Source of the DNA: Octopus vulgaris
Lineage: Eukaryota
Assembly: GCA_951406725.2 (NCBI GenBank)
Contig: OX597828.1
Coordinates: forward strand, 66,402,001-66,466,000
Length of the DNA stretch: 64,000 nt
Direction: 5' to 3'
Positions 1 through 64,000 of this stretch are shown here, in pieces; within the stretch, counting starts at the first letter, position 1, and the number at the start of each line of letters is the position of its first letter. The notes under the pieces were generated by a model. The model saw only the letters and a program-made list of their open reading frames with translations, had not been told where the DNA came from and did no database searches. The position numbers and the translations under genes are program-made.

Positions 1-218
1 ATAGCCATTGCCAGCCTTGCCTGGCACCCGTGCCAGTGGCACGTAAAAAGCACCCACTACAATCATGGAGTGGTTGGTGTTAGGAAGGGCATCCAGCTGT
101 AGAAACACTGCCAGATCAGACTGGGCCTGGTGCTGCCTCCTGGCTTCCCAGACTCCGGTTGAACCGTCCAACCCATGCTTGCATGGAAAGCAGACATTAA
201 ACGATGATGATGATGATG
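1..218 (+). mobile_element. 3' UTR/tail fragment of RTE-clade LINE (family R), (GAT)n tail
   Basis: GGCACGTAAAAAGCACC...GGAAGGGCATCCAGCTGTAGAAAC...CCATGCT-GCATGGAAAG..TTAAACGATGATGATG. The same sequence forms the 3' end of the RT-bearing copy at 48965-50410. Confidence 0.8.
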
Positions 219-1629
219 AATTAATAAAGCATTTGTAAAGCCTACAGTACTGACAGTTATTTTACATGTGAGAGGCCATTCCATTCCACTGAGTTTTAGT
301 GTAACTTGACGTGGGTTATTGGGAGTTAAGTGTCTTGGCTACAAATACAATGCAATATTGTGGACCTCTCAACTGTTTTTGGTTTAAATTTCAACTAAAT
401 TTTAGTGCCATTTTCAGAGACAAAACAGTATAAATAACATTATGTTAACTCATAAATATTTTAGTTGAGATCTGCTCTATTTTCCCCTTTGATTTACAAT
501 TGAATCCTGGTTTATTGGGTTATTCTACATAATTTCTGTCTAATATTTAGGTTTTATTTTATTTCTTCTTTTCTCTTTTTTTATGTAAATATTAAGAATT
601 TGCAATTTTAACAAATATTTTCACTCTCAAAATAAAAGTTAAAAGTCAAGAAACATTTTCAAGATTCAAAGAGAAAGTAATTTCTGCATTTTTTTCTTTC
701 AATAGCTGACTTTCTAGAATAACTCTTCTATTTATTTATGGATGTTTGCCAAAATATTCTATGATAAAATGTGTAAATAAACATTACGATTCCACATATC
801 TATAACTGCAGAGATATTACACTAGCATAAATATAAAATTAGACAGCTACTAATAGCAGTCCAATAACAAGGTACTAAAGACTAAATGATATTGCTATTA
901 GTAATAGCTGAAAGATTTCCAACTGTGAATTAAAAAGGTAAAAAGTTCTAGTTGACTGGTAAATATCAACTTAACACTGGAAGCTTGATGAGAATTTCTT
1001 ACATTGGCACAAGGCCATAAATGTTGGAGAATGAGTATAATTGAATTAGGCAGTGTCATTACTTGATTGGTACCAAATTTATTGATCTCAAAGGAGTGCA
1101 AAGGTAAAGTCAAGCTCGGTCTGATTTCAACTCCAAATATAAAGAGTTAAAAGTAACTCTCACATGGCATGTCTAGCAGTCGTATTCTAAAATTCTAGCT
1201 GCCACCTTGGTAATTGACAAAAACATTAACGTTTTCTATTTGCTTCCATTTGTGAGCAAGCTTCAAATTTAAAACAAGGCTGTGTCTCATTTTATTTTTG
1301 GCACTTTAGATATGAAATAATAATTCTTCGTAAAAAATGGTAAAAAGTAATTCAAAATAATAAAGGTAAAATATATTTGATTTATTAAATAAATGTTTGA
1401 GTGTTTCTCAAAGTAAATGAAGGGAAAATCAAATAGGCATAGACATCATTCACATACATGCACATTTATGTGTCTATATGCATGTATACACACACTTACA
1501 TACACACACGTGTGTGTGTATGCATATATGTATGTACATATATGTGTGTGTGTGTGTGTGTGCGTGCGCGCGTATGCATATATGTATTATATACATACAC
1601 ACTCATTCATAAAAGAATGATCATATACA

Positions 1630-1880
1630 TAAATAACAGGGACATTTTCATATGACACCGCCAGAAAATGTTGTTGACACACTATGGCAGAATCGTTTTC
1701 ACTTCATTGATTGGTTGAAATTGCCGAAATGTGTCCTTGAATAAAAAACTACAGAATTTTCTCAAGAAAGCCAAGAGAAAAAGATGTTTTATAAACACAT
1801 TCTACCAGTATACGAAGTTTAAAATTTTTTAGTTACAAAGAAATTATTTTAAAAATCTGCCAGTCAAAGCGAAAAGATCT
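1630..1880 (+). mobile_element. Partial Merlin-type MITE (same family as 63512-63947)
   Basis: Shares CATTGATTGGTTGAAATTG and TGTTTTATAAACACATTCTACCAGTATACGAAGTTT plus the right TIR (..AAAAGATCT) with the complete copy. Confidence 0.65.
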
Positions 1881-2048
1881 GAAACTCTGCCAAACTAAAA
1901 CATCCGATTGAGATGTGGTCTCCTGACCAACTTGGGGGGCAATAACTACAATAAGAACTAACTCAGAACATGGGGACTCATCCAACCCCACCACATAGAA
2001 AATCAAGTTAAAATGAAAAGGATTTATTTTAATATATGTGTATATATA

Positions 2049-2240
2049 AGGCAGCAAGCAGGCAGAAACATTGGCATGCCAGACAAAATGCTTAGCAGTA
2101 TTTCATATGCTTTTACATTCTGAGTTCAAATTCCACCAAGGCCAACTTTGTCTTTCATTCTTTTATGGTCGATAAAATAAGTGCCATTTGAACACTGGGA
2201 TCAAAGTAATTGACTGACCCCCCTCTCCTGAACTTGATAG
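2049..2240 (+). mobile_element. tRNA-derived SINE family A (decayed)
   Basis: A-box-like GGCAGAAACATTGG, B-box GAGTTCAAATTCC, body CTTTCATTCTTTTATGGTCGATAAAATAAGT. Other decayed copies at ~1005-1210(-), 22452-22590, 22848-22985, 26725-26860(-), 35175-35330(-), 42508-42710, 44356-44580. Confidence 0.75.
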
Positions 2241-2244
2241 CACT

Positions 2245-2600
2245 TATGTGGTATACATCACTTTCCACTGAGTTGGTTTCAATGCCTGATCCTGGGCAGT
2301 GATGACCAGGCTTTCAGGGTTCTTTTTAAGGTCACCACCTTTGTTGAGCAACATCCCTGATGCTTCCTGGTCTTTTACGTTGTTAGTCATGCAGTGGAAC
2401 TGGCTGTGTAATTCCACGTGGAGTAGTGTTTCTTCTCTGTTATTGGCTATTCAGGAGTAAAATTCATTAGAACTCCCAGTTCCATTGTTGGTAAATCTTT
2501 CTGCAAAAGCAGTGTATGGCAGCAGACCTTTTGTTTGCTGTTTACCAAAGTATTCAGTCGAGTTTCTTCTTTCACTGTCGATGCATTCAAATTCTGCTGA
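2245..2600 (-). pseudogene. R4/Dong-type (RLE) LINE remnant, post-RT region
   Basis: Minus-strand translation gives ELHSQF...GGDLKKNPESLVITAQDQAL, matching the LHGQF...GDLKxETExLIxAAQDQAL motif of R4/Dong ORFs. Confidence 0.6.
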
Positions 2601-2799
2601 AGTTGACTTTGCTTTTCATCAATATGGGGCCAATAAAATTAGTACCAGTTGAACGATTTTCCTCCATCCTTAAAACTGCTGGCATTGTGCTAAATTTTGA
2701 AATCATCATCATCATTATTATTCACAAAATTGATAAAAAAATCTATGTATTTCTGTAAATTAGATAGAATTTCTGATTATCTAGTAAAGTCTTGAAAGT

Positions 2800-2841
2800 A
2801 TATGTGTGTGTATATATATATATATATGTACATATATATAC

Positions 2842-2896
<55 letters not shown>

Positions 2897-2919
2897 TATA
2901 TACATATATATATATATAC

Positions 2920-3000
<81 letters not shown>

Positions 3001-3015
3001 TATATACATATATAT

Positions 3016-3048
<33 letters not shown>

Positions 3049-3049
3049 C

Positions 3050-3081
<32 letters not shown>

Positions 3082-3095
3082 AATATATATATACA
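2800..3095. repeat. Compound (TA)n/(CA)n microsatellite
   Basis: Directly visible. Source of the YIYI/HTHT ORFs. Confidence 0.95.
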
Positions 3096-3187
3096 TGCAT
3101 TGTAGTTGAGTGTCATAGTTACGTGTTGATACATATTCATTTATTTATGATTCTATTCTAGGACATAACAGATATTGATTCTCTCAC

Positions 3188-3349
3188 CAATGTTTTTTTC
3201 TAAAATAGGAATGCAATCTTCACAACCTAAATCTGCTTCATGTAATACTGAAGTTGGCTCTTTTGAGTTTGATATATTTTTTTTACTTTGTGCATTCTTT
3301 AAAGTTTTATTGCAGACAATAGGAAATTGGATTCTTGCACCAACATTTT
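3188..3349 (-). CDS. Candidate internal coding exon (162 nt, phase 1-1) of an unidentified host gene
   Basis: Unique sequence. Acceptor TCCTATCCCAG| at 3350, donor ATTG|GTGAGA at 3187. Open frame NVGARIQFPIVCNKTLKNAQSKKNISNSKEPTSVLHEADLGCEDCIPILEKNI. No recognisable domain. Confidence 0.3.
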
Positions 3350-3366
3350 CTGGGATAGGATTACCA

Positions 3367-3422
<56 letters not shown>

Positions 3423-3552
3423 CACACACACAAACGCACACACACACGCATTTGTTTGTGGAAGAGGCTGAACTTGCTTCAAATTACATATTTCTTAACA
3501 TACAGGAGTTTACAAAATATAAAATGAATGACCTTTTATATATATATATGTG

Positions 3553-3708
3553 GGCACAGGCATGGCTGTGTGGTAATATTTTTTTTCCCAACCACATGGT
3601 TCCAGGTTCAATCCCACTGTGTGGCACCTTGGGCAAGTATTTTCGGCTAATCAAAGCCTTGTGAGTAGATTTGTTAGTCAGAAATCAAAAGAAGCTCATT
3701 GTATATAG

Positions 3709-3710
<2 letters not shown>
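3553..3710 (+). mobile_element. tRNA-derived SINE family B (CORE-like), 5' part
   Basis: GGCATGGCTGTGTGGTAA head, GGTTCAATCCC B-box, GGCACCTTGGGCAAGT CORE-like motif. Confidence 0.75.
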
Positions 3711-3739
<29 letters not shown>

Positions 3740-4009
3740 CACATATATAAACATATATATATATAAACATGTATATACATATATAAACATGTATATACAT
3801 ATATAAACATGTACATACATACATACATACATATATACATACATACATATATACATACATACATACATACATATGTCTGTATGAGTTAGAGGTTAAGCAA
3901 CCATCTAAGGGATAGTAAATATCCAATATACTACAGGATGTATACCTACGTATTTATATCCAAGTGCTTACTATTACAGGACAACATCACAATTGAATAC
4001 TAGGTATGG

Positions 4010-4650
4010 GTGGGAGTAAAACATACTTGCTATAGACTTCCATCTTTTACGAAACACACTTTGCGACAGACATTTCTTCTTCAGCCTTATTTTCCATTTC
4101 ATGAGGAAAACGAAAAAGTCGATTAGCTCAAGACTGGAGATAAACATGCCTGTTGCAATTCCTTTTACTCTCATCTTCCATACCACCTCTTTTGCCACAG
4201 CAAACTACCGAGAGAAAACAGGCTCGCTCCTCCCTATTCAGGGAGATCGGCAGAACTATCTTAATTACAGATTCGCTCGACATTTGTACTCTTCTTGAAT
4301 GCGACAGCAAGTGTTCGACATAAGCCTAGAGTTCAGTCACCTTGGGGCATTACACAATCGCATGCAGGACAGTTTCACTGTCCTGCTCGCATTTTGCACA
4401 AACTGGCAAAGGTGCACACCCATGTCTAAAGAGCTTATCTCGAACCGGTAAAGTTCCTCTGTAACATTGCCAGGCCAGGGACTTTTGGTAATTATCGATA
4501 GGACCCGGCCTGAAGGTTCTTTGGAACAGGTTGGCCAGGTGAACTTCGTCGAAGCCTAGGGTTTCTCCCAGGACATTGTTACACTTAAACTCTACTAACC
4601 CTCTATAGAAGAACGAGGAAGTACCCCTGCCACCGGCATTGCAGTCAGCT
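4010..4650 (-). pseudogene. L1/Tx1-clade LINE ORF2 C-terminal remnant (zf-RVT)
   Basis: AWQCYRGTLPVRDKLFRHG..CAKCEQDSETVLHAIV*CP..AKEVVWKMR. CxxC..ETxxH..C zinc finger with stops and frameshift. Confidence 0.75.
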
Positions 4651-4851
4651 GAACTATCTAGCTCTGTTTGTAATAAGAGCTGCAGAAAGAAATCTGCATA
4701 GACCAGACACATGAAATGTCACACTATCACTTTGTAACAGTCTTCACCACTAAATCAAATGTTTTCATGTCATCTGTTGAATAGTTTGTAAATCTCTTGC
4801 AAGACGAAATAGCCATTTCCTGCCACATAACATATAGACTATCTCCAGCAC

Positions 4852-4975
<124 letters not shown>

Positions 4976-5261
4976 CTGTTATTTTCTGAACTGTAAATAT
5001 TTGACATTATAAAATTTTCTTATCGATAGTTCTAAATTCAATTTGTATACAGCTGTTGCTTATATATTAATTGCTATTGGTAAATATTTACTTATTTATT
5101 TATTTCAATTATTTATCCTTGTTTAGGCATTTCATTCCGTTTGTATAAAACAATACTTAAATTGTAAATGTCATTGAAGTCACTAAATTATATACTACAT
5201 TAATATCTTTTTATGTATCACTTGTGTGGTTGTGTGTTGCTAGTTTTAACTAGTTTAGTGC

Positions 5262-5332
<71 letters not shown>

Positions 5333-5560
5333 TGAAAAAGGGGGGCGAATTAATTAATTATTAATAAATTCGACCAAGCAGTATTCGGTATGTAAAGACC
5401 ATTTACGGTATATTTGAAGTATTAATTTATAAAAATATGGTAAAGTAAAAGAATTCACTTTACCACACACCGAACTTTTCAGAAATAGCAGCCAAAAATT
5501 TGGCTATTTCTTCAACTGCAAATAAAAGTCTCCAGACAATGCATACTCAGAAAAATAACT

Positions 5561-5591
<31 letters not shown>

Positions 5592-5639
5592 GGTTGTGCT
5601 CATGTTGTGAAAAGTCATATTCTATTAACAAGCTGACGA

Positions 5640-6435
5640 CCATCACTTCCATCATTGTTTTACATCTGTTTTCCATGCTGGCATGGGTTAGACGATTTGA
5701 TTGGGACAGGCGAGCTAGAGACCTACACCAGGCTCTAGTTTGGGCTTGGTTTCTACAACTGTATGCCCTTCCTAATGTCAGCCACTTTATAGAGTGTACC
5801 AGGTGTGTTTTATCTGTCACCAGTTCAGATGTCATTTATGTGTCAGCAGCATCGGTGCCTTTTACACATCACTGACACAGGTGCCTTTAATGAGTCACTG
5901 GCACTGGCAATGACTACAGTTCACTTGGACTGATGTGTCTTCTCAAAAACAGCAAATCACTACAAGTCATGGTCACTTGTCATTGCCTCTATGATGCTCA
6001 ACAACTGAAGATCATGTTTCACCACCTCATCCCACATCTTCCTGGGTCAACCCCTTCCACAGGTTTCCTCCACAGTTAGAGATCAGCACTTCTTTACACA
6101 GCTGTCATTGACCATATGCATCATTTGACCATACCAGCACAGTCTACTCTCCTGCACACTACATCTAATGCCTCTTATACCCAATTTTTCTCTTAAAACA
6201 CACTTGGTTGCACATGCACATTGCACATCCAACAGAGCACGTTGGCTTAGTTTCTTTCAGGCCTTTACATGTCCTCAGTAGTCACAGCCCATGTTTCACT
6301 GCCATATAGCATGGCTGTTTGTACACAGACATCATACAATCTGCCTTTCAGTCGGAGGGAGAGGCCCTTTGTTACCAACAAATGTAAAAGCTCTCTGAAC
6401 TTAGCCTAGCCCATTCTTATTCTAGCAGCTATGCT
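5640..6435 (-). mobile_element. 5'-truncated RTE LINE (family R): RT C-terminus plus 3' UTR
   Basis: Reverse complement aligns by eye with 49550-50410 (..GRLYDVCVQTAMLYGSETWAVT..RG*PRKMWDEVVKHD..). Confidence 0.8.
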
Positions 6436-6444
6436 GTCTCTTAT

Positions 6445-6658
6445 TCTTTTGCTTGTTTCAGTCATTTGACTGCATCCATGCTGGAGCACTTCGTTAAAAG
6501 GATTTTGGTTGTTGAAGAAATCAACTCCAGGTCTTATTCTTTGTAAGCCTACTACTTTATTCAATTGGTCTCTTAGCTGAACTGCTAAGCTAAGTGGAAG
6601 TAAACACATCAAGATTGGTTGTCAAGCAATGTTGGTGGAAACAAACACAGACACACAC

Positions 6659-6704
<46 letters not shown>

Positions 6705-6872
6705 ATACATACAACAGGATTCTTTCAGTTTCTGTCTTTCAAATCCACTCATAAGGCTATGGTTGGCCTGGCGTTATAGTAGAAGACACTTGCCCAAGGT
6801 GCCATGCAGTGGGACTGAACTTAGAACCATGTGGTTGCGCAGCAAACTCCTTGCCAGAGCCACGCCTGCACC
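6445..6872 (-). mobile_element. SINE family B, near full length with internal microsatellite
   Basis: Head at ~6870, CORE-like motif, tail ..CAGTCAAATGACTGAAACAAG. Other copies at 19110-19865(-), 36895-37690(-), 38620-39040(-), 45545-45700(-), 45744-46140(+), 46985-47300(-), 48365-48495(+), 55525-55895(+), 57900-58612(+). Confidence 0.8.
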
Positions 6873-6877
6873 TATAT

Positions 6878-6910
<33 letters not shown>

Positions 6911-7248
6911 TATACACACACACAGAGTCTGGAGCTCTGTTCAGTAACCAAATTGTTCATTGCTAGAGTAATTGAAATACATATAAATAGGGGTAATTCA
7001 TTCCAAGCCAATCACAAGTTTCATGTAACGGTATGAAATACTTTTATTTGTCCATCCAGCAATAGTAAATACATAAATATATACATACACTTGCGTCGGA
7101 AATTAATTAGCACTTCTCAAATTTCTACATTTTCTTACATTTTCTTAATTTAATTAACTTATTATCAGAAACGAACTCATTTTTAATCAAAAATTTATTA
7201 AAACATACCCCAGGACACCACATAATTGTTATTAATCGTGAAATTTAG

Positions 7249-8244
7249 TCAATATCTTGTTGCTCCTCCTTTGGCAGCAATGACAGCTGCTACGTGGGTC
7301 GGCATGCTGTCTATGAGTGCCTGCAGGTACTGTGCAGGGATGGCCCCCATGCAGCAAGAAGTGCCCCAAACAGCTCGTGTCGGTTCCTGTATTGTTGCAC
7401 ATTCAAATCCCTACCCAATCGACTCCAGAGGTTCTCAATAGGGTTCAGGTCAGGTGACTGGCCAGGCCAGTCCATGACCGTCACCCCATCATCCTTGAAG
7501 AAACCGGTTGTGAGCTTGGCTGTGTGGGAAGGCGCATTGTCCTGCTGGAGCAGTACTCCTCGCCACCAAAGAGGTATCCCGTACTATCTCAACGTACTTT
7601 GCTGCGTTGATGTTGCCTTCGACGGCATAGAGCCGCCCAACACCACTGTAGCTGAACGCCCCTCACACCATCAGACCACCCCCACCTTGCTTCATGGTGG
7701 GAGCAATGCAGTCTTTGTTGAAGCGCTCACCCCTGCGGCGACGCACATGGACAGGCTTGTCACTGACGAGACTGAATCGCGACTCGTCAGTGAACATCAC
7801 TGTCCGCCACTGCTGCACGGTCCATGTCTTGTGGGCACGGGCCCAGAGCAGCCGCCTCTTCCGGTTTTGGGCTGTAAGGAGCGGCTTACGGGTGGCCCTA
7901 CAGGATTTTAGACCAGCTTCCAGTAATCTGGTCTTGACAGTGGTTGTAGACAACTGCTTCCCTGTCATCTTTTGCATCTCCTCTGCCAGTTGCCGGCTCG
8001 TTACCCTTCGGTTGTACAGTGACTTTCGGATCAGCATCCGGTCCTCCCGCTGGGTCGTCAGCCTCTTCCGTCCCCTACCCTTTTTGTCAGCTGCTGATCC
8101 GGTTTCCTCATATTTCTTAAATAAGCACTGAATTGTGCACCTGGCTACACCAAGTTTTCTGGCTATTGCAACCTCCGACAGCTTCCCACGCCACGAGAGA
8201 GCCTTGTACCGTCTCTCCAAGGTCATGCGAGGTCTTGGGCCCAT
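7249..8244 (-). pseudogene. Tc1 transposase, inactivated (W->TGA and frameshifts)
   Basis: Paired HTH, GRGRKR, WRTVMFTDES, GGGGLMV*GAFS, QQDNAPSHTAK..WPGQSPDLNPIE with 34 residues between D and E. Ends ..AAKGGATRY*. Confidence 0.92.
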
Positions 8245-8403
8245 CTAGGAATGAACGATAAAAACCAGTTATTTTCATTAAAACTATTCAATTGAATAAT
8301 GTTATGCTATAACAAAACTGCTATGAGTTATTATTCATTAAACAAAAAAGAAAGAAAGCAGAATTTCTCACCTTATTTGATGTATAACAGAAAGTTTTGT
8401 GAA

Positions 8404-8418
8404 CCGGAAGTGACATCA
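8404..8418. promoter_or_regulatory. ETS/CRE-like composite motif upstream of the transposase
   Basis: CCGGAAGTGACATCA, one CpG-type transition from CCGGAAGTGACGTCA. Confidence 0.4.
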
Positions 8419-8787
8419 CCAAGCAGAGTGTAGGAGAATTTGTGAGGAAAAAAAATCTTGCAAATACACAAATCAATTAACCTACGAGCTGTTCAAAACG
8501 TCTTACGCGATGAGAAAACTTAGTACGGTGTGATTTCGGTCCTTGAGAGGCGCTACCTATATCTATTAAACAAAGGAAGATTTGTCTGCATCCGCACTCC
8601 AAGTTGTTGTTGCACTGCTATGTCAACATCATTAGGCTGTAGACTCTCAAACCACTCTGCAAACAAAGTTACGTTATCGTTCTGCGCAACAGTGAACTCG
8701 CAACAAAGCAATAGTTCGAGATATGGCCACTAGGTGACAGCAAATACCTTGAGTGAAGAGCAAATCAAGGGTGCTAATTAATTTCTG

Positions 8788-8825
<38 letters not shown>

Positions 8826-9540
8826 ACACACATTCTGTTTTCTTAAGATATTCCTGAAACTTATGAACTTTTTCTCATTATCTGAAATTCTTCATTTTGC
8901 ATTGATAATTTTGCATGGCATTCTTTGCAGCTCTCTACTATCCTTTGAACCAGTTTCTGCCAGAGCTGCACGCAACTTGGAGCACATTCTGTATGGAGAA
9001 GTCATTAACATTTCAAACTGGTCTTGGTAACTTAGTTGAAAAAAAAAAACTCTGAAGAGTACACAAACAGTTGTTCTCCAATAATCTTCTGAAAATATAT
9101 TCAGAATTGTTACCAATTTTATTCTAAGATAGACTCTTCTAATAATTCTTGGCAAATACAGCCTCTATGCAAGAGTCTTGCTACACACTGATATTTCAGT
9201 CCTGACAGAAACAACTTGCAGATTTCTCTTTGGCAGGGGATCTGGCACATGAACTTGTGTTTCTCATATTTCTGTCATTCATATTTCACACAACTTAACA
9301 GTCTATGAAGTACTATTTTCCAGGTTATCTACTCTTCTTGCAGCCAGTTTGTGGTGTTAGTAATGGTGAGGGTCTAATTCATAAGTAGAGAAGCAGCAGG
9401 AGGAAAACATTGCTGTTCATTCTCCTAATATCTTGTGCACCTAAGAGAGTTGGTTACAGTCGGTGTTCATGCTCAGCTCAAGAATTAAAATCAGTGAGCT
9501 GGCAGAAACGTTAGCATGCCAGAAACATTAGCATGCTTAC

Positions 9541-9858
9541 GACTGCGAATCCGCTGTCTTAACCACAGGGTCATTGCGCCTCCACTTATATATATAAGTG
9601 GAGGATCATGGTTTCAATTCCCAGACCGGGCGTTGTGAGTGTTTATTGAGAAAAACACCTAAAAGCTCCACGAGGCTCCGGCAGGGGCTGGTGGCGATCC
9701 CTGCTGTACTCTTTCTTCACAACTTTCTCTCACTCTTTCTTCTGTTGGCCTGCTCGCTTAGCCAGCAGGGTGGCGTCATTTGAAGGCTAAAACAATGCGA
9801 AGTGCATTGTGACCAGTGATGTGTAGCAACATCTGATAGCATGGTTGGTCACGGTGAT
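9541..9858 (+). mobile_element. tRNA-derived SINE (family C) with inverted 5' head
   Basis: 9541-9587 reads GTGGAGGCGCAATGACCCTGTGGTTAAGACAGCGGATTCGCAGTC on minus (A-box half). The B-box GGTTTCAATTCCC and body follow on plus. Confidence 0.6.
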
Positions 9859-9866
9859 TTATATAT

Positions 9867-10165
9867 GTGTGTACATATGCATTTGAGAGAGCACGTATCC
9901 AGCATGAAGAACTTAAGCGAGCTGCGAGAGAGCGAGCTGCGAGAGAGCGAGCTGCGAGAGAGCGAGCTGCGAGAGAGCGCACGGCTCGTATAGTGAATGG
10001 GGAAAGCTTGGTCTGCAATGTTTGCAGTCATGTATGCTTGTCAAGAGCAGGGCTCATTAGCCGCCAACGGAGCCACAAATGCAAAATATAAGTTAGTCCT
10101 AGAGCGCACAATGTTCCTGAAGGTCGGCAATGGTCTTCCTCAGTCACGAGTGGACGGCCATCATT
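9867..10165 (+). mobile_element. 3' end of a BovB-like RTE LINE (C-terminal C2H2 finger) with 15-bp VNTR
   Basis: AFERARIQHEELKR..CNVCSHVCLSRAGLISRQRSH, then a short 3' UTR ending GGACGGCCATCAT. Confidence 0.7.
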
Positions 10166-10206
10166 ATGTATATATATACACATACATAATTATATATATA
10201 TATATT

Positions 10207-10488
10207 ACGGAGATGTACTTGCATAGCAAGTGACCTGATTTGAGATCGTGTGCTGGAACGAAAACAACTGCAGCGTGGAAAGTGTTTATAAGCCATTTAA
10301 GAAACCCACAAAAACCGTTAGATTCACTTCAACATTCAAATTTAATTTGCCAAAATAATATTTTCGTTGCTTTGAGACCACAACCTACCTGTTCACTGAC
10401 AAAATTCCGTGCTGCAATGTTGAAGTGAATCTAATGGTTTTTGTGTGTTTCTTAAATGGCTTATAAACACCTTCCACGCTGCAATTGT

Positions 10489-10490
<2 letters not shown>
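10207..10490 (-). mobile_element. Hammerhead-bearing short repeat family HA, with ~72-bp inverted duplication, in (TA)n
   Basis: 10207-10416 matches 56356-56558. Inverted arms at ~10265-10336 and ~10416-10490. Confidence 0.75.
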
Positions 10491-10541
<51 letters not shown>

Positions 10542-10918
10542 TATATACATATATAGGCATATATACTTATATATGTATGTTTGTGTGTGTGTATGAAAAC
10601 ATGCATATATTTCTGTGAGTGTCTGTGTATGTGTGCTTTTCTCACTGTTTATATGCATAGAAACATAAAGTTAGTGAGAAAATAATAAAGATAAGAGATA
10701 AGGTTGTAAAAATAAAATGGGAAGAAAGAGAGTCTATTAGATTAATAAAGGGTGATAGATAGAGAAGAGAGGAAGTGAAAGGAAAATGAGAAAATGAATT
10801 AGAAATGTAGAGGTAAACTAAATGAAGGGAGAAAATGAAACTAAATGAAATATGCATTTGTGCATGTGAATCTATGTATATGCATGTGTGTGCGTGTGTG
10901 AGTGTATTTGTGAGTATA

Positions 10919-10996
<78 letters not shown>

Positions 10997-11000
<4 letters not shown>

Positions 11001-11405
11001 AGCTGGCAGAAACGTTAGCACGCCGGGCAAAATGCTTAGCAGTATTTTGTCTGCTGCTACGTTCTGAGTTCAAATTCCGCCGAAGTCGACTTTGCCTTTC
11101 ATCCTTTCGGGGTCGATAAATTAAGTACCAGTTACGCACTGGGGTCGATATAATCGACTTAATCTGTTTGACTGTCTTGTTTGTCCTCTCTGTGTTTAGC
11201 CCCTTGTGGGTAGTAAAGAAATAGGTATTTCGTCTGCTGCTACGTGCTGAGTTCAAATTCCGCCGAGGTTGACTTTGCCTTTCATCCATTCGGGGTCGAT
11301 TAAATAAGTACCAGTTATGCAATGGGGTCGATATAATCGATTTAATCCGTTTGTCTGTCCTTGTTTGTCTTCTCCGTGTTTAGCCCCTTGTGGGTAGTAA
11401 AGAAA
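10997..11405 (+). mobile_element. SINE family A, head plus two tandem bodies
   Basis: GCGAGCTGGCAGAAACGTTAGCACGCCGGG head. ~183-bp unit repeated via junction AAAGAAATA|GGTATTTCGTCTG. Confidence 0.88.
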
Positions 11406-11458
11406 TTTATATATGTGTGTGCATATGTATATATGTATTTATGTATGTATGCATGTAC

Positions 11459-11493
<35 letters not shown>

Positions 11494-12034
11494 AACTGAT
11501 TTATACGTGCATGGCTAAACAGCTATAAAATAGATGAGGGAGCAGTTTGAATGAAAATATGTATGTGTGAGAAAATGAAAGATGGCGAGGGAAGTAGTTT
11601 ATGACAATAAACATAGCGATTTAAAGAGATATGGGGGACAAAGCAAACACTTCAAAGGTTATCCAATTAGTCTGTTTTGTTAATTAGATTGCAGATGATG
11701 CAATAATGGAATGTTCAACAATATGCTATTATTCATTCTCAGTTCATAGCTCGGTTGTCATAACAATACTTTATTTTACAGCAGTCTTTCCTTTATTACA
11801 ATATGAGATGATTAAATTTATTTTACATTTTTGCTTAATTTCCTGATTGGTTAAATTTGTTTTATTCAACTGTATTTTCTTTGTACTTTTAGGTTTCTGT
11901 TATTAATGCTATTGTCATTAAAACTAAAGGGATATAATTTCTCGCAAGAAACAGATTTCTGGTGTGCTATAATTGTTTCAATTGCAAAGAAGATTCGTAA
12001 ATGGCAGCAGATTTTAGAGTTAGGCCTGGCCTGC

Positions 12035-12580
12035 CACCCCATTGCTTATGATGATGAGTGTTCCAGTTGATTTAGTCAATGGAACAGCCTGCTCATGGAA
12101 TTAACCTGAAAGTGGATGAGCATTCCACAGACACACATACTTATTTCTTTACTACCCACAAAGGGCTAAACACAGAAAGGACAAACAGATTACGTTGATT
12201 ATATCGACCCCAGTGCGTAACTGGTACTTAATTTATCGACCCCGAAAGGATGAAAGGCAAAGTCAACCTCGGCAGAATTTGAACTCAGAACATAATGGCA
12301 GACGAAGTACGGCTATGCATTTCGCCTGGCGTACCAACGTTTCTGCCAGCTCGCCGCCTTATTAGGACTATAGACATGCATACCCTTAAAGTAGTTCTTA
12401 GGGATATTCAGCACAACACAGATTGTTACAAGGCCAGCCCTTCGAATTACAGATACAACTCATTCTTGCCAGCTGAGTGGACTGGAGCAATGTGAAATAA
12501 AGTGTCTTGTTCAAGGACACAATGTACTGCTATCCTTTCGATCATGAATGAATACCCTAAACACTAAGCCATGCACCTTC
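12035..12580 (-). mobile_element. tRNA/CORE-like SINE (family D) with a nested family-A SINE (12140-12361)
   Basis: Minus head GGTGCATGGCTTAGTG..TTGTGTCCTTGAACAAGACACTTTATTTCAC. The nested copy is flanked by similar AGACACACATAC / AGACATGCATAC. Confidence 0.7.
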
Positions 12581-13564
12581 AATTTTAGACTTATTTCCTG
12601 GGTATCGGACACTTATTTGATTTATTATAAATTGATCAGCATTTAAGCCATAAATATCTCAGCTGTAGTATTGTGGGCTTTGTAGAAGGCCTCTGCCTTA
12701 ATTTGAAAAGATTAATGTAGTTACAGGAGTGACATTAAGATGCTGAATGAATAAGATGAGTGGTGATTTGTTTTCAATTCATCCTCTGTTGTATGGAACA
12801 TGTTTGTTCCAAGGAAAGAAACTAACAAAATAATGTCAGAAAATTCTGCTCATATTAGTGATTTAGTTGGACAGCTTGAGTGACTTTATATAGATGGGAG
12901 AGAAAGAGATGGAGCAAGGTAGAGAAGGAGGGTGAGTGGTTTAATAAGTTCCACTCTTTTACAATTTAAAAAAAAAAAATAATACTTTAAAATACAGACA
13001 ATTCAAATATTTTGCTTAAATCCCAGCAACGGACCACTCTCAGATGCATCATCATTACATTAAATGTGTTTATGGGGGAAAAAATATTGAAAAACATCAA
13101 TATATATCAGAGTGGCAAAGAAATGAGGATAGTATAAGGTGGTCGTGAGATATGTTAAAGATAACAGCTAAATCACACACAAAAAATTTTCTTTTGTTGT
13201 GTGCATAATCGTATGAATTCCCATTTATAGAACACAAATTTGCAAGATTTTCTGAAACTTCCCAAAAATAAAAACAGTTATGAGGAGTTTATATGGAGTG
13301 CTTAAATCAGGTTTCTGTCCAAAACAAACTTTATTTTCTCATTGAATTTGAGCACCTTGAAGCACTCCAAGAGCTAGTAGTGTGGAACATTATCCTAAAC
13401 TGTCTTTTAGTCTATCCATCCAATGGCGAATTTCTTCTTTGTTATTTATATCTCATTTAATTAATATCATGTAATCAACACACAACAATTCCTCTTGATT
13501 TTTTGCATCCCTTTTGTTCCTCTAGTAATAGATTCTCTTTCTCAAGAAAGTTATACACTTCACC

Positions 13565-13840
13565 TGTTTTCATCATCATCTAACGTGTGCTTTTCATGTT
13601 GGCATTGGTCAAACGGTTTGACTGAAACTGGTAAGCCAGAGAGCTGCAACAGGGTCCAGTCTGTTTTAGCTTGGCTTCTATGGCTAGATGTCCTTCCTAA
13701 GACCAACCACTCCATAGAGTGTACTGGGTGTCTTTTATGTATCACTGACCCAGGTGCCTTTTATGTATCACTGACCCAGGTGCCTTTTATGTACCACTGG
13801 CATGGATGCCTTTTATGTGCCACCAGCATGAGTGCCTTGA
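13565..13840 (-). mobile_element. RTE family R 3' UTR fragment
   Basis: Reverse complement of the family R tail with repeated TTTTATGT..CACTG modules. Further fragments at 16455-16730(+), 16760-17190(-), 17636-17947(-), 18842-18935(-), 51170-51370(+), 57100-57500(-), 59725-60075(+), 60510-60815(+). Confidence 0.75.
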
Positions 13841-14083
13841 GGACAGTCAATAATTTCCAGAGTAATTGTAAGCATGTAATCACTGATGTCTCCTCTCTTT
13901 TTTTTTTCCCTTCCATATTAGCCCTGCCTTTTGTTTTGTCATCCATGTTGATGTTCCATTTTTCTATCCAATCAGTAAGAAACAATTGTACATCTCTCTC
14001 TGCATGTTTGTGAGATCTTTGAACCAGAATCCCTGAACACCACCACCTAGTCTAGAGGGTTTTCCATTTTGGTATTTTCTTAA

Positions 14084-14304
14084 CCCTTTAGTATTCAGAT
14101 TTTTTTTGTCAAAAATAATACTTATTGATTCATATTGTTTTCAATTAAACAAGCATTATTTTGTCATTTCAAAATTTTGATGATGTGATTGTTTATTTTT
14201 AGAATGATGTTGTTGGGTAGGTGTGAGGGACCAGATCTGGTTAGTTTGGATATAAAACATGCAGAATTATTTGGCCAGTTATGTCCAGTTTAAATGCTAA
14301 AGGG
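14084..14304. mobile_element. piggyBac-type MITE
   Basis: TTAA|CCCTTTAG ... CTAAAGGG|TTAA. Same family at 55078-55290 and, decayed, at ~24295-24505. Confidence 0.85.
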
Positions 14305-14339
14305 TTAAGCATTGCTTTTACTTACCCATCTGTAATATT

Positions 14340-15030
14340 TGTATTTTCTTGTTTTCATCTATTTCCCAATTCACTTTTAAATTTCCTTAACCAATCCACT
14401 TCCATGTTATGCTGAACTCCTTTACTCCAAATTTCTGACCAAGAGCTCCTTGCTGCTTCAGTATCTGTCACATCATTCCCCTGATGTTCATTCAGCTGTT
14501 GATAAAATTTCCTTTCATTGTTTCTGAAGAATCTCTTCTGCTGGCATTGGTTTATTCTTTGTTAGTATCTTTATTTATTATTTTTTTTTTGTTGATATTG
14601 ACTAAATCCTTTTGCCTTATCTCTTCTTAAACTGTAATTCTATTAGTCAAATGTTTCACTTTCTTTGGAACTCACTCATAAGTTTTCCTTCACCATCTTT
14701 CCATTTATTGCATTTATCCTTCCAGAATCTCTGTTGAGCTATTCAACTTAATTCTCAAGTCTCTGTTTCCACCATGGGTCTTTGCCCCTTGCTTTTTACT
14801 TGATCAAGAATTTCTGTGCAGTATAGAAGGTGATTTTAAAAAATCTATTATATTTTCACCATAGATTTTCATCAACAATTCAGTGATCTTCTTTACCATT
14901 TTATGTAGTTTTTTTCTCTTTTGATTCCATTCAAAAGCTGGTAATCGCTTTCTTTCACTAGTTTATGTCTCATTTAGCTGTTGTAGAAAGCTCCTTTCTT
15001 CCTCTGTAACATCCTTTCCTTCCATGAACT
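14340..15030 (-). pseudogene. R4/Dong-type LINE remnant, pre-RT region
   Basis: RY*QRINQCQQKRFFRNN..KFYQQLN...AARSSWSEIWSKGVQHNMEVDWL resembles the RY..R...QNxxF..QKxFY...FWxxIW...HN..AxWL motif. Confidence 0.6.
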
Positions 15031-15345
15031 AAAATTTGTTTTCATTTAGGTTGTTATTCCTCTCTTGATGATTTATTGATCTCTCCCTCTCCTCCTCTGC
15101 CTCATCATCGTCATCATCATCATCATCATCAGCAACAGTAACAGCATCCATTCTTTAATCCTTGAAATGCCAGTATCATATGTGACTGAAGCTTCTGAAC
15201 TTTTATGTGCTAGTTTTAAGTAGATGGATACAAGATTTGTTTAAGTGTGTCTTTTCAAGAATTGGCCTCAAGGAAGATAATTTTATGTTGTCAGATGCCA
15301 TGGTGGAACTATAGTGGATTTATGCACATACATACCTACATATAA

Positions 15346-15407
<62 letters not shown>

Positions 15408-17589
15408 ATGCATGCATGTATGTATGTATGTATGTATATGTATACACACATATATACACCTTCACACACATATATACATATATGGGAGTTGGGAAATGAT
15501 TGTGTTGTCTCCTATTTTTAAGTATATAACAGCATCATGCATATTTCACAATGCTTTGTTGCACAATTCTGTTACAATAAATATTGAGTCCTTTGTGACA
15601 ATCATTACTATATGTTCCAACTTTGTAGGGTCCCTATATAAATGTATCTCTAGCGTCTCAGTCCAAGTATTTATCTTATCAATACCAATAGGATTTGAAC
15701 TCTGGACTCAAAGAAAAAGTCAAGCTATTGCTAAGCAACAAATCAATACTGATGCATACGTGTACATGTATTGGCCATTTCCCCCCCTTGTATATTTGCT
15801 ATCAATCGAAGAGTACATTGCTTGATTGTCCTAAACTAAACATTAATTATTTATGATCCCTAAATCTATATAACTCCATTAATGAAGAGAGGCATGCTAA
15901 ATATTGATTGTTTAATTGTGTGTTAATGTTTATCTATTTTTATATGTAAATATGCATGAATGAGAATATCTGGATGAATGGGTAAATAAGAACATCAATT
16001 CTTTGTCAGTTTTCATGATAAATATTACAGTTGTTTGATCAGCTGAACTGCTGCCATTCAAATATGTTGTATGTAATTGAGTATTCATTTCAGCAACACA
16101 TGTAACCTCAATATACTCCTTAGATTACTCCAGAGGTAGAAACAGTAAGGCTGTGTATGACACAGCAGGCATTTTGAATTGCAAGTACAGCCTAATTGAC
16201 AGGCTGTCACAGTTTCTGACCCCCACCCCACCCAACAACCAGTTACATCCCCAAGGCCTAGGTGAACCTGAAGTAAATGACACATGCCGAAGCTACCACA
16301 CAGTGGGATCAGATCTTGGGCTTCAGGATTGCAAAGTAAAATTCTTAACCACTTGGTCATCATACACACATGTATGGCTGTGTGAGTATACACACATAAG
16401 CGTATATACTTATACACAAACATGTGTGGGTGTTTATAAGTATATATCGCCTTACTGGCAGCTGTGCTGGTGGCATGTGTAAAAAGATTTGAACGAGATC
16501 ATTGCCAGTACCGCCTGACTGGCCCCGTGCCGGTGGCACATAAAAAGCACCTGCTACACTCTCAGAGTGGTTGGCGTTAGGAAGGGCATCCAGCTGTAGA
16601 AACTCTGCCAGATCAAGATTGGAGCCTGGTGCGGCCGTCTGGATCGCCAGCCCTCAGTGAAAATCATCCAACCCATGCTAGCATGAAAAGCGGACGTTAA
16701 CCAATGATGATGATGATGATGATGATGATGATATCAACATCATCATCATCATCATCATCATCACCAGCAGCAGTATTTAATGTCCATTTCTTATGGTGAC
16801 ATGGATTTGAGAGTTTAACAGGATCCAGCAAACTGCAAAGACTGTGTTGAGCTCAAGTGTCATATTTGGTGTGTTTTCACCAGCTGGATGATCTTCCATT
16901 TGCCAAACACTTTACAGAGTATATCAAGTGCTTTTTCATGCTAAGGGCATTAGTTAAAGTTGCTGTGTGAAACTTGCAAGCCAGAAAAAGAACGTGGAAA
17001 AAGAAGAAGAGGGTAGAATTTGAGAGGGGAAGTTGACAGTGGTGTAAGAGCCAACTCTCAAGGAGCAAGAAGGAAGCATAAGAGAGGTCATAGAGGGTAA
17101 TGAGAGGGGAGGAGAGAAAGACAGAGCAGGTACTTTCAAATGGCTGTGGGGTAGAGGTGAAGCACAGAGAGTTCAAGTTGGAGGTAGACATAAATAAGAT
17201 ATCTATCTATCTCTATGTGTGTGTGTGTGTTTTGTTTAACACACATACACAAGGTATGTGTGTTCAATTTCATATATATATATATATATATACATATCTT
17301 ACATATAATTAAATGCAATGTGTGTCCTGTCGGTCAATTTTGGAAGAAAGATGAGTATCAAATGGAGTGGGAGTGAGTGAGAGTCAGAGGAAGTAAAGCA
17401 TGCAAACAACCTTCAAAAATTTTGCTCTCAACAATGCTGCCATGTTAATCAAAGTGAAACTGCAAATTTCTATCACGAATTGCATTTACTTTATCAGTTA
17501 CACACACATACATATATAAGTGTTCAATATTTAATATCATTTAGATATTTGTGTGTGTGTGTGTGTGTGTGTATACATATATATGTATG

Positions 17590-17636
<47 letters not shown>

Positions 17637-17947
17637 CATCATCATCATCATCATCATCGTTTAACGTCCGCTTTCCATGCTAGCATGGGTTGGACGGGGG
17701 TCTGGCAAGCCCGAAGGCTGCACCAGGCCAGTCAGATCTGGCAGTGTTTCTACAGCTGGATGCCCTTCCTAACGCCAACCACTCCAAGAGTGTAGTGGGT
17801 GATCTTATGTGCCACCGACACAGGTGCCAGACGAGGCTAGCAGACGGCCACGCTCGGATGGTGTTTTTTATGTGCCACCGACACAGGTGCCAGACGAGGC
17901 TGGCTGACGGCCACGCTCGGATGGTGTTTTCTTATGTGTCACCGACA

Positions 17948-18128
17948 ATATATATATATATATAAATATATGTGCATATATATATATATATATAAATATA
18001 TATATGTGCATATATATATATATATAAATATATATATGTGCATATATATATATATATATGTGCATATATATATATATATATAATATATATATGTGCATAT
18101 ATATATATATATAAATATATATATGTGC

Positions 18129-18159
<31 letters not shown>

Positions 18160-18293
18160 AATATATATATACATATATATACATATATATATACATATAT
18201 ATATAAATATATATATACATATATATACATATATATATACATATATATACATATATATATACATATATATACATATATATACATACATACATT

Positions 18294-18360
<67 letters not shown>
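17948..18360. repeat. Compound (TA)n microsatellite with AAATATATATATGTGC higher-order unit
   Basis: Directly visible. Confidence 0.95.
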
Positions 18361-18361
<1 letters not shown>

Positions 18362-18757
18362 TAGCAGTATCACCCGGCGTTGCTCAGATTTGTAAGGGAA
18401 ATAACTATATAAGCATTTTTAGAGAGTTATAGCAAAAAAATAGCAAAAAAATGCATTAAAAATGTAAAAAAAAATATGGTAAATTTTTTTTAAATCGTTG
18501 ACTCATTGCAGACATTTTTAGAGAGTTACTTCCCTTATATAATAGCGAAAAAATGCATTAAAATGGAAAAAAATTATGGTAAATTTTTTTTTAAATCGTA
18601 GACTCACCGTAGACGCGCGCTAATACCCAGAAGGGCTTGATATGAATCACGACTATAATATACCCGCTTTTGGTTAAACTGCACCGCAAAATGTGGGAGT
18701 AGTTAGGAATCTAAATCGTAGGAGACAGACACACAACTTCTCTTTTATGTATAAAGA
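18361..18757 (-). mobile_element. Non-autonomous Helitron
   Basis: On minus: a|TCTTTAT... 5' end, subterminal GAGCAACGCCGGG hairpin remnant, CTAG|t 3' end. AT target, no TSD. Confidence 0.8.
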
Positions 18758-18776
18758 TATGTATGTATGTACGTAC

Positions 18777-18838
<62 letters not shown>

Positions 18839-18934
18839 ATATCATCATCATCGTTTAACAGCCGCTTTCCATGCTAGCATGGGTTGGATGGTTCGACTGG
18901 GGTCTGGGAAACCAGGAGGCTGCACCGGCCACCC

Positions 18935-18969
<35 letters not shown>

Positions 18970-19427
18970 CAATGCATCCCGGCGGTGCCCGGGTGTTATG
19001 ACCTACAAGTGCATTGTATTATTTGCTCCTTTCTTATGGGCAGAATCGGCACAGCTGATATATAGTTAATGGAATAATGGAAGTTATTTTTTGTTTAATA
19101 GTGAAGGACTGTTTCAGTCATTAGACTGCAGACATGCTCTATAGAATTTTAGTCATATGAAGTCTGGAACTTATTCTACAGGTGTCTTTTGCCAAGCCAC
19201 TAGGATATGGGAACATAAACACACCTAATACTAGTTGTCAGGTAAGTGATAGGAAACAAACACAGGCACAAAGACACACACATACATACTAGGGGCTTCT
19301 TTTAATTTAATTTCTGTCTTCCAAATCCACTCACAAGGCTTTTGGTTGGCCCAAGAGTATAGTGGAAAACACTTGGTCCAAAGAACCCAGACCCGTGTGG
19401 TTGGGCAGCAAACATCTTACCACACAT

Positions 19428-19842
19428 ATGTCTTTATTACCCACAAGGGGCCAAACATAGAGGGGACAAACAAGGACAGACAAATGGATTAAGTCGATTA
19501 CATCGACCCCAGTGCGTAACTGGTACTGAATTTATCGACCTCGGAAGGATGACTGGCAAAGTCGACCTCGGTGGGATTTGAAGTCAGACCGTAAAGACAG
19601 ACGAAATACCTATTTCTTTACTACCCACAAGGGGCTAAACATAGAGGGGACAAACAAGGACAGACAAACGGATTAATTCGATTACATCGACCCCAGTGCA
19701 TAAGTGGTACTTATTTAATCGACCCCGAAAGGATGAAGGGCAAAGTCGACCTTGGTGGAATTTGAACTCAGAATGTAACGGCAGACGAAATATGGCTACG
19801 CATTTCGCCCAGCGTGCTAACGTTTCTGCCAGGTCGCCACCT
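19428..19842 (-). mobile_element. SINE family A dimer nested in SINE family B
   Basis: Two tandem bodies, flanked by duplicated CTTACCACACA. Confidence 0.85.
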
Positions 19843-20039
19843 TACCACACAGCCATGCCTACACCTAATGCACACACGCATGCACACACACACAAACATA
19901 CACACACACACACATATGCAGTCTTTTGGCTAGCCAGTTCCTGTCAAACTGTCCAACCATGTGAACATGGAAAATGGTTGTTAAATGATAACGATAATGA
20001 TGATGATGATGACGATGTATGAATGTATGTATGTGTCTC

Positions 20040-20079
<40 letters not shown>

Positions 20080-20749
20080 TGCATGGATAATTGTGTGTGT
20101 GTGGATAATTATGTATTTATGCATGAATAGACGATTCTGTATACAAGACTGGAAACACTTCCATATATTTATGAACGCTTGACAATGATATAGTAGAGTA
20201 CATGTTACTTGTTAGTAAAGGGGAAATACTGTCTACACGAAGACGTATGTGTTAGTGCCTTAGATGTGTGTTTAAAAGTGTAATGTTAGTCCATGCACTG
20301 TCAAGCATGATGTTCATGTGATTACCTATGTCTTCTAAATTGCCTGTAAAAGTTACCTGGGAAACCAGCCGAAAGCAGAAGTGGCCAGTATTTGACACAT
20401 TTGAAAAACTAGGTAGTGAAGAGGGCAGGAGGAGGAGGAAGAAGAAAGATCGATAATAAAATAAGAATTATGAGAATATATTTCTGAGGAGGAATTGAAG
20501 AAGGAGAGAAGTGCATATATCATATTACGTGCATAGGAACCTTTATGCATCTTCATCATCATCATCATCATCATCCCCACCCACTGTTGTCACTGCCACC
20601 ACCACCACCACCACTGCCGCCATAGCTTCTACTCCCTCCTCCTTGTGGCCATCCAGATATGCATTTCCCCATGCCACACCAAGAATTTCTGCCCCACCCC
20701 GCAGGCTTTTGTAGCTCTTCAATTTCATGTTGTGTATTTCTGCTAATAA

Positions 20750-21131
20750 TCTCTATATATATAAATGACAAAATGCCTGTCGGTGTGTGTGTGTCCGTGT
20801 GTGTGTGTGTCCTTTATACAAATCCACAATTTTTCAGTTAGAGGGCTCACACTTTCCATGGTCATTCAAAACCGTTCAAGGGTGGTCGTGTACATCTTTA
20901 TATTTCCCCAGCCATCCTGCAAAGGCATTAAAAAATCAGTAGAAATTACATTTTTGTGAATTTTCTATCCAAAACCCAATCAAAATGCCCGAAACTTGAT
21001 ACACCAATTGAATGCCAGCTACCTATATGTGATTGGTCGGAGATTTGGACAGTACTCGCATGTATGTGCGCACACAGCTGTACATGCATGCACTAGCACT
21101 ATGACCCGGCGTTGCTGGGTCATAGTGCTAG
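20750..21131 (+). mobile_element. Non-autonomous Helitron
   Basis: a|TCTCTATATATATAAA 5' end, internal (GT)n, 3' palindrome ending CTAG|t. Second copy at 23786-24179. Confidence 0.85.
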
Positions 21132-21179
21132 TTTCAATATAGTTGAGTCATTTTTTATTAGTCATCTATTATGGTATGG

Positions 21180-21630
21180 AGGTCTCCAAAATATTACATT
21201 TGATGTGGTCTAGTGTGTTGAACACAATAACAGAAGCCAGCAAAGCCTACCCTACCTTGCATAACAATAGTAGAGATGGGTGGAATGTGTCCATAAATCT
21301 TCTCTTTGGTTTCATGTTTAGGTATGAGATGTTTTGAGTTTTCAGGGGAAGCTTGGTGTATGGGTGTATGTGCCTTCACTGTGATGTTGAAGTTCCTTCT
21401 TCATAATCTCTGCTTCAGCTCTATAAAGGAAAATGTTCTCTACACACACCTTGAAGAAGGCCAACCTTGTTTTGATTTTTAAATACTTGTTTGCTAGATG
21501 TTATCAAACATGTTACAGACACTCCAGGCTTGTCTTTTGTATATGAGCAAGTCTTTCTTATTGCGACTAGCTTAGAAGGAAAGGTATACATTACGAAGCC
21601 AGGTATATAAACTTCTATTTTTTAAAACAT
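21180..21630 (-). pseudogene. Possible highly decayed Penelope GIY-YIG region
   Basis: Fragmentary FIYLAS...GQAWSVCNMF...ETKEK..FMDTFHPSL pattern across frames. Weak. Confidence 0.25.
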
Positions 21631-23356
21631 TTTATTAAAGTGAAGTAGTTTCATATGTTCAGATTGTTTCCCTGTCATTTATCATGTATTAAACAGAGAT
21701 CATTTCTTGTATTGTCAAAAAGAAAGGTCACTCAACCCCTTTGTTTAAACATTTATTTGCAGCTCTCCTTACAAATTTTTGTTTTATTTTGCTTTGTTCT
21801 CAACATTCTTGCCTTAGATATTGTTACTAACTTTAATTATACATTAATTCCTCCCACATTGTACAACACCTACCTTTCAGCATCACGCCTCCACTCCATT
21901 AAAAATTTAAGCAATAAAAATCTATAGAGAATGGCATTAAAATGGTAAGAGAAGCAGTTGGACATATTAAAATGTCACATCAAATGTGTGTGTGTGTGTG
22001 TGTGAGCATGTGTGTGTGTGCATGCGCATGTGTGTGTGCACGTGCATGTGCGTGCGTGTTTGTGTGTGTGTGTAATTTGTTGCATTCAAAGTAATAAAAT
22101 AACTGTTAGTTTTTTTTTTATGCAGAACATCACCACTTTCCTTGGATTTTACTGTTTTACTATTTGGTGTGGACTTCTCGCCTGTTTCTGCGGCTGTTGG
22201 ATTTAACTACAAATACATCCAGTGTAGTTATTCACAATGACTAGAAAGCGGCGGCAATCAAGTGGAAGTGAAAGGCAGTAGTGCCAAAAGAACAAAAAAA
22301 TGTTATGGATTGATGACATCAAAGCTAAAATTCTTCAATATAGTGAATGTCTGCTTACTAGCAAGATACATCTTCTTTCATATACTGTCTCTCCTAAGGA
22401 CAACTGTTGCTTCTCCACTTGTTTTAAAGATGCCAATACAATGCCTTTCAAAGGCAGTGAGCTGGAAGAATCGTTATCACATTGGGCAAAATGCTTAATG
22501 GCATTTCGTCCACCTTTACGTTCTGAGTTCAAATTCCGCCAAGGCTGACTTTACCTTTCTCCTTTCAGGGTCAATAAAGTAAGTACCAATTAAAATTAAA
22601 ATTAAAAAATATTTTTGTTGTTTTTGTAAAATCTTAGAAAATATTTAAAAATTCACATTTTTTGTCAAATTATTTTGTTATATTTGTCTATCTATCCAAC
22701 TGTAGACATTTAAAATATTTCACTAACTTTTTCTTATAACTTGGCAAAAGGGTACATTTTTTCTCAAAAATTGCTAAATTTGTTCCCACAGTCTTCTTTA
22801 TCCACAAACAGAATCGTAAACTTTCTCTTGAAAATATTTCAAACTAGTCAAATTCCGCCAAGGCTGACTTTACCTTTCATCCTTTCAGGGTTAATAAAGT
22901 AAGTACCAGTAGAGCACTGGGGTTGATGCAATCAACTGACTCACTGCCTTCAAAATTGCTGGCCTTGTGCCAAAATTCGAAACCAATGTCATGCCTTTCT
23001 TATCATGTGTTATCATTGAGACTGAAACACCTAAAGAAGCATAAATATGTTAAGCCTTAGAGAAATAAATCATTTACACTGTTTACAGATTGCACATGGA
23101 AGTGAACATGTTCCACAAGTAACTTGGTCATCTCCATTTTCAACTGCAAAATACTTCTTTTTAAGTTTACATCCACAAAAGAAAAGAAAACAACTGTGCA
23201 GGTCATTAGGTAGGTGGGAGCTTAAATTTGACTATGACCGACCGTAAAGCTCTTTTTTGATCCTAGAGTGTACTAGAAGTCCTGGTATTCCTCTATTTTG
23301 TAAAGCATGTATTATATATATTGGCCTTTTAAATATAAGTATAATTAAAAATTCAA

Positions 23357-23545
23357 AACTATTGAAAAGGTTGCAAGACGCAATGAAAATTTTAGGAAAA
23401 TAAAAATAAGTAAAAAGTGGAAATTTTACCAGTGAGTGTGTTATATCATAAGGCACAAAAAGAAAATTACCCTCCCCAGATACAATAGAATATGCTGCAA
23501 CACACAAACTCATATAAAGAACCTTGCAAACCAAATCAAAAAATG
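23357..23545 (+). mobile_element. Hammerhead-bearing short repeat family HB
   Basis: Starts ACTATTGAAAAGGTTGCAAGACGCAA. ~190 bp shared with 54935-55070 and 59054-59245. Confidence 0.75.
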
Positions 23546-23785
23546 AAATATCATTAAAAAATTTGCTAAATAGATGTAATTTTTCATGCTGAATTAGATT
23601 TTGTTATTCATTTGCTCTAGAAAAATTTTTTGAAAAATGTTGTTACAGAGGTTTAAAGTTTGAGCCACAAGCTTTTTAATTCAAGAACATGTGCTGAATC
23701 AAAGTGAAGAGAATTCAATATGTAAAGTATGGCAATTTGTTGAAAATGAGATACTGTAATTTGATGTCATTTTCTGTATATCACA

Positions 23786-23809
23786 TCTCTCTATATATAA
23801 ACAGCAAAA

Positions 23810-23844
<35 letters not shown>

Positions 23845-24179
23845 CCTTTATACAATCCACAGTTTTTCAGTTAGAGGGCTCGCACTTTCTATGGTCATTC
23901 AAAACCGTCCAAGGGTGGTCGTGCACATCTTTACATTTCCCCAGTCACCCCGCAAAGCCATTAAAAAATCAATAGAAGTGACTTTTTTGTGAATTTTCTA
24001 TCCAAAACCCAACCAAAATGCCCGAAACTTGATACGCCAATTGAATGCCAGCTAGCTGTATGTGATTGGTAGGAGATTTGGACAGTACTCGCGTGCATGT
24101 GCGCATGCACGCAGCTGTATATGCATGCACTAGCACTATGACCCGGCGTTGACCCGGCGTTGCCGGGTCATAGTGCTAG
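23786..24179 (+). mobile_element. Non-autonomous Helitron (second copy)
   Basis: a|TC...CTAG|t. Closely similar to 20750-21131, with an 11-bp duplication in the terminal hairpin loop. Confidence 0.85.
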
Positions 24180-24746
24180 TCTCTAATATTTTACACCAGC
24201 TACAAAGCTTGTGTTGATTTCATTATGTTCTGCTTGGTATGAGAGTGAAGCAAAAGCTTGCAACCATCGAGTCAAGGTGAAGTAGAATAAGGTCATCCTT
24301 TAGCATTTAAACCGACCATATCTGGCCTAAATATTCTACCTGTTTTCTGTTCAGACTGGCCAGATCTGGCTTCTCACACCTACCCTAAAATGTTATTCTA
24401 AAAATAAATAACCACATCATTGAAATAATGAAGCTACAGGATAATGTAAATCAATAGTGTAAATCAATAAGCATCACATTTGATAGATGAATGTGAATGT
24501 TAGAGAATAAAGTGAAAGTCTTTTAGTTCTGGGTATACACAACCAGCATGGCTGAAAAAACACTTGGTTTCTCATTGGGTCAATAAAATGAATTGAAAAT
24601 GGTGATCAATTTGAGCATCACTTATTGCTTGAGAGTCACACACACATGACTCACATCTATAGATGTAAAAAGATTACATCTATAAAAAATATTTTGTATT
24701 AATAAAATGAAAAATGCTTATATCTAATGTTGATAATAACATTTCA

Positions 24747-26677
24747 GAATTTTTATTGTTGCAGTCACAGTTTTTGAAATTTTAAAATTAAGTGAAAATT
24801 TTTTAAAAATTGCTATATAGATGTAATTTTTCATGCTGAATCAGATTTTGTTATTCATTTGTTCTAGAAAAAAAAATTTTTGAAAAATGTTACAGAGATT
24901 TGATAATTTTTACCCAATCAGAAAACACGATTCGAAAGCTGGCATTTTGTGCACAATAGCTGTCTATGACAATATTATGGCGACAAACTTGTAAGAAGCT
25001 TTGAAGCTTTATTAAGTTTCAATAAATAAAGTTATATGAAATATTGGAACAGGCATGTAAACAAATTAATAAGGAAAAATTTGCAATGATTCTTTTTATT
25101 TTTTGCATAAAATTACAAAAATTCAAACTGTACTCTTTCAAGTTAATAAACACAATGTTATGGTGCTCTGTTCTATGTCAAAAATTATAATCAATTTCAG
25201 GAGTCCACAAGTCACTGAAAATTGTGGTTCCTAGAACTGACTGATGTATATATTCCTCTAGTTCAGTGGTTCCCAACCTTTTCACTACCAAGGACCCCTT
25301 TTATTTAAATGAGTTTTCCCATAGACCCCAAGGTATTCTTATCCTTATGTATGTATGTATGTGTGTGTATATATATATATAGGGATAAGAATGTGCATTG
25401 TCCGTTTAATTGGAAAATTCTATATGTGGCTGAAGATTGCTCGACATTTTAAAACTGATGTAATACTTACAGTGTTTGATAAAATGAAGTAGCATGAAAC
25501 AATTGTACTACTCTACCTTGGATATCCTTGTTGCTTATTTTGATATATTTATATATATATATATATATATATACACATACGAAATTTTGAATTTAGTTTA
25601 CAGACCCCCAGTACTACCTTTGCAGACCACTGGGGGTCCATAAACTGCAGGTTGGGAACCACTGTTCTAGTGTGTTGCGATTCCAATGGAGTGCCACATA
25701 AAGAAAAACATGTCTGGTCTCACAACACAATCCTCTGCAAGCTCACTGCTCGGATAGCAAGCACCCTTCCTCAGTTGTATATCTCAACAATCTTCCCAAG
25801 TCTGTCCATCTGAACTGAGTTGCAGAGCAGGTCCTCTGCACATATTTCCTGAAAAAAAGCTGCTGTAATCAATAGCTGTGCCAAGGCTCATCCCCAGTTC
25901 TTCAACACCAAACCAGACTGAAGTAAATTCCTTGAACCATGAGTATAGGTAAAAAGCAGTCCAGTCCTAAGAGGAAGGGTGCCATTTTCCAATCATGTAT
26001 CTTTGGCAGACACACACACACATTGCATCCTTTTTGGAAGCACAGCCAGTAAATTTTCTCATGAAGCATCTTCTTATTCATAGAGTGTCTTTTTGTACAA
26101 AATTTTCTGTTAGTGATAACACCCTTCTTTTGCAAGTAAAAAACCCACATCCTCCTTGGTTTTCAATTTCTCCATCAAAATTCAAAAGGTTAAAAGAGTT
26201 GGCTGCGGTCAGATCTTTTTTTATGTAAGTTGAAAAGGTCCAGGAGAATACACAGTTCAAAATTATGAAAATGAGTTAATGACAGGACATCAACTGAAAA
26301 TATCCTTTTGTTTCTTAAAAATTAAAAAAAAAAACTATACAGGTGAAAATGACAAAAATGAGGTAGTACAAACGTTCAGAAAAGAGGTACTTGTCAGAGA
26401 AAGTAGACAGGTAAAGATGATACATGTAGTTGTAGTAGTTTAAACAGCATATGGGTTTGTTACTATGGAAACAGATACCAGTATGTTTGTGACTTTCGAT
26501 TGGCTAAAATTATCCAAAATTTGCAAACTTTAAAAGCTATTAAGTTTTTATTAATTTATTGCAAAAATGAATTTCATTTCCATCATTAGCATGCACAACT
26601 ACATCAGTACACCAAATTTGAAAATATTTGGAATAAAATTAAAAGAATTGAAAATGTGACAGCAACAGAAGCGATCC
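24747..26677 (-). mobile_element. Decayed Merlin (IS1016/IS1595-like) transposon
   Basis: 8-bp TSD ACATTTCA/ACATTTTA, long degenerate TIRs (right end ..GCGATCC). Minus remnants EELGMSLGTAIDYSSF..EICAEDLL..GKIVEI-YN*GRVL and LGTTIFSDLW. Confidence 0.72.
25264..25664. mobile_element. hAT (Charlie/Buster-like) MITE nested in the Merlin ORF
   Basis: TIR CAGTGGTTCCCAACCT / AGGTTGGGAACCACTG. Flanks CTCTAGTT / TTCTAGTG (imperfect 8-bp TSD of NTCTAGNN type). Confidence 0.88.
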
Positions 26678-28209
26678 ACATTTTATGTAACAAGATTATA
26701 TTAATACTTAATATTTTATTAAATATCGGTTTTAAAATTTGGCACAGGCCCAGCTATTTTTTGGTGGGGGGTGGAAGAGGGGGTAAGTCGATAACATTGT
26801 TATCAGTGCTCAACTGTGACTTATTTTATCGACTCGAAAGGATGAAAGGCAAAGGTTTTTAAATATTAATTTGTGACGGAGAAGCAACTTTCCCTGCGTT
26901 CAAATGTTTTATCTCGTATTATGTTCAACACTCCTGCACAGAACAATAGCACATACTTAATTTACCAATTTCTTTTCATTTTTTTTTTCTTAACCAACAT
27001 TTGATATATTGAAAAGATTCCGGAAAATCCACTTGATTAACAGATTCTTCTACTTAATTAACGGAACCTTTCTTGTTTTCCGCTTATGATTTTACAATAT
27101 CATATTAGATAGTTAAATGAGTGCAAGTCACTAATTAAATCACTTTCTGTCAAACACTTTGCAGGCAAAAAAATTTCTCTCGAGTGTATAGTGTGTGTCT
27201 ATTTACTTTCTTATGGAATTAATTACAAAACTAAAGCCAGTTTATTGAATGTGAGCGAAGTTATTTCTAATTTCCTTTTTTTTTCTGTTTTGTTTTTGAA
27301 TTATATTATCGATCAATATGTAATTATTTGACAACGACTGTTTTCTCTATTCTTTCATTTTTGTATTTTTCCTATTGCTGCGCTTGTTATAAACACAGAA
27401 AAGCAAAACTGTGATTCAGTTTCATTTCGTTAATAACATTTTAGTTGATTTACACTACAACTCTGAATATGAGGACTCTTTCCTGCTCTAAATATGAGAT
27501 CATTTTTGTTTGATGAAACGAAGCAAATACTGTGGTTGAAAATTCTTGTTGGCGGAGCCGTATTTATGAGGCGGGGACAAAAGTTGCAATTGTCTCGGCG
27601 CATACAAACGAAAAAAACTCCATTGAGTTAACTGAACACCTAACTATATAATCAAAGTTACTTGAAGAGGAATAAAGTAAATTATCTTTTTAAAATCTAC
27701 AACACGACAACTAACATCTAAATATATGGCATTCCTTCGATATTGGTCTACAGAGTCTTGGTGTAAGGAGGCGATGTCATTCAGAATGTCGTTATGTACA
27801 AATGTCAACGGATTGCCAAATACATTTCTATTTTACCTAACACATTAGGAAATTTATTTATTTTTGTTTTGCCTCGGGTTTCATAGATTTGCAAGCATCA
27901 AGCTCTAGGAAACCATGTCAAAGCAGACAGTAGAGATTGATATGTAGTTCTAGGATCCATCGGATCCTGTGAAACCGCTCAACCCATATTAGCATGGAAC
28001 ACGGCAGTTAAATGATCCAATGATGATGACGATGTTTGCCTCGTTGTTATCGTCAACATCATTACCAATGCTGTAATAATGATACACGGTTGTAGAATTC
28101 GAGATGACTGGAAATAGTCAAGAAAATCAAGGATAATCTTTCAGTATAAAAGGGTACAAAAAGGTAAATAAAAATTAATGGGTGGAGGGCGATAAATAAG
28201 TCAACTTAC

Positions 28210-28231
28210 TGTTAACGTAGACATTAGCCAT
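28210..28231 (-). CDS. Candidate first coding exon (MANVYVN + 1 nt) of a leftward host gene
   Basis: GCT-ATG-G Kozak context followed by a perfect A|GTAAGT donor (28209-28204), ~100 bp from a CRE, in unique CpG-retaining sequence. Confidence 0.5.
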
Positions 28232-28331
28232 AGCCACCAAAAAGTGAACAGAAGTCTTTTTCTTTGGTGCAAAATTCCTCCAAATAAACTCGTGTAAATA
28301 TGAAACGAATAGATTGTCTAACGTTCCCAAT

Positions 28332-28339
28332 TGACGTCA
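28332..28339. promoter_or_regulatory. CRE palindrome at the centre of a candidate bidirectional promoter
   Basis: TGACGTCA between a minus-strand GTAAGT donor (28209) and a plus-strand AG|GTATGA donor (28468). Confidence 0.55.
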
Positions 28340-28349
28340 TAATATCCTT

Positions 28350-28467
28350 TTTTCCCCCCGCATCCACATATTCTCCACATTTTGCGCGTGTGGACCTCGT
28401 TATTTGTCGAATCTACAGACTTCTCCTGATGCACAATCACTTCGTGAGTGTACATACCGTAATTTAG
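28350..28467 (+). other. Candidate non-coding first exon of a rightward transcript
   Basis: Pyrimidine-rich start, CpG-rich, ends TTTAG|GTATGA (alternative C|GTGAGT at 28444). Start position approximate. Confidence 0.35.
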
Positions 28468-29059
28468 GTATGAGATTTTTTTATTATTATTTTTGGCGAT
28501 CTTTCGTTTGTAGTAGCACGTTTCCGTCGATGATTTCCGTAAAAAACTTTTATTTTTTTACATATGGGCTTACGGGAACATTTGAAGTAATGAGAGCGAA
28601 AGAGACTAAGAGAAAGCGATTTTATGACGAGGGAATTTCTTTTGAAGTTACCGAAGCATTGATGTACATGTGTGTGTGTGTGTTTGATGGGGTGTGGGAG
28701 ACAGACAGTATGTTGTGTAAGTGAAGTGCTTCTGTTAGTGTGTGTGAAGAGACAGAGTAATGTGTGAAAGAAAGAGATAACTGAAATTTTTTACTCGGTG
28801 TATGAGTATATGTATGTATCTATGTATGTGTGTGTGTATGTATGTATGTATGGCCGATTTGAATCGCCTTATTTTTTTTTACCCACAAGGGACCAACAAA
28901 GAGGGGACAATACAATCTGATTTTGGGGTCAGATGAGCGAATGATTATACAAAAAAGATGACATTAAAAATTTTACAAAAATAAGAAAATATAATAAAAT
29001 CGAATGATAAGATAGACCGGAAGACATTACGGATGGAGTGGGGGGCGGGTTTAATTCGG

Positions 29060-29570
29060 ACCCCACGAGCCCCGCCTCGCCACTGATACCTGAGTTACAT
29101 ACTGTGTCGCATTCACGAGGTTCCATCCACACGCAACATCCGTGCTACATTCTTCCATCGATCTTCAAACATTCTTCACAGTCAGGCATTTTCTCTCTAG
29201 CCCTATTTTCCTTTTAAGGTGAAAGGTGAAGTAATTCACCAATTCAGGGCCAGAGATGAAATTGCCTGACTCTAACCCTTTCAGCCTCGTCTTCCAAATT
29301 ACCTCTCTCGCAATTGCTACTACAATGAGAAAACAATTCTTACCTTCTTTCGAAAGGAAATCAGGCGAGTCAGTTTTTACAATAGACTCAGTCGACAGCT
29401 GTACTCTTCGTGCACTTGACAACAGTTGTTCAGCATAAACCCACACATCTGACACCCCCGAACTTTGAACAATAGCATGCGGGACGGTTTCCCTATCCCG
29501 CTCGCATCTTGGACAGGTCAAAAGGCCGTGGCCACCATGCCTTGTGAGCTTGTCCCAAACAGTAATTTGG
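29060..29570 (-). pseudogene. L1/Tx1-clade LINE ORF2 C-terminal remnant (zf-RVT)
   Basis: TCPRCERDRETVPHAIVQ..AREVIWKTRLKG..FHLKRKIGLERKCL, paralogous to 4010-4650. Confidence 0.75.
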
Positions 29571-30469
29571 GTATGAGAACCTAATTATTTCCCCTTTAAT
29601 TTTTATTTATTTTTTTAAACACCCTATACCGAAAGATTACCAAATCAAGAATCAATTCAGTAAATTATTTCAGGTGTATTCTGTACATTGGAATTCGATC
29701 CAGAGAGTTAAAAATCTATCTTTAGACTTACCTATATAAATTGGCCGGCAATAAAATGTAATTGAAACAAAAATGATTTTTTGTCAATTCTTTTAAAATG
29801 AGTTTTTTTTTGTTTTTATTTAGATTTCTGAGTTTTCATTGAAATCCACAAGGTGTGGGCTGCCCGTTATCTGTTTTCAACTTGACCTTTATAATTTCTT
29901 TTTTTTTTTCGGTAAAATATAGATACGGAAGGGAAATGGTTTTCCATCAATAACACTGGATACTAATGTCGAATCCAAGAGATAAATGGCACTAATACGG
30001 TACCTTTATTTTATAAGTACATACATTACGTCAGATAGTTTCATTTTATTTTCATTTTGTATAACTTAACTGAAAGATTAGATAATTTTCGCAAGTATAT
30101 TATGAACCTATTCTATAGAGCTTAGCTACAATGAAGTGAATTCAGTTTCAAAGATTATAATATGGACTCAACACAGCGGGAGCTTAATTTATTATTCAGC
30201 GGTATTTGTCATAACGATATTAACTTCACAGAGATTTTCAAGCATAAAGCCACATTTTGAAGAGGAAATGCATTGTACGAACTAAGAAACCGCAACCAAC
30301 TATTGTAAAGTATTTAGTTCGGTACTTTATCATTTTGTCTCTTTTAGATATCTGGTGTAAAGCTAGGTTTGTACTGGGTTTCGGGCTAAATTGGACACTT
30401 TGCATAAAAGAAAACAATTTCACATCCCAAAAATAAAAGTATTTAAAACAATATTAACTAGATTATGAC

Positions 30470-31070
30470 TGGGAGATAACACTTTATTCAAAGTAGCCGT
30501 TTTCAGCTTCCGCCATGGCCCCGAGTCTGCTTCGGAATCTGACGTATGCGTTCTTCACTGTGTCTCTGAGAAGACCTTCGAACACCTTGATTTTAGTCAC
30601 CTGCTCGGCCTTGGTGTTGCAAGCCGAGCATTTGATGTCTCTCTCAACCACACCTCACACATAGTAACTCATCGGGTTACAATTAAGGAAATTAGGAGGC
30701 CTGAAATTGTAGCTGGCAGAGTCATAGAAATTCTCCGATAATCAGTTCTAGCTCTTCCCGAGGTTATGGCAAGGGGCCAAATCCTGCTGTCATACGTATG
30801 ACCTTCTAACAGCAACCCTCTTCAGTTGGGTATTGACCACAGTATCCAGTAGGCCCTGTTCAAAGCAGTGGGGGTTAATATCGGCATGCAGGTGCAGTCA
30901 GAACGCTTGCTTTGCCCCTTCCTACTGGCTACGGATTCGTAGTCTCTGGCACAGCTGTCCATGTCACGTCTTGTAGTCTTTACAGTGTTCACTGAGTATT
31001 GAGCAACAGTCATGATGTTGGCATTTTGATACTCAGGGCAAATCTGAGGAGTACGGGGTTCGACTGCTGG
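30470..31070 (-). pseudogene. DD37D (maT) transposase remnant with internal deletion
   Basis: ..YV*QQDLAPCHN..PPNFLNCNPMSYYV.. similar to 47352-48062. N-terminal HTH-like IMTVAQYSVNTVKT..RKGQSKRSD. Confidence 0.65.
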
Positions 31071-31739
31071 CAACTTTTTCCCGTCTTCTATGGGTAAATA
31101 CCCAATCTCTCTCTACTGTATTTTAAGCTATACTGTATTCGAAATTTATTATTATTATTATTTTGTCTGTAAAATACCAAATTTCCAAAGTTTGTTTATA
31201 AAATGTTCTCACATTCGAAAAGCTATTATTTAGCATTAAAATTGACGATTATTGTTGCCAGGGGCCGTTTAGCTTAATGGTTTGAGTACTCAGCCGATAT
31301 CTGAGGGGTACGGGTTCAACACTCCCTGTAGCTGTCTGCTGGCAATCTTTCTTTGCAATTTTCACACCTATACTACGTTCAAAATTGACTTTCTTGTCTG
31401 TACAACACATTCGGCACTTCCAAAGCTTGTTTACTATATATATACTGTAAGTATTAGACAAATAACTGTCTTTAAATTCGATATCTTCGTGAACAGAAAA
31501 TGAGGGATCTATAGGGCTAATTTTAATTCCGCTTTGGGATTTTAGCGACCGAGTACCGTCATCAACTATCCATGGAAACACTGATTAGAAGCCTATTATT
31601 ACTGAGAGTTTCAACAGTTGTTGAAGAAATCTCAAAATAGGAATGAAACCTGTTCGGTTTATCCTTCTTTTTCTGCTCACAAAATATTCTTTATAGAAAC
31701 ATGATATTGATATCTGCCTATTACATATAGTCCAAAATA

Positions 31740-31855
31740 AGAAAAACTTAAAGACGAAGCGAAAGAACAACAAACAGGGTTTATTGGGTTTAAGTTCAAG
31801 AAAAATGGAAGAAGTCTTTAACGTTTCGAGCCTACACTTTTCTACTGAAAGGATA
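31740..31855 (-). mobile_element. Penelope pLTR-like fragment with degenerate minimal hammerhead (family HD)
   Basis: Minus: CTTT-CAGTAGA-A-AAGT GTAG GCTC-GAAAC-GTT-AAAG. Related to 48200-48330. Confidence 0.55.
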
Positions 31856-32289
31856 TAGTCTTGGTTAAAATCTATAGTTATACCCTCCTTTACAGAATAA
31901 TCATATTTTACTTCAGATGTCATAGATTATCGTGTTACATATACAATCAACAGTTGAAGAAGTATAGTCGAAAATCATAAACATTTAATTTATGATAGCC
32001 CAATGTTATGTATTTGGTGTAAAAGAAACGAGACGGTGCAGAAATGGAATAAACTTGAAGTGTAATGTATGCATACTCACGATATCTCGGAAAATAAATA
32101 CAAATGAATTCACATTAAAAGTGCTCTACTTCATGAAGAATTTTAATAAAATCTGACTATCTTTACATGACTATATCTTAATATTATATGAATGTTAATG
32201 CCTCAACACAGCTCGATATCTTGAGGTTGAACAAATTAAAATATGTGTACAAGTAAGTAGATTGATAGATACATACATACATTTAACTT

Positions 32290-32885
32290 AGACATTTCTA
32301 CCAACGTAGTTAGGAGCTTCCTGTCGTTAATAAAGAAACATTTCCCTAAAGCCCATAAGTATTACAACTCTTCAACCCCCATAGCGTCAAGGTAAGCTAC
32401 TCCTGCTTAGACAACATTGCACGCATCAACAGACGTAAAAGCGCACCCACACAACCCCCAACCCCAACCTGAAACTTCTGAAACCCTACCACCTGCCCTC
32501 TTGGAGGATCCTGCCTCTCAAGGGCTATAGTATACAGAGCCACCTTTCACCATCAGATGGTATTACTAGGCACTACACGAGTATGACAGTAAATAATTTC
32601 AAGGGAAGACATTCTCATCACTTGCATTCATTTAGATCCAGGGACAGAGAGAGAACTTCACCTGCCTGTCACGCTTTCTCTGGAGACTTCGTGACCTTCG
32701 AGACGAAACACCTAGCATCAAGTGGACTATTATCGGCAGGGTGCCACCATATTCATCCGGCGCCGCTAATTGCCGGCTGTGCCTCCGCGAAAAACTACAT
32801 ATCATCTACCAACCCGCACTATCCATCAGCAAGAAATATGAGGTATCATATTGCTGTCACCCTTCTGATAAATTTCAAGCCACTA
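32290..32885 (+). pseudogene. Penelope-like element remnant (Naiad-like): thumb, Zn finger and GIY-YIG endonuclease
   Basis: STNVVRSFLSLIKKHFP..LFNPHSVKVSYSCLDNI; CPLGGSCLSRAIVYRAT; YTSMTVNNFKGRHSHHLHSFR; IKWTIIGRVPPYSSGAANCRLCLREKLHI. Several frameshifts. Confidence 0.82.
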
Positions 32886-33231
32886 GCCGCCGACAACCCA
32901 GATATGTCTCCTTTGTACCAGCCATTCCTAGCACCGCCTTTACCAATTAAACCCCATGGACAGCATCGCAAATCATCGACGCCTAGTACTTCCCCACGCC
33001 TGTCTATGCGCATACTCTCACCCCTTGTGCACGACCACACGAGTGTATGTGTGCGTGCACACGCACGTGCGTAAGAATATTCTTTCTTCTTCTTCTTCTT
33101 ATTATTATTAGCGGGTGATTGCCGAATATTCTTACTACAAATAAATAGCTGTCAAGTACTGGAGGCGATGTAATTGACTAATTCCTTCCTCTTAAAATTG
33201 CTAGTCTTGTGCCAAAATCCGAAACTGTTAT

Positions 33232-34165
33232 TGGAAGCATCCGTTAGTCTCACGAGTCTATGGATCTACAGCTTGAATATCTTACTTCGGTCTTATTGGG
33301 TAGAGTAGCTGTGATTATAGAGACCAATACGTAGAGGACAGTCCTCGCTCTAGTGACCGCATTTGAAGGCACTGTCTGCCCCTCTTGTCTTTGGTGTTGT
33401 TCATCTATTGATTGTGATTTCCCTTATCAGCAATCATCAACTCCCCTTTCGACTTTTTAAACCCTTGCCCTAGTTCCAGTCTCCAGTAGAAGTAATTACC
33501 AACAAAGTTTCCCCCATCATTCAACATTCTTGTAAAGAGAGACCTCTCGTCTCTTTTGCAGACGTCATTGAAATGAAGACGGAGTTGCCTTTGCGTTCTC
33601 TTGCCGAAGCCTAGTTCCCCATACAGCAGATCTTTGGGGATTCTCCTATCTGACATGCAATGTATGTGGTTCAGCCCTGCGGAGGTATCGTTATTGCAGT
33701 AGGATGAGGAGGCTGGGAATCTGTGTACGAGACAGGACCTCGTTGTTTGTGACTTTGGTCAGTTGAGTACTGGGATTCTTCAAAAGCTGTATCAGTGAAA
33801 GGCGTTGAGACACCGCTCCTGGTCCCATCGCCGTAAAGTAGTGTGCCGAGGACGCAAGCTATGTTGACGGTAACCTTGGTGAGCACCGTTAGCTCACTGT
33901 TCTCTCAGACTTTTGTTGTTAGCCTTACTAAAGTTTGAAGCTGCTCTTTTAGTATGTCTGTTGACCTCAGGCTCGAGAGAGGGGGATGGGGAGGCGGGAG
34001 AGAGAGAAAGAGAGGGAGGGAGAGGCGGAGTTTGTTTGTGATGGTGGCCGAGGTGTGTGAACTCATGGGCTCTCTCCAACTCGCATTTGTTGCTGGTAAT
34101 GATAGGTAATTGTTCAACAAGTTAGCCTAGAACCTTCTCCTTTAGACAGATAGTCAAGCCGAAGT
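33232..34165 (-). pseudogene. BovB-like RTE LINE remnant (RT C-terminus and tail)
   Basis: ACVLGTLLYG; MSDRRIPKDLLYGELGFGKR..LHFNDVCKRD; tail ..CGTGAGACTAACGGATGC. Confidence 0.8.
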
Positions 34166-35339
34166 AAAATATTTAGCAATAAGATAATCTTATTTTTCCA
34201 TCTCAGAAAGTCTTTAAACTTAATTCAGCTATAAAAAGTAGCTCTTTCTGTTTATTAAGAGGGTGGCTCTCCAGGAGGCGGGGTGCGATAATAATAAGTC
34301 GGGTTTATGGCGACCTCTGTATATCCTATGTATGATCCATGCGGCTTGATTGCTTACAAAGGAGAAAAATCCCAAAAGACACAAGAAGAACATTAAATGA
34401 CAACAGAAGACATAGATGTGTAGGCAAAATTTTTCGAGAGTGAGGCTGAAGCTGAGCTTAAGTTGCTTGCTTGAAAATTCTTCAAACTGCCTGGAAAAAG
34501 CTCAAAAGATCACAGAACAAGTTGATTAAACTAATTAATAATGTAAAGATATAGCTTAAGTGCTGGTACAAGAAAAATATTGCCAAAATGACAATGTTCT
34601 GTGACATTTTTGATACATACCCATCATTGTGAAGTCAGGGAAGGAGATCCAACAGAAGCAGCTCAGACCAGAAGAGATACCTCATTCCTCTTAAAACTGA
34701 ATATTCTGATAACCTGGCAACATCTTCACGTAGAACTGCATTTGTGTACGCCCATTCTGTACAAATCAAAAGAAAATTATTCACATGATCTTAGTGATAA
34801 CGATGTAACTATTCAATCTTCTGAAAGTAAAAAAAAAAATGCTCAGAAGAACTTCACGTGGAAGGAATTACGCGTAAAATTTGAATTGCAGTCTTAATGA
34901 GGTATCGAATGTCAAGTGTCCTTGACCGAGGTTTTTCATCGCCATTTGAAGAAGGTTGCCGCTAATGTTCTGCATATCTCAAATATATTTCCACTCCGGG
35001 GCAAAAAAGAGAAAAAGAAAAGAAGGGAAAAAATGAGCCTGAGCAATATTTATAGTTTTATTCAAGATAATTGAACAAAAGAAATAAATAGAAAGATCAA
35101 AATGTTTTTTTATGAACGTGAATCTGTAATTATTTATTTCTTAATATGAGATAGCTCCACCAAGGGTATCTGTTAGTTTCAAATTTTGGCACAAGACCAG
35201 CAAGTGCTCCAATGGCATATATTTCATCGACCCCTTAAGGATGAAAGGCAATTTTGAACTCAGAGCGTAAAGACGAAATGTCACTAATAATTTTTCCCGG
35301 GTATGTTAACGATTCTGACAGCTCGCCGCTTTATTTCTC

Positions 35340-35860
35340 AAGAATATTGATGTTGTATTCCTTAAAACTGAAAGCCTTTTTGCATTGAATAAGCTCGCAG
35401 ATAAGAATACTTCCCACACCATGATCCCATCACATTCATGCTTTACAGTCCAAACCATTCTGTCTCAAAGTTTCTGTATTCAACTGCAAAGCGCAATCTA
35501 TCCTTGACGTTCTTCTTCAAGAGAGAAGGCTTCCTTGCATATCTTTTTGAAGATATTCCTTCTGTCTTCTCGTTATGATGTTGCAGGAGAAAGCCGTTCC
35601 ATCACTAGTTTTGAATTATTTGCTCATAGTTGTCAAGGTTACCTTCTTGGCTTGCAGGGCAGAACATTTCAGTCTAACGTTCTCTTTTTGTTGAAGATTT
35701 TGGACGACCAGGCCCCAATTTTCTTGCGACAGAACTTGTCTGTTCGAAGCGCAGGCCATTAGGTTTGACAGTCGATAAGGACGTTTACACATTTTCCCTT
35801 TTCAAGATGGCAAAAATTTGTCGATAATATATAGTCTATCTCATTACTGCAATTCGCTTC
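35340..35860 (-). pseudogene. Old Tc1 transposase remnant
   Basis: RFEQTSSVARKLGPGRPK; YARKPSLLKKNVKDRLRFAVEY; TVKHECDGIMVWEVF (cf. TVKHGGGSIMVWG). Confidence 0.7.
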
Positions 35861-36044
35861 TTCACATTTTTTAAAGATAGTAGCGAGTTTCTTTGGTGAC
35901 GTAACACAACTGTAATTAAGATGATTTATTTTCTGTCAAACTTGAAAAAAAAGAAAGAAAAGTCCATTGGAAAAATGTCAATTCAAGAAAAATGATAATT
36001 TCTAGAAAACAGCTTAGCTACAGCCAGGGGCTAATTTTGTTTTT

Positions 36045-36730
36045 GCCCAGGTGTATACAATCATGTATACAAGAGAAAGATGACGTCTATGGACCATTGA
36101 TAAGGAGTTTACAAATCCAGTACCCAAGATACACTTTCAGTTTCATACCCATTATCATCGGAACAACAGGATACATACCTATTTCTTTACTACCCACAAG
36201 GGGCTAAACACAGAGAGGACAAACAAAGACAGACAAATGGATTAAGTCGATTATATCGACCCCAGTGCGTAACTGGTACTTACTTAATCGACCCCGAAAG
36301 GATGAAAGGCAAAGTCGACCTAGTCGGAATTTGAACTCAGAACGTAAAGACAGACGAAATACCTATTTCTTTATTACCCACAAGGGGCTAAACATAGAGG
36401 GGACAAACATGGACAGACATAGGTATTAAGTCGATTATATCGACCCCAGTGCGTAACTGGTACTTAATTTATCGACCCCGAAAGGATGAAAGGCAAAGTC
36501 GACCTCGGCGGAATTTGAACTCGGAACGTAAAGACAGACGAAATACTGCTACGCATTTCGCCCGGCGTGCTAACGTTTCTCCCATTAGACATACCAACCC
36601 ATAGGAGCAAAGACTGGCTGAACTCGGAATATTGGAGAGAGAGTGCCAATCCTTAATTCATAAGTTATAGATGATCACGATATCTGGAACTATAAAAATT
36701 GCAAGACCTTCTTAAGATTCAAAGGATGAT
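36045..36730 (+). pseudogene. R4/Dong-type LINE 3' end (RLE region) split by a SINE
   Basis: EKDDVYGPLIRSLQIQYPRYTFSFIPIIIGTTGYIP [SINE] ..LAELG..SLIHKL*MITISGTIK..CKTFL. Confidence 0.7.
36175..36580 (-). mobile_element. SINE family A dimer
   Basis: Two ~182-bp bodies with the same junction. Flanking ACATACC duplicated (36173-79, 36589-95). Confidence 0.88.
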
Positions 36731-37118
36731 AGTTAAAACAAGATACTCTCCTTCACAACCTTGCCACCAAGAAGGTGGCCGGTCAACATTTATCCTAAAT
36801 TAATAAAGGAAAGAGAACATACATACATACATACATACATACATACACATGAAAGCATATACATACACGTGTGTGTGTGTGTGTGTGTGTGGTTTTTCTT
36901 GTTTCAGTCATTAGACTGTGGCCATTTCGGGGCACCGTCTTGAAGAATTTAAGTCGAACGTTTTTAATGTTTTTAAAGTCTAGTACTTATTCCATCAGTT
37001 TCTTTTGCCGAACCGCTAGTTACATGGACGTAAACACACCAACACCGGTTATCAAGTGGTGGTGGGTGACAAATACAGACACCCACACCCACATACATGA
37101 TACATACACGGATATATA

Positions 37119-37181
<63 letters not shown>

Positions 37182-37287
37182 ATCCAAACAAGAAAACAAA
37201 AAACACAACAACGCAAGGACGTGGAACAAATAAAGTATTATTGGACGCTCAGGAAAGAAGGGAAGAAGGAGGGTTTATATATATATA

Positions 37288-37617
37288 GTCCGAAAACATA
37301 AATCCGAAAAAAGAAGCACACAGAATAAATTATAGAGCAGTATATATTAAAGTTAGATAAGGCTGGTTTAAGGGATTACCTTAGGTTTCACGCCCATAGA
37401 GAGCTTAGCTTTATGACGTATCATTAGATCCCAAAACCTGTTGGCTGAACGCCTCTCTAGTATATATGGAGAGATACACTGTTGCATATTACATATTATA
37501 GAGAGGCCTTCAGTCAACCGGTTTTGGGATCTGATGATACGTCATAAAGCTAAGCCCTCCATGGACGGGAAACCTAAGGTAAACCCATATACCGATCTAT
37601 TCTAACTTTAATATATA
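37288..37617. mobile_element. Fold-back element family HC with hammerhead motifs on both strands (copy 1)
   Basis: ~135-bp inverted arms. Plus motif 37526-37586, minus motif 37372-37432. Embedded in (TA)n. Confidence 0.8.
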
Positions 37618-37909
37618 TTTATGTATATATATATATTTCTACGACGAACTTGTTGGAAAACAAAGCTTCTTACCACATACGCACGCCTGCGCCTAAATGC
37701 ATACACGTATATACAGTTTTAAAATGTTTCTATAAATATAAAAACTGACCGTTAACTGCAAAAGGGCTCACTACAAGGGTAGAATATCACATTTCTAATA
37801 CTTTCATTAATTGTGAAATGAAATTTCGCAACTGGTAGGCTTTGTCAGACGACGAAACTTCGAAGTCATAATAAAAATTATACATATACACAAACACGGA
37901 TAATACCTA

Positions 37910-38076
37910 CACACACACACATATATATAGGTATGTATGTATATACATATATATATATATATACATATGTATGTATATACATATGTATGTATATACATAT
38001 GTATGTATATACATATATGTATGTATATACATATATATGTATGTATATACATATATATACATATGTATGTATATAC

Positions 38077-38107
<31 letters not shown>

Positions 38108-38108
38108 C

Positions 38109-38200
<92 letters not shown>

Positions 38201-38249
38201 ATGCATATATATATATATATGTATATATCTATATCTATCTATCTATTTA

Positions 38250-38282
<33 letters not shown>
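37910..38282. repeat. Compound TA/TACA/TC microsatellite
   Basis: Directly visible. Confidence 0.95.
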
Positions 38283-38287
38283 CGTTT

Positions 38288-38600
38288 GTATTAAACATAA
38301 ATTCGGAGAGGCACACTCTAAATTGTAGAGCAGTATATATTTTAATAGGGAAAGCCGGCTTATGGGATTACCGTGGATTTCCCGTCCGTAAAGGGTTTAT
38401 CTTTATGGCGTATCGTCAGACCCCAAAAATCTGTTGGCCTATGACCTCTTCAAAATATGGAGAGGGGAGGGGTCCACCTCCATATATTGAAGAGGTTTTA
38501 GGCCAACGGGTTTTTGGGATCTGACGATACGCCATAAAGCTAAACCCTTCATGGACGGGAAGCCCACCGTAAACTGGTCTACTCCATTAATATAATATAA
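38288..38600. mobile_element. Fold-back element family HC (copy 2)
   Basis: Same architecture. Minus motif 38364-38424, plus motif 38516-38575. Confidence 0.8.
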
Positions 38601-39050
38601 TATGTGTGTGTGTGTATCTTTTTACATCTTTTACTTGTTTCAGTCATTAGACCGTGGCTATGCTGGGGTACCGCCTTGATATATATATATATATACATTC
38701 TTTTATTCTTTTTCTTGTTTCAGTCAGTTGACTGTGGCCATGTTGGAACACCGCCTAGTCGAGGAAATCAACCCCAGGACTTATTCTTTGTAAGCCTAGT
38801 ACTTATTCTATCGGTTATTTTTGCCGAACCGCTAAGTTGCGAGTACGTAAACACACCAGCATCGGTTGTCAAGCGATGTGGGGGTGGGAACAAACAGACA
38901 CACATACATAAATATACGACGGGCTTCTTTCAGTTTCCGTCTATCGAATCCACTCACAAGGCTTTGGTTAGCCCAAGGTGCCATGCAGTGGGACTGAACC
39001 CGGAACCATGTGGTTCGTAAGTAAGCTACTTACCAGAACCACACACACAC

Positions 39051-39081
<31 letters not shown>

Positions 39082-39949
39082 ATCAGTTTAATTGGGCCAG
39101 TCCAGTTGCCTGTTACTCGGGAGTTTTCACCAAGCATTCTAAATTGATACTGAATACTTTTCCCTATCAGTATTAAGTATTTAATTATTTTATACGTAAC
39201 ACTATATCTATCCCATATATGTATGCATGCCTGCATGTCTGTACGTATGCTTGTATATATTTATGTATGCATGTCTGTACGTGTGGGTTATAAATGTTTA
39301 TAAATGTACATGGATGTGTGTATAACGTACGTGCAGAAATCCAAATATATGTATTATACTAGGTAAGTGAATTTTATTAGATATAAATAAATTAATAGGA
39401 TTGTAAAAACCAAAGTAGCTATAATTTTTTTCTTCTGAAAATCCAATGGGAATGTGTAAAGGTTTTTTGCAGTTATTCTCTGGCCAACAACTCCAATAAT
39501 TTTATGACAACTTTTGCTGACAGTAACGAAAGAATGCCCATTTTCCCTTCGTGTCGTATTTCATAGCAACAACGACTCCGACTGAGTATGCTTTACCACC
39601 ACTTTCTACCACGTAGCTCTGTCCACTCCTTATCGCCACGATGCTCTCGACTGTCGGCAACTACTATTTCTAATATCCCTATTCCCACCGCACTTAACTC
39701 CTCCGTCATCTTACAATCGTTGTGACCACCACCACCAAACCAACTATGTGCTCCATGTCCACGTTCATCGCCCGTTAGGATTACTACCGACGCAACCACC
39801 GCCATCAAGTTTCCACACTTAAAGTAACTATCACCATCACCACCACCCTCATCACACAATGCGACTATCGCCACCACCACTACCATCACCTTTATCACGC
39901 TACAACACTGAGAGATTATCCTCATCAACACACGGCATGATAAATATTT

Positions 39950-40088
39950 TCCTTTGACCACCACGACGACCATCACAAGTCCTCCTACCACTATTACTCT
40001 TTCCATTTACTCCCACCACCACACAACGCTTTTTGTTTCTCTCAACTTTACTACTACCACCACTATTACTACTACTACCACTATTACC

Positions 40089-40126
<38 letters not shown>

Positions 40127-40136
40127 CACCACCATC

Positions 40137-40174
<38 letters not shown>

Positions 40175-40240
40175 CACCACCACCACCACCATCACTACTA
40201 CTACTACCTCCACCACTACCGCCACCAATACCACCACGTC
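39950..40240. repeat. (ACT/ACC)n trinucleotide repeat
   Basis: Directly visible. Gives the poly-Thr/poly-Val ORFs. Confidence 0.92.
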
Positions 40241-40276
40241 ACAGTTCCGTCCTCTTCCTGTTCTCCTAACGCTTAC

Positions 40277-40700
40277 CGTTACCACTCTGTCATGCCCAAT
40301 GTGACTTTTGCAACTATAACACTCCTCCTCCTCCCCTTCCCTCCCTCCTTCGTCTCTCTCTCCTCCTCGCCAATGCAGTGATCTCCCTTTCTTGTCTATT
40401 GTTGTTCAGTCAAACATTTCCAGCTAAACTCGTTAGCACTGCTAACCATTTCTCTGCATGGATTCTGTTTTTGCCTCTCTCTCTCTCTCTCCTTCATGGA
40501 TTTTATAGACCAACTTCTGTTGTATCGTAAATTATAAAAAAACAAAAAACAAACATATATATATAGCTTTACCTCTAAAAAAAAATACATAACATAACAC
40601 ACAAACTCACCAACTATCTCTATTACATATATAACTTTTTTTACGTTTATGAAAAAAAAAAAATTAAGATGGAGAAAAATTAATTATTAAGCTGGCCACA
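40277..40700 (-). other. Candidate non-coding first exon of a leftward transcript
   Basis: ACG|GTAAGC donor at 40277/40276, purine-rich UTR-like sequence, just left of the double CRE. Upstream limit unknown. Confidence 0.3.
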
Positions 40701-40813
40701 AAACGTCGTCGCTGCAAAATCCCTCGCCCGTGCTTCTGTCGTGGAAACAGTGGAGAAAATATTTAAGCAAAGACATCCCAACGTATTCTTTCTTCGTTTG
40801 TGTTTTTTTCTTC

Positions 40814-40850
40814 ATGACGTCATTATGACGTCAGTGTAAATATGGCGGCC
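40814..40850 (+). promoter_or_regulatory. Tandem CRE sites plus YY1-like motif (core promoter)
   Basis: ATGACGTCAT (40814-23), TGACGTCA (40826-33), AATATGGCGGCC (40839-50). Confidence 0.7.
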
Positions 40851-40858
40851 ATCGAGAG
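40842..40858 (+). CDS. Candidate first exon (ATG GCG GCC ATC GAG AG; MAAIE+2 nt) of a rightward host gene
   Basis: AAT-ATG-G Kozak context, AG|GTAGGT donor at 40859. Could instead be a UTR exon or uORF. No downstream coding exon identified. Confidence 0.5.
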
Positions 40859-41004
40859 GTAGGTTCGCTCAGCTCTCTCTCTCTTCTCTGCATTCTATGT
40901 TTTATTAAGTGTTGCTTAGCAGCTTTTCAGAAACAAAAAGATACTTTTTTCTCAATAGCAGTTGCATCGATTTCGATTTGTTTTGCATAAATTAAAAAAA
41001 AAAT

Positions 41005-41200
41005 CCAATATATATGTGTGTATATATATATATATATGTCTAATATATATGTATGTGTCTAATATATATATATATATGTGTCTAATATATATATATATGT
41101 CTAATATATATATATATATATATGTCTAATATATATATATGTGTCTAATATATATATATATGTCTAATATATATTATATATATATGTATGTATGTTTAAT
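41005..41200. repeat. Minisatellite GTCTAA(TA)n
   Basis: About seven GTCTAATATAT.. units visible. Confidence 0.9.
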
Positions 41201-44200
41201 ATACCTATATTATATATGTGTGTGTATGTATTTGTTATATTTGTTGGATATTTAAATTGGAAAGGGACTAAACACATTACTCCAGGTCGTACTCATCCTG
41301 CAGGCATGATCAAAGGCGTTCTGGCCGTGACAAACCCATTTTTTTGTGTGTATCTATATATATTTGTTTAAATCGTTAGTATGTTATTTGCGGGGAACTT
41401 GGTTGCTATTTTCAACACATCAAGTAAACTATGTAAGCGGCTCCCCATATCTGTGTATGAGTAAAACCCATCGAAATATTTCGTGCTGTTAAAGTAATTC
41501 ATGTTATGTCCAACTCGTCAGTTAGGACCCAGCTGATAATAAATGGCATAAATGAAAATTGTTGCTTGTAGTGCAGTTTTTTTTACTGTTATTTCTATTT
41601 CGATTATAAAACAAAGAAAACGAAAATTATTTAATTTGTAATTAAGCTTCCCCAAACTTTTTGTTGGCTACATGTAGTTGATAAATACATATATATATAT
41701 ATTTCAATGCCCCGATTGTTGGGCAAAAGCATCAATTATACTTTCCTTTCTCAAACTCTTTACGACTTGGTTTATTCTAAGCATGGCATGTGTGTGTGTA
41801 TATATATATATACTCTCTTTCTCTCTCTCTCTCTTTACTATATATATAATATATAATAATATATATATAATATAATATATTATATATAATAATAATAATA
41901 TTAGGGAGTATGGCTCCAAACTTACAGGGAGAAATTAGATTTAGTATTAAATCAAATTTCACAGTATAAATATATATATATTAGTTGCCTAATAGTGGTT
42001 TTTATCTCTAATTCATATTATATATATATATATATTTACACATACGCGTGTGGTAATTGCCATTCGTGTATCGTGTTTTCAAATATACACGTAGCGACTG
42101 TTGATTTCTTTTTTCCGTATTTTAATTTTATCTTATGTTCTCCATTCGAAATTGATAAAATAATTTCTCCATATTGTTTATTGTCGTAAACATTTTGTTT
42201 TAGTTTCAGAACACTTGATCGATTATTACAATAGGCGTAATTCAACTTTTGGGACCATCACAGTACTTGATAGGCGTTCGATAGATAGATCTCTCCCTGA
42301 TATCGATCGCTAATGATTTCTATATTTTATATAAAATGCCTTACAACATTTCTTAAAGTCACTTTGCTTTGCCGAGTTCAAATCCTACCTTGGTGGACGT
42401 TGACTTTCAAACTTCGTTGAATTTAATGGATCAAACCCGTCTGTTCTTTCGGGCTTGACGAAACAAACACAAGCCAAATTCTGGTGTCAATATAAATTGC
42501 TTCTAGAGGTGGCGAGCTGGCCGAATGGTTAGCACGCCGGCGAAAATACTTAGCGGCATTTCGTCCGTCTTTGTATTCTGAGTTCGAATTCTGCCGAGGC
42601 CGACTTTACTTTTCATCCTATCGGGGTCGATAAAATAAGTACCAGTTACGCACTGGGCTCGACGTAATCGACCACTCCTCTGCCCCGAAGTTGCTGGCCT
42701 TGTGCCGATCTGAGAGAAATTATCATGTCATTCGTAACTTACGTGTTGCATTAATCACTTTCTTTTTTGTAGTGAGCAAACAAAATGTTTCGAAGTTATA
42801 TGCTAGCAGGACAAAAAGCTGACTTCGAATATATATATTTTATAATTAGGGTTCAGCAAAGAATTGCTTTACCACATACCGAAGTTTAGAAATAGCAGCC
42901 AGAGAACTTGGTGAAATTATTGATTACTAGTTAGTTAATTAATTAATTAATTTTTTACCCTTTGTTATTATATATACACACACACACACACACACATATA
43001 TATATCATTGTGTGTGTGTATGTGGCTTGTTCGTTTTCGGATTCTTCGACATGTAGCCGGTCCCTCTAGGCATAACACACACACGCACATAATTAAGACG
43101 TATTTTTAGTGCTCGAGTTAATTGTACATCCGTTTCGTGTTAAAGTTATTTTTCTTGAGGTGCTTCATCACTCTTCCGTACATCTATGTACAATACACAT
43201 TTACACAAAACAAAACATGTTCTACATACACAATACATGATTCATTTTTAAAATATCAAATATTGTAAGCCATTACCAAATATTAAAAGTGACGGAAGTA
43301 AAACGAAATAATTTATAATTCGAGTTGTCAAATGTAACAAGTGCGCCGGAGAAAATGCCTTGCGGTATTTAATCACATCCCTTTTATGCTATAAGTTTAG
43401 ATCCCTCTGGGTTAATTCTACTTTTCATCTCTCCTAAGTAAAAAAACAAAAATGTGCCCTTCTACCAAGGTTAGAAACCGTCGTAATGTTAAGGTTTATG
43501 TTCGTAAAACAAATTCACGAAGTTGTGTTGTATTAAGGAAAAGTTATAGGATTACAGATCTATGATGGATCGATTGACCAAACGCGTCAGATCGCTTGAA
43601 ATATTTTCATTTTCTTTTTTCGTGATTATTTTTATATCGATTATTCGTTTTGATTGAAATATACGATGTTTTTTTTTTAAGTAGAAAATCAAATCTGCTT
43701 TATCGAACAGATCTATGATCTCAGATGTTTGACCCCCTTTATTTTGTGTATCTAGAACTACTGTGTCTTTGTTTATTAAAATCTTAGGATTAAATGTAGA
43801 TCGCTAATAATTAAACGTTATTTATGTTATTTCTTTATTTAAACAGAATTTTCCATTTTGTGAGTTTCATGATTTATTTTGCGTATTTTAAACTAAATTG
43901 CCAATATCGTTATTTATCGAATAATACATCAATACATCAACGTCGCAATAAATTTGTAGATAGGTATTCAATGAAGATATCTTTATTAGAAAATATTGTT
44001 CAACCTGGATGATTCTCTCTCTCGTTTACTTTGGTAACAATTTAAGAACGCTTTATTTCAATTATTTCATTTAACTTGAAGAGTTTAGAAGTTAGACATC
44101 AACCAAAACTTAATAAATATATCTTTCTTGTCAATTTAACTTCTTACGTAGTATAAAAATGTTTTGTGTTAGATTTTCGTCATTTGAATTAGCTGAAAAT

Positions 44201-45708
44201 ATGTAATGAATATAGCTAGTCCCTTTCCCCAAAATTTCAGACCTTGTGTCTATAGTAAAAAGGATTATTATTGTCCCTTTATTTTTTAATTAATTTTTGT
44301 CAGCCCTTGTGGCCAACAAACGAATTAATTATTATTATTATAATTATTATTATTCAGGCGGCGAATCGGCAGAATCGTTTAGCACGTCGAGAAAAATGCT
44401 TAGCGGCATTTTGTCCGTCCTTACATTCTGAGTTCAAATTCCGCCGAGGTCGACTTTGCCTTTCGTCCTTTCAGGGCTGATAAATTAAGTTTCAGTGAAG
44501 CATTGGTGTCGATGTAATCGACTTGCCCCCTCCCCGCAAATTTTAAGCCTTGTGCCTTTAGTAGAAGGGATTATTATTATCATCATCATAATTAAGGGAA
44601 ATGATCAAATTAGTTGGACTTTCTCATTCAACATTTCTTTTCCTTCCTTCTTTCATCAAGAAGACCTCTTTTTTAAAACTTTAATTGTAGATTTTCATTA
44701 AACGTAGCTAGAAGTTTAACAAATGCTTGGTCTGACAGCATTCGGTTATAAATTACATGATTTATATAAAATATTCTCACAGAAATGTAAAACATTCTCA
44801 GAAACGTTACCCCCCACCTCCTAGTGACATCTAAAGGGGCTATTGACCTTTCTTCTTTTAAAGTAGCTAATTCCTAAAATACAAATTATTCAGTTTAGTT
44901 GGATGTTGTTTTTATGTTTAGTCTTTTATGAATAATAGCACCGTTTGGTTACAGCTTCACAAGCCAGCAGGCTGTTTGCTGCTTCGCTGCATTTCTGATC
45001 ATCTCTGGGAAGGGAGTGTCTATGCTACTATCATACAGAATATTTTTGTCCTGTGCACAGGATTAAACAGCATCCTTGTTGATGTGTATATCTTTCACAC
45101 ACACTCACACACAAGTAATGAAGTATTCAAGAATTGTGTCCATTCACGAACAATTTGAGAGATGAAACCGATTCTATAACATTCCTTGCGTTGTTCAGCT
45201 ACGTTGTTTATTTCACTTGTAATATTAGGTAAACATTGTGTACAATTAATTTTAAATAATTACGTGTGTGTGTGTATGTGTGTAATTATGATGATGATCA
45301 TTACTGTCGTCATTTAAAACACCCTCATTTCCATGGTTGTTTAGACAGAATTCATTGAAGCTGCTTTTCATGACCAAATATCCTTCCTCTCACTAATCCT
45401 CATCTGTTTCCAAGCAAGGTGTTAGTTTCCTTTGGACGTTTACACAGAAAATTGGAAATGAAAGCCTCCCACTTTTATATGATGTTGATATTCATTTACA
45501 ACTATTAGGTGATGTCAAGACAAGGAGACACGAATGCATGTGCACACACACACACACACACACTTCATGGGCTTCCTCCAGTTTCTATCTATCTACCAAA
45601 TCCACTCACAAGCGGAAGACACTTGCTTGAAGTCGATTGAACTTGAAACCATGTGTTTTGGAAGCAAATATCTTAACCACACAACCATGCCTCCACCCAT
45701 GACTGTTT

Positions 45709-45744
<36 letters not shown>

Positions 45745-47308
45745 GGTGCAAGCATGGCTGTGTGGTAAGAAGCCTGCTTCCTAACCACATGATTCTGAGT
45801 TCAGTCCCACTGCTTGGCACATTGGGCAAGTGTCATCTACTATAGCCTCAGGCCAACCAAAGCCTTGTGAGTGGATTTGGTAGGCAGAAACTGAAAGAAG
45901 CCCGTCGAATATTTATGTAAATAGGTATATACCTGTGTGTGTTTGTTTGTCCCTCCATCACCACTTGACAACCAGTGTTGGCATGTTTACGTCCCCATAA
46001 CTTAGTGGTTTGACAAAAGAGTCCAAGAGAAAAATTACTTGGCTTAAAAAATAAGTCCTAGGAGTTGATTTGTTTGACTAAAATCCTTCAAGGTGATGCT
46101 CCGGCATGATCACAGTCAAATAACTGATACAAGTAAAAAGAATATATATATATATATATACAAGATAAGAAAATGGAGAAATACATCTAAATCAAATATC
46201 AATTACCAGATAATGCTCAATCACATACTTTATTAAACCACCACATAAGAGACTAGGGTTAAATATAAAAAGCAGAACAAATCAGTGTACATAAAGGAAT
46301 GTACATAAAAAAGTGTACATAAAAGAGTAATGTTGTATAATAATTAGAATATATATAAAAAAGAATATATATGTATATATATATATACACATACATATCT
46401 AAAATAAGTTGCAAAAATTAAAAGAAAACTCACAAGACATGAATGTACTCTTTTCTCGTCAGTTATCATCCAAAAAATCATTTCAATTTCACACTTCAAT
46501 AATATTGTTCGTTTTTGGTGGTATCAGCAGTGAAAAGCTGATGAGAATTAGTGAATGGATGCTGAGTACAGTGACAAAAAAGAAAGAAAAAAAGCAACAC
46601 ATAAATGTGAATATGCAAACAAAATAAATATGCAATATATGTACATACATACATATCTGTGAAATAGGAAAGTAAGCATTAGGTCTTAAGTATCTTATCT
46701 TATGGAGTGGGATCAAATGGAAGAGATTAAGATCAAGAGATTTGATGGACAGTGGCTAGTATTTAATTTGGGGTAGCAGTGTAAGAGGAGGAGATTAGGG
46801 ATGGAGTGAAAGAAAGGAATAGAGTAGTTGCAGGGAGGTACTATGAATATACAAAGGTTTGGAAGTTTACATTGGTCGGGGAAGCTGGAAACACCAACTT
46901 TTTCTCAGCATAAAAGCAAAGATGTACATACAAAGGTACACAAACACACACACATATCTATAATATATTTTATGATTTATCAATTACTTGTTACAGTCAT
47001 TAGGCTGCAGCCATACTGGGGTACCACTTCAAAGGTTTTTTAGTTGAATAAATCAACCCCAGTGCTTATTTTTTAAAGCCTGAAACTTATTCTGTCAGGT
47101 TCTTTTGCCAAACCACTAAGTCACAAGGATGTAAACAAACCAACATTGGTAGTAAAATGGTGGGGAGTCAGGCACAAACACAAAAAGATGCACAGCATAT
47201 ATTCGACAGGCTTATTTCAGTTTCCATCTAACAAATGCACTTGCAAGCTTTTGGTCATTGCAAAGCTACAGCAGAAGATACCTGCCTAAAGTGCCATATA
47301 CATACAAC

Positions 47309-47343
<35 letters not shown>

Positions 47344-47351
47344 TACATATA

Positions 47352-48062
47352 CAGGGTGTGGTGAATAAATGGCCGTCTAAATTATGCAAAAATGAAAATA
47401 ACACTAACATCTCATTTTAACAGATATATTTACCAAAATTACATAAAATTGCCATTGGCTTCAACCATGGCCTCCAGACGACTTCAGAATCGCTTGCATC
47501 TCTTCTGGATGTTCTCCTTGTTTAAGTTAGTGAAAGCTGACATAATCCTTGCCTTCAGTTCATCTTTGTGTTACAAGGAATTTTGTTGGTCTCTCGCTCA
47601 GCTGTGGCCCGCACATAATAATCAAGGGGGCTGCAGTCTGGGGAGTTAGGTGGCCAGATGTTAGGGGTGATGTGGACACAGAAATTGTCTGACAGCCATG
47701 ACTGGAATCTCCTGCTTGTGTGGCATGATGCAGAGTCCTGTTGCTAGACATAGGGTCTTCCAGCAGCCACCCTCTTGACCCAGAGCAGCACTTACCTCCT
47801 CCAGGCACTTGATGTAGACCTCTATGTGAAACTGAGGCCATGTGGGAAAATGAATAGAGACATAACGTCACCATCACTAGTGATCACTCCAAACGCCATG
47901 ATGTTGACTGGATGTTTGATTTTTATCACTCTTGGTACATGTTTTGGGGACTCAAATTGACACCCAACACTCTGAAATGTTCATATTGGAGTTTCCAGCA
48001 CAAATGCCAAGCAGCATAGCATGTTGTTCTGATATTTCTGGCAGAGTGAATTGCACCATGGT
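47352..48062 (-). mobile_element. DD37D (maT) transposon remnant with one TIR
   Basis: TA|CAGGGTGTGGTGAATAAA end. QQDSASCHTSRRFQSWLSDNFCVHITPNIWPPNSPDCSPLDYY with 37 residues between D and D. Confidence 0.85.
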
Positions 48063-48063
48063 G

Positions 48064-48100
<37 letters not shown>

Positions 48101-48199
48101 TTTTCACCATGTTGAAGTATTAATCCGTACACATTTTTTTTATCTTCATTCTTTTTCATTCTCCTTTTTTTCCATTCTCCTTTTTTTCTTCTTCTTAAT

Positions 48200-48330
48200 C
48201 CTTTCTATCAAAGAGCATAGGCTCGAAATGTAAAAAAAAAACTTTTACATTCTTCTCAAGCATTAAACTAATACACCTGCTTGTTGTTACTACACCTGTC
48301 TTCATCTTTTCTTTTCTGTAAATTTGAACT
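48200..48330 (+). mobile_element. Penelope pLTR-like fragment with degenerate minimal hammerhead (family HD)
   Basis: CTTT-CTATCAA-A-GAGC ATAG GCTC-GAAAT-GTA-AAAA. Ends in TA-rich sequence. Confidence 0.55.
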
Positions 48331-48964
48331 ATATATACATATATATGTAAATATATTGTTTATTTAGGGATGGGCATGGTTAAGACATTCACCTCCCAAC
48401 TACATGGCATCTTGGGAAAGTGTCTTGTATAACCTCAGGCTGACCAAACCTTGTGAGTGGATTTGATAGATGGAAACTGAAAGAAGCCCGTCATGTGTGT
48501 ATGAAATGAATGTCTAACTCATCAGAGAATACATTAGAAAACAGCTTGTGAAGTTGTTTGTAGCTAAAGCTGAAATTATTAGCTACTATAAAATATTTTC
48601 ACAAAATAGAATTCCTTGGAAACAGTTTTTATTCTGCATGGAAACAATAAGAACGTTCTTTCTATTCTCTCAATTCTTAATCTAGTAATTTTCTATGAAG
48701 AAAAGAATTTCCTCCAGACTGTAATTATTTCCATCTTTAATGAAATGTTGTATTTCATGAATGTTTATTAAGTCACAGATTATGTCATGCAAATATTTCT
48801 ATAAAAGAATGAATTAGTGTTATATGTGATTATCAATGACTAGAAATTTTTAGAACAAAAAGAAAAACATTAAATGTGAGTTCAATCCATCTTTTTCCAT
48901 ATAATTCTGAAATTTTGATTTCAAATTTCTCATCCTGCTTGAACTATTGAGAAATGTTTATTTC

Positions 48965-50410
48965 CCGAGGGTTGACAACGAATATAGTGAAGAATTCTGG
49001 GTAGAAGTAGGGATTCATCAAGGATCAGTCCTCAGCCCCTCCATCTTGTTCATCATAGTCCTCCAGGCAATAACAGAGGAATTCAAGACAGGATGCACCT
49101 GGGAGCTTCTCTATGCTGATGACCTTGCTCTAACAGCTGAGTCACTATCAGAACTAGAGGAAAAGTTCCAGGTGTAGAAGCAAGGTCTAGAATTTGAAGG
49201 GCTTTAGAGTCAGTCTAGCAAAAACCAAAGTCTTAATAAGTAGGAAGGCAGACAAATCACAAATCTCTTCAGGTAGATGGCCTGCTTGATCTGTAGGAAA
49301 GGTCTAGGTAGAAACTCTATAAGATGTACCCAGTGTAAGCTATGGACACACAAGAGGTGCTGCAATATCAAAGGAAGGTTAACTGGGAAGATAGCTTTTG
49401 TGTGTGGCAGATGCACAGGGGCAATAAACACCGAAGATGTTCAGAAAACAGATTCCATCACATGCCAGAGGGGAAAACTAGAAGTAGTTGATAGCTTCCG
49501 TTACCCAGGTTGCCAAGTCAGTAGTGGGGGGTGGATGCTCTGAGAGCATAGCTGCTAGAATAAGAATAACCTGGGCCAAGTTCAGAGAGCTCCTACCTCT
49601 GCTGGTAACAAAGTGCTTCTTGCTCAGAGTGAAAGGTAGACTGTATATGAAGCATGTGTGTGAACAGCTATGTTACATGGCAGTGAGACATAGGCTGTGA
49701 CTGCTGAGGACATGCGTAGGTTTGAAAGAAATAAAGCTAATATACTCTGTTGGATGTGTAATGTCAGTGTGCATACACGACAGAGTGTAAGCACCCTGAG
49801 AGAAAAGTTGGACATAAGAAACATCAAATGTGGTGTGCAGGAGAGACAACTGTGCTGGTATGGTCATGTGTTGCATATGGAAGAGGACAGCCACATGAAA
49901 AAGTATCACACCCTAACATTGGAGGGAACCTGTAGAAGAGGTAGACCCAGAAAGACATGGGATGAGGTGGTGAAGCATGACCATTGAACATTGGGGCTCA
50001 CAGAGGCAATGACAAGCAACCAAGATCTTTGGAGATATGCTGTGAGATTGTAGCTGTGGCCAATGCCAGTGTCGCATAACCGGTCCATTTAAAAGTACCC
50101 TTCAATTGTCAGGCAATATGCTGTGCTTGAGAAGACCTGTTGAGTCAAGTGAAATTATAGTCATGGCCAATGCCACCTGACTGGCACGTAAAAAGCACCA
50201 TTTGAGTGTGGCTGATGCCAGTGCCACCTGATTGGATCCCATGCTGGTGGCATGTAAAAATCACCCACTACACTCTTGGAGTGATTGACATTAGGAAGGG
50301 CATCCAGCTGTAGAAACCTTGCCAAATCAGATAGGAGACTGGTGCAGCCATCTGGCTTGCCAGTCCTCAGTGAAACTGTCCAAAGTGGATGTTAAGCGAT
50401 GATGATGATG
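48965..50410 (+). mobile_element. 5'-truncated RTE LINE (family R) with PHD-like finger inside RT
   Basis: VGIHQGSVLSP..LLYADDLAL; CLICRKGLGRNSIRCTQCKLWTHKRC..FVCGRC; LEVVDSFRY; WYGHVLHM..RGRPRKTWDEVV; 3' UTR and (GAT)n. Confidence 0.92.
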
Positions 50411-51439
50411 TGTGTGTGTGTGTGAGTGACTGAGTTTGTATTTCTCAAGTTCACACTTTCGTTTGTTGGTTTGTGAAGAATAGCTTCTCTAATAACAGTG
50501 TCACTATTAAAGTATATCCTGCCTTCTTGCCAGATGTACAATCTTTGTAAGCAAAACGCTTATTTCATGTCCTTTGTTTCCTGTTCTCTACATAAATATA
50601 TCTGGGCTGTTTGTTGTTTAGTAGACTGTGAGGTTATTACCTCATTTGGCATCAGGAAGGGCAACCAGATGTGAAAAACTCTTCCCCAGCATACTCTTGT
50701 GTGACCCATGCAAGCAAGGAAAAGTAGACATTAAAAGGATACTACTGATACTCCAGAGCAATGATGTAGTCAGCTCCATTTCAGCATCCCATTTTGACAA
50801 AGTGGGTGGGAGACATAACTGATTGCATATACATCATTGACTTCATTTACAAGAACTTAATGGCTGTCAAGTGTGCTCATGTGTGTGCTTGAGCGCTCTT
50901 AATAGCCATTCTCCTCTCTTATGCTGGCGTTGATCAAAGCCAGATTATAATTTAAGTCAATGGTGTATGTACATCCTATTCCTCCTCTTTCCCCATCATC
51001 ATCAGGATGGTGGTGTCAAAATCCGTTGTTCATTGTTATTTTATCTGAGTGACCACCTACAATGCAGAAGAACTCAGACAGAGAGAGCAGTAGTTACCCA
51101 GTGTAACAGGCCACTAGATCAACCTATTGAACTACTGCTGTCTATGTCTGTATCGTGTACTTATATTCATTACTGGCCCCTGTACCAGTGGCACGTAAAA
51201 AGCACCCACTACACTCAAGGAGTGGTTGGCGTTAGGAAGGGCATCCGCTGTAGAAACACTGCCAGATCAGACTGGAGCCTGGTGCAGCCTCCTGGCTTCC
51301 CAGACCCCCTTTCGAACCGTCCAACCCATGCTAGCATGGAAAACGGACATTAAACGATGATGATAATGATATGCACATACACACACAATAATACATGTGA
51401 GTACATCACTACATATATGCACATACACAATAATACATG

Positions 51440-54040
51440 TCAGACCATCTCTATGGTCATCTGTATAATGAAAGCAATATGAGATATCAAATTGTTGGAC
51501 AGAATCATAAAAGTTATGGAAAGAATTATAGACCATTTTATTAGGAAAATTAAACTAGATGAGATGTACTTTAGTTTTATGCCAAGGTGAGGTGTTACTG
51601 ATGCCCTCTTGTAAATCAACTGCTAAAAATGAACCATTGAACTTGGCATTTGTTGATCTGGAGAAAGCTTTCACTCACTAACCTGGTAATCCCTGAGAAA
51701 GCTATGGGTAGATGAATAGCTTGTGGTAGCCATAGAAGCTATGTACAGAGGTGCTGTTGATAAGAATCTAGTGTACGAATAAGTGTTCAGTTCTCAGTCT
51801 CCTTTTTATCTTAGTTCTCCAGACCATATCAGAACAATTCAAGACTGGTTGCCTTTGGGAACCACTATATGCTGATGGCCTTGTTCTTAGTGCAGAATCT
51901 ATAGTAGAATTAGAAAAGAATTTCCAGGTGTGGAAGCAAAACCTGGAAGGAAAGCGTTTTTTAAGTAAACTTAGCAAAGACCCAAGTTCTAGTAATCAGG
52001 CAAACTGACAAGTCTCTACTCCTATCAAGAAAATAGCCCTGTTTGAAGTGTAGTAGTAATGTAAGTAGAAATTCCACATGGTGTACTCAATGCAAACTAT
52101 GGCCATATAAGAGGTGTAGTGGAATCATAGAAAGCTTGACTGAGAAAGTAAAATTTCTTTGTGCTTGTGGTAGAAGTGCGGGGGTGGGGCAATAAACACT
52201 AAGAATACACAGGAAATGGATTTTCTTAAATGGTCAGGAGGTCCCCAAGATGTAGTAGATAGCTTTTGTTATTTACGTGCCCTAATTAGCAGTGGAGGGG
52301 AATGTTCTGAAAGTATCATTGCTAAAATAAGAACAGGATGGAGAAAGTTCAAGAGCTGTTACCTCTGTTAGCAACAGTCTCTCTCCCTCTGAGAGAAAGG
52401 AAGATTGTATGATGCTTGTGTATGAACAGCAATGCTACATGGTGGTGAGACATGGGCCTCAATTGCAAATGCAGTTGGTATGTTCTGTTGAATATGTGAC
52501 ATCAGTGGGCATGTACAACAAATACAAATATGTTGAGAGAAATATTGGGCATAAGAGGAATCAGATGTAGTGTACTAGAGAGAAGACTACAATAGTTTTG
52601 TCGTGATGCATATGGATGAAGACAGCTGCTGTCCTCATCCTTATTCAAGTGTTGTTTGCTAAATGTGGATGGAACTTGTAGAAGAGGAAGACCCAAGTAA
52701 ACAGGATGATCTGGTGAAGACTTATATCAAGATGCTGAAGGCGGCGAGCTGGCAGAAACGGTAGCACGCCGGGCGAAATGCGTAGCTGTATTTCGTCTGT
52801 CGTTATGTTCCGAGGTCAACTTTGCCTTTCATCCTTTCGTGGTCGATAAATTAAGTACCAGTTACGCACTGAGGTCGATGTAATTGACTTAATCCCTTTG
52901 TCTGTCCTTGTTTGTCCCCTCTGTGTTTAGCCCCTTGTGCGTAGTAAAAGAAAAAATATATATATATCAAGATGCTGAGTGTCATAAAGATGAAAACAAG
53001 GTCCTAAAAGCATTATATTTATCTCACTGCCCTTGTCCCCACTGTCCCCATCAAACCTTTCCCACCTCTCATCTTCCTTACATCCACCCTTCTAACTTTG
53101 CCACTATTCAGCTGCTATAAGTATTAGAGCAGGACATGCACATATTTCATCCCCCTTTCCTGGGAACCACTTTTGAAATTCATCCCTTCCTGTTTTATTA
53201 TTTACCACTGATCACCCTTTTCTGTTATTCTCATCACTTTGGCATATCTGTTGTCAGTGACCTCCTCCCAAACTTTGTCCCCCACCCCCACCCCACTATA
53301 ATAATTTCTACATACCTATGACACCCATCTTTGTTACTGTGTCTCTCCCAATTGCACATCTACAAATTTTCAGATCTGCCTGCAAGTTTATTATACTGCT
53401 GCTCTCCTTTTTGCACTGCCACTCGTCACCTCCTTCATCCCGATCCACCCTTATTCTTTAATCACCCCAAACCATCCATGTGTGCTATACTGATATATTT
53501 ATCACTGATCACACCCTATCCTTATACTATTCACTTCTTCATACATCACTGACCTCTGTCACTCTCACATTGTGATTAATTTGTGTACCCACCCCTTCCT
53601 AATTCTTTATATTTTCTCTCATACTCACCTTCTTATATCTTGCCAGGATACTTTAATACCTTCTCACCACTCTGTCTTCTTTTCCACCCACTCTTATATA
53701 ACATAGCAATGACCTTCCTCTCTAGCAAGACACCTATGCCTGTTTCTCTATCATACTTTAACTTCTCGACACCTGGCATAAAGCCACCTTCCTTTCTACT
53801 ACAACCCCATTCATATGAGGGTCTTTTCTTTGTTTCGAAAATTACTTGGCAACCTCACAAGTACCAATGGCTTGAAAAAGCCCCTGATACACTGTAAAGC
53901 GGTTGGCATTGAGAATGGCATCCAGTTGTAGAAACTATGCCAAAACAGACATTGGAACTCAATGCAGTCCTGCTCATTGGATCCTGTCAAACTGTCCACT
54001 CCATGCCAGCTTTTAAGATAGATGTTAAATGATATGAAGG
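51440..54040 (+). mobile_element. Older RTE LINE copy (RT with PHD-like insert, long pyrimidine-rich 3' region), interrupted by SINE A at 52739-52955
   Basis: LAFVDLEKAF; PLYADGLVL; PCLKCSSNVSRNSTWCTQCKLW..KRCSG; tail GGCATCCAGTTGTAGAAAC near 53920. Confidence 0.8.
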
Positions 54041-54781
54041 TGATATATAACCATTGTAGAAGACACTTTCTGTATTTTTCTCAACCCAAATTCTCATTTA
54101 CACATCTATATTTGTGCCTTCATTCTAATGTTGCATTACAGCTGTTGACTTCCAATAAATGTATGATAAGTAATTTTACATTTAGAGTTTTGTTAATTAT
54201 TGACAGGATTTTCTTTCCAAAGAAGCACAACCCATAAATAGTTTTGTTACTTTACCTTTCTCTATTCCACAAAACTTATTTTATTTAAGTTTAGATCATG
54301 TTTTTGTGCTCCAGTGACAGCTGCAAATAGTTGTATTTGTATGCTGTAATTAGATAAGTTCTGGTTTTTTATTGCTTTAATTTAAACTGGCACAATTATA
54401 ATGTTACCAACTGTCATGGTAGCACTTTTACAATTTTTGTAGTTTTTAACTTACTCTTTTTTTCAGTAAGTAATTTTGTTCAAGAAATGCTAAAAGTGAA
54501 TAATTGATGATTATAGTCTGTCATGTAGGAAAATTCATAATTTAGAAAATCATTAACTCTAGCCAACTTATTTCAGTTAAAAAATTTTTAAGTAGAAATT
54601 TGAGTTTCATAATTTGTTGGAAAGCTGATAGAAACTGAAGACTAAGAAAGTAACCATACCACATGTTCAAGTTTCTTTTCTCTGATTTGTAGCTTAACCA
54701 TTAATCATTATTTCATATGTTAAAAGCAATTATAATGATAATGTTGATAAGGAGATATTTTCCACATAATAAGGTGTTTAA

Positions 54782-55070
54782 CCTTTTTTGATTTGGTTTG
54801 CAAGATTCTTTATATGAGTTCGTGTGTTGAAGCATATTCTATTGTCTGGGGAGAGTCATTTTCTTTTTGTGCCTTATTATGTAACACACTCACCGGTAAA
54901 ATTTCCACTTTTTTCTTATTTTTATTTTCCTAAAACTATTGAAAAGGTTGCAAGACGCAACGAAAAATTTTAGGAAAATAAAAATAAGAAAAAAGTGGGA
55001 ATTTTACCAGTGAGTGTGTTACATAATAAGGCACAAAAAGAAAATTACTTTCCCCAGACACAATAGAATG
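54782..55070. mobile_element. Family HB fold-back copy
   Basis: Left arm (54782-54935) is the reverse complement of the sequence downstream of the hammerhead motif (54936-54973). Confidence 0.8.
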
Positions 55071-55077
55071 TGTTTAA

Positions 55078-55290
55078 CCCTTTAGTATTTAATGTGGCCA
55101 TATCCACCCAAAATTTCCTACCTGTTCTATGTTCAAACTGGCCAGATCTAGCCTCTCACATCTACCCTACAATGTCATAAAAATAAACACCATCCATCAA
55201 AATCTTGAATCTATAATATAACGCAGGATTAATTCAGCAACGTGAAGAAATAAGCATTATATTTGACAGAATAATCTGAATCCTAAAGGG
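55078..55290. mobile_element. piggyBac-type MITE
   Basis: TTAA|CCCTTTAG ... CTAAAGGG|TTAA. Confidence 0.85.
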
Positions 55291-56355
55291 TTAAAATATA
55301 TATTTTCTTTGTAAACTTTTCTCAAAAGAGTATGTTAATAAAAATCTTTTAACAGGAGTATTGTCAAAAATGTATGAAATTAGTATATAGATTGGTGTTA
55401 GGTTTCACTTCATAAAAGTTTGACTTTTACTCTGCAAACTCAACTTCATCTGCAAAATTGGGGAAAATTTCTAAGTTATATTATTTGCATAGAATTTTTT
55501 TGGAGTGATTTTATGAAAGATCTATGAGTGGCTGTGTGGTAAGTAGCTTGCTTACTAACCACATGGTTCCAGGATCATTCCCACTGCGTGGCACCTTGGG
55601 CAAGTGTCTTCTACTATAGCCTCAGGCCGACCAAAGCCTTGTGAGGTGATTTGGTAGACGGAAACTGAAAGAAGCCCATCGTGTATATGTATATATGTAT
55701 GTGTCTGTCCTCCCAACATTGCTTGACAACCGATGCTGGTGTGCTTACATCCCCCGTAACTTAGCGGTTCGGCAAAAGAGACCGATAGAATAAGTACTAG
55801 GCTTGTAAAGAATAAGTCCTGGGGTCGATTTGCTCGACTAAAGGCGGTGCTCCAGCATGGCCACAGTCAAATGACTGAAGCAAGTAAAGGAGTAAAGTGG
55901 TTTGTGCTTAAACACAAGTCTATAGCTTATAAATGAAAATTCATTTAATTAAACTATACTTTATTGAAATTTTGAGCACTTATTTATGAAACTATATATA
56001 GAAATCTTGATGTTTATTGTTTTATCCTGGATATTAAGAGATGTCAATGTAAAGAGTTTGGATATAAAGAATTGTTTTGTTTTTGAGACTCCATTACGCT
56101 ATCCAGTTAATATCAACAGCTAAATTCTTAGGAATAAAAGTATGGTTGCTATGCTTCTATTCCAAGATGTTTCTTAATTTTTTCCCTAAGTTAAATAGCT
56201 ATTGTGTTTGTTGCTGACATTTTGTACCACAAACAATTAGTTGCTGTGTAGGAGACAGAAACTGATAGATGTGGAAAGTCCAGTGGACATTTAAAGCATT
56301 TTGTATAGTTGCTAAAGTAAAAGCTTTTGTTTTATAGCTTATACTGTTTTAATTA

Positions 56356-56558
56356 CGGAGATGTACTTGCATAGCAAGTGACTTGATCTGAGATTGTGTG
56401 CTGGAACGTAAACAATTGCAGCGTGGAAGGTGTTTATAAGCCATTTAAGAAACACACAAAACCGTTAGATTCACTTCAACATTTAAATTTAATTTGTCAA
56501 AATATTTTCGTCACTTTGAGACCGAGACCTGTTCACTGACAAAGCTTCGTGCTGCATT
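56356..56558 (-). mobile_element. Family HA monomer with 11-bp TSD
   Basis: Flanked by TGTTTTAATTA at 56345-55 and 56559-69. Confidence 0.8.
56493..56543 (-). ncRNA. Putative minimal type-I hammerhead ribozyme, G3-C8 core variant
   Basis: UUUGUCA-GUGAACA-G-GUCUC GGUCUCAAA GUGAC-GAAA-AUAU-UU-UGACAAA. 7-bp stem I, palindromic stem III. Confidence 0.6.
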
Positions 56559-59053
56559 TGTTTTAATTATCCTTTAATTAATCTGTCTTATTTAACATAC
56601 CTTACCAATTCTTCAATTTAAAAAAAGAGGAAAAAAGGGAGTTCCTGAGTGAATGTACCTCAATTGTCTTGGATTCCTTGATTTTTTTTCTAAAAACATA
56701 ACATGTACAATTCTAAATGGTTAATCGATTTCTATTCTTGCCTTTTTGTATTGTATCTTAAATCCCTTTATTGACTTTGCTTTTATTTTTTTCTTTCTTT
56801 CTTTTCTTTTTCCTTGTCTATAGAAATAATTTGTTTCGAAAATATTGATTTCAATGAATGAATGCTCCGATCTTGTTCAAACAGTTTACTGATTAGGAGC
56901 TGTTCTAAACATACACACATTTGCACTTCTTTGTAAATAAGTCCTTTTTAGTCATTTGTGACAGCAATGATATGGATAATTGATGAAAAGGGTTAAAAAA
57001 TATGTTGATTAAAAATGTTGAGAGTTAGCAAGAACAGGGTAGCCAGAGCAGAAAGCGAGGAAAGGAGAATTTTGAGCACAATCATGAGATCATAGTAAAT
57101 TCATCATTGTTTAATGTCTGCTTTCCATGGGTTGGACGTATGACTGAGGGCTGGCGAACCAGATGGCTGCACCAGGCTTCAATCTTGATCTGGCAGAGTT
57201 TCTACAGCTGGATGACCTTCCTAATGCCAACCACTCCGAGAGTGTAGTGGGTGCTTTTACGTGCCACCGGCATGGAGGCCAGATAGCTGCTCTGGCAACG
57301 ATCAGGCTTGGATGGTGCTCTTAATACCCTACTAGCACGGGGCTCAAGTGCCAGTAATGCAACGCTGGTAACGATCACGCTCGAATGGTGTCTTTTATGT
57401 GCCACTGGCATGGAAGCTGGTTAGCCACTCTGTCAATGATCACACTCGTATGGTGCTCTTTGCACCCCGCTAGCACGAACGCCAGTCATTGAATTTGATT
57501 TTGAATTATGAAACAAAATTCTTGACAAGTTGACCTACCATGGAAAAGAGATGATGAAATGATTCATGATGCAAAACATCTTTTCCAAAATCTAGATTAT
57601 TGATCACTATATTTATTCATATTTCTATAATGCATACGCTTCTCTTCTTAAATAGCCATGGCTATTTAAATATCTAAAGGGTTTTTTTTTTTTTTTGGAA
57701 AAAAAGATTAAAGGAATATTTCTGTGGTTTCTTTATTTTATTATGTTTTCTTCTCTTGTTATTAATTGCTTTTAACTTCTTTCAACTTATTTACTAACAT
57801 TTTTTCATCCTCCTCCTTTACCTTTCTAACCTCTCCTACTAACACCATTACCCTGTTGTCTTACTATACTTTTTTATATTTATTTATTTTAACAAAGCCA
57901 CCAGGCATGGCTGTGTGGTAAGAAGCTTGCCTCCCAGCCACATGGTTTCAAGTTCAGTCCCACTGTGTGGCACCTTGGGCAAATGTCTTCTACTTTAGCC
58001 TTGGGCTGACCAAAGCCTTGTGAGTGAATTTGGTATTCGGAAACTGATAGAAGCCCGTTGTATATGTGTGTGTGTGTGTGTGTGTGTGCGCGCGCATGTA
58101 TATAAATATATATACATTGCCAGATCAGACTGGGCCTGGTGCAGCCTCCATGGCTTACCAGACCCCGGTCGAACCGTCCAACCCATGCTAGCATGGAAAG
58201 TGGACGCTAAACGATGATGATATATATATAATCATCATCATCCGTTTTCCATGCTAGCATGGTTGGACGATCCAACCAGGGTCTGGGAAGCCAGGAGGCT
58301 GCACCAGGCTCCAGTCTGATCTGGCAATGTTTCTACGGCTGGATGCCCTTCCTAACACCAACCACTCCGTGAGTGTAGTGGGTGCCTTTTACGTGCCACT
58401 AGCACAGGGGATATATATATATTTATGTGTGTCTTTGTGTCTGTTTTGGTGTCCCCCTCCCTCCCATAACTTAGTGGTTTGGCTAAATAGACCGATAGAG
58501 TAAGTACCAGATTTAAAATATAAGTCCTGGGGCTGATTCATTTGACTAAAATTTTAAGGCAGTGCCCCAGCATGGCCACAGTCTAATGACTGAAAACAAG
58601 TCAAAGATAAAAGTGATATTTTGAAGCGTTACAGTACATATCCTACCTTTGCCTGACTCAACTGGAAAGGTAAACAGATTATCATTGAATAATTAGGATT
58701 GAGAAATAGACCCAAATATAAAAAGTACTTGGTCTTGCAATTTATGTGAGAATCAGTGAACACCTCTGTGGTTGTTTAACCTGCTAGAAATAGTTGTTAA
58801 ATTTCCCTTATTTACCCTACCATCTTCAAAAATAAGAAAAGACATGTTGGTTAATCCGGTTCTGGATATAGAAAATAATGGGGGCATGGCTTGAATGCCT
58901 TTAACCATTTTGTTACTATATTTATTTTGAGATGTTCTGTGTTTCTCTCAATTATTTTAGATATAACAAAGAATTTAGTAAAGTAACTTAGTTATCATTA
59001 AGCTAGTGTTAGGAACATTAATTGTGACTAAAGTTTAGTGGAAGATTTTAATG

Positions 59054-59245
59054 ACTATTGAAAAGGTTGCAAGACGCAACAAAAATTTTAGGAAAATGAA
59101 AATAAGAAATAAGTGGAAATTTTACTGGTGTGTGTGTGTTACATTATAAGGCACAAAAAGAAAATGACTCTCCCCAGACACAGCAGAACATGCTTCAACA
59201 CACGAACTCACATAAAGAATCTTGCAAACCAAATCCAAAAACGAA
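59054..59245 (+). mobile_element. Family HB copy nested in a piggyBac-like MITE (~58905-59320)
   Basis: Same ACTATTGAAAAGG start, with G12 lost by a CpG-type transition. Host has TTAA|CCATTTTGTTAC ... GTAACAAAAGTG|TTAA. Confidence 0.7.
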
Positions 59246-60863
59246 ATTATGAAAACAAGACATTGCTACTACAGAGCCAGAGCTGGTTGGTTTCAGCCGA
59301 GTTTGTAACAAAAGTGTTAATCTTCATTCTGTGCATCAGAGATGTTTTGGTGAACAACTTGCATGTGAACATCAGAACAATTGCTGAATATAGAGTGTAC
59401 TTGTGTTCCCCAATCCCTATGAAAACTCCCTAAGTAGTTTAACTTGAAACACAAACAGTGTTCTAAATTCTCTCTCTCTCTCCCTCTCTGTGCATTTTTA
59501 AATCATATTGAAATACTTAAGCTGTATGAGAAAGAAATCCACTTTTGTGATATATCCTAAAAAACATAGCATTTGTGATATATTGCTAAAATTTTATATG
59601 TGTATGCATACAATCATACGTATGTATATACAGACAGACAGACCAGAATAAAACTGTAGATTCAGTTTCATTAGTATATACTAGTATGCAATGCAGTAAT
59701 TGTTACTAAAATGTTTTCATATCAAAATCGATCAAAAATCAATGGAAATTGTAGTTGGGATACCAGTGCCGGTGGCACATAGAAGAACCATCCGAATGTG
59801 GCCGTTGCCAGCACCGTCTTGACTGGCCTCCGTGCTGGTGGCATGTAAAAAGCACCAACCAATCGTGGCTGTTGCCAGCCTCGCCTGGCACCTGTGCCGG
59901 TGGCACGTAAAAAGCACCCACTACACTCAGAGTGGTTGGCATTAGGAAGGGCATCCAGCTGTAGAAACACTGCCAGATCAGACTGGGCCTGGTGCAGCCT
60001 CCTGGCTTCCCAGACCCCAGTCAAACCATCCAACCCATGCTAGCATGGAAAGCGGACGTTAAATGATGATGATGAATTCCCATATGTTCAATACCAGGTT
60101 GAAAGTTGAAGATACATGGATATACATGGAGTTCTAAACGAAGGCTAACTGTTTGTTATGCTACCTCATTTGATATAGCAATTTTTCAATATATATATGT
60201 GTGTGTGTGTGTGTGTGATGGACTCTCCCATCGAAGACAATGTACGAGCGTTCAACTTTTGCCAAACGACCAGCAAAAATCATTTGTTTATAGTGATCAA
60301 CTGTTTGTGCTGCATATTAGCTCACTCTCTTCATTAAATTTATGTTGTCTGAATAGGTGCACTGTGTATCAGGTGTCAAGTGTCAAAGTGATTGCAGAGC
60401 AATGTGAGGTGAGGTGTTTTGCTCAAGAACACAATGCACCATCCGTTCTAGGAATTGAAATCGCAATCTAGTGATCGTGAATGCAACACCCTTACCACTA
60501 GGCCATGGGCCCTCAAAGCACCATCCATACGTTGCCGATGCCAGTGCCACCCTGACTGGCTTCCGTGTAGGTGGCACATAAAAACCACCAACCGATCATG
60601 GCCGTTGCCAGCCTCCCCTGGCACCTGTACCGGTGGCACGTAAAAGGCACCCACTACTCTCACAGAGTGGTTGGCATAAGGAAGGGCATCCAGCTGTAGA
60701 AACACTGCCAGATCAGACTGGAGCCTGGTGCAGCCTCCTGGCTTCCCAGACCCCAGTCGAACCATCCAAGCCATGCTAGCATGGAAAACAGATATTAAAC
60801 GATGATGATGATGATATATATATATATTATTAAGCAGTATATTGCTGGTTGTGTTGATCAGAA

Positions 60864-60984
60864 TGTTACTGTTGGTTTCACACTGACCATTGCACTTGGT
60901 ATTATTGCTGACTCTTCAGACACCATGTCAGAAGAGTTGTCAGTATTGCCAAGTGCAATAGCCAGCACAAAACCAATAACAGCA
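60864..60984. repeat. Imperfect ~120-nt palindrome
   Basis: TGTTACTGTTGGTTT..ATTGCACTTGG..ACTCTTCAGACA cca TGTCAGAAGAGT..CCAAGTGCAAT..AAACCAATAACAGCA. Confidence 0.8.
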
Positions 60985-63511
60985 TAGATTATTCTATTGA
61001 TTCTATTGCTAAATAATTATAGCTCTTATGTTATTCCTTTATTTATGTGAAACTCCAAACAAAATTTTTTTAAAAACCACTCTTTTTACATAAACTTGAA
61101 TCCCTCTGCAACCAATTGTCCTCTCTTTCTACCCCTTTCAAATTGTGAAACAATTTCTTCTATTCTAGTTTGATAATTTATGGAAAAATAAAATATTTCT
61201 CTGCTATCTTTTTCAGTTTATAAATTTCTTGCTTTATATAAATACTGAGATTGTATAGGATAGCAAATTGATTATTGCTTATTAAAGATATTGATTTGAA
61301 TTTCAGCATTTTAGCCATTAAATTTCCCTTTTAACTATAATCTATAAGAATTATTTCTGCTTCCCAGTATTTATGATGACAGGTCCTAACTACCTGCCTT
61401 TAATGTTTGTTTTAAGTGCTCAGTGTTTGTATAATATAAAGTGCCGGTTTAATGTTCATAGCGTTTTTAGTAATTTGAAAAAAAAAAAGTTCTAACAGAA
61501 GTTCTAAAGGATTTGAAGAATTGATTTTGTAGTTTTTGCTCCACTGATCTCTTTCTGGCTTATTTATTAAAGTAGCTCATACTATTCAGCTTAGACATTT
61601 CGGTAATCGTCCACACATCTCCTATATCGTCAGTTTGTTCATTTATTGTTTTTAATTCTTCAACTGAACTAATTATACATTCTACTCTGCAATTAAAATG
61701 CATTTCTGTTATATCATTTCACCTACCTATCAAAGTAGGCTTGCTCACTCAAGCAGAACCCTTCTTTTCACAAAGATTCTCTTCAGTCAGTTATATATTC
61801 TTTGCATATATTTTATAAATGTTATATATATTTTACATATATTTTATATTCTTTGCCATGTATTTTAGATATATTTTATATTGCCTTTATATATTTGGTC
61901 TCCCATTCCAGTCCCTATCATGTTTGCTTTCCTCAATAGTTATCATTTAATGTATAATCTATATACACTTGGTTACTTATATTATTGAATAGCATTTTCT
62001 GTACTATTTAATATTCTTTTTATTTGTGTATTGAGAAAGGAGATTTTCTTGACCCCTCTCATTGTATATTCTTTTTTTAGTTGTTTCATCTTTATTTTTA
62101 TTTTTTCTAAGTTAGCTTGGCATATAACATTAGATGCAGCATGTCTTTGTTTCCATGGCATTGAACATATGTGAGACACCTCTCTCCTTGTGGATAGAAT
62201 ATAAATCTAATGTATCACCTGCTGCATCAGGTATCATCCAAGCTGAAAGCTCCCTTGCTGTAGGTTTTCATTTTATTCAGAATCTTATTATCAATGTGAT
62301 CTTCTAAGTTGATTATTTTATTGATACTTACACATGGAACTTCATATCATTTCGAGTCATATTTGATACGAAATGAAGTATAATCTTCATATATACCGAT
62401 TCTCATTCACTGCCTTTCTTATTTTTGTTAATAGGAAAAAAAAAAAAAAAGCTTAAATGGAATTTGTCTACCAGAAATTAAAGTGTTAAAACGGCAACAA
62501 TTTTATCACTTTGCAGAAAGAATATGGTTTTTCTTTAAAAGAAAAATAAAGACATTTACAAAAGCTTCCTTTTAGGAAGTCTTATCTTCAAACATTCTCT
62601 TACATCAACTAACATCTGGGATTTATTCTCTTACCTTTTTATCTGTTTTCAAATTGAATGAAAAGCACTTAATTTTCCCCCAAATACTGTTCTATATTAC
62701 TAGTATTTTTTCTTTCTGTTAGCATCTTAACTATTTCTCTCGGGTTGTAGTTAGTATGATCTAATTGAATGATGAATGGTTTCTGCTAATGTATATAGTA
62801 GTAGCATAACAATAAAATATCAGAGTAACTTAATGTAAGTGACATTGTGTTAAGTAAATTTTAGGTTGTCTTGGATTGTCGGTGCAAAACTATTTATTAC
62901 TCTTTGCAATTTATATTTACTGATAGAACCTTTTAAAATTTTGGGTTTTCTGTCTTCATTGATTCTGAGTATGGAATATGGAAAATGATTTTAACAAGGC
63001 TGTGAGAAGCAAGAAAATTTAACATTTTAGGCATGTTACATTTTCTTTGATTACAAACTTTCTGTACACATCATAGAGGACTCTACGATTTTGTTAGCAT
63101 ATCGTAAAACACTTGAAATTCTTTGCCAAAATAAATACAACAAAAGAATATTCAACTTATGCTGAGAATAATATAAATTTGTAATCTTCACTGGCCATTG
63201 TTTCTTTGTGGCGTTGAGGATATTAAAATAGTCATGACATTTTAAAAGTTGTCTATATTTTTTGTTTCTATTATTATGAAAAAAGGCCTTAATATTTCTG
63301 TCATATTTGTTTTAACCCATTCATCATCTTAGAGTTTTTGGTTTTTTTTTTTTGTTGGGTCTTTTTAATTAGTGAGAACTGCTTATATATCTTAATATCA
63401 AAGCTTTTACTTTTATATACTTTATAAGATAATGTTTCATAGAACAAAGCAATTGTTTTTATTTATTGCATTCATAATTGAAATTTGCCATACATAAAAA
63501 TTAAAAATAAC

Positions 63512-63947
63512 GGATCTTTTCGATTTGAACAGCAGTTTTTTTCTAGCGGTGTCATATGAAATTGTCACTCATAATTATGACCCTAGTATCGATCTGTTGC
63601 ATTTCAATCTGTTTTAAGGTTAGGGGTGGAGGAAGGGTATCATTTTTTTCTTCAGAAATGTATCATTTTTTTCTTCAGAAATGTAAATAAACCCAATCTG
63701 TTTCTTAAACGAGGGACATATTCATACAGCACAGAATGTTTTTTTAACTCAATAGACGTCATTGATTGGTTGAAATTGCTGAAATTGAAGAAAAAAAACA
63801 ACAAATATCTTACAAACTATAGAATTTTCTCAATAAAGTCAAGAGAAAAATATGTTTTATAAACACATTCTACCAGTATACGAAGTTTAACATTTTTTAG
63901 TTACCTAGAAATTATTTTAAAAACTGCCGTTCAAACCAAAAAGATCC
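63512..63947. mobile_element. Merlin-type MITE
   Basis: TIR GGATCTTTTCGATTTGAACAGCAGTTTTT / AAAAACTGCCGTTCAAACCAAAAAGATCC. Perfect 8-bp TSD AAAATAAC. GG..CC ends. Confidence 0.85.
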
Positions 63948-64000
63948 AAAATAACTGTTAAGGCTTTTGTCAGTTTTCTTTAATTTGGTACTACTTATGA

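Follow-up and report, generated by a model that had tools for sequence, protein, structure and literature searches.

Predicted minimal hammerheads with a variable 3:8 core pair in probable pseudo-LTRs of Penelope-like elements from Octopus vulgaris

Minimal hammerheads (min-HHR) were described in the pseudo-LTRs (pLTRs) of metazoan Penelope-like elements (PLEs) by Cervera and de la Pena in 2014 (PMC4209133). Their published motifs include U3-A8 core pairs in Schistosoma Cercyon PLEs, with about 1,300 matches, and one U3·G8 motif, from Saccoglossus (Fig. S3 of that paper). For PAc (Poseidon of Anolis), Frangieh et al. (2024; PMC11167929) reported that unprocessed RNA is the main template, that cleavage requires protein, and that an engineered C3G/G8C swap partly rescues activity. 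In a full scan of double mutants, too, G3-C8 was the swap that restored activity (PMC9901934). The role of hammerheads in PLEs that bear an endonuclease has been described as open (PMC8557442).

Here, we analyzed three repeat families, HA, HB, and HC, found in a window of 64 kb, that is, the whole stretch of O. vulgaris DNA under study, and followed them through the genome. We consider it highly probable that all three are end repeats (pLTRs) of PLEs, each with a predicted minimal type I hammerhead. This degree of confidence applies jointly to the whole of our best explanation, namely, PLE pLTRs, a weak, conditional ribozyme, and short copies derived from capped, uncut RNA.

Predicted hammerheads in three repeat families

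The family majorities of HA and HB both have an extra G, a 5-bp stem II, and U17; stem I is 7 bp long in HA and 3 bp long in HB, and stem III is the palindrome AAUAUU in HA and AAUU in HB. Three further lineages, HD, HE, and HF, belong to the same clade, in which the extra nucleotide after A9 and G10.1-C11.1 are both present; stem III is self-complementary in HD as well (AAUU) and nearly palindromic in HE and HF. The initial annotation had assigned one layout to all three window families, from which HC departs: its stem III consists of 3 bp with a 3-nt loop and no palindrome, its stem II is long and bulged, and positions 10.1-11.1 form an A·G mismatch, with an extra U present after A9. The bases U4, G5, A6, A9, G12, A13, A14, A15.1-U16.1, and H17 are fixed in 8/8 HA/HB-clade majorities and in the HC majority; several single window copies lack some of them.

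The HA, HB, and HC cores in the window are located where they had been reported, but most of the copies that carry them are decayed (Table 1). The HA copy with its core at 56536 folds no better than shuffled sequence (z = −0.01), and a near-majority HA copy gives a z of −2.5. In sequence context, the lowest-energy predicted fold of HA is an alternative structure rather than the hammerhead, and unconstrained cofolding of HA did not yield a double hammerhead; such nearest-neighbor models do not include core contacts. No head-to-tail tandem array occurs at the window sites of these repeats.

Table 1. Copies of the HA, HB, and HC repeats in the 64-kb window (hammerheads and cut site are predicted)
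Feature	Position	Strand	Details
HA copy, solo pLTR fragment of putative Neptune-type PLE	56351..56556	-	Hammerhead 56543-56493; core GUGAACA 56536-56530, G3-C8; predicted cut after 56500; first 31 ORF codons from 56444
HA copy, decayed hammerhead	10207..10416	-	Core GUGAACA 10396-10390; two small duplications, after the core and in stem III
Head-to-head arm, inverted 5'-truncated partner of HA copy 10207..10416	10416..10489	+	
HB copy, solo pLTR fragment	23355..23549	+	Hammerhead 23359-23395; core UUGAAAA 23362-23368, U3-A8; ORF start decayed, near 23466
HB copy	54932..55072	+	Hammerhead 54936-54973; core UUGAAAA 54939-54945; one extra A in stem III
Inverted partner arm of HB copy 54932..55072	54784..54935	-	
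HB copy	59054..59247	+	Core 59058; G12 lost (GAAA to AAAA); first ORF codons intact, from 59164
HC head-to-head pair	37341..37617	both	Cores 37427-37421 (-, decayed, G5 lost) and 37531-37537 (+, CUGAYGA, C3-G8)
HC head-to-head pair, pLTR of second PLE group	38293..38574	both	Cores CUGAYGA 38419-38413 (-, best preserved) and 38521-38527 (+, decayed: A15.1 and stem I' lost)

A base-pair-aware descriptor gave three matches in the window against 0 to 1 (mean, 0.2) across 30 dinucleotide shuffles and, applied to genome copies, recovered 28/30 HA, 28/30 HB, and 2/30 HC copies. Genome-wide, the HA/HB scaffold matched 11,014 times and its control pattern once (control patterns overall, 0 to 1), indicating that the folds are not due to chance. 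Raw HA counts are too high by roughly 900, since what looked like a fold-back subfamily, making up about 48 of the first 100 matches, turned out to be one HA insertion carried within a larger repeat, with flanks common to 8/8 copies. A 3.45-kb direct HA repeat was similarly set aside as a local duplication without an ORF, and the pattern used for HE and HF, with five matches, was too strict. Rfam listed no hammerhead among 150 of its 254 matches to the window and gave no hammerhead match at an E value of ≤10 for one intact HA copy. Standard searches can thus miss these motifs, as the initial annotation had anticipated, and more than 10,000 motifs in the octopus genome escape CUGANGA descriptors and Rfam.

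PLE open reading frames and copy ends

Longer copies of HA, HB, and HC are joined to GIY-YIG ORFs, and the physical link to Penelope ORFs that had been set beforehand as a test was therefore confirmed. The link was seen in 4/30 HC loci, where the part examined was the endonuclease end; this end lies about 130 to 150 nt before the core and falls in Atlas GIY-YIG clusters at 0.93 to 0.95. It was likewise seen in 5/30 HB loci picked by an upstream query (Pfam GIY-YIG, 23 bits versus a cutoff of 22.6) and in 5/30 HA loci picked by an upstream pattern, together with 4/6 hand-picked HA regions (Atlas GIY-YIG, 0.97). Fragments bearing YVDD precede the GIY-YIG part in broken copies of both HA and HB elements, with weak Pfam support for the RT part (E = 0.053); no intact full-length element was recovered in the loci examined.

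HA and HB are distant relatives: their linked ORFs show 47% identity over 182 aa and begin with the same codons, and their hammerheads have the same scaffold; an LPR N terminus is common to the ORFs of HA, HB, HD, HE, and HF. Flank identity between HA and HB is near background (0.54 to 0.58, versus a mean of 0.47 and a maximum of 0.54 in shuffles), and yet the elements are homologous. In place of the three sequence-unrelated families described earlier, HA and HB form a single clade; the window families are neither three independent families nor retrozyme-like tandem RNAs, and their copies are solo or head-to-head pLTR fragments. HA and HB repeats themselves comprise the ribozyme motif and the first ~30 ORF codons. 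Inverted partner arms accompany a third to a half of the copies (14, 15, and 10 of 30 loci in the three families, a few being low-complexity artifacts). The cysteine linker is CX3CxxC in HA-linked ORFs and CX4CxxC in HB-linked ORFs, fitting the CX2-5CxxC of Neptune between RT and endonuclease, and suggests that the parents are Neptune-type PLEs; as this linker is common to Neptune and Nematis (PMC8557442), they may instead belong to Nematis. A PLE remnant at 32.3 to 33.0 kb of the window was rejected as the parent of HA or HB; no sense-strand hammerhead was found in 30 loci related to it.

Short HA copies begin 60 nt before the predicted cut, and 51/77 carry an extra G at a position where 22/23 long copies have C (scored by eye), an excess with a p value of 6e-11 even assuming 30% G. 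These starts point to capped, uncut RNA as the likely template. Among HB copies, 22/30 start 30 to 46 nt before the cut and 0 at the cut, and an extra G is not evident (4/14, by eye). Some of the extra G's in HA could stem from microhomology with the inverted arm or from GA repeats. The HA start site also resembles a 3' splice site; no shared upstream exon was seen among the HA copies compared. The 3' ends are bimodal, lying at +93 to +102 (18/30) or +156 to +160 (9/30) in HB and at +76 to +91 (11/30) or at +143 or beyond (19/30) in HA. These two sites are homologous between the families and match the two internal RT start sites within the ORF start, plus tail, shown for PAc of Anolis (PMC11167929).

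The 3:8 core pair across the HA/HB clade

In HA and HD, positions 3 and 8 carry G-C, and in HB they carry U-A; the pair is U·G in an older HB subfamily (24/36 matches) and in HE (12/25), and C·A in HF (24/30 loci). In HC, from the second PLE group, it is C-G. While this pair varies within the HA/HB clade, U4, G5, A6, A9, the extra G, G10.1-C11.1, GAAA, and U16.1-U17 remain unchanged; stem II covaries (C-G/U-A), and compensatory changes occur in stem I also. Conservation of the core relative to its flanks, which the initial annotation had named as a check, gives a divided answer: the core is fixed across the eight subfamily majorities, with flank identity between lineages down to 0.44 to 0.58, but within single families it is no better conserved than its flanks, which is expected for dead copies and lends no support.

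The covariation proposed for 3:8 is real between lineages (G-C, U-A, and C-G), but it reflects a very small number of evolutionary events, and its path includes non-Watson-Crick states (U·G and C·A) in subfamilies that nonetheless amplified. The tree obtained is short and poorly resolved and does not fix the order of the 3:8 changes. The HA/HB scaffold also gave 21 matches with C3-G8; patterns left open at positions 3 and 8 showed that many of these differ by one change from a U3·G8 subfamily, and a canonical ancestral subfamily was rejected. Tentatively, we suggest that one PLE clade may have walked its 3:8 pair through all four states of the HA/HB clade in source elements that amplified successfully, providing a natural high-copy G3-C8 hammerhead, wobble intermediates of a compensatory change in a catalytic core, and a genomic cap signature of uncut RNA as the in vivo template.

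Cleavage, alternatives, and relation to known systems

We hypothesize that RNA polymerase II would start the HA transcript 60 nt ahead of the cut site, at an initiator-like site, and that the element RT would begin at one of two internal sites, copy across the uncut ribozyme as far as the cap, and add a G. Cutting would need a second copy (via the self-complementary stem III) and/or an element protein and would serve the processing of tandem transcripts. The predicted hammerhead of HA, HB, and HC is likely a weak, conditional ribozyme. Measurable cleavage would be expected of the G3-C8 forms and, by a slight preference, of the U3-A8 forms, whereas it seems doubtful for the U·G and C·A forms. 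The 3-bp length of stem I in HB is a point against its predicted cleavage.

A less probable reading, though one of some weight, retains the PLE origin and holds that the fold of the HA/HB clade no longer cuts and is kept as a structural element that would bind protein, fold the RT start site, or control translation, with positions 3:8 drifting because catalysis has relaxed. The amplification of U3·G8 and C3·A8 subfamilies would fit such a loss, as would the lack of a 5'-end pileup at the predicted cut site; in addition, ribozyme-dead Anolis PLE mutants insert normally in vitro (PMC11167929), and Naiad PLEs thrive without canonical hammerheads (PMC8557442). Relaxed catalysis accounts poorly, however, for G12, A13, and A14, together with U4, G5, A6, A9, and U16.1-U17, staying unchanged across lineages with background-level flanks, or for exact Watson-Crick swaps in two lineages, of which G3-C8 requires two transversions and is the very swap that rescues activity (PMC9901934).

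That the repeats are non-LTR retrozymes, i.e., tandem noncoding units that self-cleave, circularize, and are copied in trans by a PLE enzyme, is very unlikely. Their short, noncoding appearance, thousands of copies, and type I hammerhead would suit retrozymes, whose derivation from PLE pLTRs has been argued (10.64898/2026.07.22.740005), but the window sites lack tandem units, the copies stand alone or head-to-head and run on into PLE ORFs, and the cut site does not determine where copies end. Least probable of all is an origin as MITE-like fold-back elements, or as AT-rich repeats matching a hammerhead-like pattern by chance. The sequence is AT rich, the HB stems are short, and long inverted arms flank several window copies; these arms nevertheless have breakpoints that differ from copy to copy, stems I and II show compensatory changes, the control searches were nearly empty, and the ORF links already largely refute this origin. 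We favor pLTRs with a weak, conditional ribozyme, templated from capped, uncut RNA.

The HA/HB clade offers matched natural 3:8 alleles on one scaffold, which could test whether cutting matters to the elements. Should the U·G and C·A forms prove dead, their amplification would mean that the elements can do without cutting in vivo. Should they instead cut when assisted by protein, the catalytic core would tolerate more change than scans in vitro indicate, and the hammerhead core consensus and the descriptors derived from it would be too narrow. The extra 5' G is a possible route to reading PLE templates from genomes.

Small, dimer-cleaving PLE hammerhead variants with a diminished stem III have reportedly been described by Lünse, Weinberg, and Breaker; the octopus motifs resemble them in diminished stem III and PLE association and would do so in dimer cleavage. 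Like the published min-HHR, the octopus motifs of the HA/HB clade are type I, with an extra nucleotide between 9 and 10.1, G10.1-C11.1, and a palindromic stem III, and occur mostly as solo copies or inverted pairs (PMC4209133). The portion of that paper covered here has no G3-C8, no C3·A8, and no cephalopod row, whereas the octopus HA/HB clade holds four states. Natural U3-A8 covariation is also found among the hammerhead core variants of Perreault et al. (2011; PMC3088659), in section 8 of which no natural G3-C8 is named. As in Neptune-type PLEs (Craig et al. 2021, PMC8557442; Arkhipova et al. 2013, PMC3846280), the octopus elements have an RT, a cysteine linker, a C-terminal GIY-YIG, a pLTR with the first codons, an inverted 5' partner, an optional tail, an initiator-like site, and microsatellite targets. 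They differ in their tail (about 55 to 60 nt versus 30 to 40 nt), noncanonical ribozyme core, and microsatellite-rich 3' UTR of about 0.5 to 1.1 kb. PAc is naturally C3-G8 and octopus HA naturally G3-C8, and the extra 5' G of HA would be a genomic trace of capped, uncut templates such as those of PAc (PMC11167929). In the open-licence literature, we found no natural G3-C8, C3·A8, or octopus hammerheads and no cap G in PLEs. Minimal PLE hammerheads and natural U3-A8 are already known; natural G3-C8 and C3·A8, with four states in one clade, may be new.

Hammerhead families and their Penelope-like elements

The cores GUGAACA, UUGAAAA and CUGAYGA (families HA, HB and HC, respectively) were found where the initial annotation placed them when both strands of the window were scanned, and a descriptor requiring both stem I and stem II, self-complementarity in stem III, UH and pairing of 3 with 8 matched three times in the window versus zero or one time per shuffle (30 shuffles). 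Disabling changes are present in most of the nine window copies. A CUGACGA at position 8061 was rejected as a hammerhead; it sits inside the Tc1/mariner transposase remnant. A first-look search of the 2.8-Gb genome yielded 2261 HA, 1753 HB and 1143 HC candidates, of which 40 were scored and 30 loci taken per family. The majority folds of HA and HB are clean, whereas HC has a long, bulged stem II with A·G at 10.1-11.1, a 3-bp hairpin as stem III and an extended stem I, so that the single layout proposed for all families describes HA and HB only.

Each family is joined in some loci to coding DNA for a reverse transcriptase (RT) and/or a GIY-YIG-like endonuclease, which bears out the proposed link to Penelope-like elements (PLEs). 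In HC, the endonuclease end is encoded upstream in 4/30 loci and stops about 130 to 150 nt before the core. With a query built from shared upstream sequence, same-orientation pieces of RT or endonuclease were recovered in 5 of 30 HB loci, one of them above the Pfam GIY-YIG cut-off. The HA upstream pattern matched 1,054 times (control, 0); ORF ends appeared in 5 of 30 such loci, and four of six regions chosen for paired matches also had them. HA- and HB-linked proteins are homologous (47% identity over 182 aa) and contain a CX3-4CxxC linker, and the first ~30 ORF codons lie 3' of the ribozyme, with an LPR motif common to HA, HB and older relatives; the view that the families are unrelated in sequence therefore fails for HA versus HB. 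An inverted partner adjoins 14/30 HA, 15/30 HB and 10/30 HC copies.

Flanks of L062, L165, L016, L123 and L132 (within 598 kb of fetched loci) hold other minimal hammerheads whose cores are canonical (C3-G8) but whose stems differ, pointing to additional PLE families. In HB (L051:1498-1645 and the window copies), the opening bases of the repeat are predicted to pair, weakly (z −0.2), with the start-codon region ~100 nt downstream, which would close a domain around the ribozyme; a similar long-range helix is predicted in HA, and translation control is a possible role.

The window PLE piece (see table) shares 31% identity with the endonuclease linked to HC across 54 aa, and in 30 related loci no hammerhead was found on the sense strand up to 1.5 kb away. 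The descriptor had no match in the 184-bp repeats at their three window sites.

Other elements in the window
Feature	Position	Strand	Basis
Broken C-terminal fragment of a different PLE family	32300-32950	+	10,369 candidates
Tc1/mariner transposase remnant	7249-8244	-	Pfam HTH_Tnp_Tc3_2, E 1e-19
Dispersed SINE-like repeat, 184-bp unit, two-copy tandems	10998-11406, 19421-19831, 36174-36584		
Non-LTR retrotransposon fragments	4350-4718 and 29165-29584	-	weak zf-RVT matches (Pfam)

States of the 3:8 pair in the HA/HB clade

With position 3 restricted to G or U, the scaffold pattern common to HA and HB matched 11,014 times against once for the control, these matches being copies of few sources rather than independent events; the first 100, judged by eye, comprised 54 G-C, 42 U-A and 4 other pairs. 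One passenger accounts for roughly 900 of the HA matches, a head-to-head insertion carried to that many sites within a larger young repeat (L389-L396, e.g., G000:C1:5023300-5024700), with both flanks common to 8/8 copies. C or A at position 3 gave 511 matches, mostly single-change decay, and C3-G8 occurs on this scaffold in 21.

Older relatives were reached by following divergent scaffold matches. HD has G3-C8 in 13 of 22 rows (22 kept of 25). For the older HB set, with 257 matches, the first 100 include 71 U-A and 21 U·G; its AAGAA-loop subfamily (n = 36) has 24 U·G, 7 U-A, 4 C-G and 1 other. HE comprises 12 U·G, 7 C·A, 3 C-G and 3 other (n = 25, one pair being a duplicate), and HF is C·A in 24/30. 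Downstream, HE and HF are 99% identical; U·G and C·A, each one step away from both C-G and U-A, are thus represented by a pair of sister subfamilies. The covariation first proposed for 3:8 is thus visible in paired G-C and U-A swaps, but the U·G and C·A subfamilies break the Watson-Crick rule.

Across eight majorities, core bases other than 3 and 8 are constant, stems I and II vary by compensated pairs, and between-lineage flank identity is at background. An alignment of 12 chosen copies, its scores inflated by kinship and its misplaced stem I left uncounted, contains 5 G-C, 3 U-A, 2 U·G and 2 other 3:8 pairs and one stem II pair altered on both sides. A tree of 123 flank columns splits HB, HE/HF and HA+HD but does not order the 3:8 changes.

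In the majorities of the three window families, position 17 avoids Watson-Crick pairing to position 3 (HA G3/U17, HB U3/U17, HC C3/A17), a pattern that would follow if a 3-17 trap is harmful (PMC3884650).

Copy ends, template and catalysis

The 3' ends of HA and HB cluster at two sites homologous between the families, the first being the start of most inverted arms. Among 30 HB 5' ends (including two pairs that are halves of the same palindrome), 22 lie 30 to 46 nt before the predicted cut, 7 within the ribozyme and 0 at the cut. The first 100 of 305 HA matches comprise 23 long and 77 short copies; a G stands just before the start in 51/77 short copies and a C there in long ones. Extra-G copies often directly follow an unrelated (AT)n flank and have no shared upstream exon; in HB, an extra 5' G is not clear. 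Cap reverse transcription leaves a recognized signature in LINE and SINE insertions; for PLEs, we found no such cap-G signature in the literature searched. By analogy, we read the extra G of short HA copies as a reverse-transcribed cap. Because 5' ends lie upstream of the cut and short HA copies carry this G, the usual template is likely uncut, capped RNA. The enzyme would copy such RNA through the ribozyme up to the cap, leaving the extra G, and reverse transcription would start at two internal sites, the source of the two 3'-end clusters.

An initiator-like site just upstream of the HA start (L151-L180) overlaps a good 3' splice-site look-alike with branch point, pyrimidine run and AG; in Drosophila virilis Penelope, an intron ends at helix I.

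Cleavage of the predicted ribozyme, if any, would depend on a second copy or on help from a protein; published minimal hammerheads show no activity as monomers and weak activity as dimers. PLEs might instead have kept the fold in the HA/HB clade as structure, with catalysis lost. When the double mutants of another hammerhead were scanned in full, G3-C8 alone restored activity (PMC9901934), which by analogy favours the G3-C8 form as active and counts against active U·G and C·A forms; the structural relic therefore stays alive, and we consider it rather unlikely.

Relation to known systems

The whole system belongs to a known kind, the PLE pseudo-LTR (pLTR) with a minimal hammerhead. Minimal hammerheads in PLE pLTRs, natural U3-A8 and one natural U3·G8 row are already in print (PMC4209133). 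We found no natural G3-C8, natural C3·A8 or octopus hammerhead families in the open-licence literature searched. Two things are new: a single clade carries a series of natural alleles at a tertiary pair of the catalytic core, and the genome holds a trace of the PLE template.

The arrangement of ribozyme, first codons and inverted partner is the PLE pLTR architecture outlined in PMC3846280, and a linker of the CX3-4CxxC type also characterizes Neptune and Nematis PLEs (PMC8557442). The two 3'-end sites match the two internal RT start sites of an Anolis PLE, and the uncut-template reading agrees with its insertion in vitro, where ribozyme mutants insert normally and cutting requires the protein (PMC11167929).

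Follow-up and report, generated by a model that had tools for sequence, protein, structure and literature searches.

Two palindromic elements of about 300 bp, lying roughly 1 kb apart in (TA)n of the Octopus vulgaris genome, raise the question of what kind of genetic unit carries a hammerhead ribozyme motif on each of its strands. An earlier note had found them reminiscent of viroid-like RNAs, had considered the fold-back as the mobile unit, and had named a DNA transposon as the alternative. We addressed the question in the window that contains them, a stretch of 64,000 nucleotides (contig OX597828.1, positions 66,402,001 to 66,466,000), and among related copies in the 2.8-Gb assembly that we searched. 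Our results indicate that the two elements, E1 and E2, are very probably separate, old insertions of the 3' end of a Hydra-clade Penelope-like element, doubled head to head, likely during integration. Positions below are those of the window unless another locus is named.

Two fold-backs with a hammerhead motif in every arm

Both palindromes are present as had been described: E1 spans 37292-37617 and E2 38284-38592, they are spaced 992 bp apart, and TA runs flank each of them (Table 1), masking any target-site duplication. E1 folds at -168 kcal/mol (z of -19.95 against dinucleotide shuffles, none of 100 equally good) and E2 at -154 kcal/mol (z of -19.09, none of 200), and a transcript across either is predicted to form a duplex of 101-124 bp with uninterrupted helices of 20-36 bp. 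The arms within an element differ at 12-16% of sites, and the elements are asymmetric, with a tail on the left arm of each that is absent from the right arms. Contigs of four other runs were compared with E1; those of two, X19 and X20, cross its junction and differ from it at 4 positions over 133 nt, which indicates that this insertion is shared beyond the assembly. Pieces of a further run, X1, whose identity as RNA is a guess, fall on the E1 arms and could derive from any copy of the family.

Table 1. Positions of the parts of E1 and E2 in the window
Feature	Position	Strand	Remark
E1 tailed arm	37292..37471	-	5'-truncated 3' end (3' UTR piece, pLTR, tail), subfamily S3
E1 tail	37292..37340	-	~50 nt, only on tailed arm
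E1 left hammerhead motif	37372..37432	-	broken by G5-to-A
E1 junction	37472..37491		minus strand is further 3' UTR of tailed arm (by eye, against the 3' UTRs of L088 and L091)
E1 inverted tail-less arm	37492..37617	+	terminates in TA repeat
E1 right hammerhead motif	37526..37586	+	core complete, A-A mismatch in helix I
E1 right motif, predicted cleavage	after 37581	+
E2 tailed arm	38284..38462	-	subfamily S2
E2 tail	38284..38333	-	~50 nt, only on tailed arm
E2 left hammerhead motif	38364..38424	-	core complete, helix III weak
E2 left motif, predicted cleavage	after 38369	-
E2 junction	38463..38472
E2 inverted tail-less arm	38473..~38592	+
E2 right hammerhead motif	from 38516	+	broken by A15.1-to-G and an 8-nt deletion

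All four arms contain an outward-reading hammerhead motif of type I, in agreement with the earlier note. The two motifs it had singled out as best preserved, E1 right and E2 left, do have complete cores, although the former has a mismatch in helix I. Its description of one core mutation in each of the other arms holds for E1 left but understates the damage in E2 right, where a substitution is joined by a deletion that takes out the 3' strand of helix I. Across the larger family, the core (CUGANGA, GAAA, and UH, with helices I-III) is complete in 85 of 191 arms. Hammerhead numbering, and the harm of changes at G5, G8, and A15.1, are in part general background. Positions C3 and G8 are given in PMC11167929. 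Rfam returned no match for the window at the gathering score, and no hammerhead among the 75 matches at E values up to 10.

Helix III, a near-palindrome of 9 nt (4 bp, A, 4 bp), is of the dimer type. A monomer cannot form the innermost pair, which closes a loop of 1 nt; among the 191 arms this pair is U-A in 132, C-G in 29, C-A in 7, and U-G in 5. The change between U-A and C-G is a single event between subfamilies, but it fits pairing between two copies, for which the modeled self-duplex (-8.2 kcal/mol, compared with +0.4 for the forced hairpin) points the same way. A cross-dimer between helix III of E2 left and that of E1 left was rejected, as the duplex reaches only -2.3 kcal/mol and both motifs are held in rods.

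The earlier note had also proposed that a transcript of either polarity would contain a ribozyme and fold into a long double-stranded rod. Both the motif and the rod are indeed predicted, but the two are mutually exclusive. For isolated arms, the cost of forcing the hammerhead fold is 4-9 kcal/mol in three cases and 19 in the broken one, and inside the whole element it rises to 66-84 kcal/mol, so that the hairpin is predicted to keep the hammerheads of E1 and E2 from folding. Whichever strand is transcribed, the antisense arm emerges ahead of the sense motif, and the rod should therefore win. Since each element has one site per strand, a unit-length RNA would not be released. If transcribed, the rod is a plausible substrate of ADAR or Dicer, as had been suggested.

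Several other features of the window were recorded. The 3' stub of another very-high-copy repeat (37178-37277, minus strand) adjoins the E1 tail, and fuller copies of this repeat elsewhere (L132, L141, L156) have a hammerhead-like motif with a palindromic helix III just upstream, often with C at position 4; it is likely a second Penelope-type end. At 32282-32950 (plus strand) lies a decayed endonuclease-end remnant of another Hydra-like Penelope (tblastn E of 6e-16 to the 717-aa protein described below). The open frame at 7249-8244 (minus strand) resembles the N-terminal half of a Tc1/mariner transposase. An interspersed repeat of 184 bp forms two-copy tandem arrays at 36175-36546 and 19427-19792, and adjacent open frames of 111 and 113 aa at 31249-31926 (minus strand), which are not simple-repeat-like, are possibly an exon or an element remnant.

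The arm as the 3' end of a Penelope-like element

The E2 and E1 queries yielded 1761 and 1716 first-look candidates in the assembly, 40 of each being scored. A 23-nt helix II pattern had 191 exact matches, compared with none for the reversed control; given that copies are several percent diverged, we estimate the family at roughly a thousand arms. Analyses of the motif used 191 non-redundant arms that span it, drawn from all loci collected, which diagnostic sites divide into subfamilies S1 (117 arms), S2 (41), and S3 (33). The left arms of E1 and E2 belong to different subfamilies, S3 and S2, and we therefore regard the two as independent insertions. By rule, the E1 right arm scored as S1, because one diagnostic site has changed and others are poorly aligned; by eye it has the 3' end of S3. 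The E2 right arm was left out of the set owing to its deletion.

What the arm belongs to can be read from copies in which it runs on into coding sequence. In three one-arm copies (L038, L043, L059), the sequence upstream is the C-terminus of an endonuclease. A longer natural element, L061, has in order an inverted arm, a frameshifted reverse transcriptase, the endonuclease, a 3' UTR, the arm, and the tail, and the tailed arms of E1 and E2 align to its 3' end at 77% and 84%, respectively. The arm was present at 6 of the 10 loci around the top reverse transcriptase matches; it lies in sense orientation after the open reading frame (ORF) in L088, L089, L091, L092, and L094, as in L061, and an inverted arm stands at the 5' end of L061, L064, L089, and L094. 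Both types seen in the window have ORF-linked counterparts: the S3 marks of the E1 tailed arm recur in L088 and L091, and the S2 helix III variant of the E2 tailed arm recurs in L041/L064. L044 shares this variant. At L093, the tail continues straight into the 5' start of the element, a continuation to be predicted were the tail the beginning of the following tandem unit. At ~5065-4930 of L093, a Penelope copy of this family has an arm of the fold-back family and an unrelated repeat nested in its 5' part.

The assignment to the Hydra clade is based on motifs and on hand comparison with reference proteins printed in a published supplement. That clade is defined by RWK, DKT, a CxCX5C linker, and an endonuclease CxxC (PMC8557442, section 11). 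All four motifs are found in L061 and subsets of them in other decayed copies, decay being common to every copy of the family that we found. Two hand-counted stretches of L061 match the printed Hydra-1_Obim protein at 62 of 90 and 37 of 48 residues. Pfam gave no significant match for five L061 fragments; for an intact 717-aa relative in L086, whose residues 9-717 align to L061 at 37-54% identity, Pfam gave only GIY-YIG below the cut-off (E of 0.018), and the PDB gave no structure match.

Two candidates for the source or identity of the arm were rejected. The 717-aa family of L086/L087 has a different pLTR and no match to the arm, and the pLTR of Hydra-1_Obim differs, by eye, in its printed 3' end and hammerhead, which makes the window family its sister. 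The literature on Penelope elements, hammerheads, and octopus RNA editing yielded no paper on this family, in a search that left Repbase, Dfam, and most subscription papers outside. The window arms thus apparently belong to an uncatalogued sister family of the Hydra clade.

The L086/L087 family is a young-looking Hydra-type Penelope family (G000:C1:57208000-57224500) with intact 717-aa frames, arranged as a tandem array with a spacing of ~2.58 kb plus one inverted copy, and it has many near-identical matches genome-wide; in its 3' hammerhead-like motif, C replaces U4. A separate observation concerns an Asn/Ser/Thr-rich low-complexity insert within the endonuclease region of L061 (positions 6500-7080 of that locus), seen also in L064 and L059, which resembles the N-rich inserts described for Adineta Penelope elements (PMC3846280).

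One tail, variable junctions, and the origin of the fold-back

To what extent the fold-back is a unit was examined in 69 loci picked by pattern, namely, 29 of the 30 first matches (L113 was excluded because it is the second arm of L112) and 40 of 70 other listed places, those skipped being loci already collected or partner arms, mostly of fold-backs. A head-to-head partner was present at 46 loci. Exactly one tail was found in 41 of these pairs, none in 5, and two in no pair. Measured from C3, outer ends concentrate at two fixed points separated by about 50 nt (51 of 115 between +80 and +89, and 39 between +128 and +138), and inner ends spread from -419 to +99. In 43 of the 46 pairs no more than 25 nt separate the arms, and these 43 show 42 different junctions. 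A zone from -45 to -30 is favored (26 of 86 arm starts), the inner-end positions of the two arms differ by more than 10 nt in 27 of the 43 pairs (with a median of 16), and the longer arm may be the tailed or the tail-less one, by up to hundreds of nucleotides. The motif is whole on both arms in only 25 of 46 pairs, and 7 of the 69 loci reach the ORF region. A TA run follows the tailed end in 24 of 39 cases, compared with 231 of 2,070 random windows. Because junctions differ from locus to locus, we conclude that every insertion creates its own fold-back, and that the fold-back is not the mobile unit, a possibility the earlier note had proposed to check.

The divergence of paired arms tells a similar story. 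In 54 of the 56 pairs with both motifs, the arms belong to the same subfamily (45% by chance), and identity within pairs is 83.6%, compared with 81.8% to other arms of the same group. Paired arms share 33 minor alleles (control mean of 12.4 and maximum of 23 in 300 draws) against 428 differences. This combination of one subfamily per pair with near-independent divergence implies that both arms came from one source lineage at insertion and then decayed separately. Some conversion or fold-back copying between arms may have occurred, judging from the shared alleles; concerted evolution was rejected, as arms find their best match in their partner in only 5 of the 56 pairs.

The hammerhead core is not clearly protected after insertion, and decay is near-neutral. 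Substitutions affect 53 of 1,330 core A/T sites (4.0%), compared with 180 of 3,426 outside the core (5.3%; p of 0.07), and 52 of 571 core G/C sites (9.1%), compared with 295 of 2,660 (11.1%; p of 0.18). Both cores are intact in 10 of the 56 pairs, where independent decay predicts 11.1. At the core CpG, harmless changes outnumber harmful ones (43 to 22; p of 0.013), and three other CpGs are balanced (36/31, 36/30, and 23/33). The skew would suggest some selection, most simply explained by source elements that carried the harmless variant. Genomic copies showed no A-to-G excess as a trace of edited templates (A>G 0.021 and T>C 0.033 per site, sense strand). No tandem array of the hammerhead-bearing unit was found in the window, and one of the 69 loci (L185) has a direct-repeat pair.

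Biochemical work on another Penelope element suggests how such insertions could form. The PAc element of the anole has been shown in vitro to cut AT-rich DNA, to cut and extend both strands, and to initiate reverse transcription at two sites, one at each boundary of the tail; the hammerhead of PAc requires the protein and is dispensable for insertion (PMC11167929). By analogy, both nicked strands of a TA-repeat target would each prime a short reverse transcript, one cDNA starting at the far site (tailed) and one at the near site (tail-less); both would stop early, and their inner ends would then be joined. The hammerhead of the source element may have worked as a dimer in tandem transcripts, and that of the stump would be silent, with the antisense arm transcribed first and pairing with the sense motif. 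Helix I can be extended by ~30 imperfect bp (window 37400-37617 and family alignment); its base, near the favored junction zone, may be a stop for reverse transcription.

Other origins of the fold-back are conceivable. Were it a non-autonomous viroid- or retrozyme-like RNA, with the hammerhead of each polarity processing circular or multimeric forms, one could expect a motif on each strand of a stable rod, and this is what the locus shows; the prevalence of head-to-head pairs and, at the core CpG, the small surplus of harmless over harmful changes also lean that way. Yet 42 of 43 junctions are distinct, 21 of 46 pairs have no whole motif on one arm, and both cores survive together no more than chance allows. 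A single site per strand, moreover, cannot free a unit-length monomer, the hairpin imposes the fold cost given above, and the window contains no array of the unit. With the arm placed at a Penelope-like 3' end and cores that decay independently, we regard the viroid-like reading as hardly credible. There is even less to be said for a miniature DNA transposon (MITE) with a fortuitous hammerhead-like motif, the chance of which we consider negligible: short palindromic repeats in a TA context and in many copies resemble one, but the termini are unequal owing to the one-sided tail, length and center vary, and the arm runs on into a reverse transcriptase and endonuclease ORF. The host might also have recruited the window copies as regulatory elements that act through editing, small RNAs, or self-cleavage. 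Their long, near-perfect duplexes, the presence of E1 in two other runs, and the unusually high hyper-editing and dsRNA potential of octopus, together with the heavy editing of a lizard Penelope (PMC5625713), are compatible with such a role. The last two considerations make editing plausible as a by-product. However, the arms differ at 12-16% of sites, family pairs diverge nearly independently, two of the four window cores are broken, and no adjoining host-gene exon was identified among the open frames, a comparison that is not a gene prediction. Co-option of these copies is accordingly very unlikely.

A different kind of alternative keeps the Penelope origin and derives the inverted arm from self-priming or fold-back copying of one cDNA or of an antisense template. 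Self-priming from an antisense template has been proposed for head-to-head repeats with junction palindromes (PMC3846280), and both the excess of shared minor alleles and the short gap between most arms speak for it. Against it stand the offset of the inner ends in most pairs, the finding that either arm may be the longer one, and the two fixed points at which outer ends fall. We consider self-priming possible but doubtful; it alters the mechanism only, and the identity of the elements is unchanged. Returning to integration from two primed strands, we tentatively offer a wider proposal, which we judge less likely to be right than wrong in its full extent: the one-tail rule may record a paired reaction of a Penelope reverse transcriptase dimer, in which each target strand is primed from a different one of the dimer's two start sites, and the hairpins so produced, which make up two thirds of the loci sampled from a family that we estimate at a thousand arms or so, may feed the unusually high dsRNA and A-to-I editing load of octopus. 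Two fixed 3' ends, a strict one-tail pattern, and variable inner junctions constitute a data set that constrains models of Penelope integration, and hairpins of this short, perfect type could, if transcribed, account for part of the heavy RNA editing in octopus.

Comparison with known systems

The window family has much in common with Hydra-1_Obim of Octopus bimaculoides, as represented by the printed sequences and supplement of PMC8557442. Shared features include RWK, DKT, CxCX5C, and CxxC, a C-terminal endonuclease, (TA)n targets, and a 3'-end hammerhead whose palindromic helix III has 4 bp and a 1-nt loop, a layout listed for Hydra hammerheads in File S2 of that paper. Residue identity is ~70-77% over the two hand-counted stretches, and by eye the tail looks similar to the 5' start printed for Hydra-1_Obim. 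In contrast, the 3' UTR and hammerhead sequences differ from the published consensus, helix II is longer and has a bulged A, and the pair beside the core is A-G or A-U, not G-C. The window family also has the Asn/Ser/Thr-rich endonuclease insert, and the copies found are decayed. Its tail of ~50 nt is longer than the 30-40 nt reported.

The layout of the insertions likewise has precedents. An inverted, 5'-truncated pLTR with a one-sided tail is known for endonuclease-bearing Penelope elements (PMC3846280; PMC8557442, Fig. 2), and the complex insertions of such elements resemble E1 and E2 in being head to head, in having a tail on one arm, and in their microsatellite target; E1 and E2 differ in being truncated to a 300-bp hairpin without an ORF. 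A hammerhead on each strand is recorded for Penelope-13_HM (Files S1 and S2 of PMC8557442). Minimal hammerheads occur in the pLTRs of Penelope-like elements (PLEs), with dual motifs on opposite strands 100-700 bp apart (PMC4209133). The window motif is like those of metazoan PLEs in being type I, with a long helix II, an unpaired nucleotide after A9, a palindromic helix III, and opposite-strand pairs. It differs from them in that G10.1-C11.1 is not the first pair of helix II.

Non-LTR retrozymes and viroid-like circular RNAs are similar to the window elements in having a type I hammerhead and no protein, and a preprint derives animal retrozymes from the pLTRs of PLEs (bioRxiv 10.64898/2026.07.22.740005). 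Unlike retrozymes, the window elements have no tandem direct repeats of the unit and have one site per strand. Earlier publications on Penelope elements already describe inverted pLTRs, tails, (TA)n targets, and hammerhead pairs on opposite strands. E1 and E2 follow a known insertion layout and belong to a known retroelement clade, within which their own family, a sister of Hydra-1_Obim, is apparently uncatalogued.

What the first reader, a model, noticed from the sequence alone, without database searches (positions are those of the whole stretch)
56345..56569. Clean ~200-bp monomer with G3-C8 hammerhead and 11-bp TSD
Seen: perfect TGTTTTAATTA duplication, no TIRs, no tRNA head, no tail repeat. 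7-bp stem I, GUGAACA core and AAUAUU palindromic stem III. The size, TSD and type-I fold fit a non-LTR retrozyme or solo pLTR with a rare core swap (inference).
Basis: partly seen in the sequence, partly recalled or inferred. Interest (0 to 1): 0.7.

Follow-up and report, generated by a model that had tools for sequence, protein, structure and literature searches.

The report
Octopus Penelope repeat with flipped hammerhead
This 205-base piece is a lone terminal repeat of a Penelope-type jumping gene, very abundant in octopus DNA, and it carries a predicted self-cutting hammerhead RNA whose central base pair is flipped (G3-C8), a form that the papers I could search show only as a laboratory mutant.

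Summary
The element (56352-56556, minus strand) is a solo pseudo-LTR plus tail of a Penelope-like retroelement (PLE). Its last 31 codons are residues 1-31 of an Octopus protein (28/31 identical) whose long relatives carry a reverse transcriptase and a GIY-YIG endonuclease. A complete relative has the same layout (hammerhead, then ORF start). Thousands of contigs hold it, with two classes of 3' end 59 nt apart, the PLE tail signature. The hammerhead is a PLE-type minimal type I motif. G3-C8 is in both window copies, and no variant is listed there in four runs; 12 hammerheads of related PLEs have C3-G8 (4) or U3-A8 (8). I found no natural G3-C8 in print, but two key papers were not held. Corrections: this copy is not clean (U-U mismatch in stem II, fold mostly lost); the duplication is 7-11 bp, since its last bases are family sequence; no tandem join or empty site was seen, so 'retrozyme' is unsupported. 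Cleavage is untested. New variant of a known kind.

The parts
56352..56556 (-). Whole unit: solo pseudo-LTR plus tail of a Penelope-like element, about 205 bp
   Evidence: Copy 2 matches over this span at 88%; loose ends before 56351-56353, and behind 56543 a consensus that follows the family to about 56556-56557 and then turns AT-rich
56345..56355 (+). Left copy of the target duplication; its last 3-5 bases are also the family's 3' end
56559..56569 (+). Right copy of the target duplication, after two extra T
56493..56543 (-). Minimal type I hammerhead motif (predicted): stem I 56543-56537 with 56499-56493; stem II 56528-56524 with 56514-56510; GAAA 56509-56506; palindrome 56506-56501; U17 at 56500; predicted cut between 56500 and 56499
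56529..56536 (-). Core G3 U4 G5 A6 A7 C8 A9 plus bulged G
   Evidence: sequence; same in copy 2; no variant row at these places among 40 of 53 rows shown
56352..56444 (-). First 31 codons of the PLE ORF, starting 92 nt after G3
   Evidence: (28/31 identical to residues 1-31 of P0003)
56352..56410 (-). Optional 59-nt PLE tail between the two classes of 3' end (about codon 12 and codon 31)
   Evidence: 13 of 26 listed element pieces are clipped at this side: 9 at 56349-56357, 4 at 56410-56414, none elsewhere; the inverted fragment of copy 2 ends at the equivalent of 56411 (from table 8)
56417..56422 (-). 3' arm of a predicted helix that pairs with the element's first six bases (56556-56551)
   Evidence: (I2); prediction only
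10204..10416 (-). Second family copy in a (TA)n tract; G3-C8 core intact, insertions after A9 and in stem III
10416..10489 (+). Inverted, 5'-truncated, tail-less fragment, head to head with copy 2 (typical PLE arrangement)
   Evidence: arrangement described in PMC8557442 and PMC3846280

Best explanation
It is a solo terminal repeat (pseudo-LTR plus tail) of an octopus Penelope-like retrotransposon, holding a predicted minimal hammerhead with a family-wide G3-C8 core and the first 31 codons of the element's ORF, and it was likely inserted as a short product of the parent's own reverse transcriptase and endonuclease. Shown: the unit is hammerhead, then 5' UTR, then ORF start; it has one preferred 5' end and two 3' ends; it sits in AT-rich targets. 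Inferred: the PLE protein binds RNA near the ORF start and begins reverse transcription inside it (as shown in vitro for the Anolis PLE), at about codon 31 or codon 12. On a transcript that begins just upstream of the hammerhead this gives a 205- or 146-nt cDNA. The endonuclease nicks AT-rich DNA, the nicked end (ATTA) can pair with the RNA end, and a second nick 7-11 bp away makes the duplication. The template of this copy was uncut RNA, since 57 nt upstream of the cut site are present. The ribozyme is likely weak and dependent on a second copy (palindromic stem III) or on the PLE protein; G3-C8 would keep the 3:8 pair, and U at 17 would avoid a G3-C17 mispair. This particular copy is likely dead or impaired (stem II mismatch).
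For: Peptide: only hit among 1.84 billion representatives is the N-terminus of an O. bimaculoides protein (E 7.8e-4); 28/31 identity to residues 1-31 of an O. sinensis model; the overlapping O. vulgaris protein P0004 finds 29 proteins of 680-1222 aa. [quoted passage not shown] Layout: L002 (46% identical to P0005 over nearly the whole ORF) has a C3-G8 hammerhead, then 73 nt on the ATG of its own ORF, repeated at the contig start. Covariation: a scan with 3 and 8 free found 9 hammerheads in 46 loci, all 9 on the ORF strand with Watson-Crick 3:8; with 3 more from a look at 23 flanks, 4 C3-G8 and 8 U3-A8, 11 of 12 with G10.1-C11.1, 6 of 12 with the bulged G. Two 3' end classes parallel Adineta Pen2a, whose pLTR holds 12 codons and 22 with the tail, with 8-10 bp duplications (PMC3846280), and PAc's two RT starts and ATT cut preference (PMC11167929). 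Common variants inside the hammerhead keep the fold: a wobble in stem I (22% in X5) and a loop II change (21%).
Against: No full-length octopus element was obtained at DNA level, so the join of this pLTR to an intact ORF rests on gene models, one of which (P0003) is a chimera with a methyltransferase and one (P0002) lacks six of the 31 residues. The transcription start is not shown. The tail (59 nt) is longer than the 30-40 nt given in PMC8557442. No empty site was seen. 13 of 26 listed pieces carry the end-class count and were chosen by the tool as longest or at a joint, and I inferred record orientation. One of four common non-CpG variants in the 31 codons is a non-conservative change (S14F, 36% in X5), so coding constraint is not clear. 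13 variant rows are hidden, so changes in the core cannot be excluded. The palindrome duplex alone is weak (-0.2 kcal/mol) and the cofold did not form it. Cleavage is untested, and 8 of 9 predicted retrozyme dimers failed to cleave in one study.
Confidence: 0.7

Rival explanations
1. Same origin, but the 205-nt unit now multiplies as an independent non-autonomous family (SINE-like), transcribed from its own master copies and moved in trans by the PLE protein.
For: Sharp 5' end and great excess of short copies; variants at 17-42% in X5 that differ between organisms (56436 and 56487 near zero in D), as expected for successive masters; pLTR sequences alone sufficed for mobilisation in trans in Adineta; O. 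vulgaris has many unclassified short families.
Against: The same patterns follow from successive autonomous subfamilies; no indel at 2% or more inside the 31 codons (table 4) and both window copies keep the frame open; 3 of 4 common non-CpG variants there are silent or conservative, a weak sign.
Confidence: 0.2
2. Non-LTR retrozyme: a monomer of a tandem repeat, made from circular RNA released by two hammerhead cuts.
For: Size within the 150-450 bp range, low GC and long duplications fit (PMC7229834); such repeats are thought to derive from pLTRs.
Against: No end-to-start join among the best-supported joints, whose depth is at most 414 against about 2.5 million on the element in X3 (40 joints hidden); fixed ends rather than permuted ones; inverted head-to-head copy; no unusual self-pairing (z -0.20); bulged, minimal PLE-type motif; ORF start inside.
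Confidence: 0.05
3. The element is a pLTR, but its G3-C8 hammerhead is an inactive or nearly inactive relic carried along because cleavage is not needed.
For: In PAc, hammerhead mutants do not affect insertion in vitro and no reads end at the cut site; G8C is only partly rescued by C3G; full-length copies hold the uncut site.
Against: Both positions changed and the pair is kept, as in 12 of 12 relatives; family-majority stems are perfect; 5 of 16 pieces clipped on the 5' side stop at 56495-56497, 2-4 nt from the predicted cut (P about 0.02 for a window of 4 nt either side), though a stall in stem I explains this as well.
Confidence: 0.3

Closest known systems
Minimal hammerheads (min-HHR) in pLTRs of metazoan Penelope-like elements (Cervera and de la Pena 2014, PMC4209133)
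   Same: Type I, unpaired base between 9 and 10.1, G10.1-C11.1, short palindromic stem III, U17 common, mostly dispersed single motifs, inverted pairs nearby.
   Different: Core G3-C8: 0 of 56 motifs in their Fig. S3 (53 C3-G8, 2 U3-A8, 1 U3-G8 by my reading). Bulge is G, outside their consensus H. Stem I is longer (7 bp). No cephalopod in that figure.
Solo pLTRs and pLTR+tail of EN+ PLEs: Adineta Pen2a (PMC3846280) and Anolis PAc (PMC11167929)
   Same: About 200 bp, includes the ORF start, optional tail, inverted shorter copy at the 5' side, 8-10 bp duplications, AT-rich targets.
   Different: Tail of 59 nt; ORF starts 92 nt after position 3, whereas in PAc it starts at stem II; far higher copy number than in Adineta; natural G3-C8, which for PAc was only an engineered rescue mutant.
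Nematis-type C-terminal EN+ PLEs (Arkhipova; rows in Fig. S2 of PMC8557442)
   Same: Endonuclease region of the long relatives resembles the three Nematis rows by eye: CX2-5CxxC linker, CC between GIY and YIG, two later His.
   Different: Clade not tested by a tree with references; the octopus endonuclease itself was not seen; DKS in place of DKG and an RW motif, which the paper lists in similar form (DKT, RWK) for Hydra.
Natural U3-A8 hammerheads (Perreault 2011, PMC3088659; Cervera 2014)
   Same: Natural compensatory change of the 3:8 pair.
   Different: Two transitions there, two transversions here.
Non-LTR retrozymes (PMC7229834; bioRxiv 10.64898/2026.07.22.740005)
   Same: Size, type I hammerhead, PLE link.
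   Different: No tandem join seen, fixed ends, minimal motif, ORF start inside.

Membership tests
PLE pseudo-LTR | Overlaps the start of an RT + GIY-YIG ORF | tested here: met
   chain of protein overlaps, no full octopus DNA copy
PLE pseudo-LTR | Hammerhead upstream of the ORF start on the sense strand | tested here: met
   same layout in L002
PLE pseudo-LTR | Optional tail giving two 3' ends | tested here: met
   9 + 4 of 13 clipped pieces, and the inverted fragment; tail longer than published
PLE pseudo-LTR | Inverted 5'-truncated copy next to the 5' end | tested here: met
   copy 2; not present at the focal copy
PLE pseudo-LTR | Target duplication proven by an empty site | tested here: inconclusive
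   X5 filled at both junctions, X3 filled at the right one, X14 without flank cover
PLE pseudo-LTR | Promoter and transcription start in the repeat | not testable with these tools
   only contigs were available
Type I minimal hammerhead | Core N3 UGA N7 N8 A with paired 3:8, GAAA, U16.1, H17 | tested here: met
   G3-C8, U17; canonical C3-G8 letters not met
Type I minimal hammerhead | Stems I and II form | tested here: inconclusive
   met in prediction for the family-majority letters, not for this copy
Type I minimal hammerhead | Rfam hammerhead model match | tested here: inconclusive
   no match, but none either for 7 relative loci including four C3-G8 motifs
Type I minimal hammerhead | Self-cleavage after N17 | not testable with these tools
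   needs an assay
Non-LTR retrozyme | Head-to-tail tandem units | tested here: not met
   none in window; none among 15 best of 55 joints; rare arrays not excluded
Non-LTR retrozyme | Highly self-paired circular RNA | tested here: inconclusive
   linear fold z -0.20; circles cannot be seen in contigs
tRNA-derived SINE or MITE | tRNA head, simple-repeat tail, or terminal inverted repeats | tested here: not met
Nematis clade | Placement in an RT tree with reference PLEs | not tested
   tree has no named references; likeness by eye only

The most novel reading that the evidence does not exclude
First natural hammerhead with a G3-C8 core: an active ribozyme, co-adapted with U17, fixed in one of the abundant repeat families of octopus genomes and invisible to the usual CUGANGA searches; it cuts the element's RNA in vivo, and the copies that stop 2-4 nt from the cut site are the genomic trace of that. 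With a possible A3-U8 motif in locus L011, one PLE group would use all four Watson-Crick pairs at 3:8.
Probability: 0.3. Interest if true: 0.75.

Novelty: new variant of a known kind. Interest (0 to 1): 0.5.

Why it matters
The element class is known and a dead solo pLTR is ordinary. The core is not: the 3:8 pair is central to hammerhead catalysis, natural motifs in the papers read are C3-G8 or U3-A8, and G3-C8 appears there only as a partly rescued mutant. A natural, family-wide G3-C8 shows what context makes the swap tolerable (U17 and the long stem I are testable candidates) and means that descriptor searches miss whole hammerhead families. Thousands of copies with measurable ends also give a direct test of an open question, whether PLE hammerheads cut in vivo, and of internal reverse-transcription starts as the source of solo pLTRs.

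Tried and rejected
No genome is held for the window. A 23-base motif of the element found nothing in metagenome, viral or prokaryote contigs; the PLE alignment found nothing in viral contigs and 2 loci in bacterial MAG records, probably host DNA. Rfam gave no hammerhead match, uninformative. Expression: X17 is only guessed to be RNA, holds 1326 element contigs and bits of both flanks; not used as evidence. The decayed GIY-YIG-like stretch at window about 32300-32870 is not the parent: no DNA match to the element, no tblastn match from the parent-group proteins, no Pfam or database hit. No host exon found: 104 selected frames in 42-64 kb (of 283 in the window) gave one Pfam hit, an RT fragment. 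Atlas: P0002 only 0.75; P0004 0.97 to unnamed eukaryote clusters, DUF8422. PDB sequence search gave one RT hit, E 2e-5. MAFFT could not align the hammerheads by structure, so I parsed them by rule. The first tree timed out. In the FastTree tree (39 of 57 rows kept) the octopus protein's nearest rows have no DNA, so the swap cannot be dated; the label 'UG' for L006 there is my error, it is U3-A8. The sigma-70 scan does not apply to an animal. Depth ratios were not converted to copy numbers, as the tool warns. Earlier scan notes held nothing on this sequence.

Full report
Observation. The 11-base direct repeat is at 56345-56355 and 56559-56569 and nowhere else in the window. The hammerhead motif is on the minus strand: stem I 56543-56537 with 56499-56493, core GUGAACA 56536-56530, one extra G, stem II, GAAA, palindrome AAUAUU, U17 at 56500. 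A descriptor scan found this one locus; 40 shuffled windows gave a mean of 0.125 loci, 0.025 with a stem I of 7 or more. With positions 3 and 8 free, only this copy and a second family copy came up, both G3-C8. No tRNA gene and no terminal inverted repeat.

It is a family. A second copy lies at 10204-10416 (88% identical), in a (TA)n tract, followed head to head by an inverted fragment at 10416-10489. Public runs of four coded organisms hold the stretch. Laid on 55921-57000, runs X5 (organism A), X3 (B), X14 (D) and X17 (A, RNA guessed) gave 8254, 13250, 3171 and 1326 contigs, nearly all on the element, while the flanks are covered by single contigs. Loose ends put the family's 3' end at 56351-56353, inside the left repeat, and its 5' end near 56556-56557, with AT-rich, disagreeing sequence beyond both. 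So the duplication is 7-11 bp and overlaps the element end by about four bases, which fits priming by a short match (inference). X5 joins both flanks to the element and X3 joins the right flank; X14 does not cover the flanks. None of the 15 listed of 55 joints skips the element or joins its end to its start.

This copy is not clean. At 56513 and 56525, the two sides of one stem II pair, 86-97% of depth in each run has the letters that make G-C. As it stands, stem II has a predicted probability of 0.01 or less in the whole unit; with those two letters 0.64, and 0.98 in the first 80 nt. The copy differs from the majority at 7 or more of 205 places (four from table 3, three from the loose-end consensus), about 3.4%; at the rate used in PMC13282606 that is roughly 10 million years, a rough figure. 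No variant is listed at the core positions in the 40 of 53 rows shown; the common variants in the motif are a wobble in stem I and a loop II change.

The parent. An ATG 92 nt after G3 opens 31 codons to the element's end. Against 1.84 billion representatives this peptide had one hit, residues 1-26 of an Octopus bimaculoides protein (E 7.8e-4). That protein found an O. sinensis model whose first 31 residues match 28/31 and an O. vulgaris protein that runs on into RT-type motifs. [quoted passage not shown] The endonuclease region resembles the Nematis rows in Fig. S2 of PMC8557442; the clade was not tested. The O. sinensis model is a chimera with a methyltransferase, so it is an annotation of a decayed copy, not proof of an intact element.

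Relatives. The alignment found 46 metagenome loci. A scan with 3 and 8 free gave 9 hammerheads, all on the ORF strand behind the ORF match and all Watson-Crick at 3:8 (about 4e-6 if each had a chance of one in four, my arithmetic). A look at the 3' flanks of 23 loci, restricted to paired 3:8, added three. Of the 12, four are C3-G8 and eight U3-A8; none is G3-C8; six share the bulged G. Several close loci show no clear motif (L001, L010, L013, L017, L023, L032) or a degenerate one (L005, L026), and some have no flank. L002 is a whole unit: hammerhead, 73 nt, ATG of its own ORF, the same sequence as the contig start; its N-terminus aligns weakly with the octopus one (10/20, E 2e-4 for the pair). 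This fixes the reading of GUGAACA as a hammerhead core by position and by covariation.

PLE signatures. Of 26 element pieces listed, 13 are clipped on the 3' side: nine at 56349-56357, four at 56410-56414, none elsewhere; the inverted fragment of copy 2 ends at the equivalent of 56411, codon 12. This parallels Adineta Pen2a (12 codons in the pLTR, 22 with the tail) and the two internal RT starts of PAc that bound its tail. On the 5' side 16 pieces are clipped, five of them at 56495-56497, 2-4 nt from the predicted cut (P about 0.02 for a window of 4 nt either side). The pieces were chosen by the tool, two may be one locus, and I inferred record orientation, so this is a hint; a stall in stem I would give the same.

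Mechanism. Shown: anatomy, ends, abundance, targets. Inferred: internal initiation of reverse transcription near the ORF start on an uncut transcript that begins just upstream of the hammerhead, primed at a nick in AT-rich DNA, gives 205- or 146-nt inserts. I prefer direct by-products of the autonomous element (0.7 for the whole account; about 0.9 for 'solo pLTR plus tail') over an independent non-autonomous family (0.2) and a retrozyme (0.05). Whether the ribozyme cuts is open (0.3 that it is a relic). PAc's hammerhead needed protein, was not needed for insertion, and its C3G/G8C mutant was partly active. PMC3884650 reports, data not shown, that G3-C8 works better with G17 than with C17; the family's U17 would avoid that mispair, but U17 is also common in C3-G8 PLE motifs, so co-adaptation is only a hypothesis.

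Novelty. Min-HHRs in pLTRs are published. Natural 3:8 covariation is reported as U3-A8. Fig. S3 of PMC4209133 has 0 of 56 motifs with G3-C8. Searches for hammerhead with octopus, with C3-G8 and Penelope (14), G3C8, G3-C8, C3G, G8C (26), octopus with Penelope, SINE, ribozyme (49), U3-A8 and G3 C8 (93), Nematis (95), solo pLTR (107) and GUGANCA-type strings (114) showed no natural case and no description of this family in the listings and passages read. Not held: Lunse et al. 2017 on PLE hammerhead variants and a second survey whose id I recalled; either could report it. The family may be in repeat libraries as a SINE or Penelope entry; I could not see them. bioRxiv supplements were not seen.

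What I read. PMC4209133: parts 1-2 of 4 and supplement parts 1-2 of 3. PMC11167929: parts 1-2 of 4. PMC7229834: parts 2-3 of 6. bioRxiv 10.64898/2026.07.22.740005: parts 1-3 of 5. PMC13282606: parts 1-2 of 3. PMC3088659: passages and section 8. PMC8557442: passages and two supplement searches. PMC3846280, PMC3884650, PMC8495972, PMC6765202, PMC6155905: passages only. The hammerhead numbering and the names of RT motifs are from my own knowledge.

Verdict. A real, mostly ordinary solo pLTR of an octopus Penelope-like element, with one unusual and apparently unreported feature, a family-wide G3-C8 hammerhead core. New variant of a known kind; interest 0.5.

Noticed in passing
L011, + strand, about 2810-2850 (297 nt after the ORF match): Core AUGACUA with bulged G, 4-bp stem II, GAAA and palindrome ACAUGU: a possible A3-U8 hammerhead, the fourth Watson-Crick pair; stem I is only 1 bp.
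   Followed up: no
window 56307-56351, minus strand: The flank beyond the element's 3' end translates to 5 of 15 identities with the ORF's next residues, through a stop; 0.15% of window frames score as high. Seen after the fact; chance, or a target that resembles the RNA beyond the RT start. Real codons unknown.
   Followed up: partly
window 56551-56563 and 56410-56422: The element's 5' end and right junction are 92% complementary to the region at the tail boundary; the predicted helix spans exactly the tail-less unit.
   Followed up: partly
joints at 56490-56497 with 56543-56555: Several opposite-strand joints link the 3' arm of stem I to the 5' end: copies with an inverted 5' part, or a mapping effect of the stem I repeat.
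   Followed up: no
window about 32300-32870, + strand: Decayed endonuclease end of another Penelope-like element, recognised by eye from recalled motifs; no database support.
   Followed up: partly
window 7666-8244 (-), 48911-49174 (+), 4353-4718 (-), 29168-29584 (-): Tc3-type transposase, RT fragment and two weak zf-RVT matches.
   Followed up: no
window 19427-19792 and 36175-36546: Two 184-bp tandem dimers of one repeat; no hammerhead found there by the scans.
   Followed up: no
L047, L048: PLE-encoding contigs inside bacterial MAG records; probably animal host DNA.
   Followed up: no
P0003 (O. sinensis LOC115227545): Gene model joins the PLE ORF start to a methyltransferase domain; probably an annotation chimera, a real fusion not excluded.
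   Followed up: no
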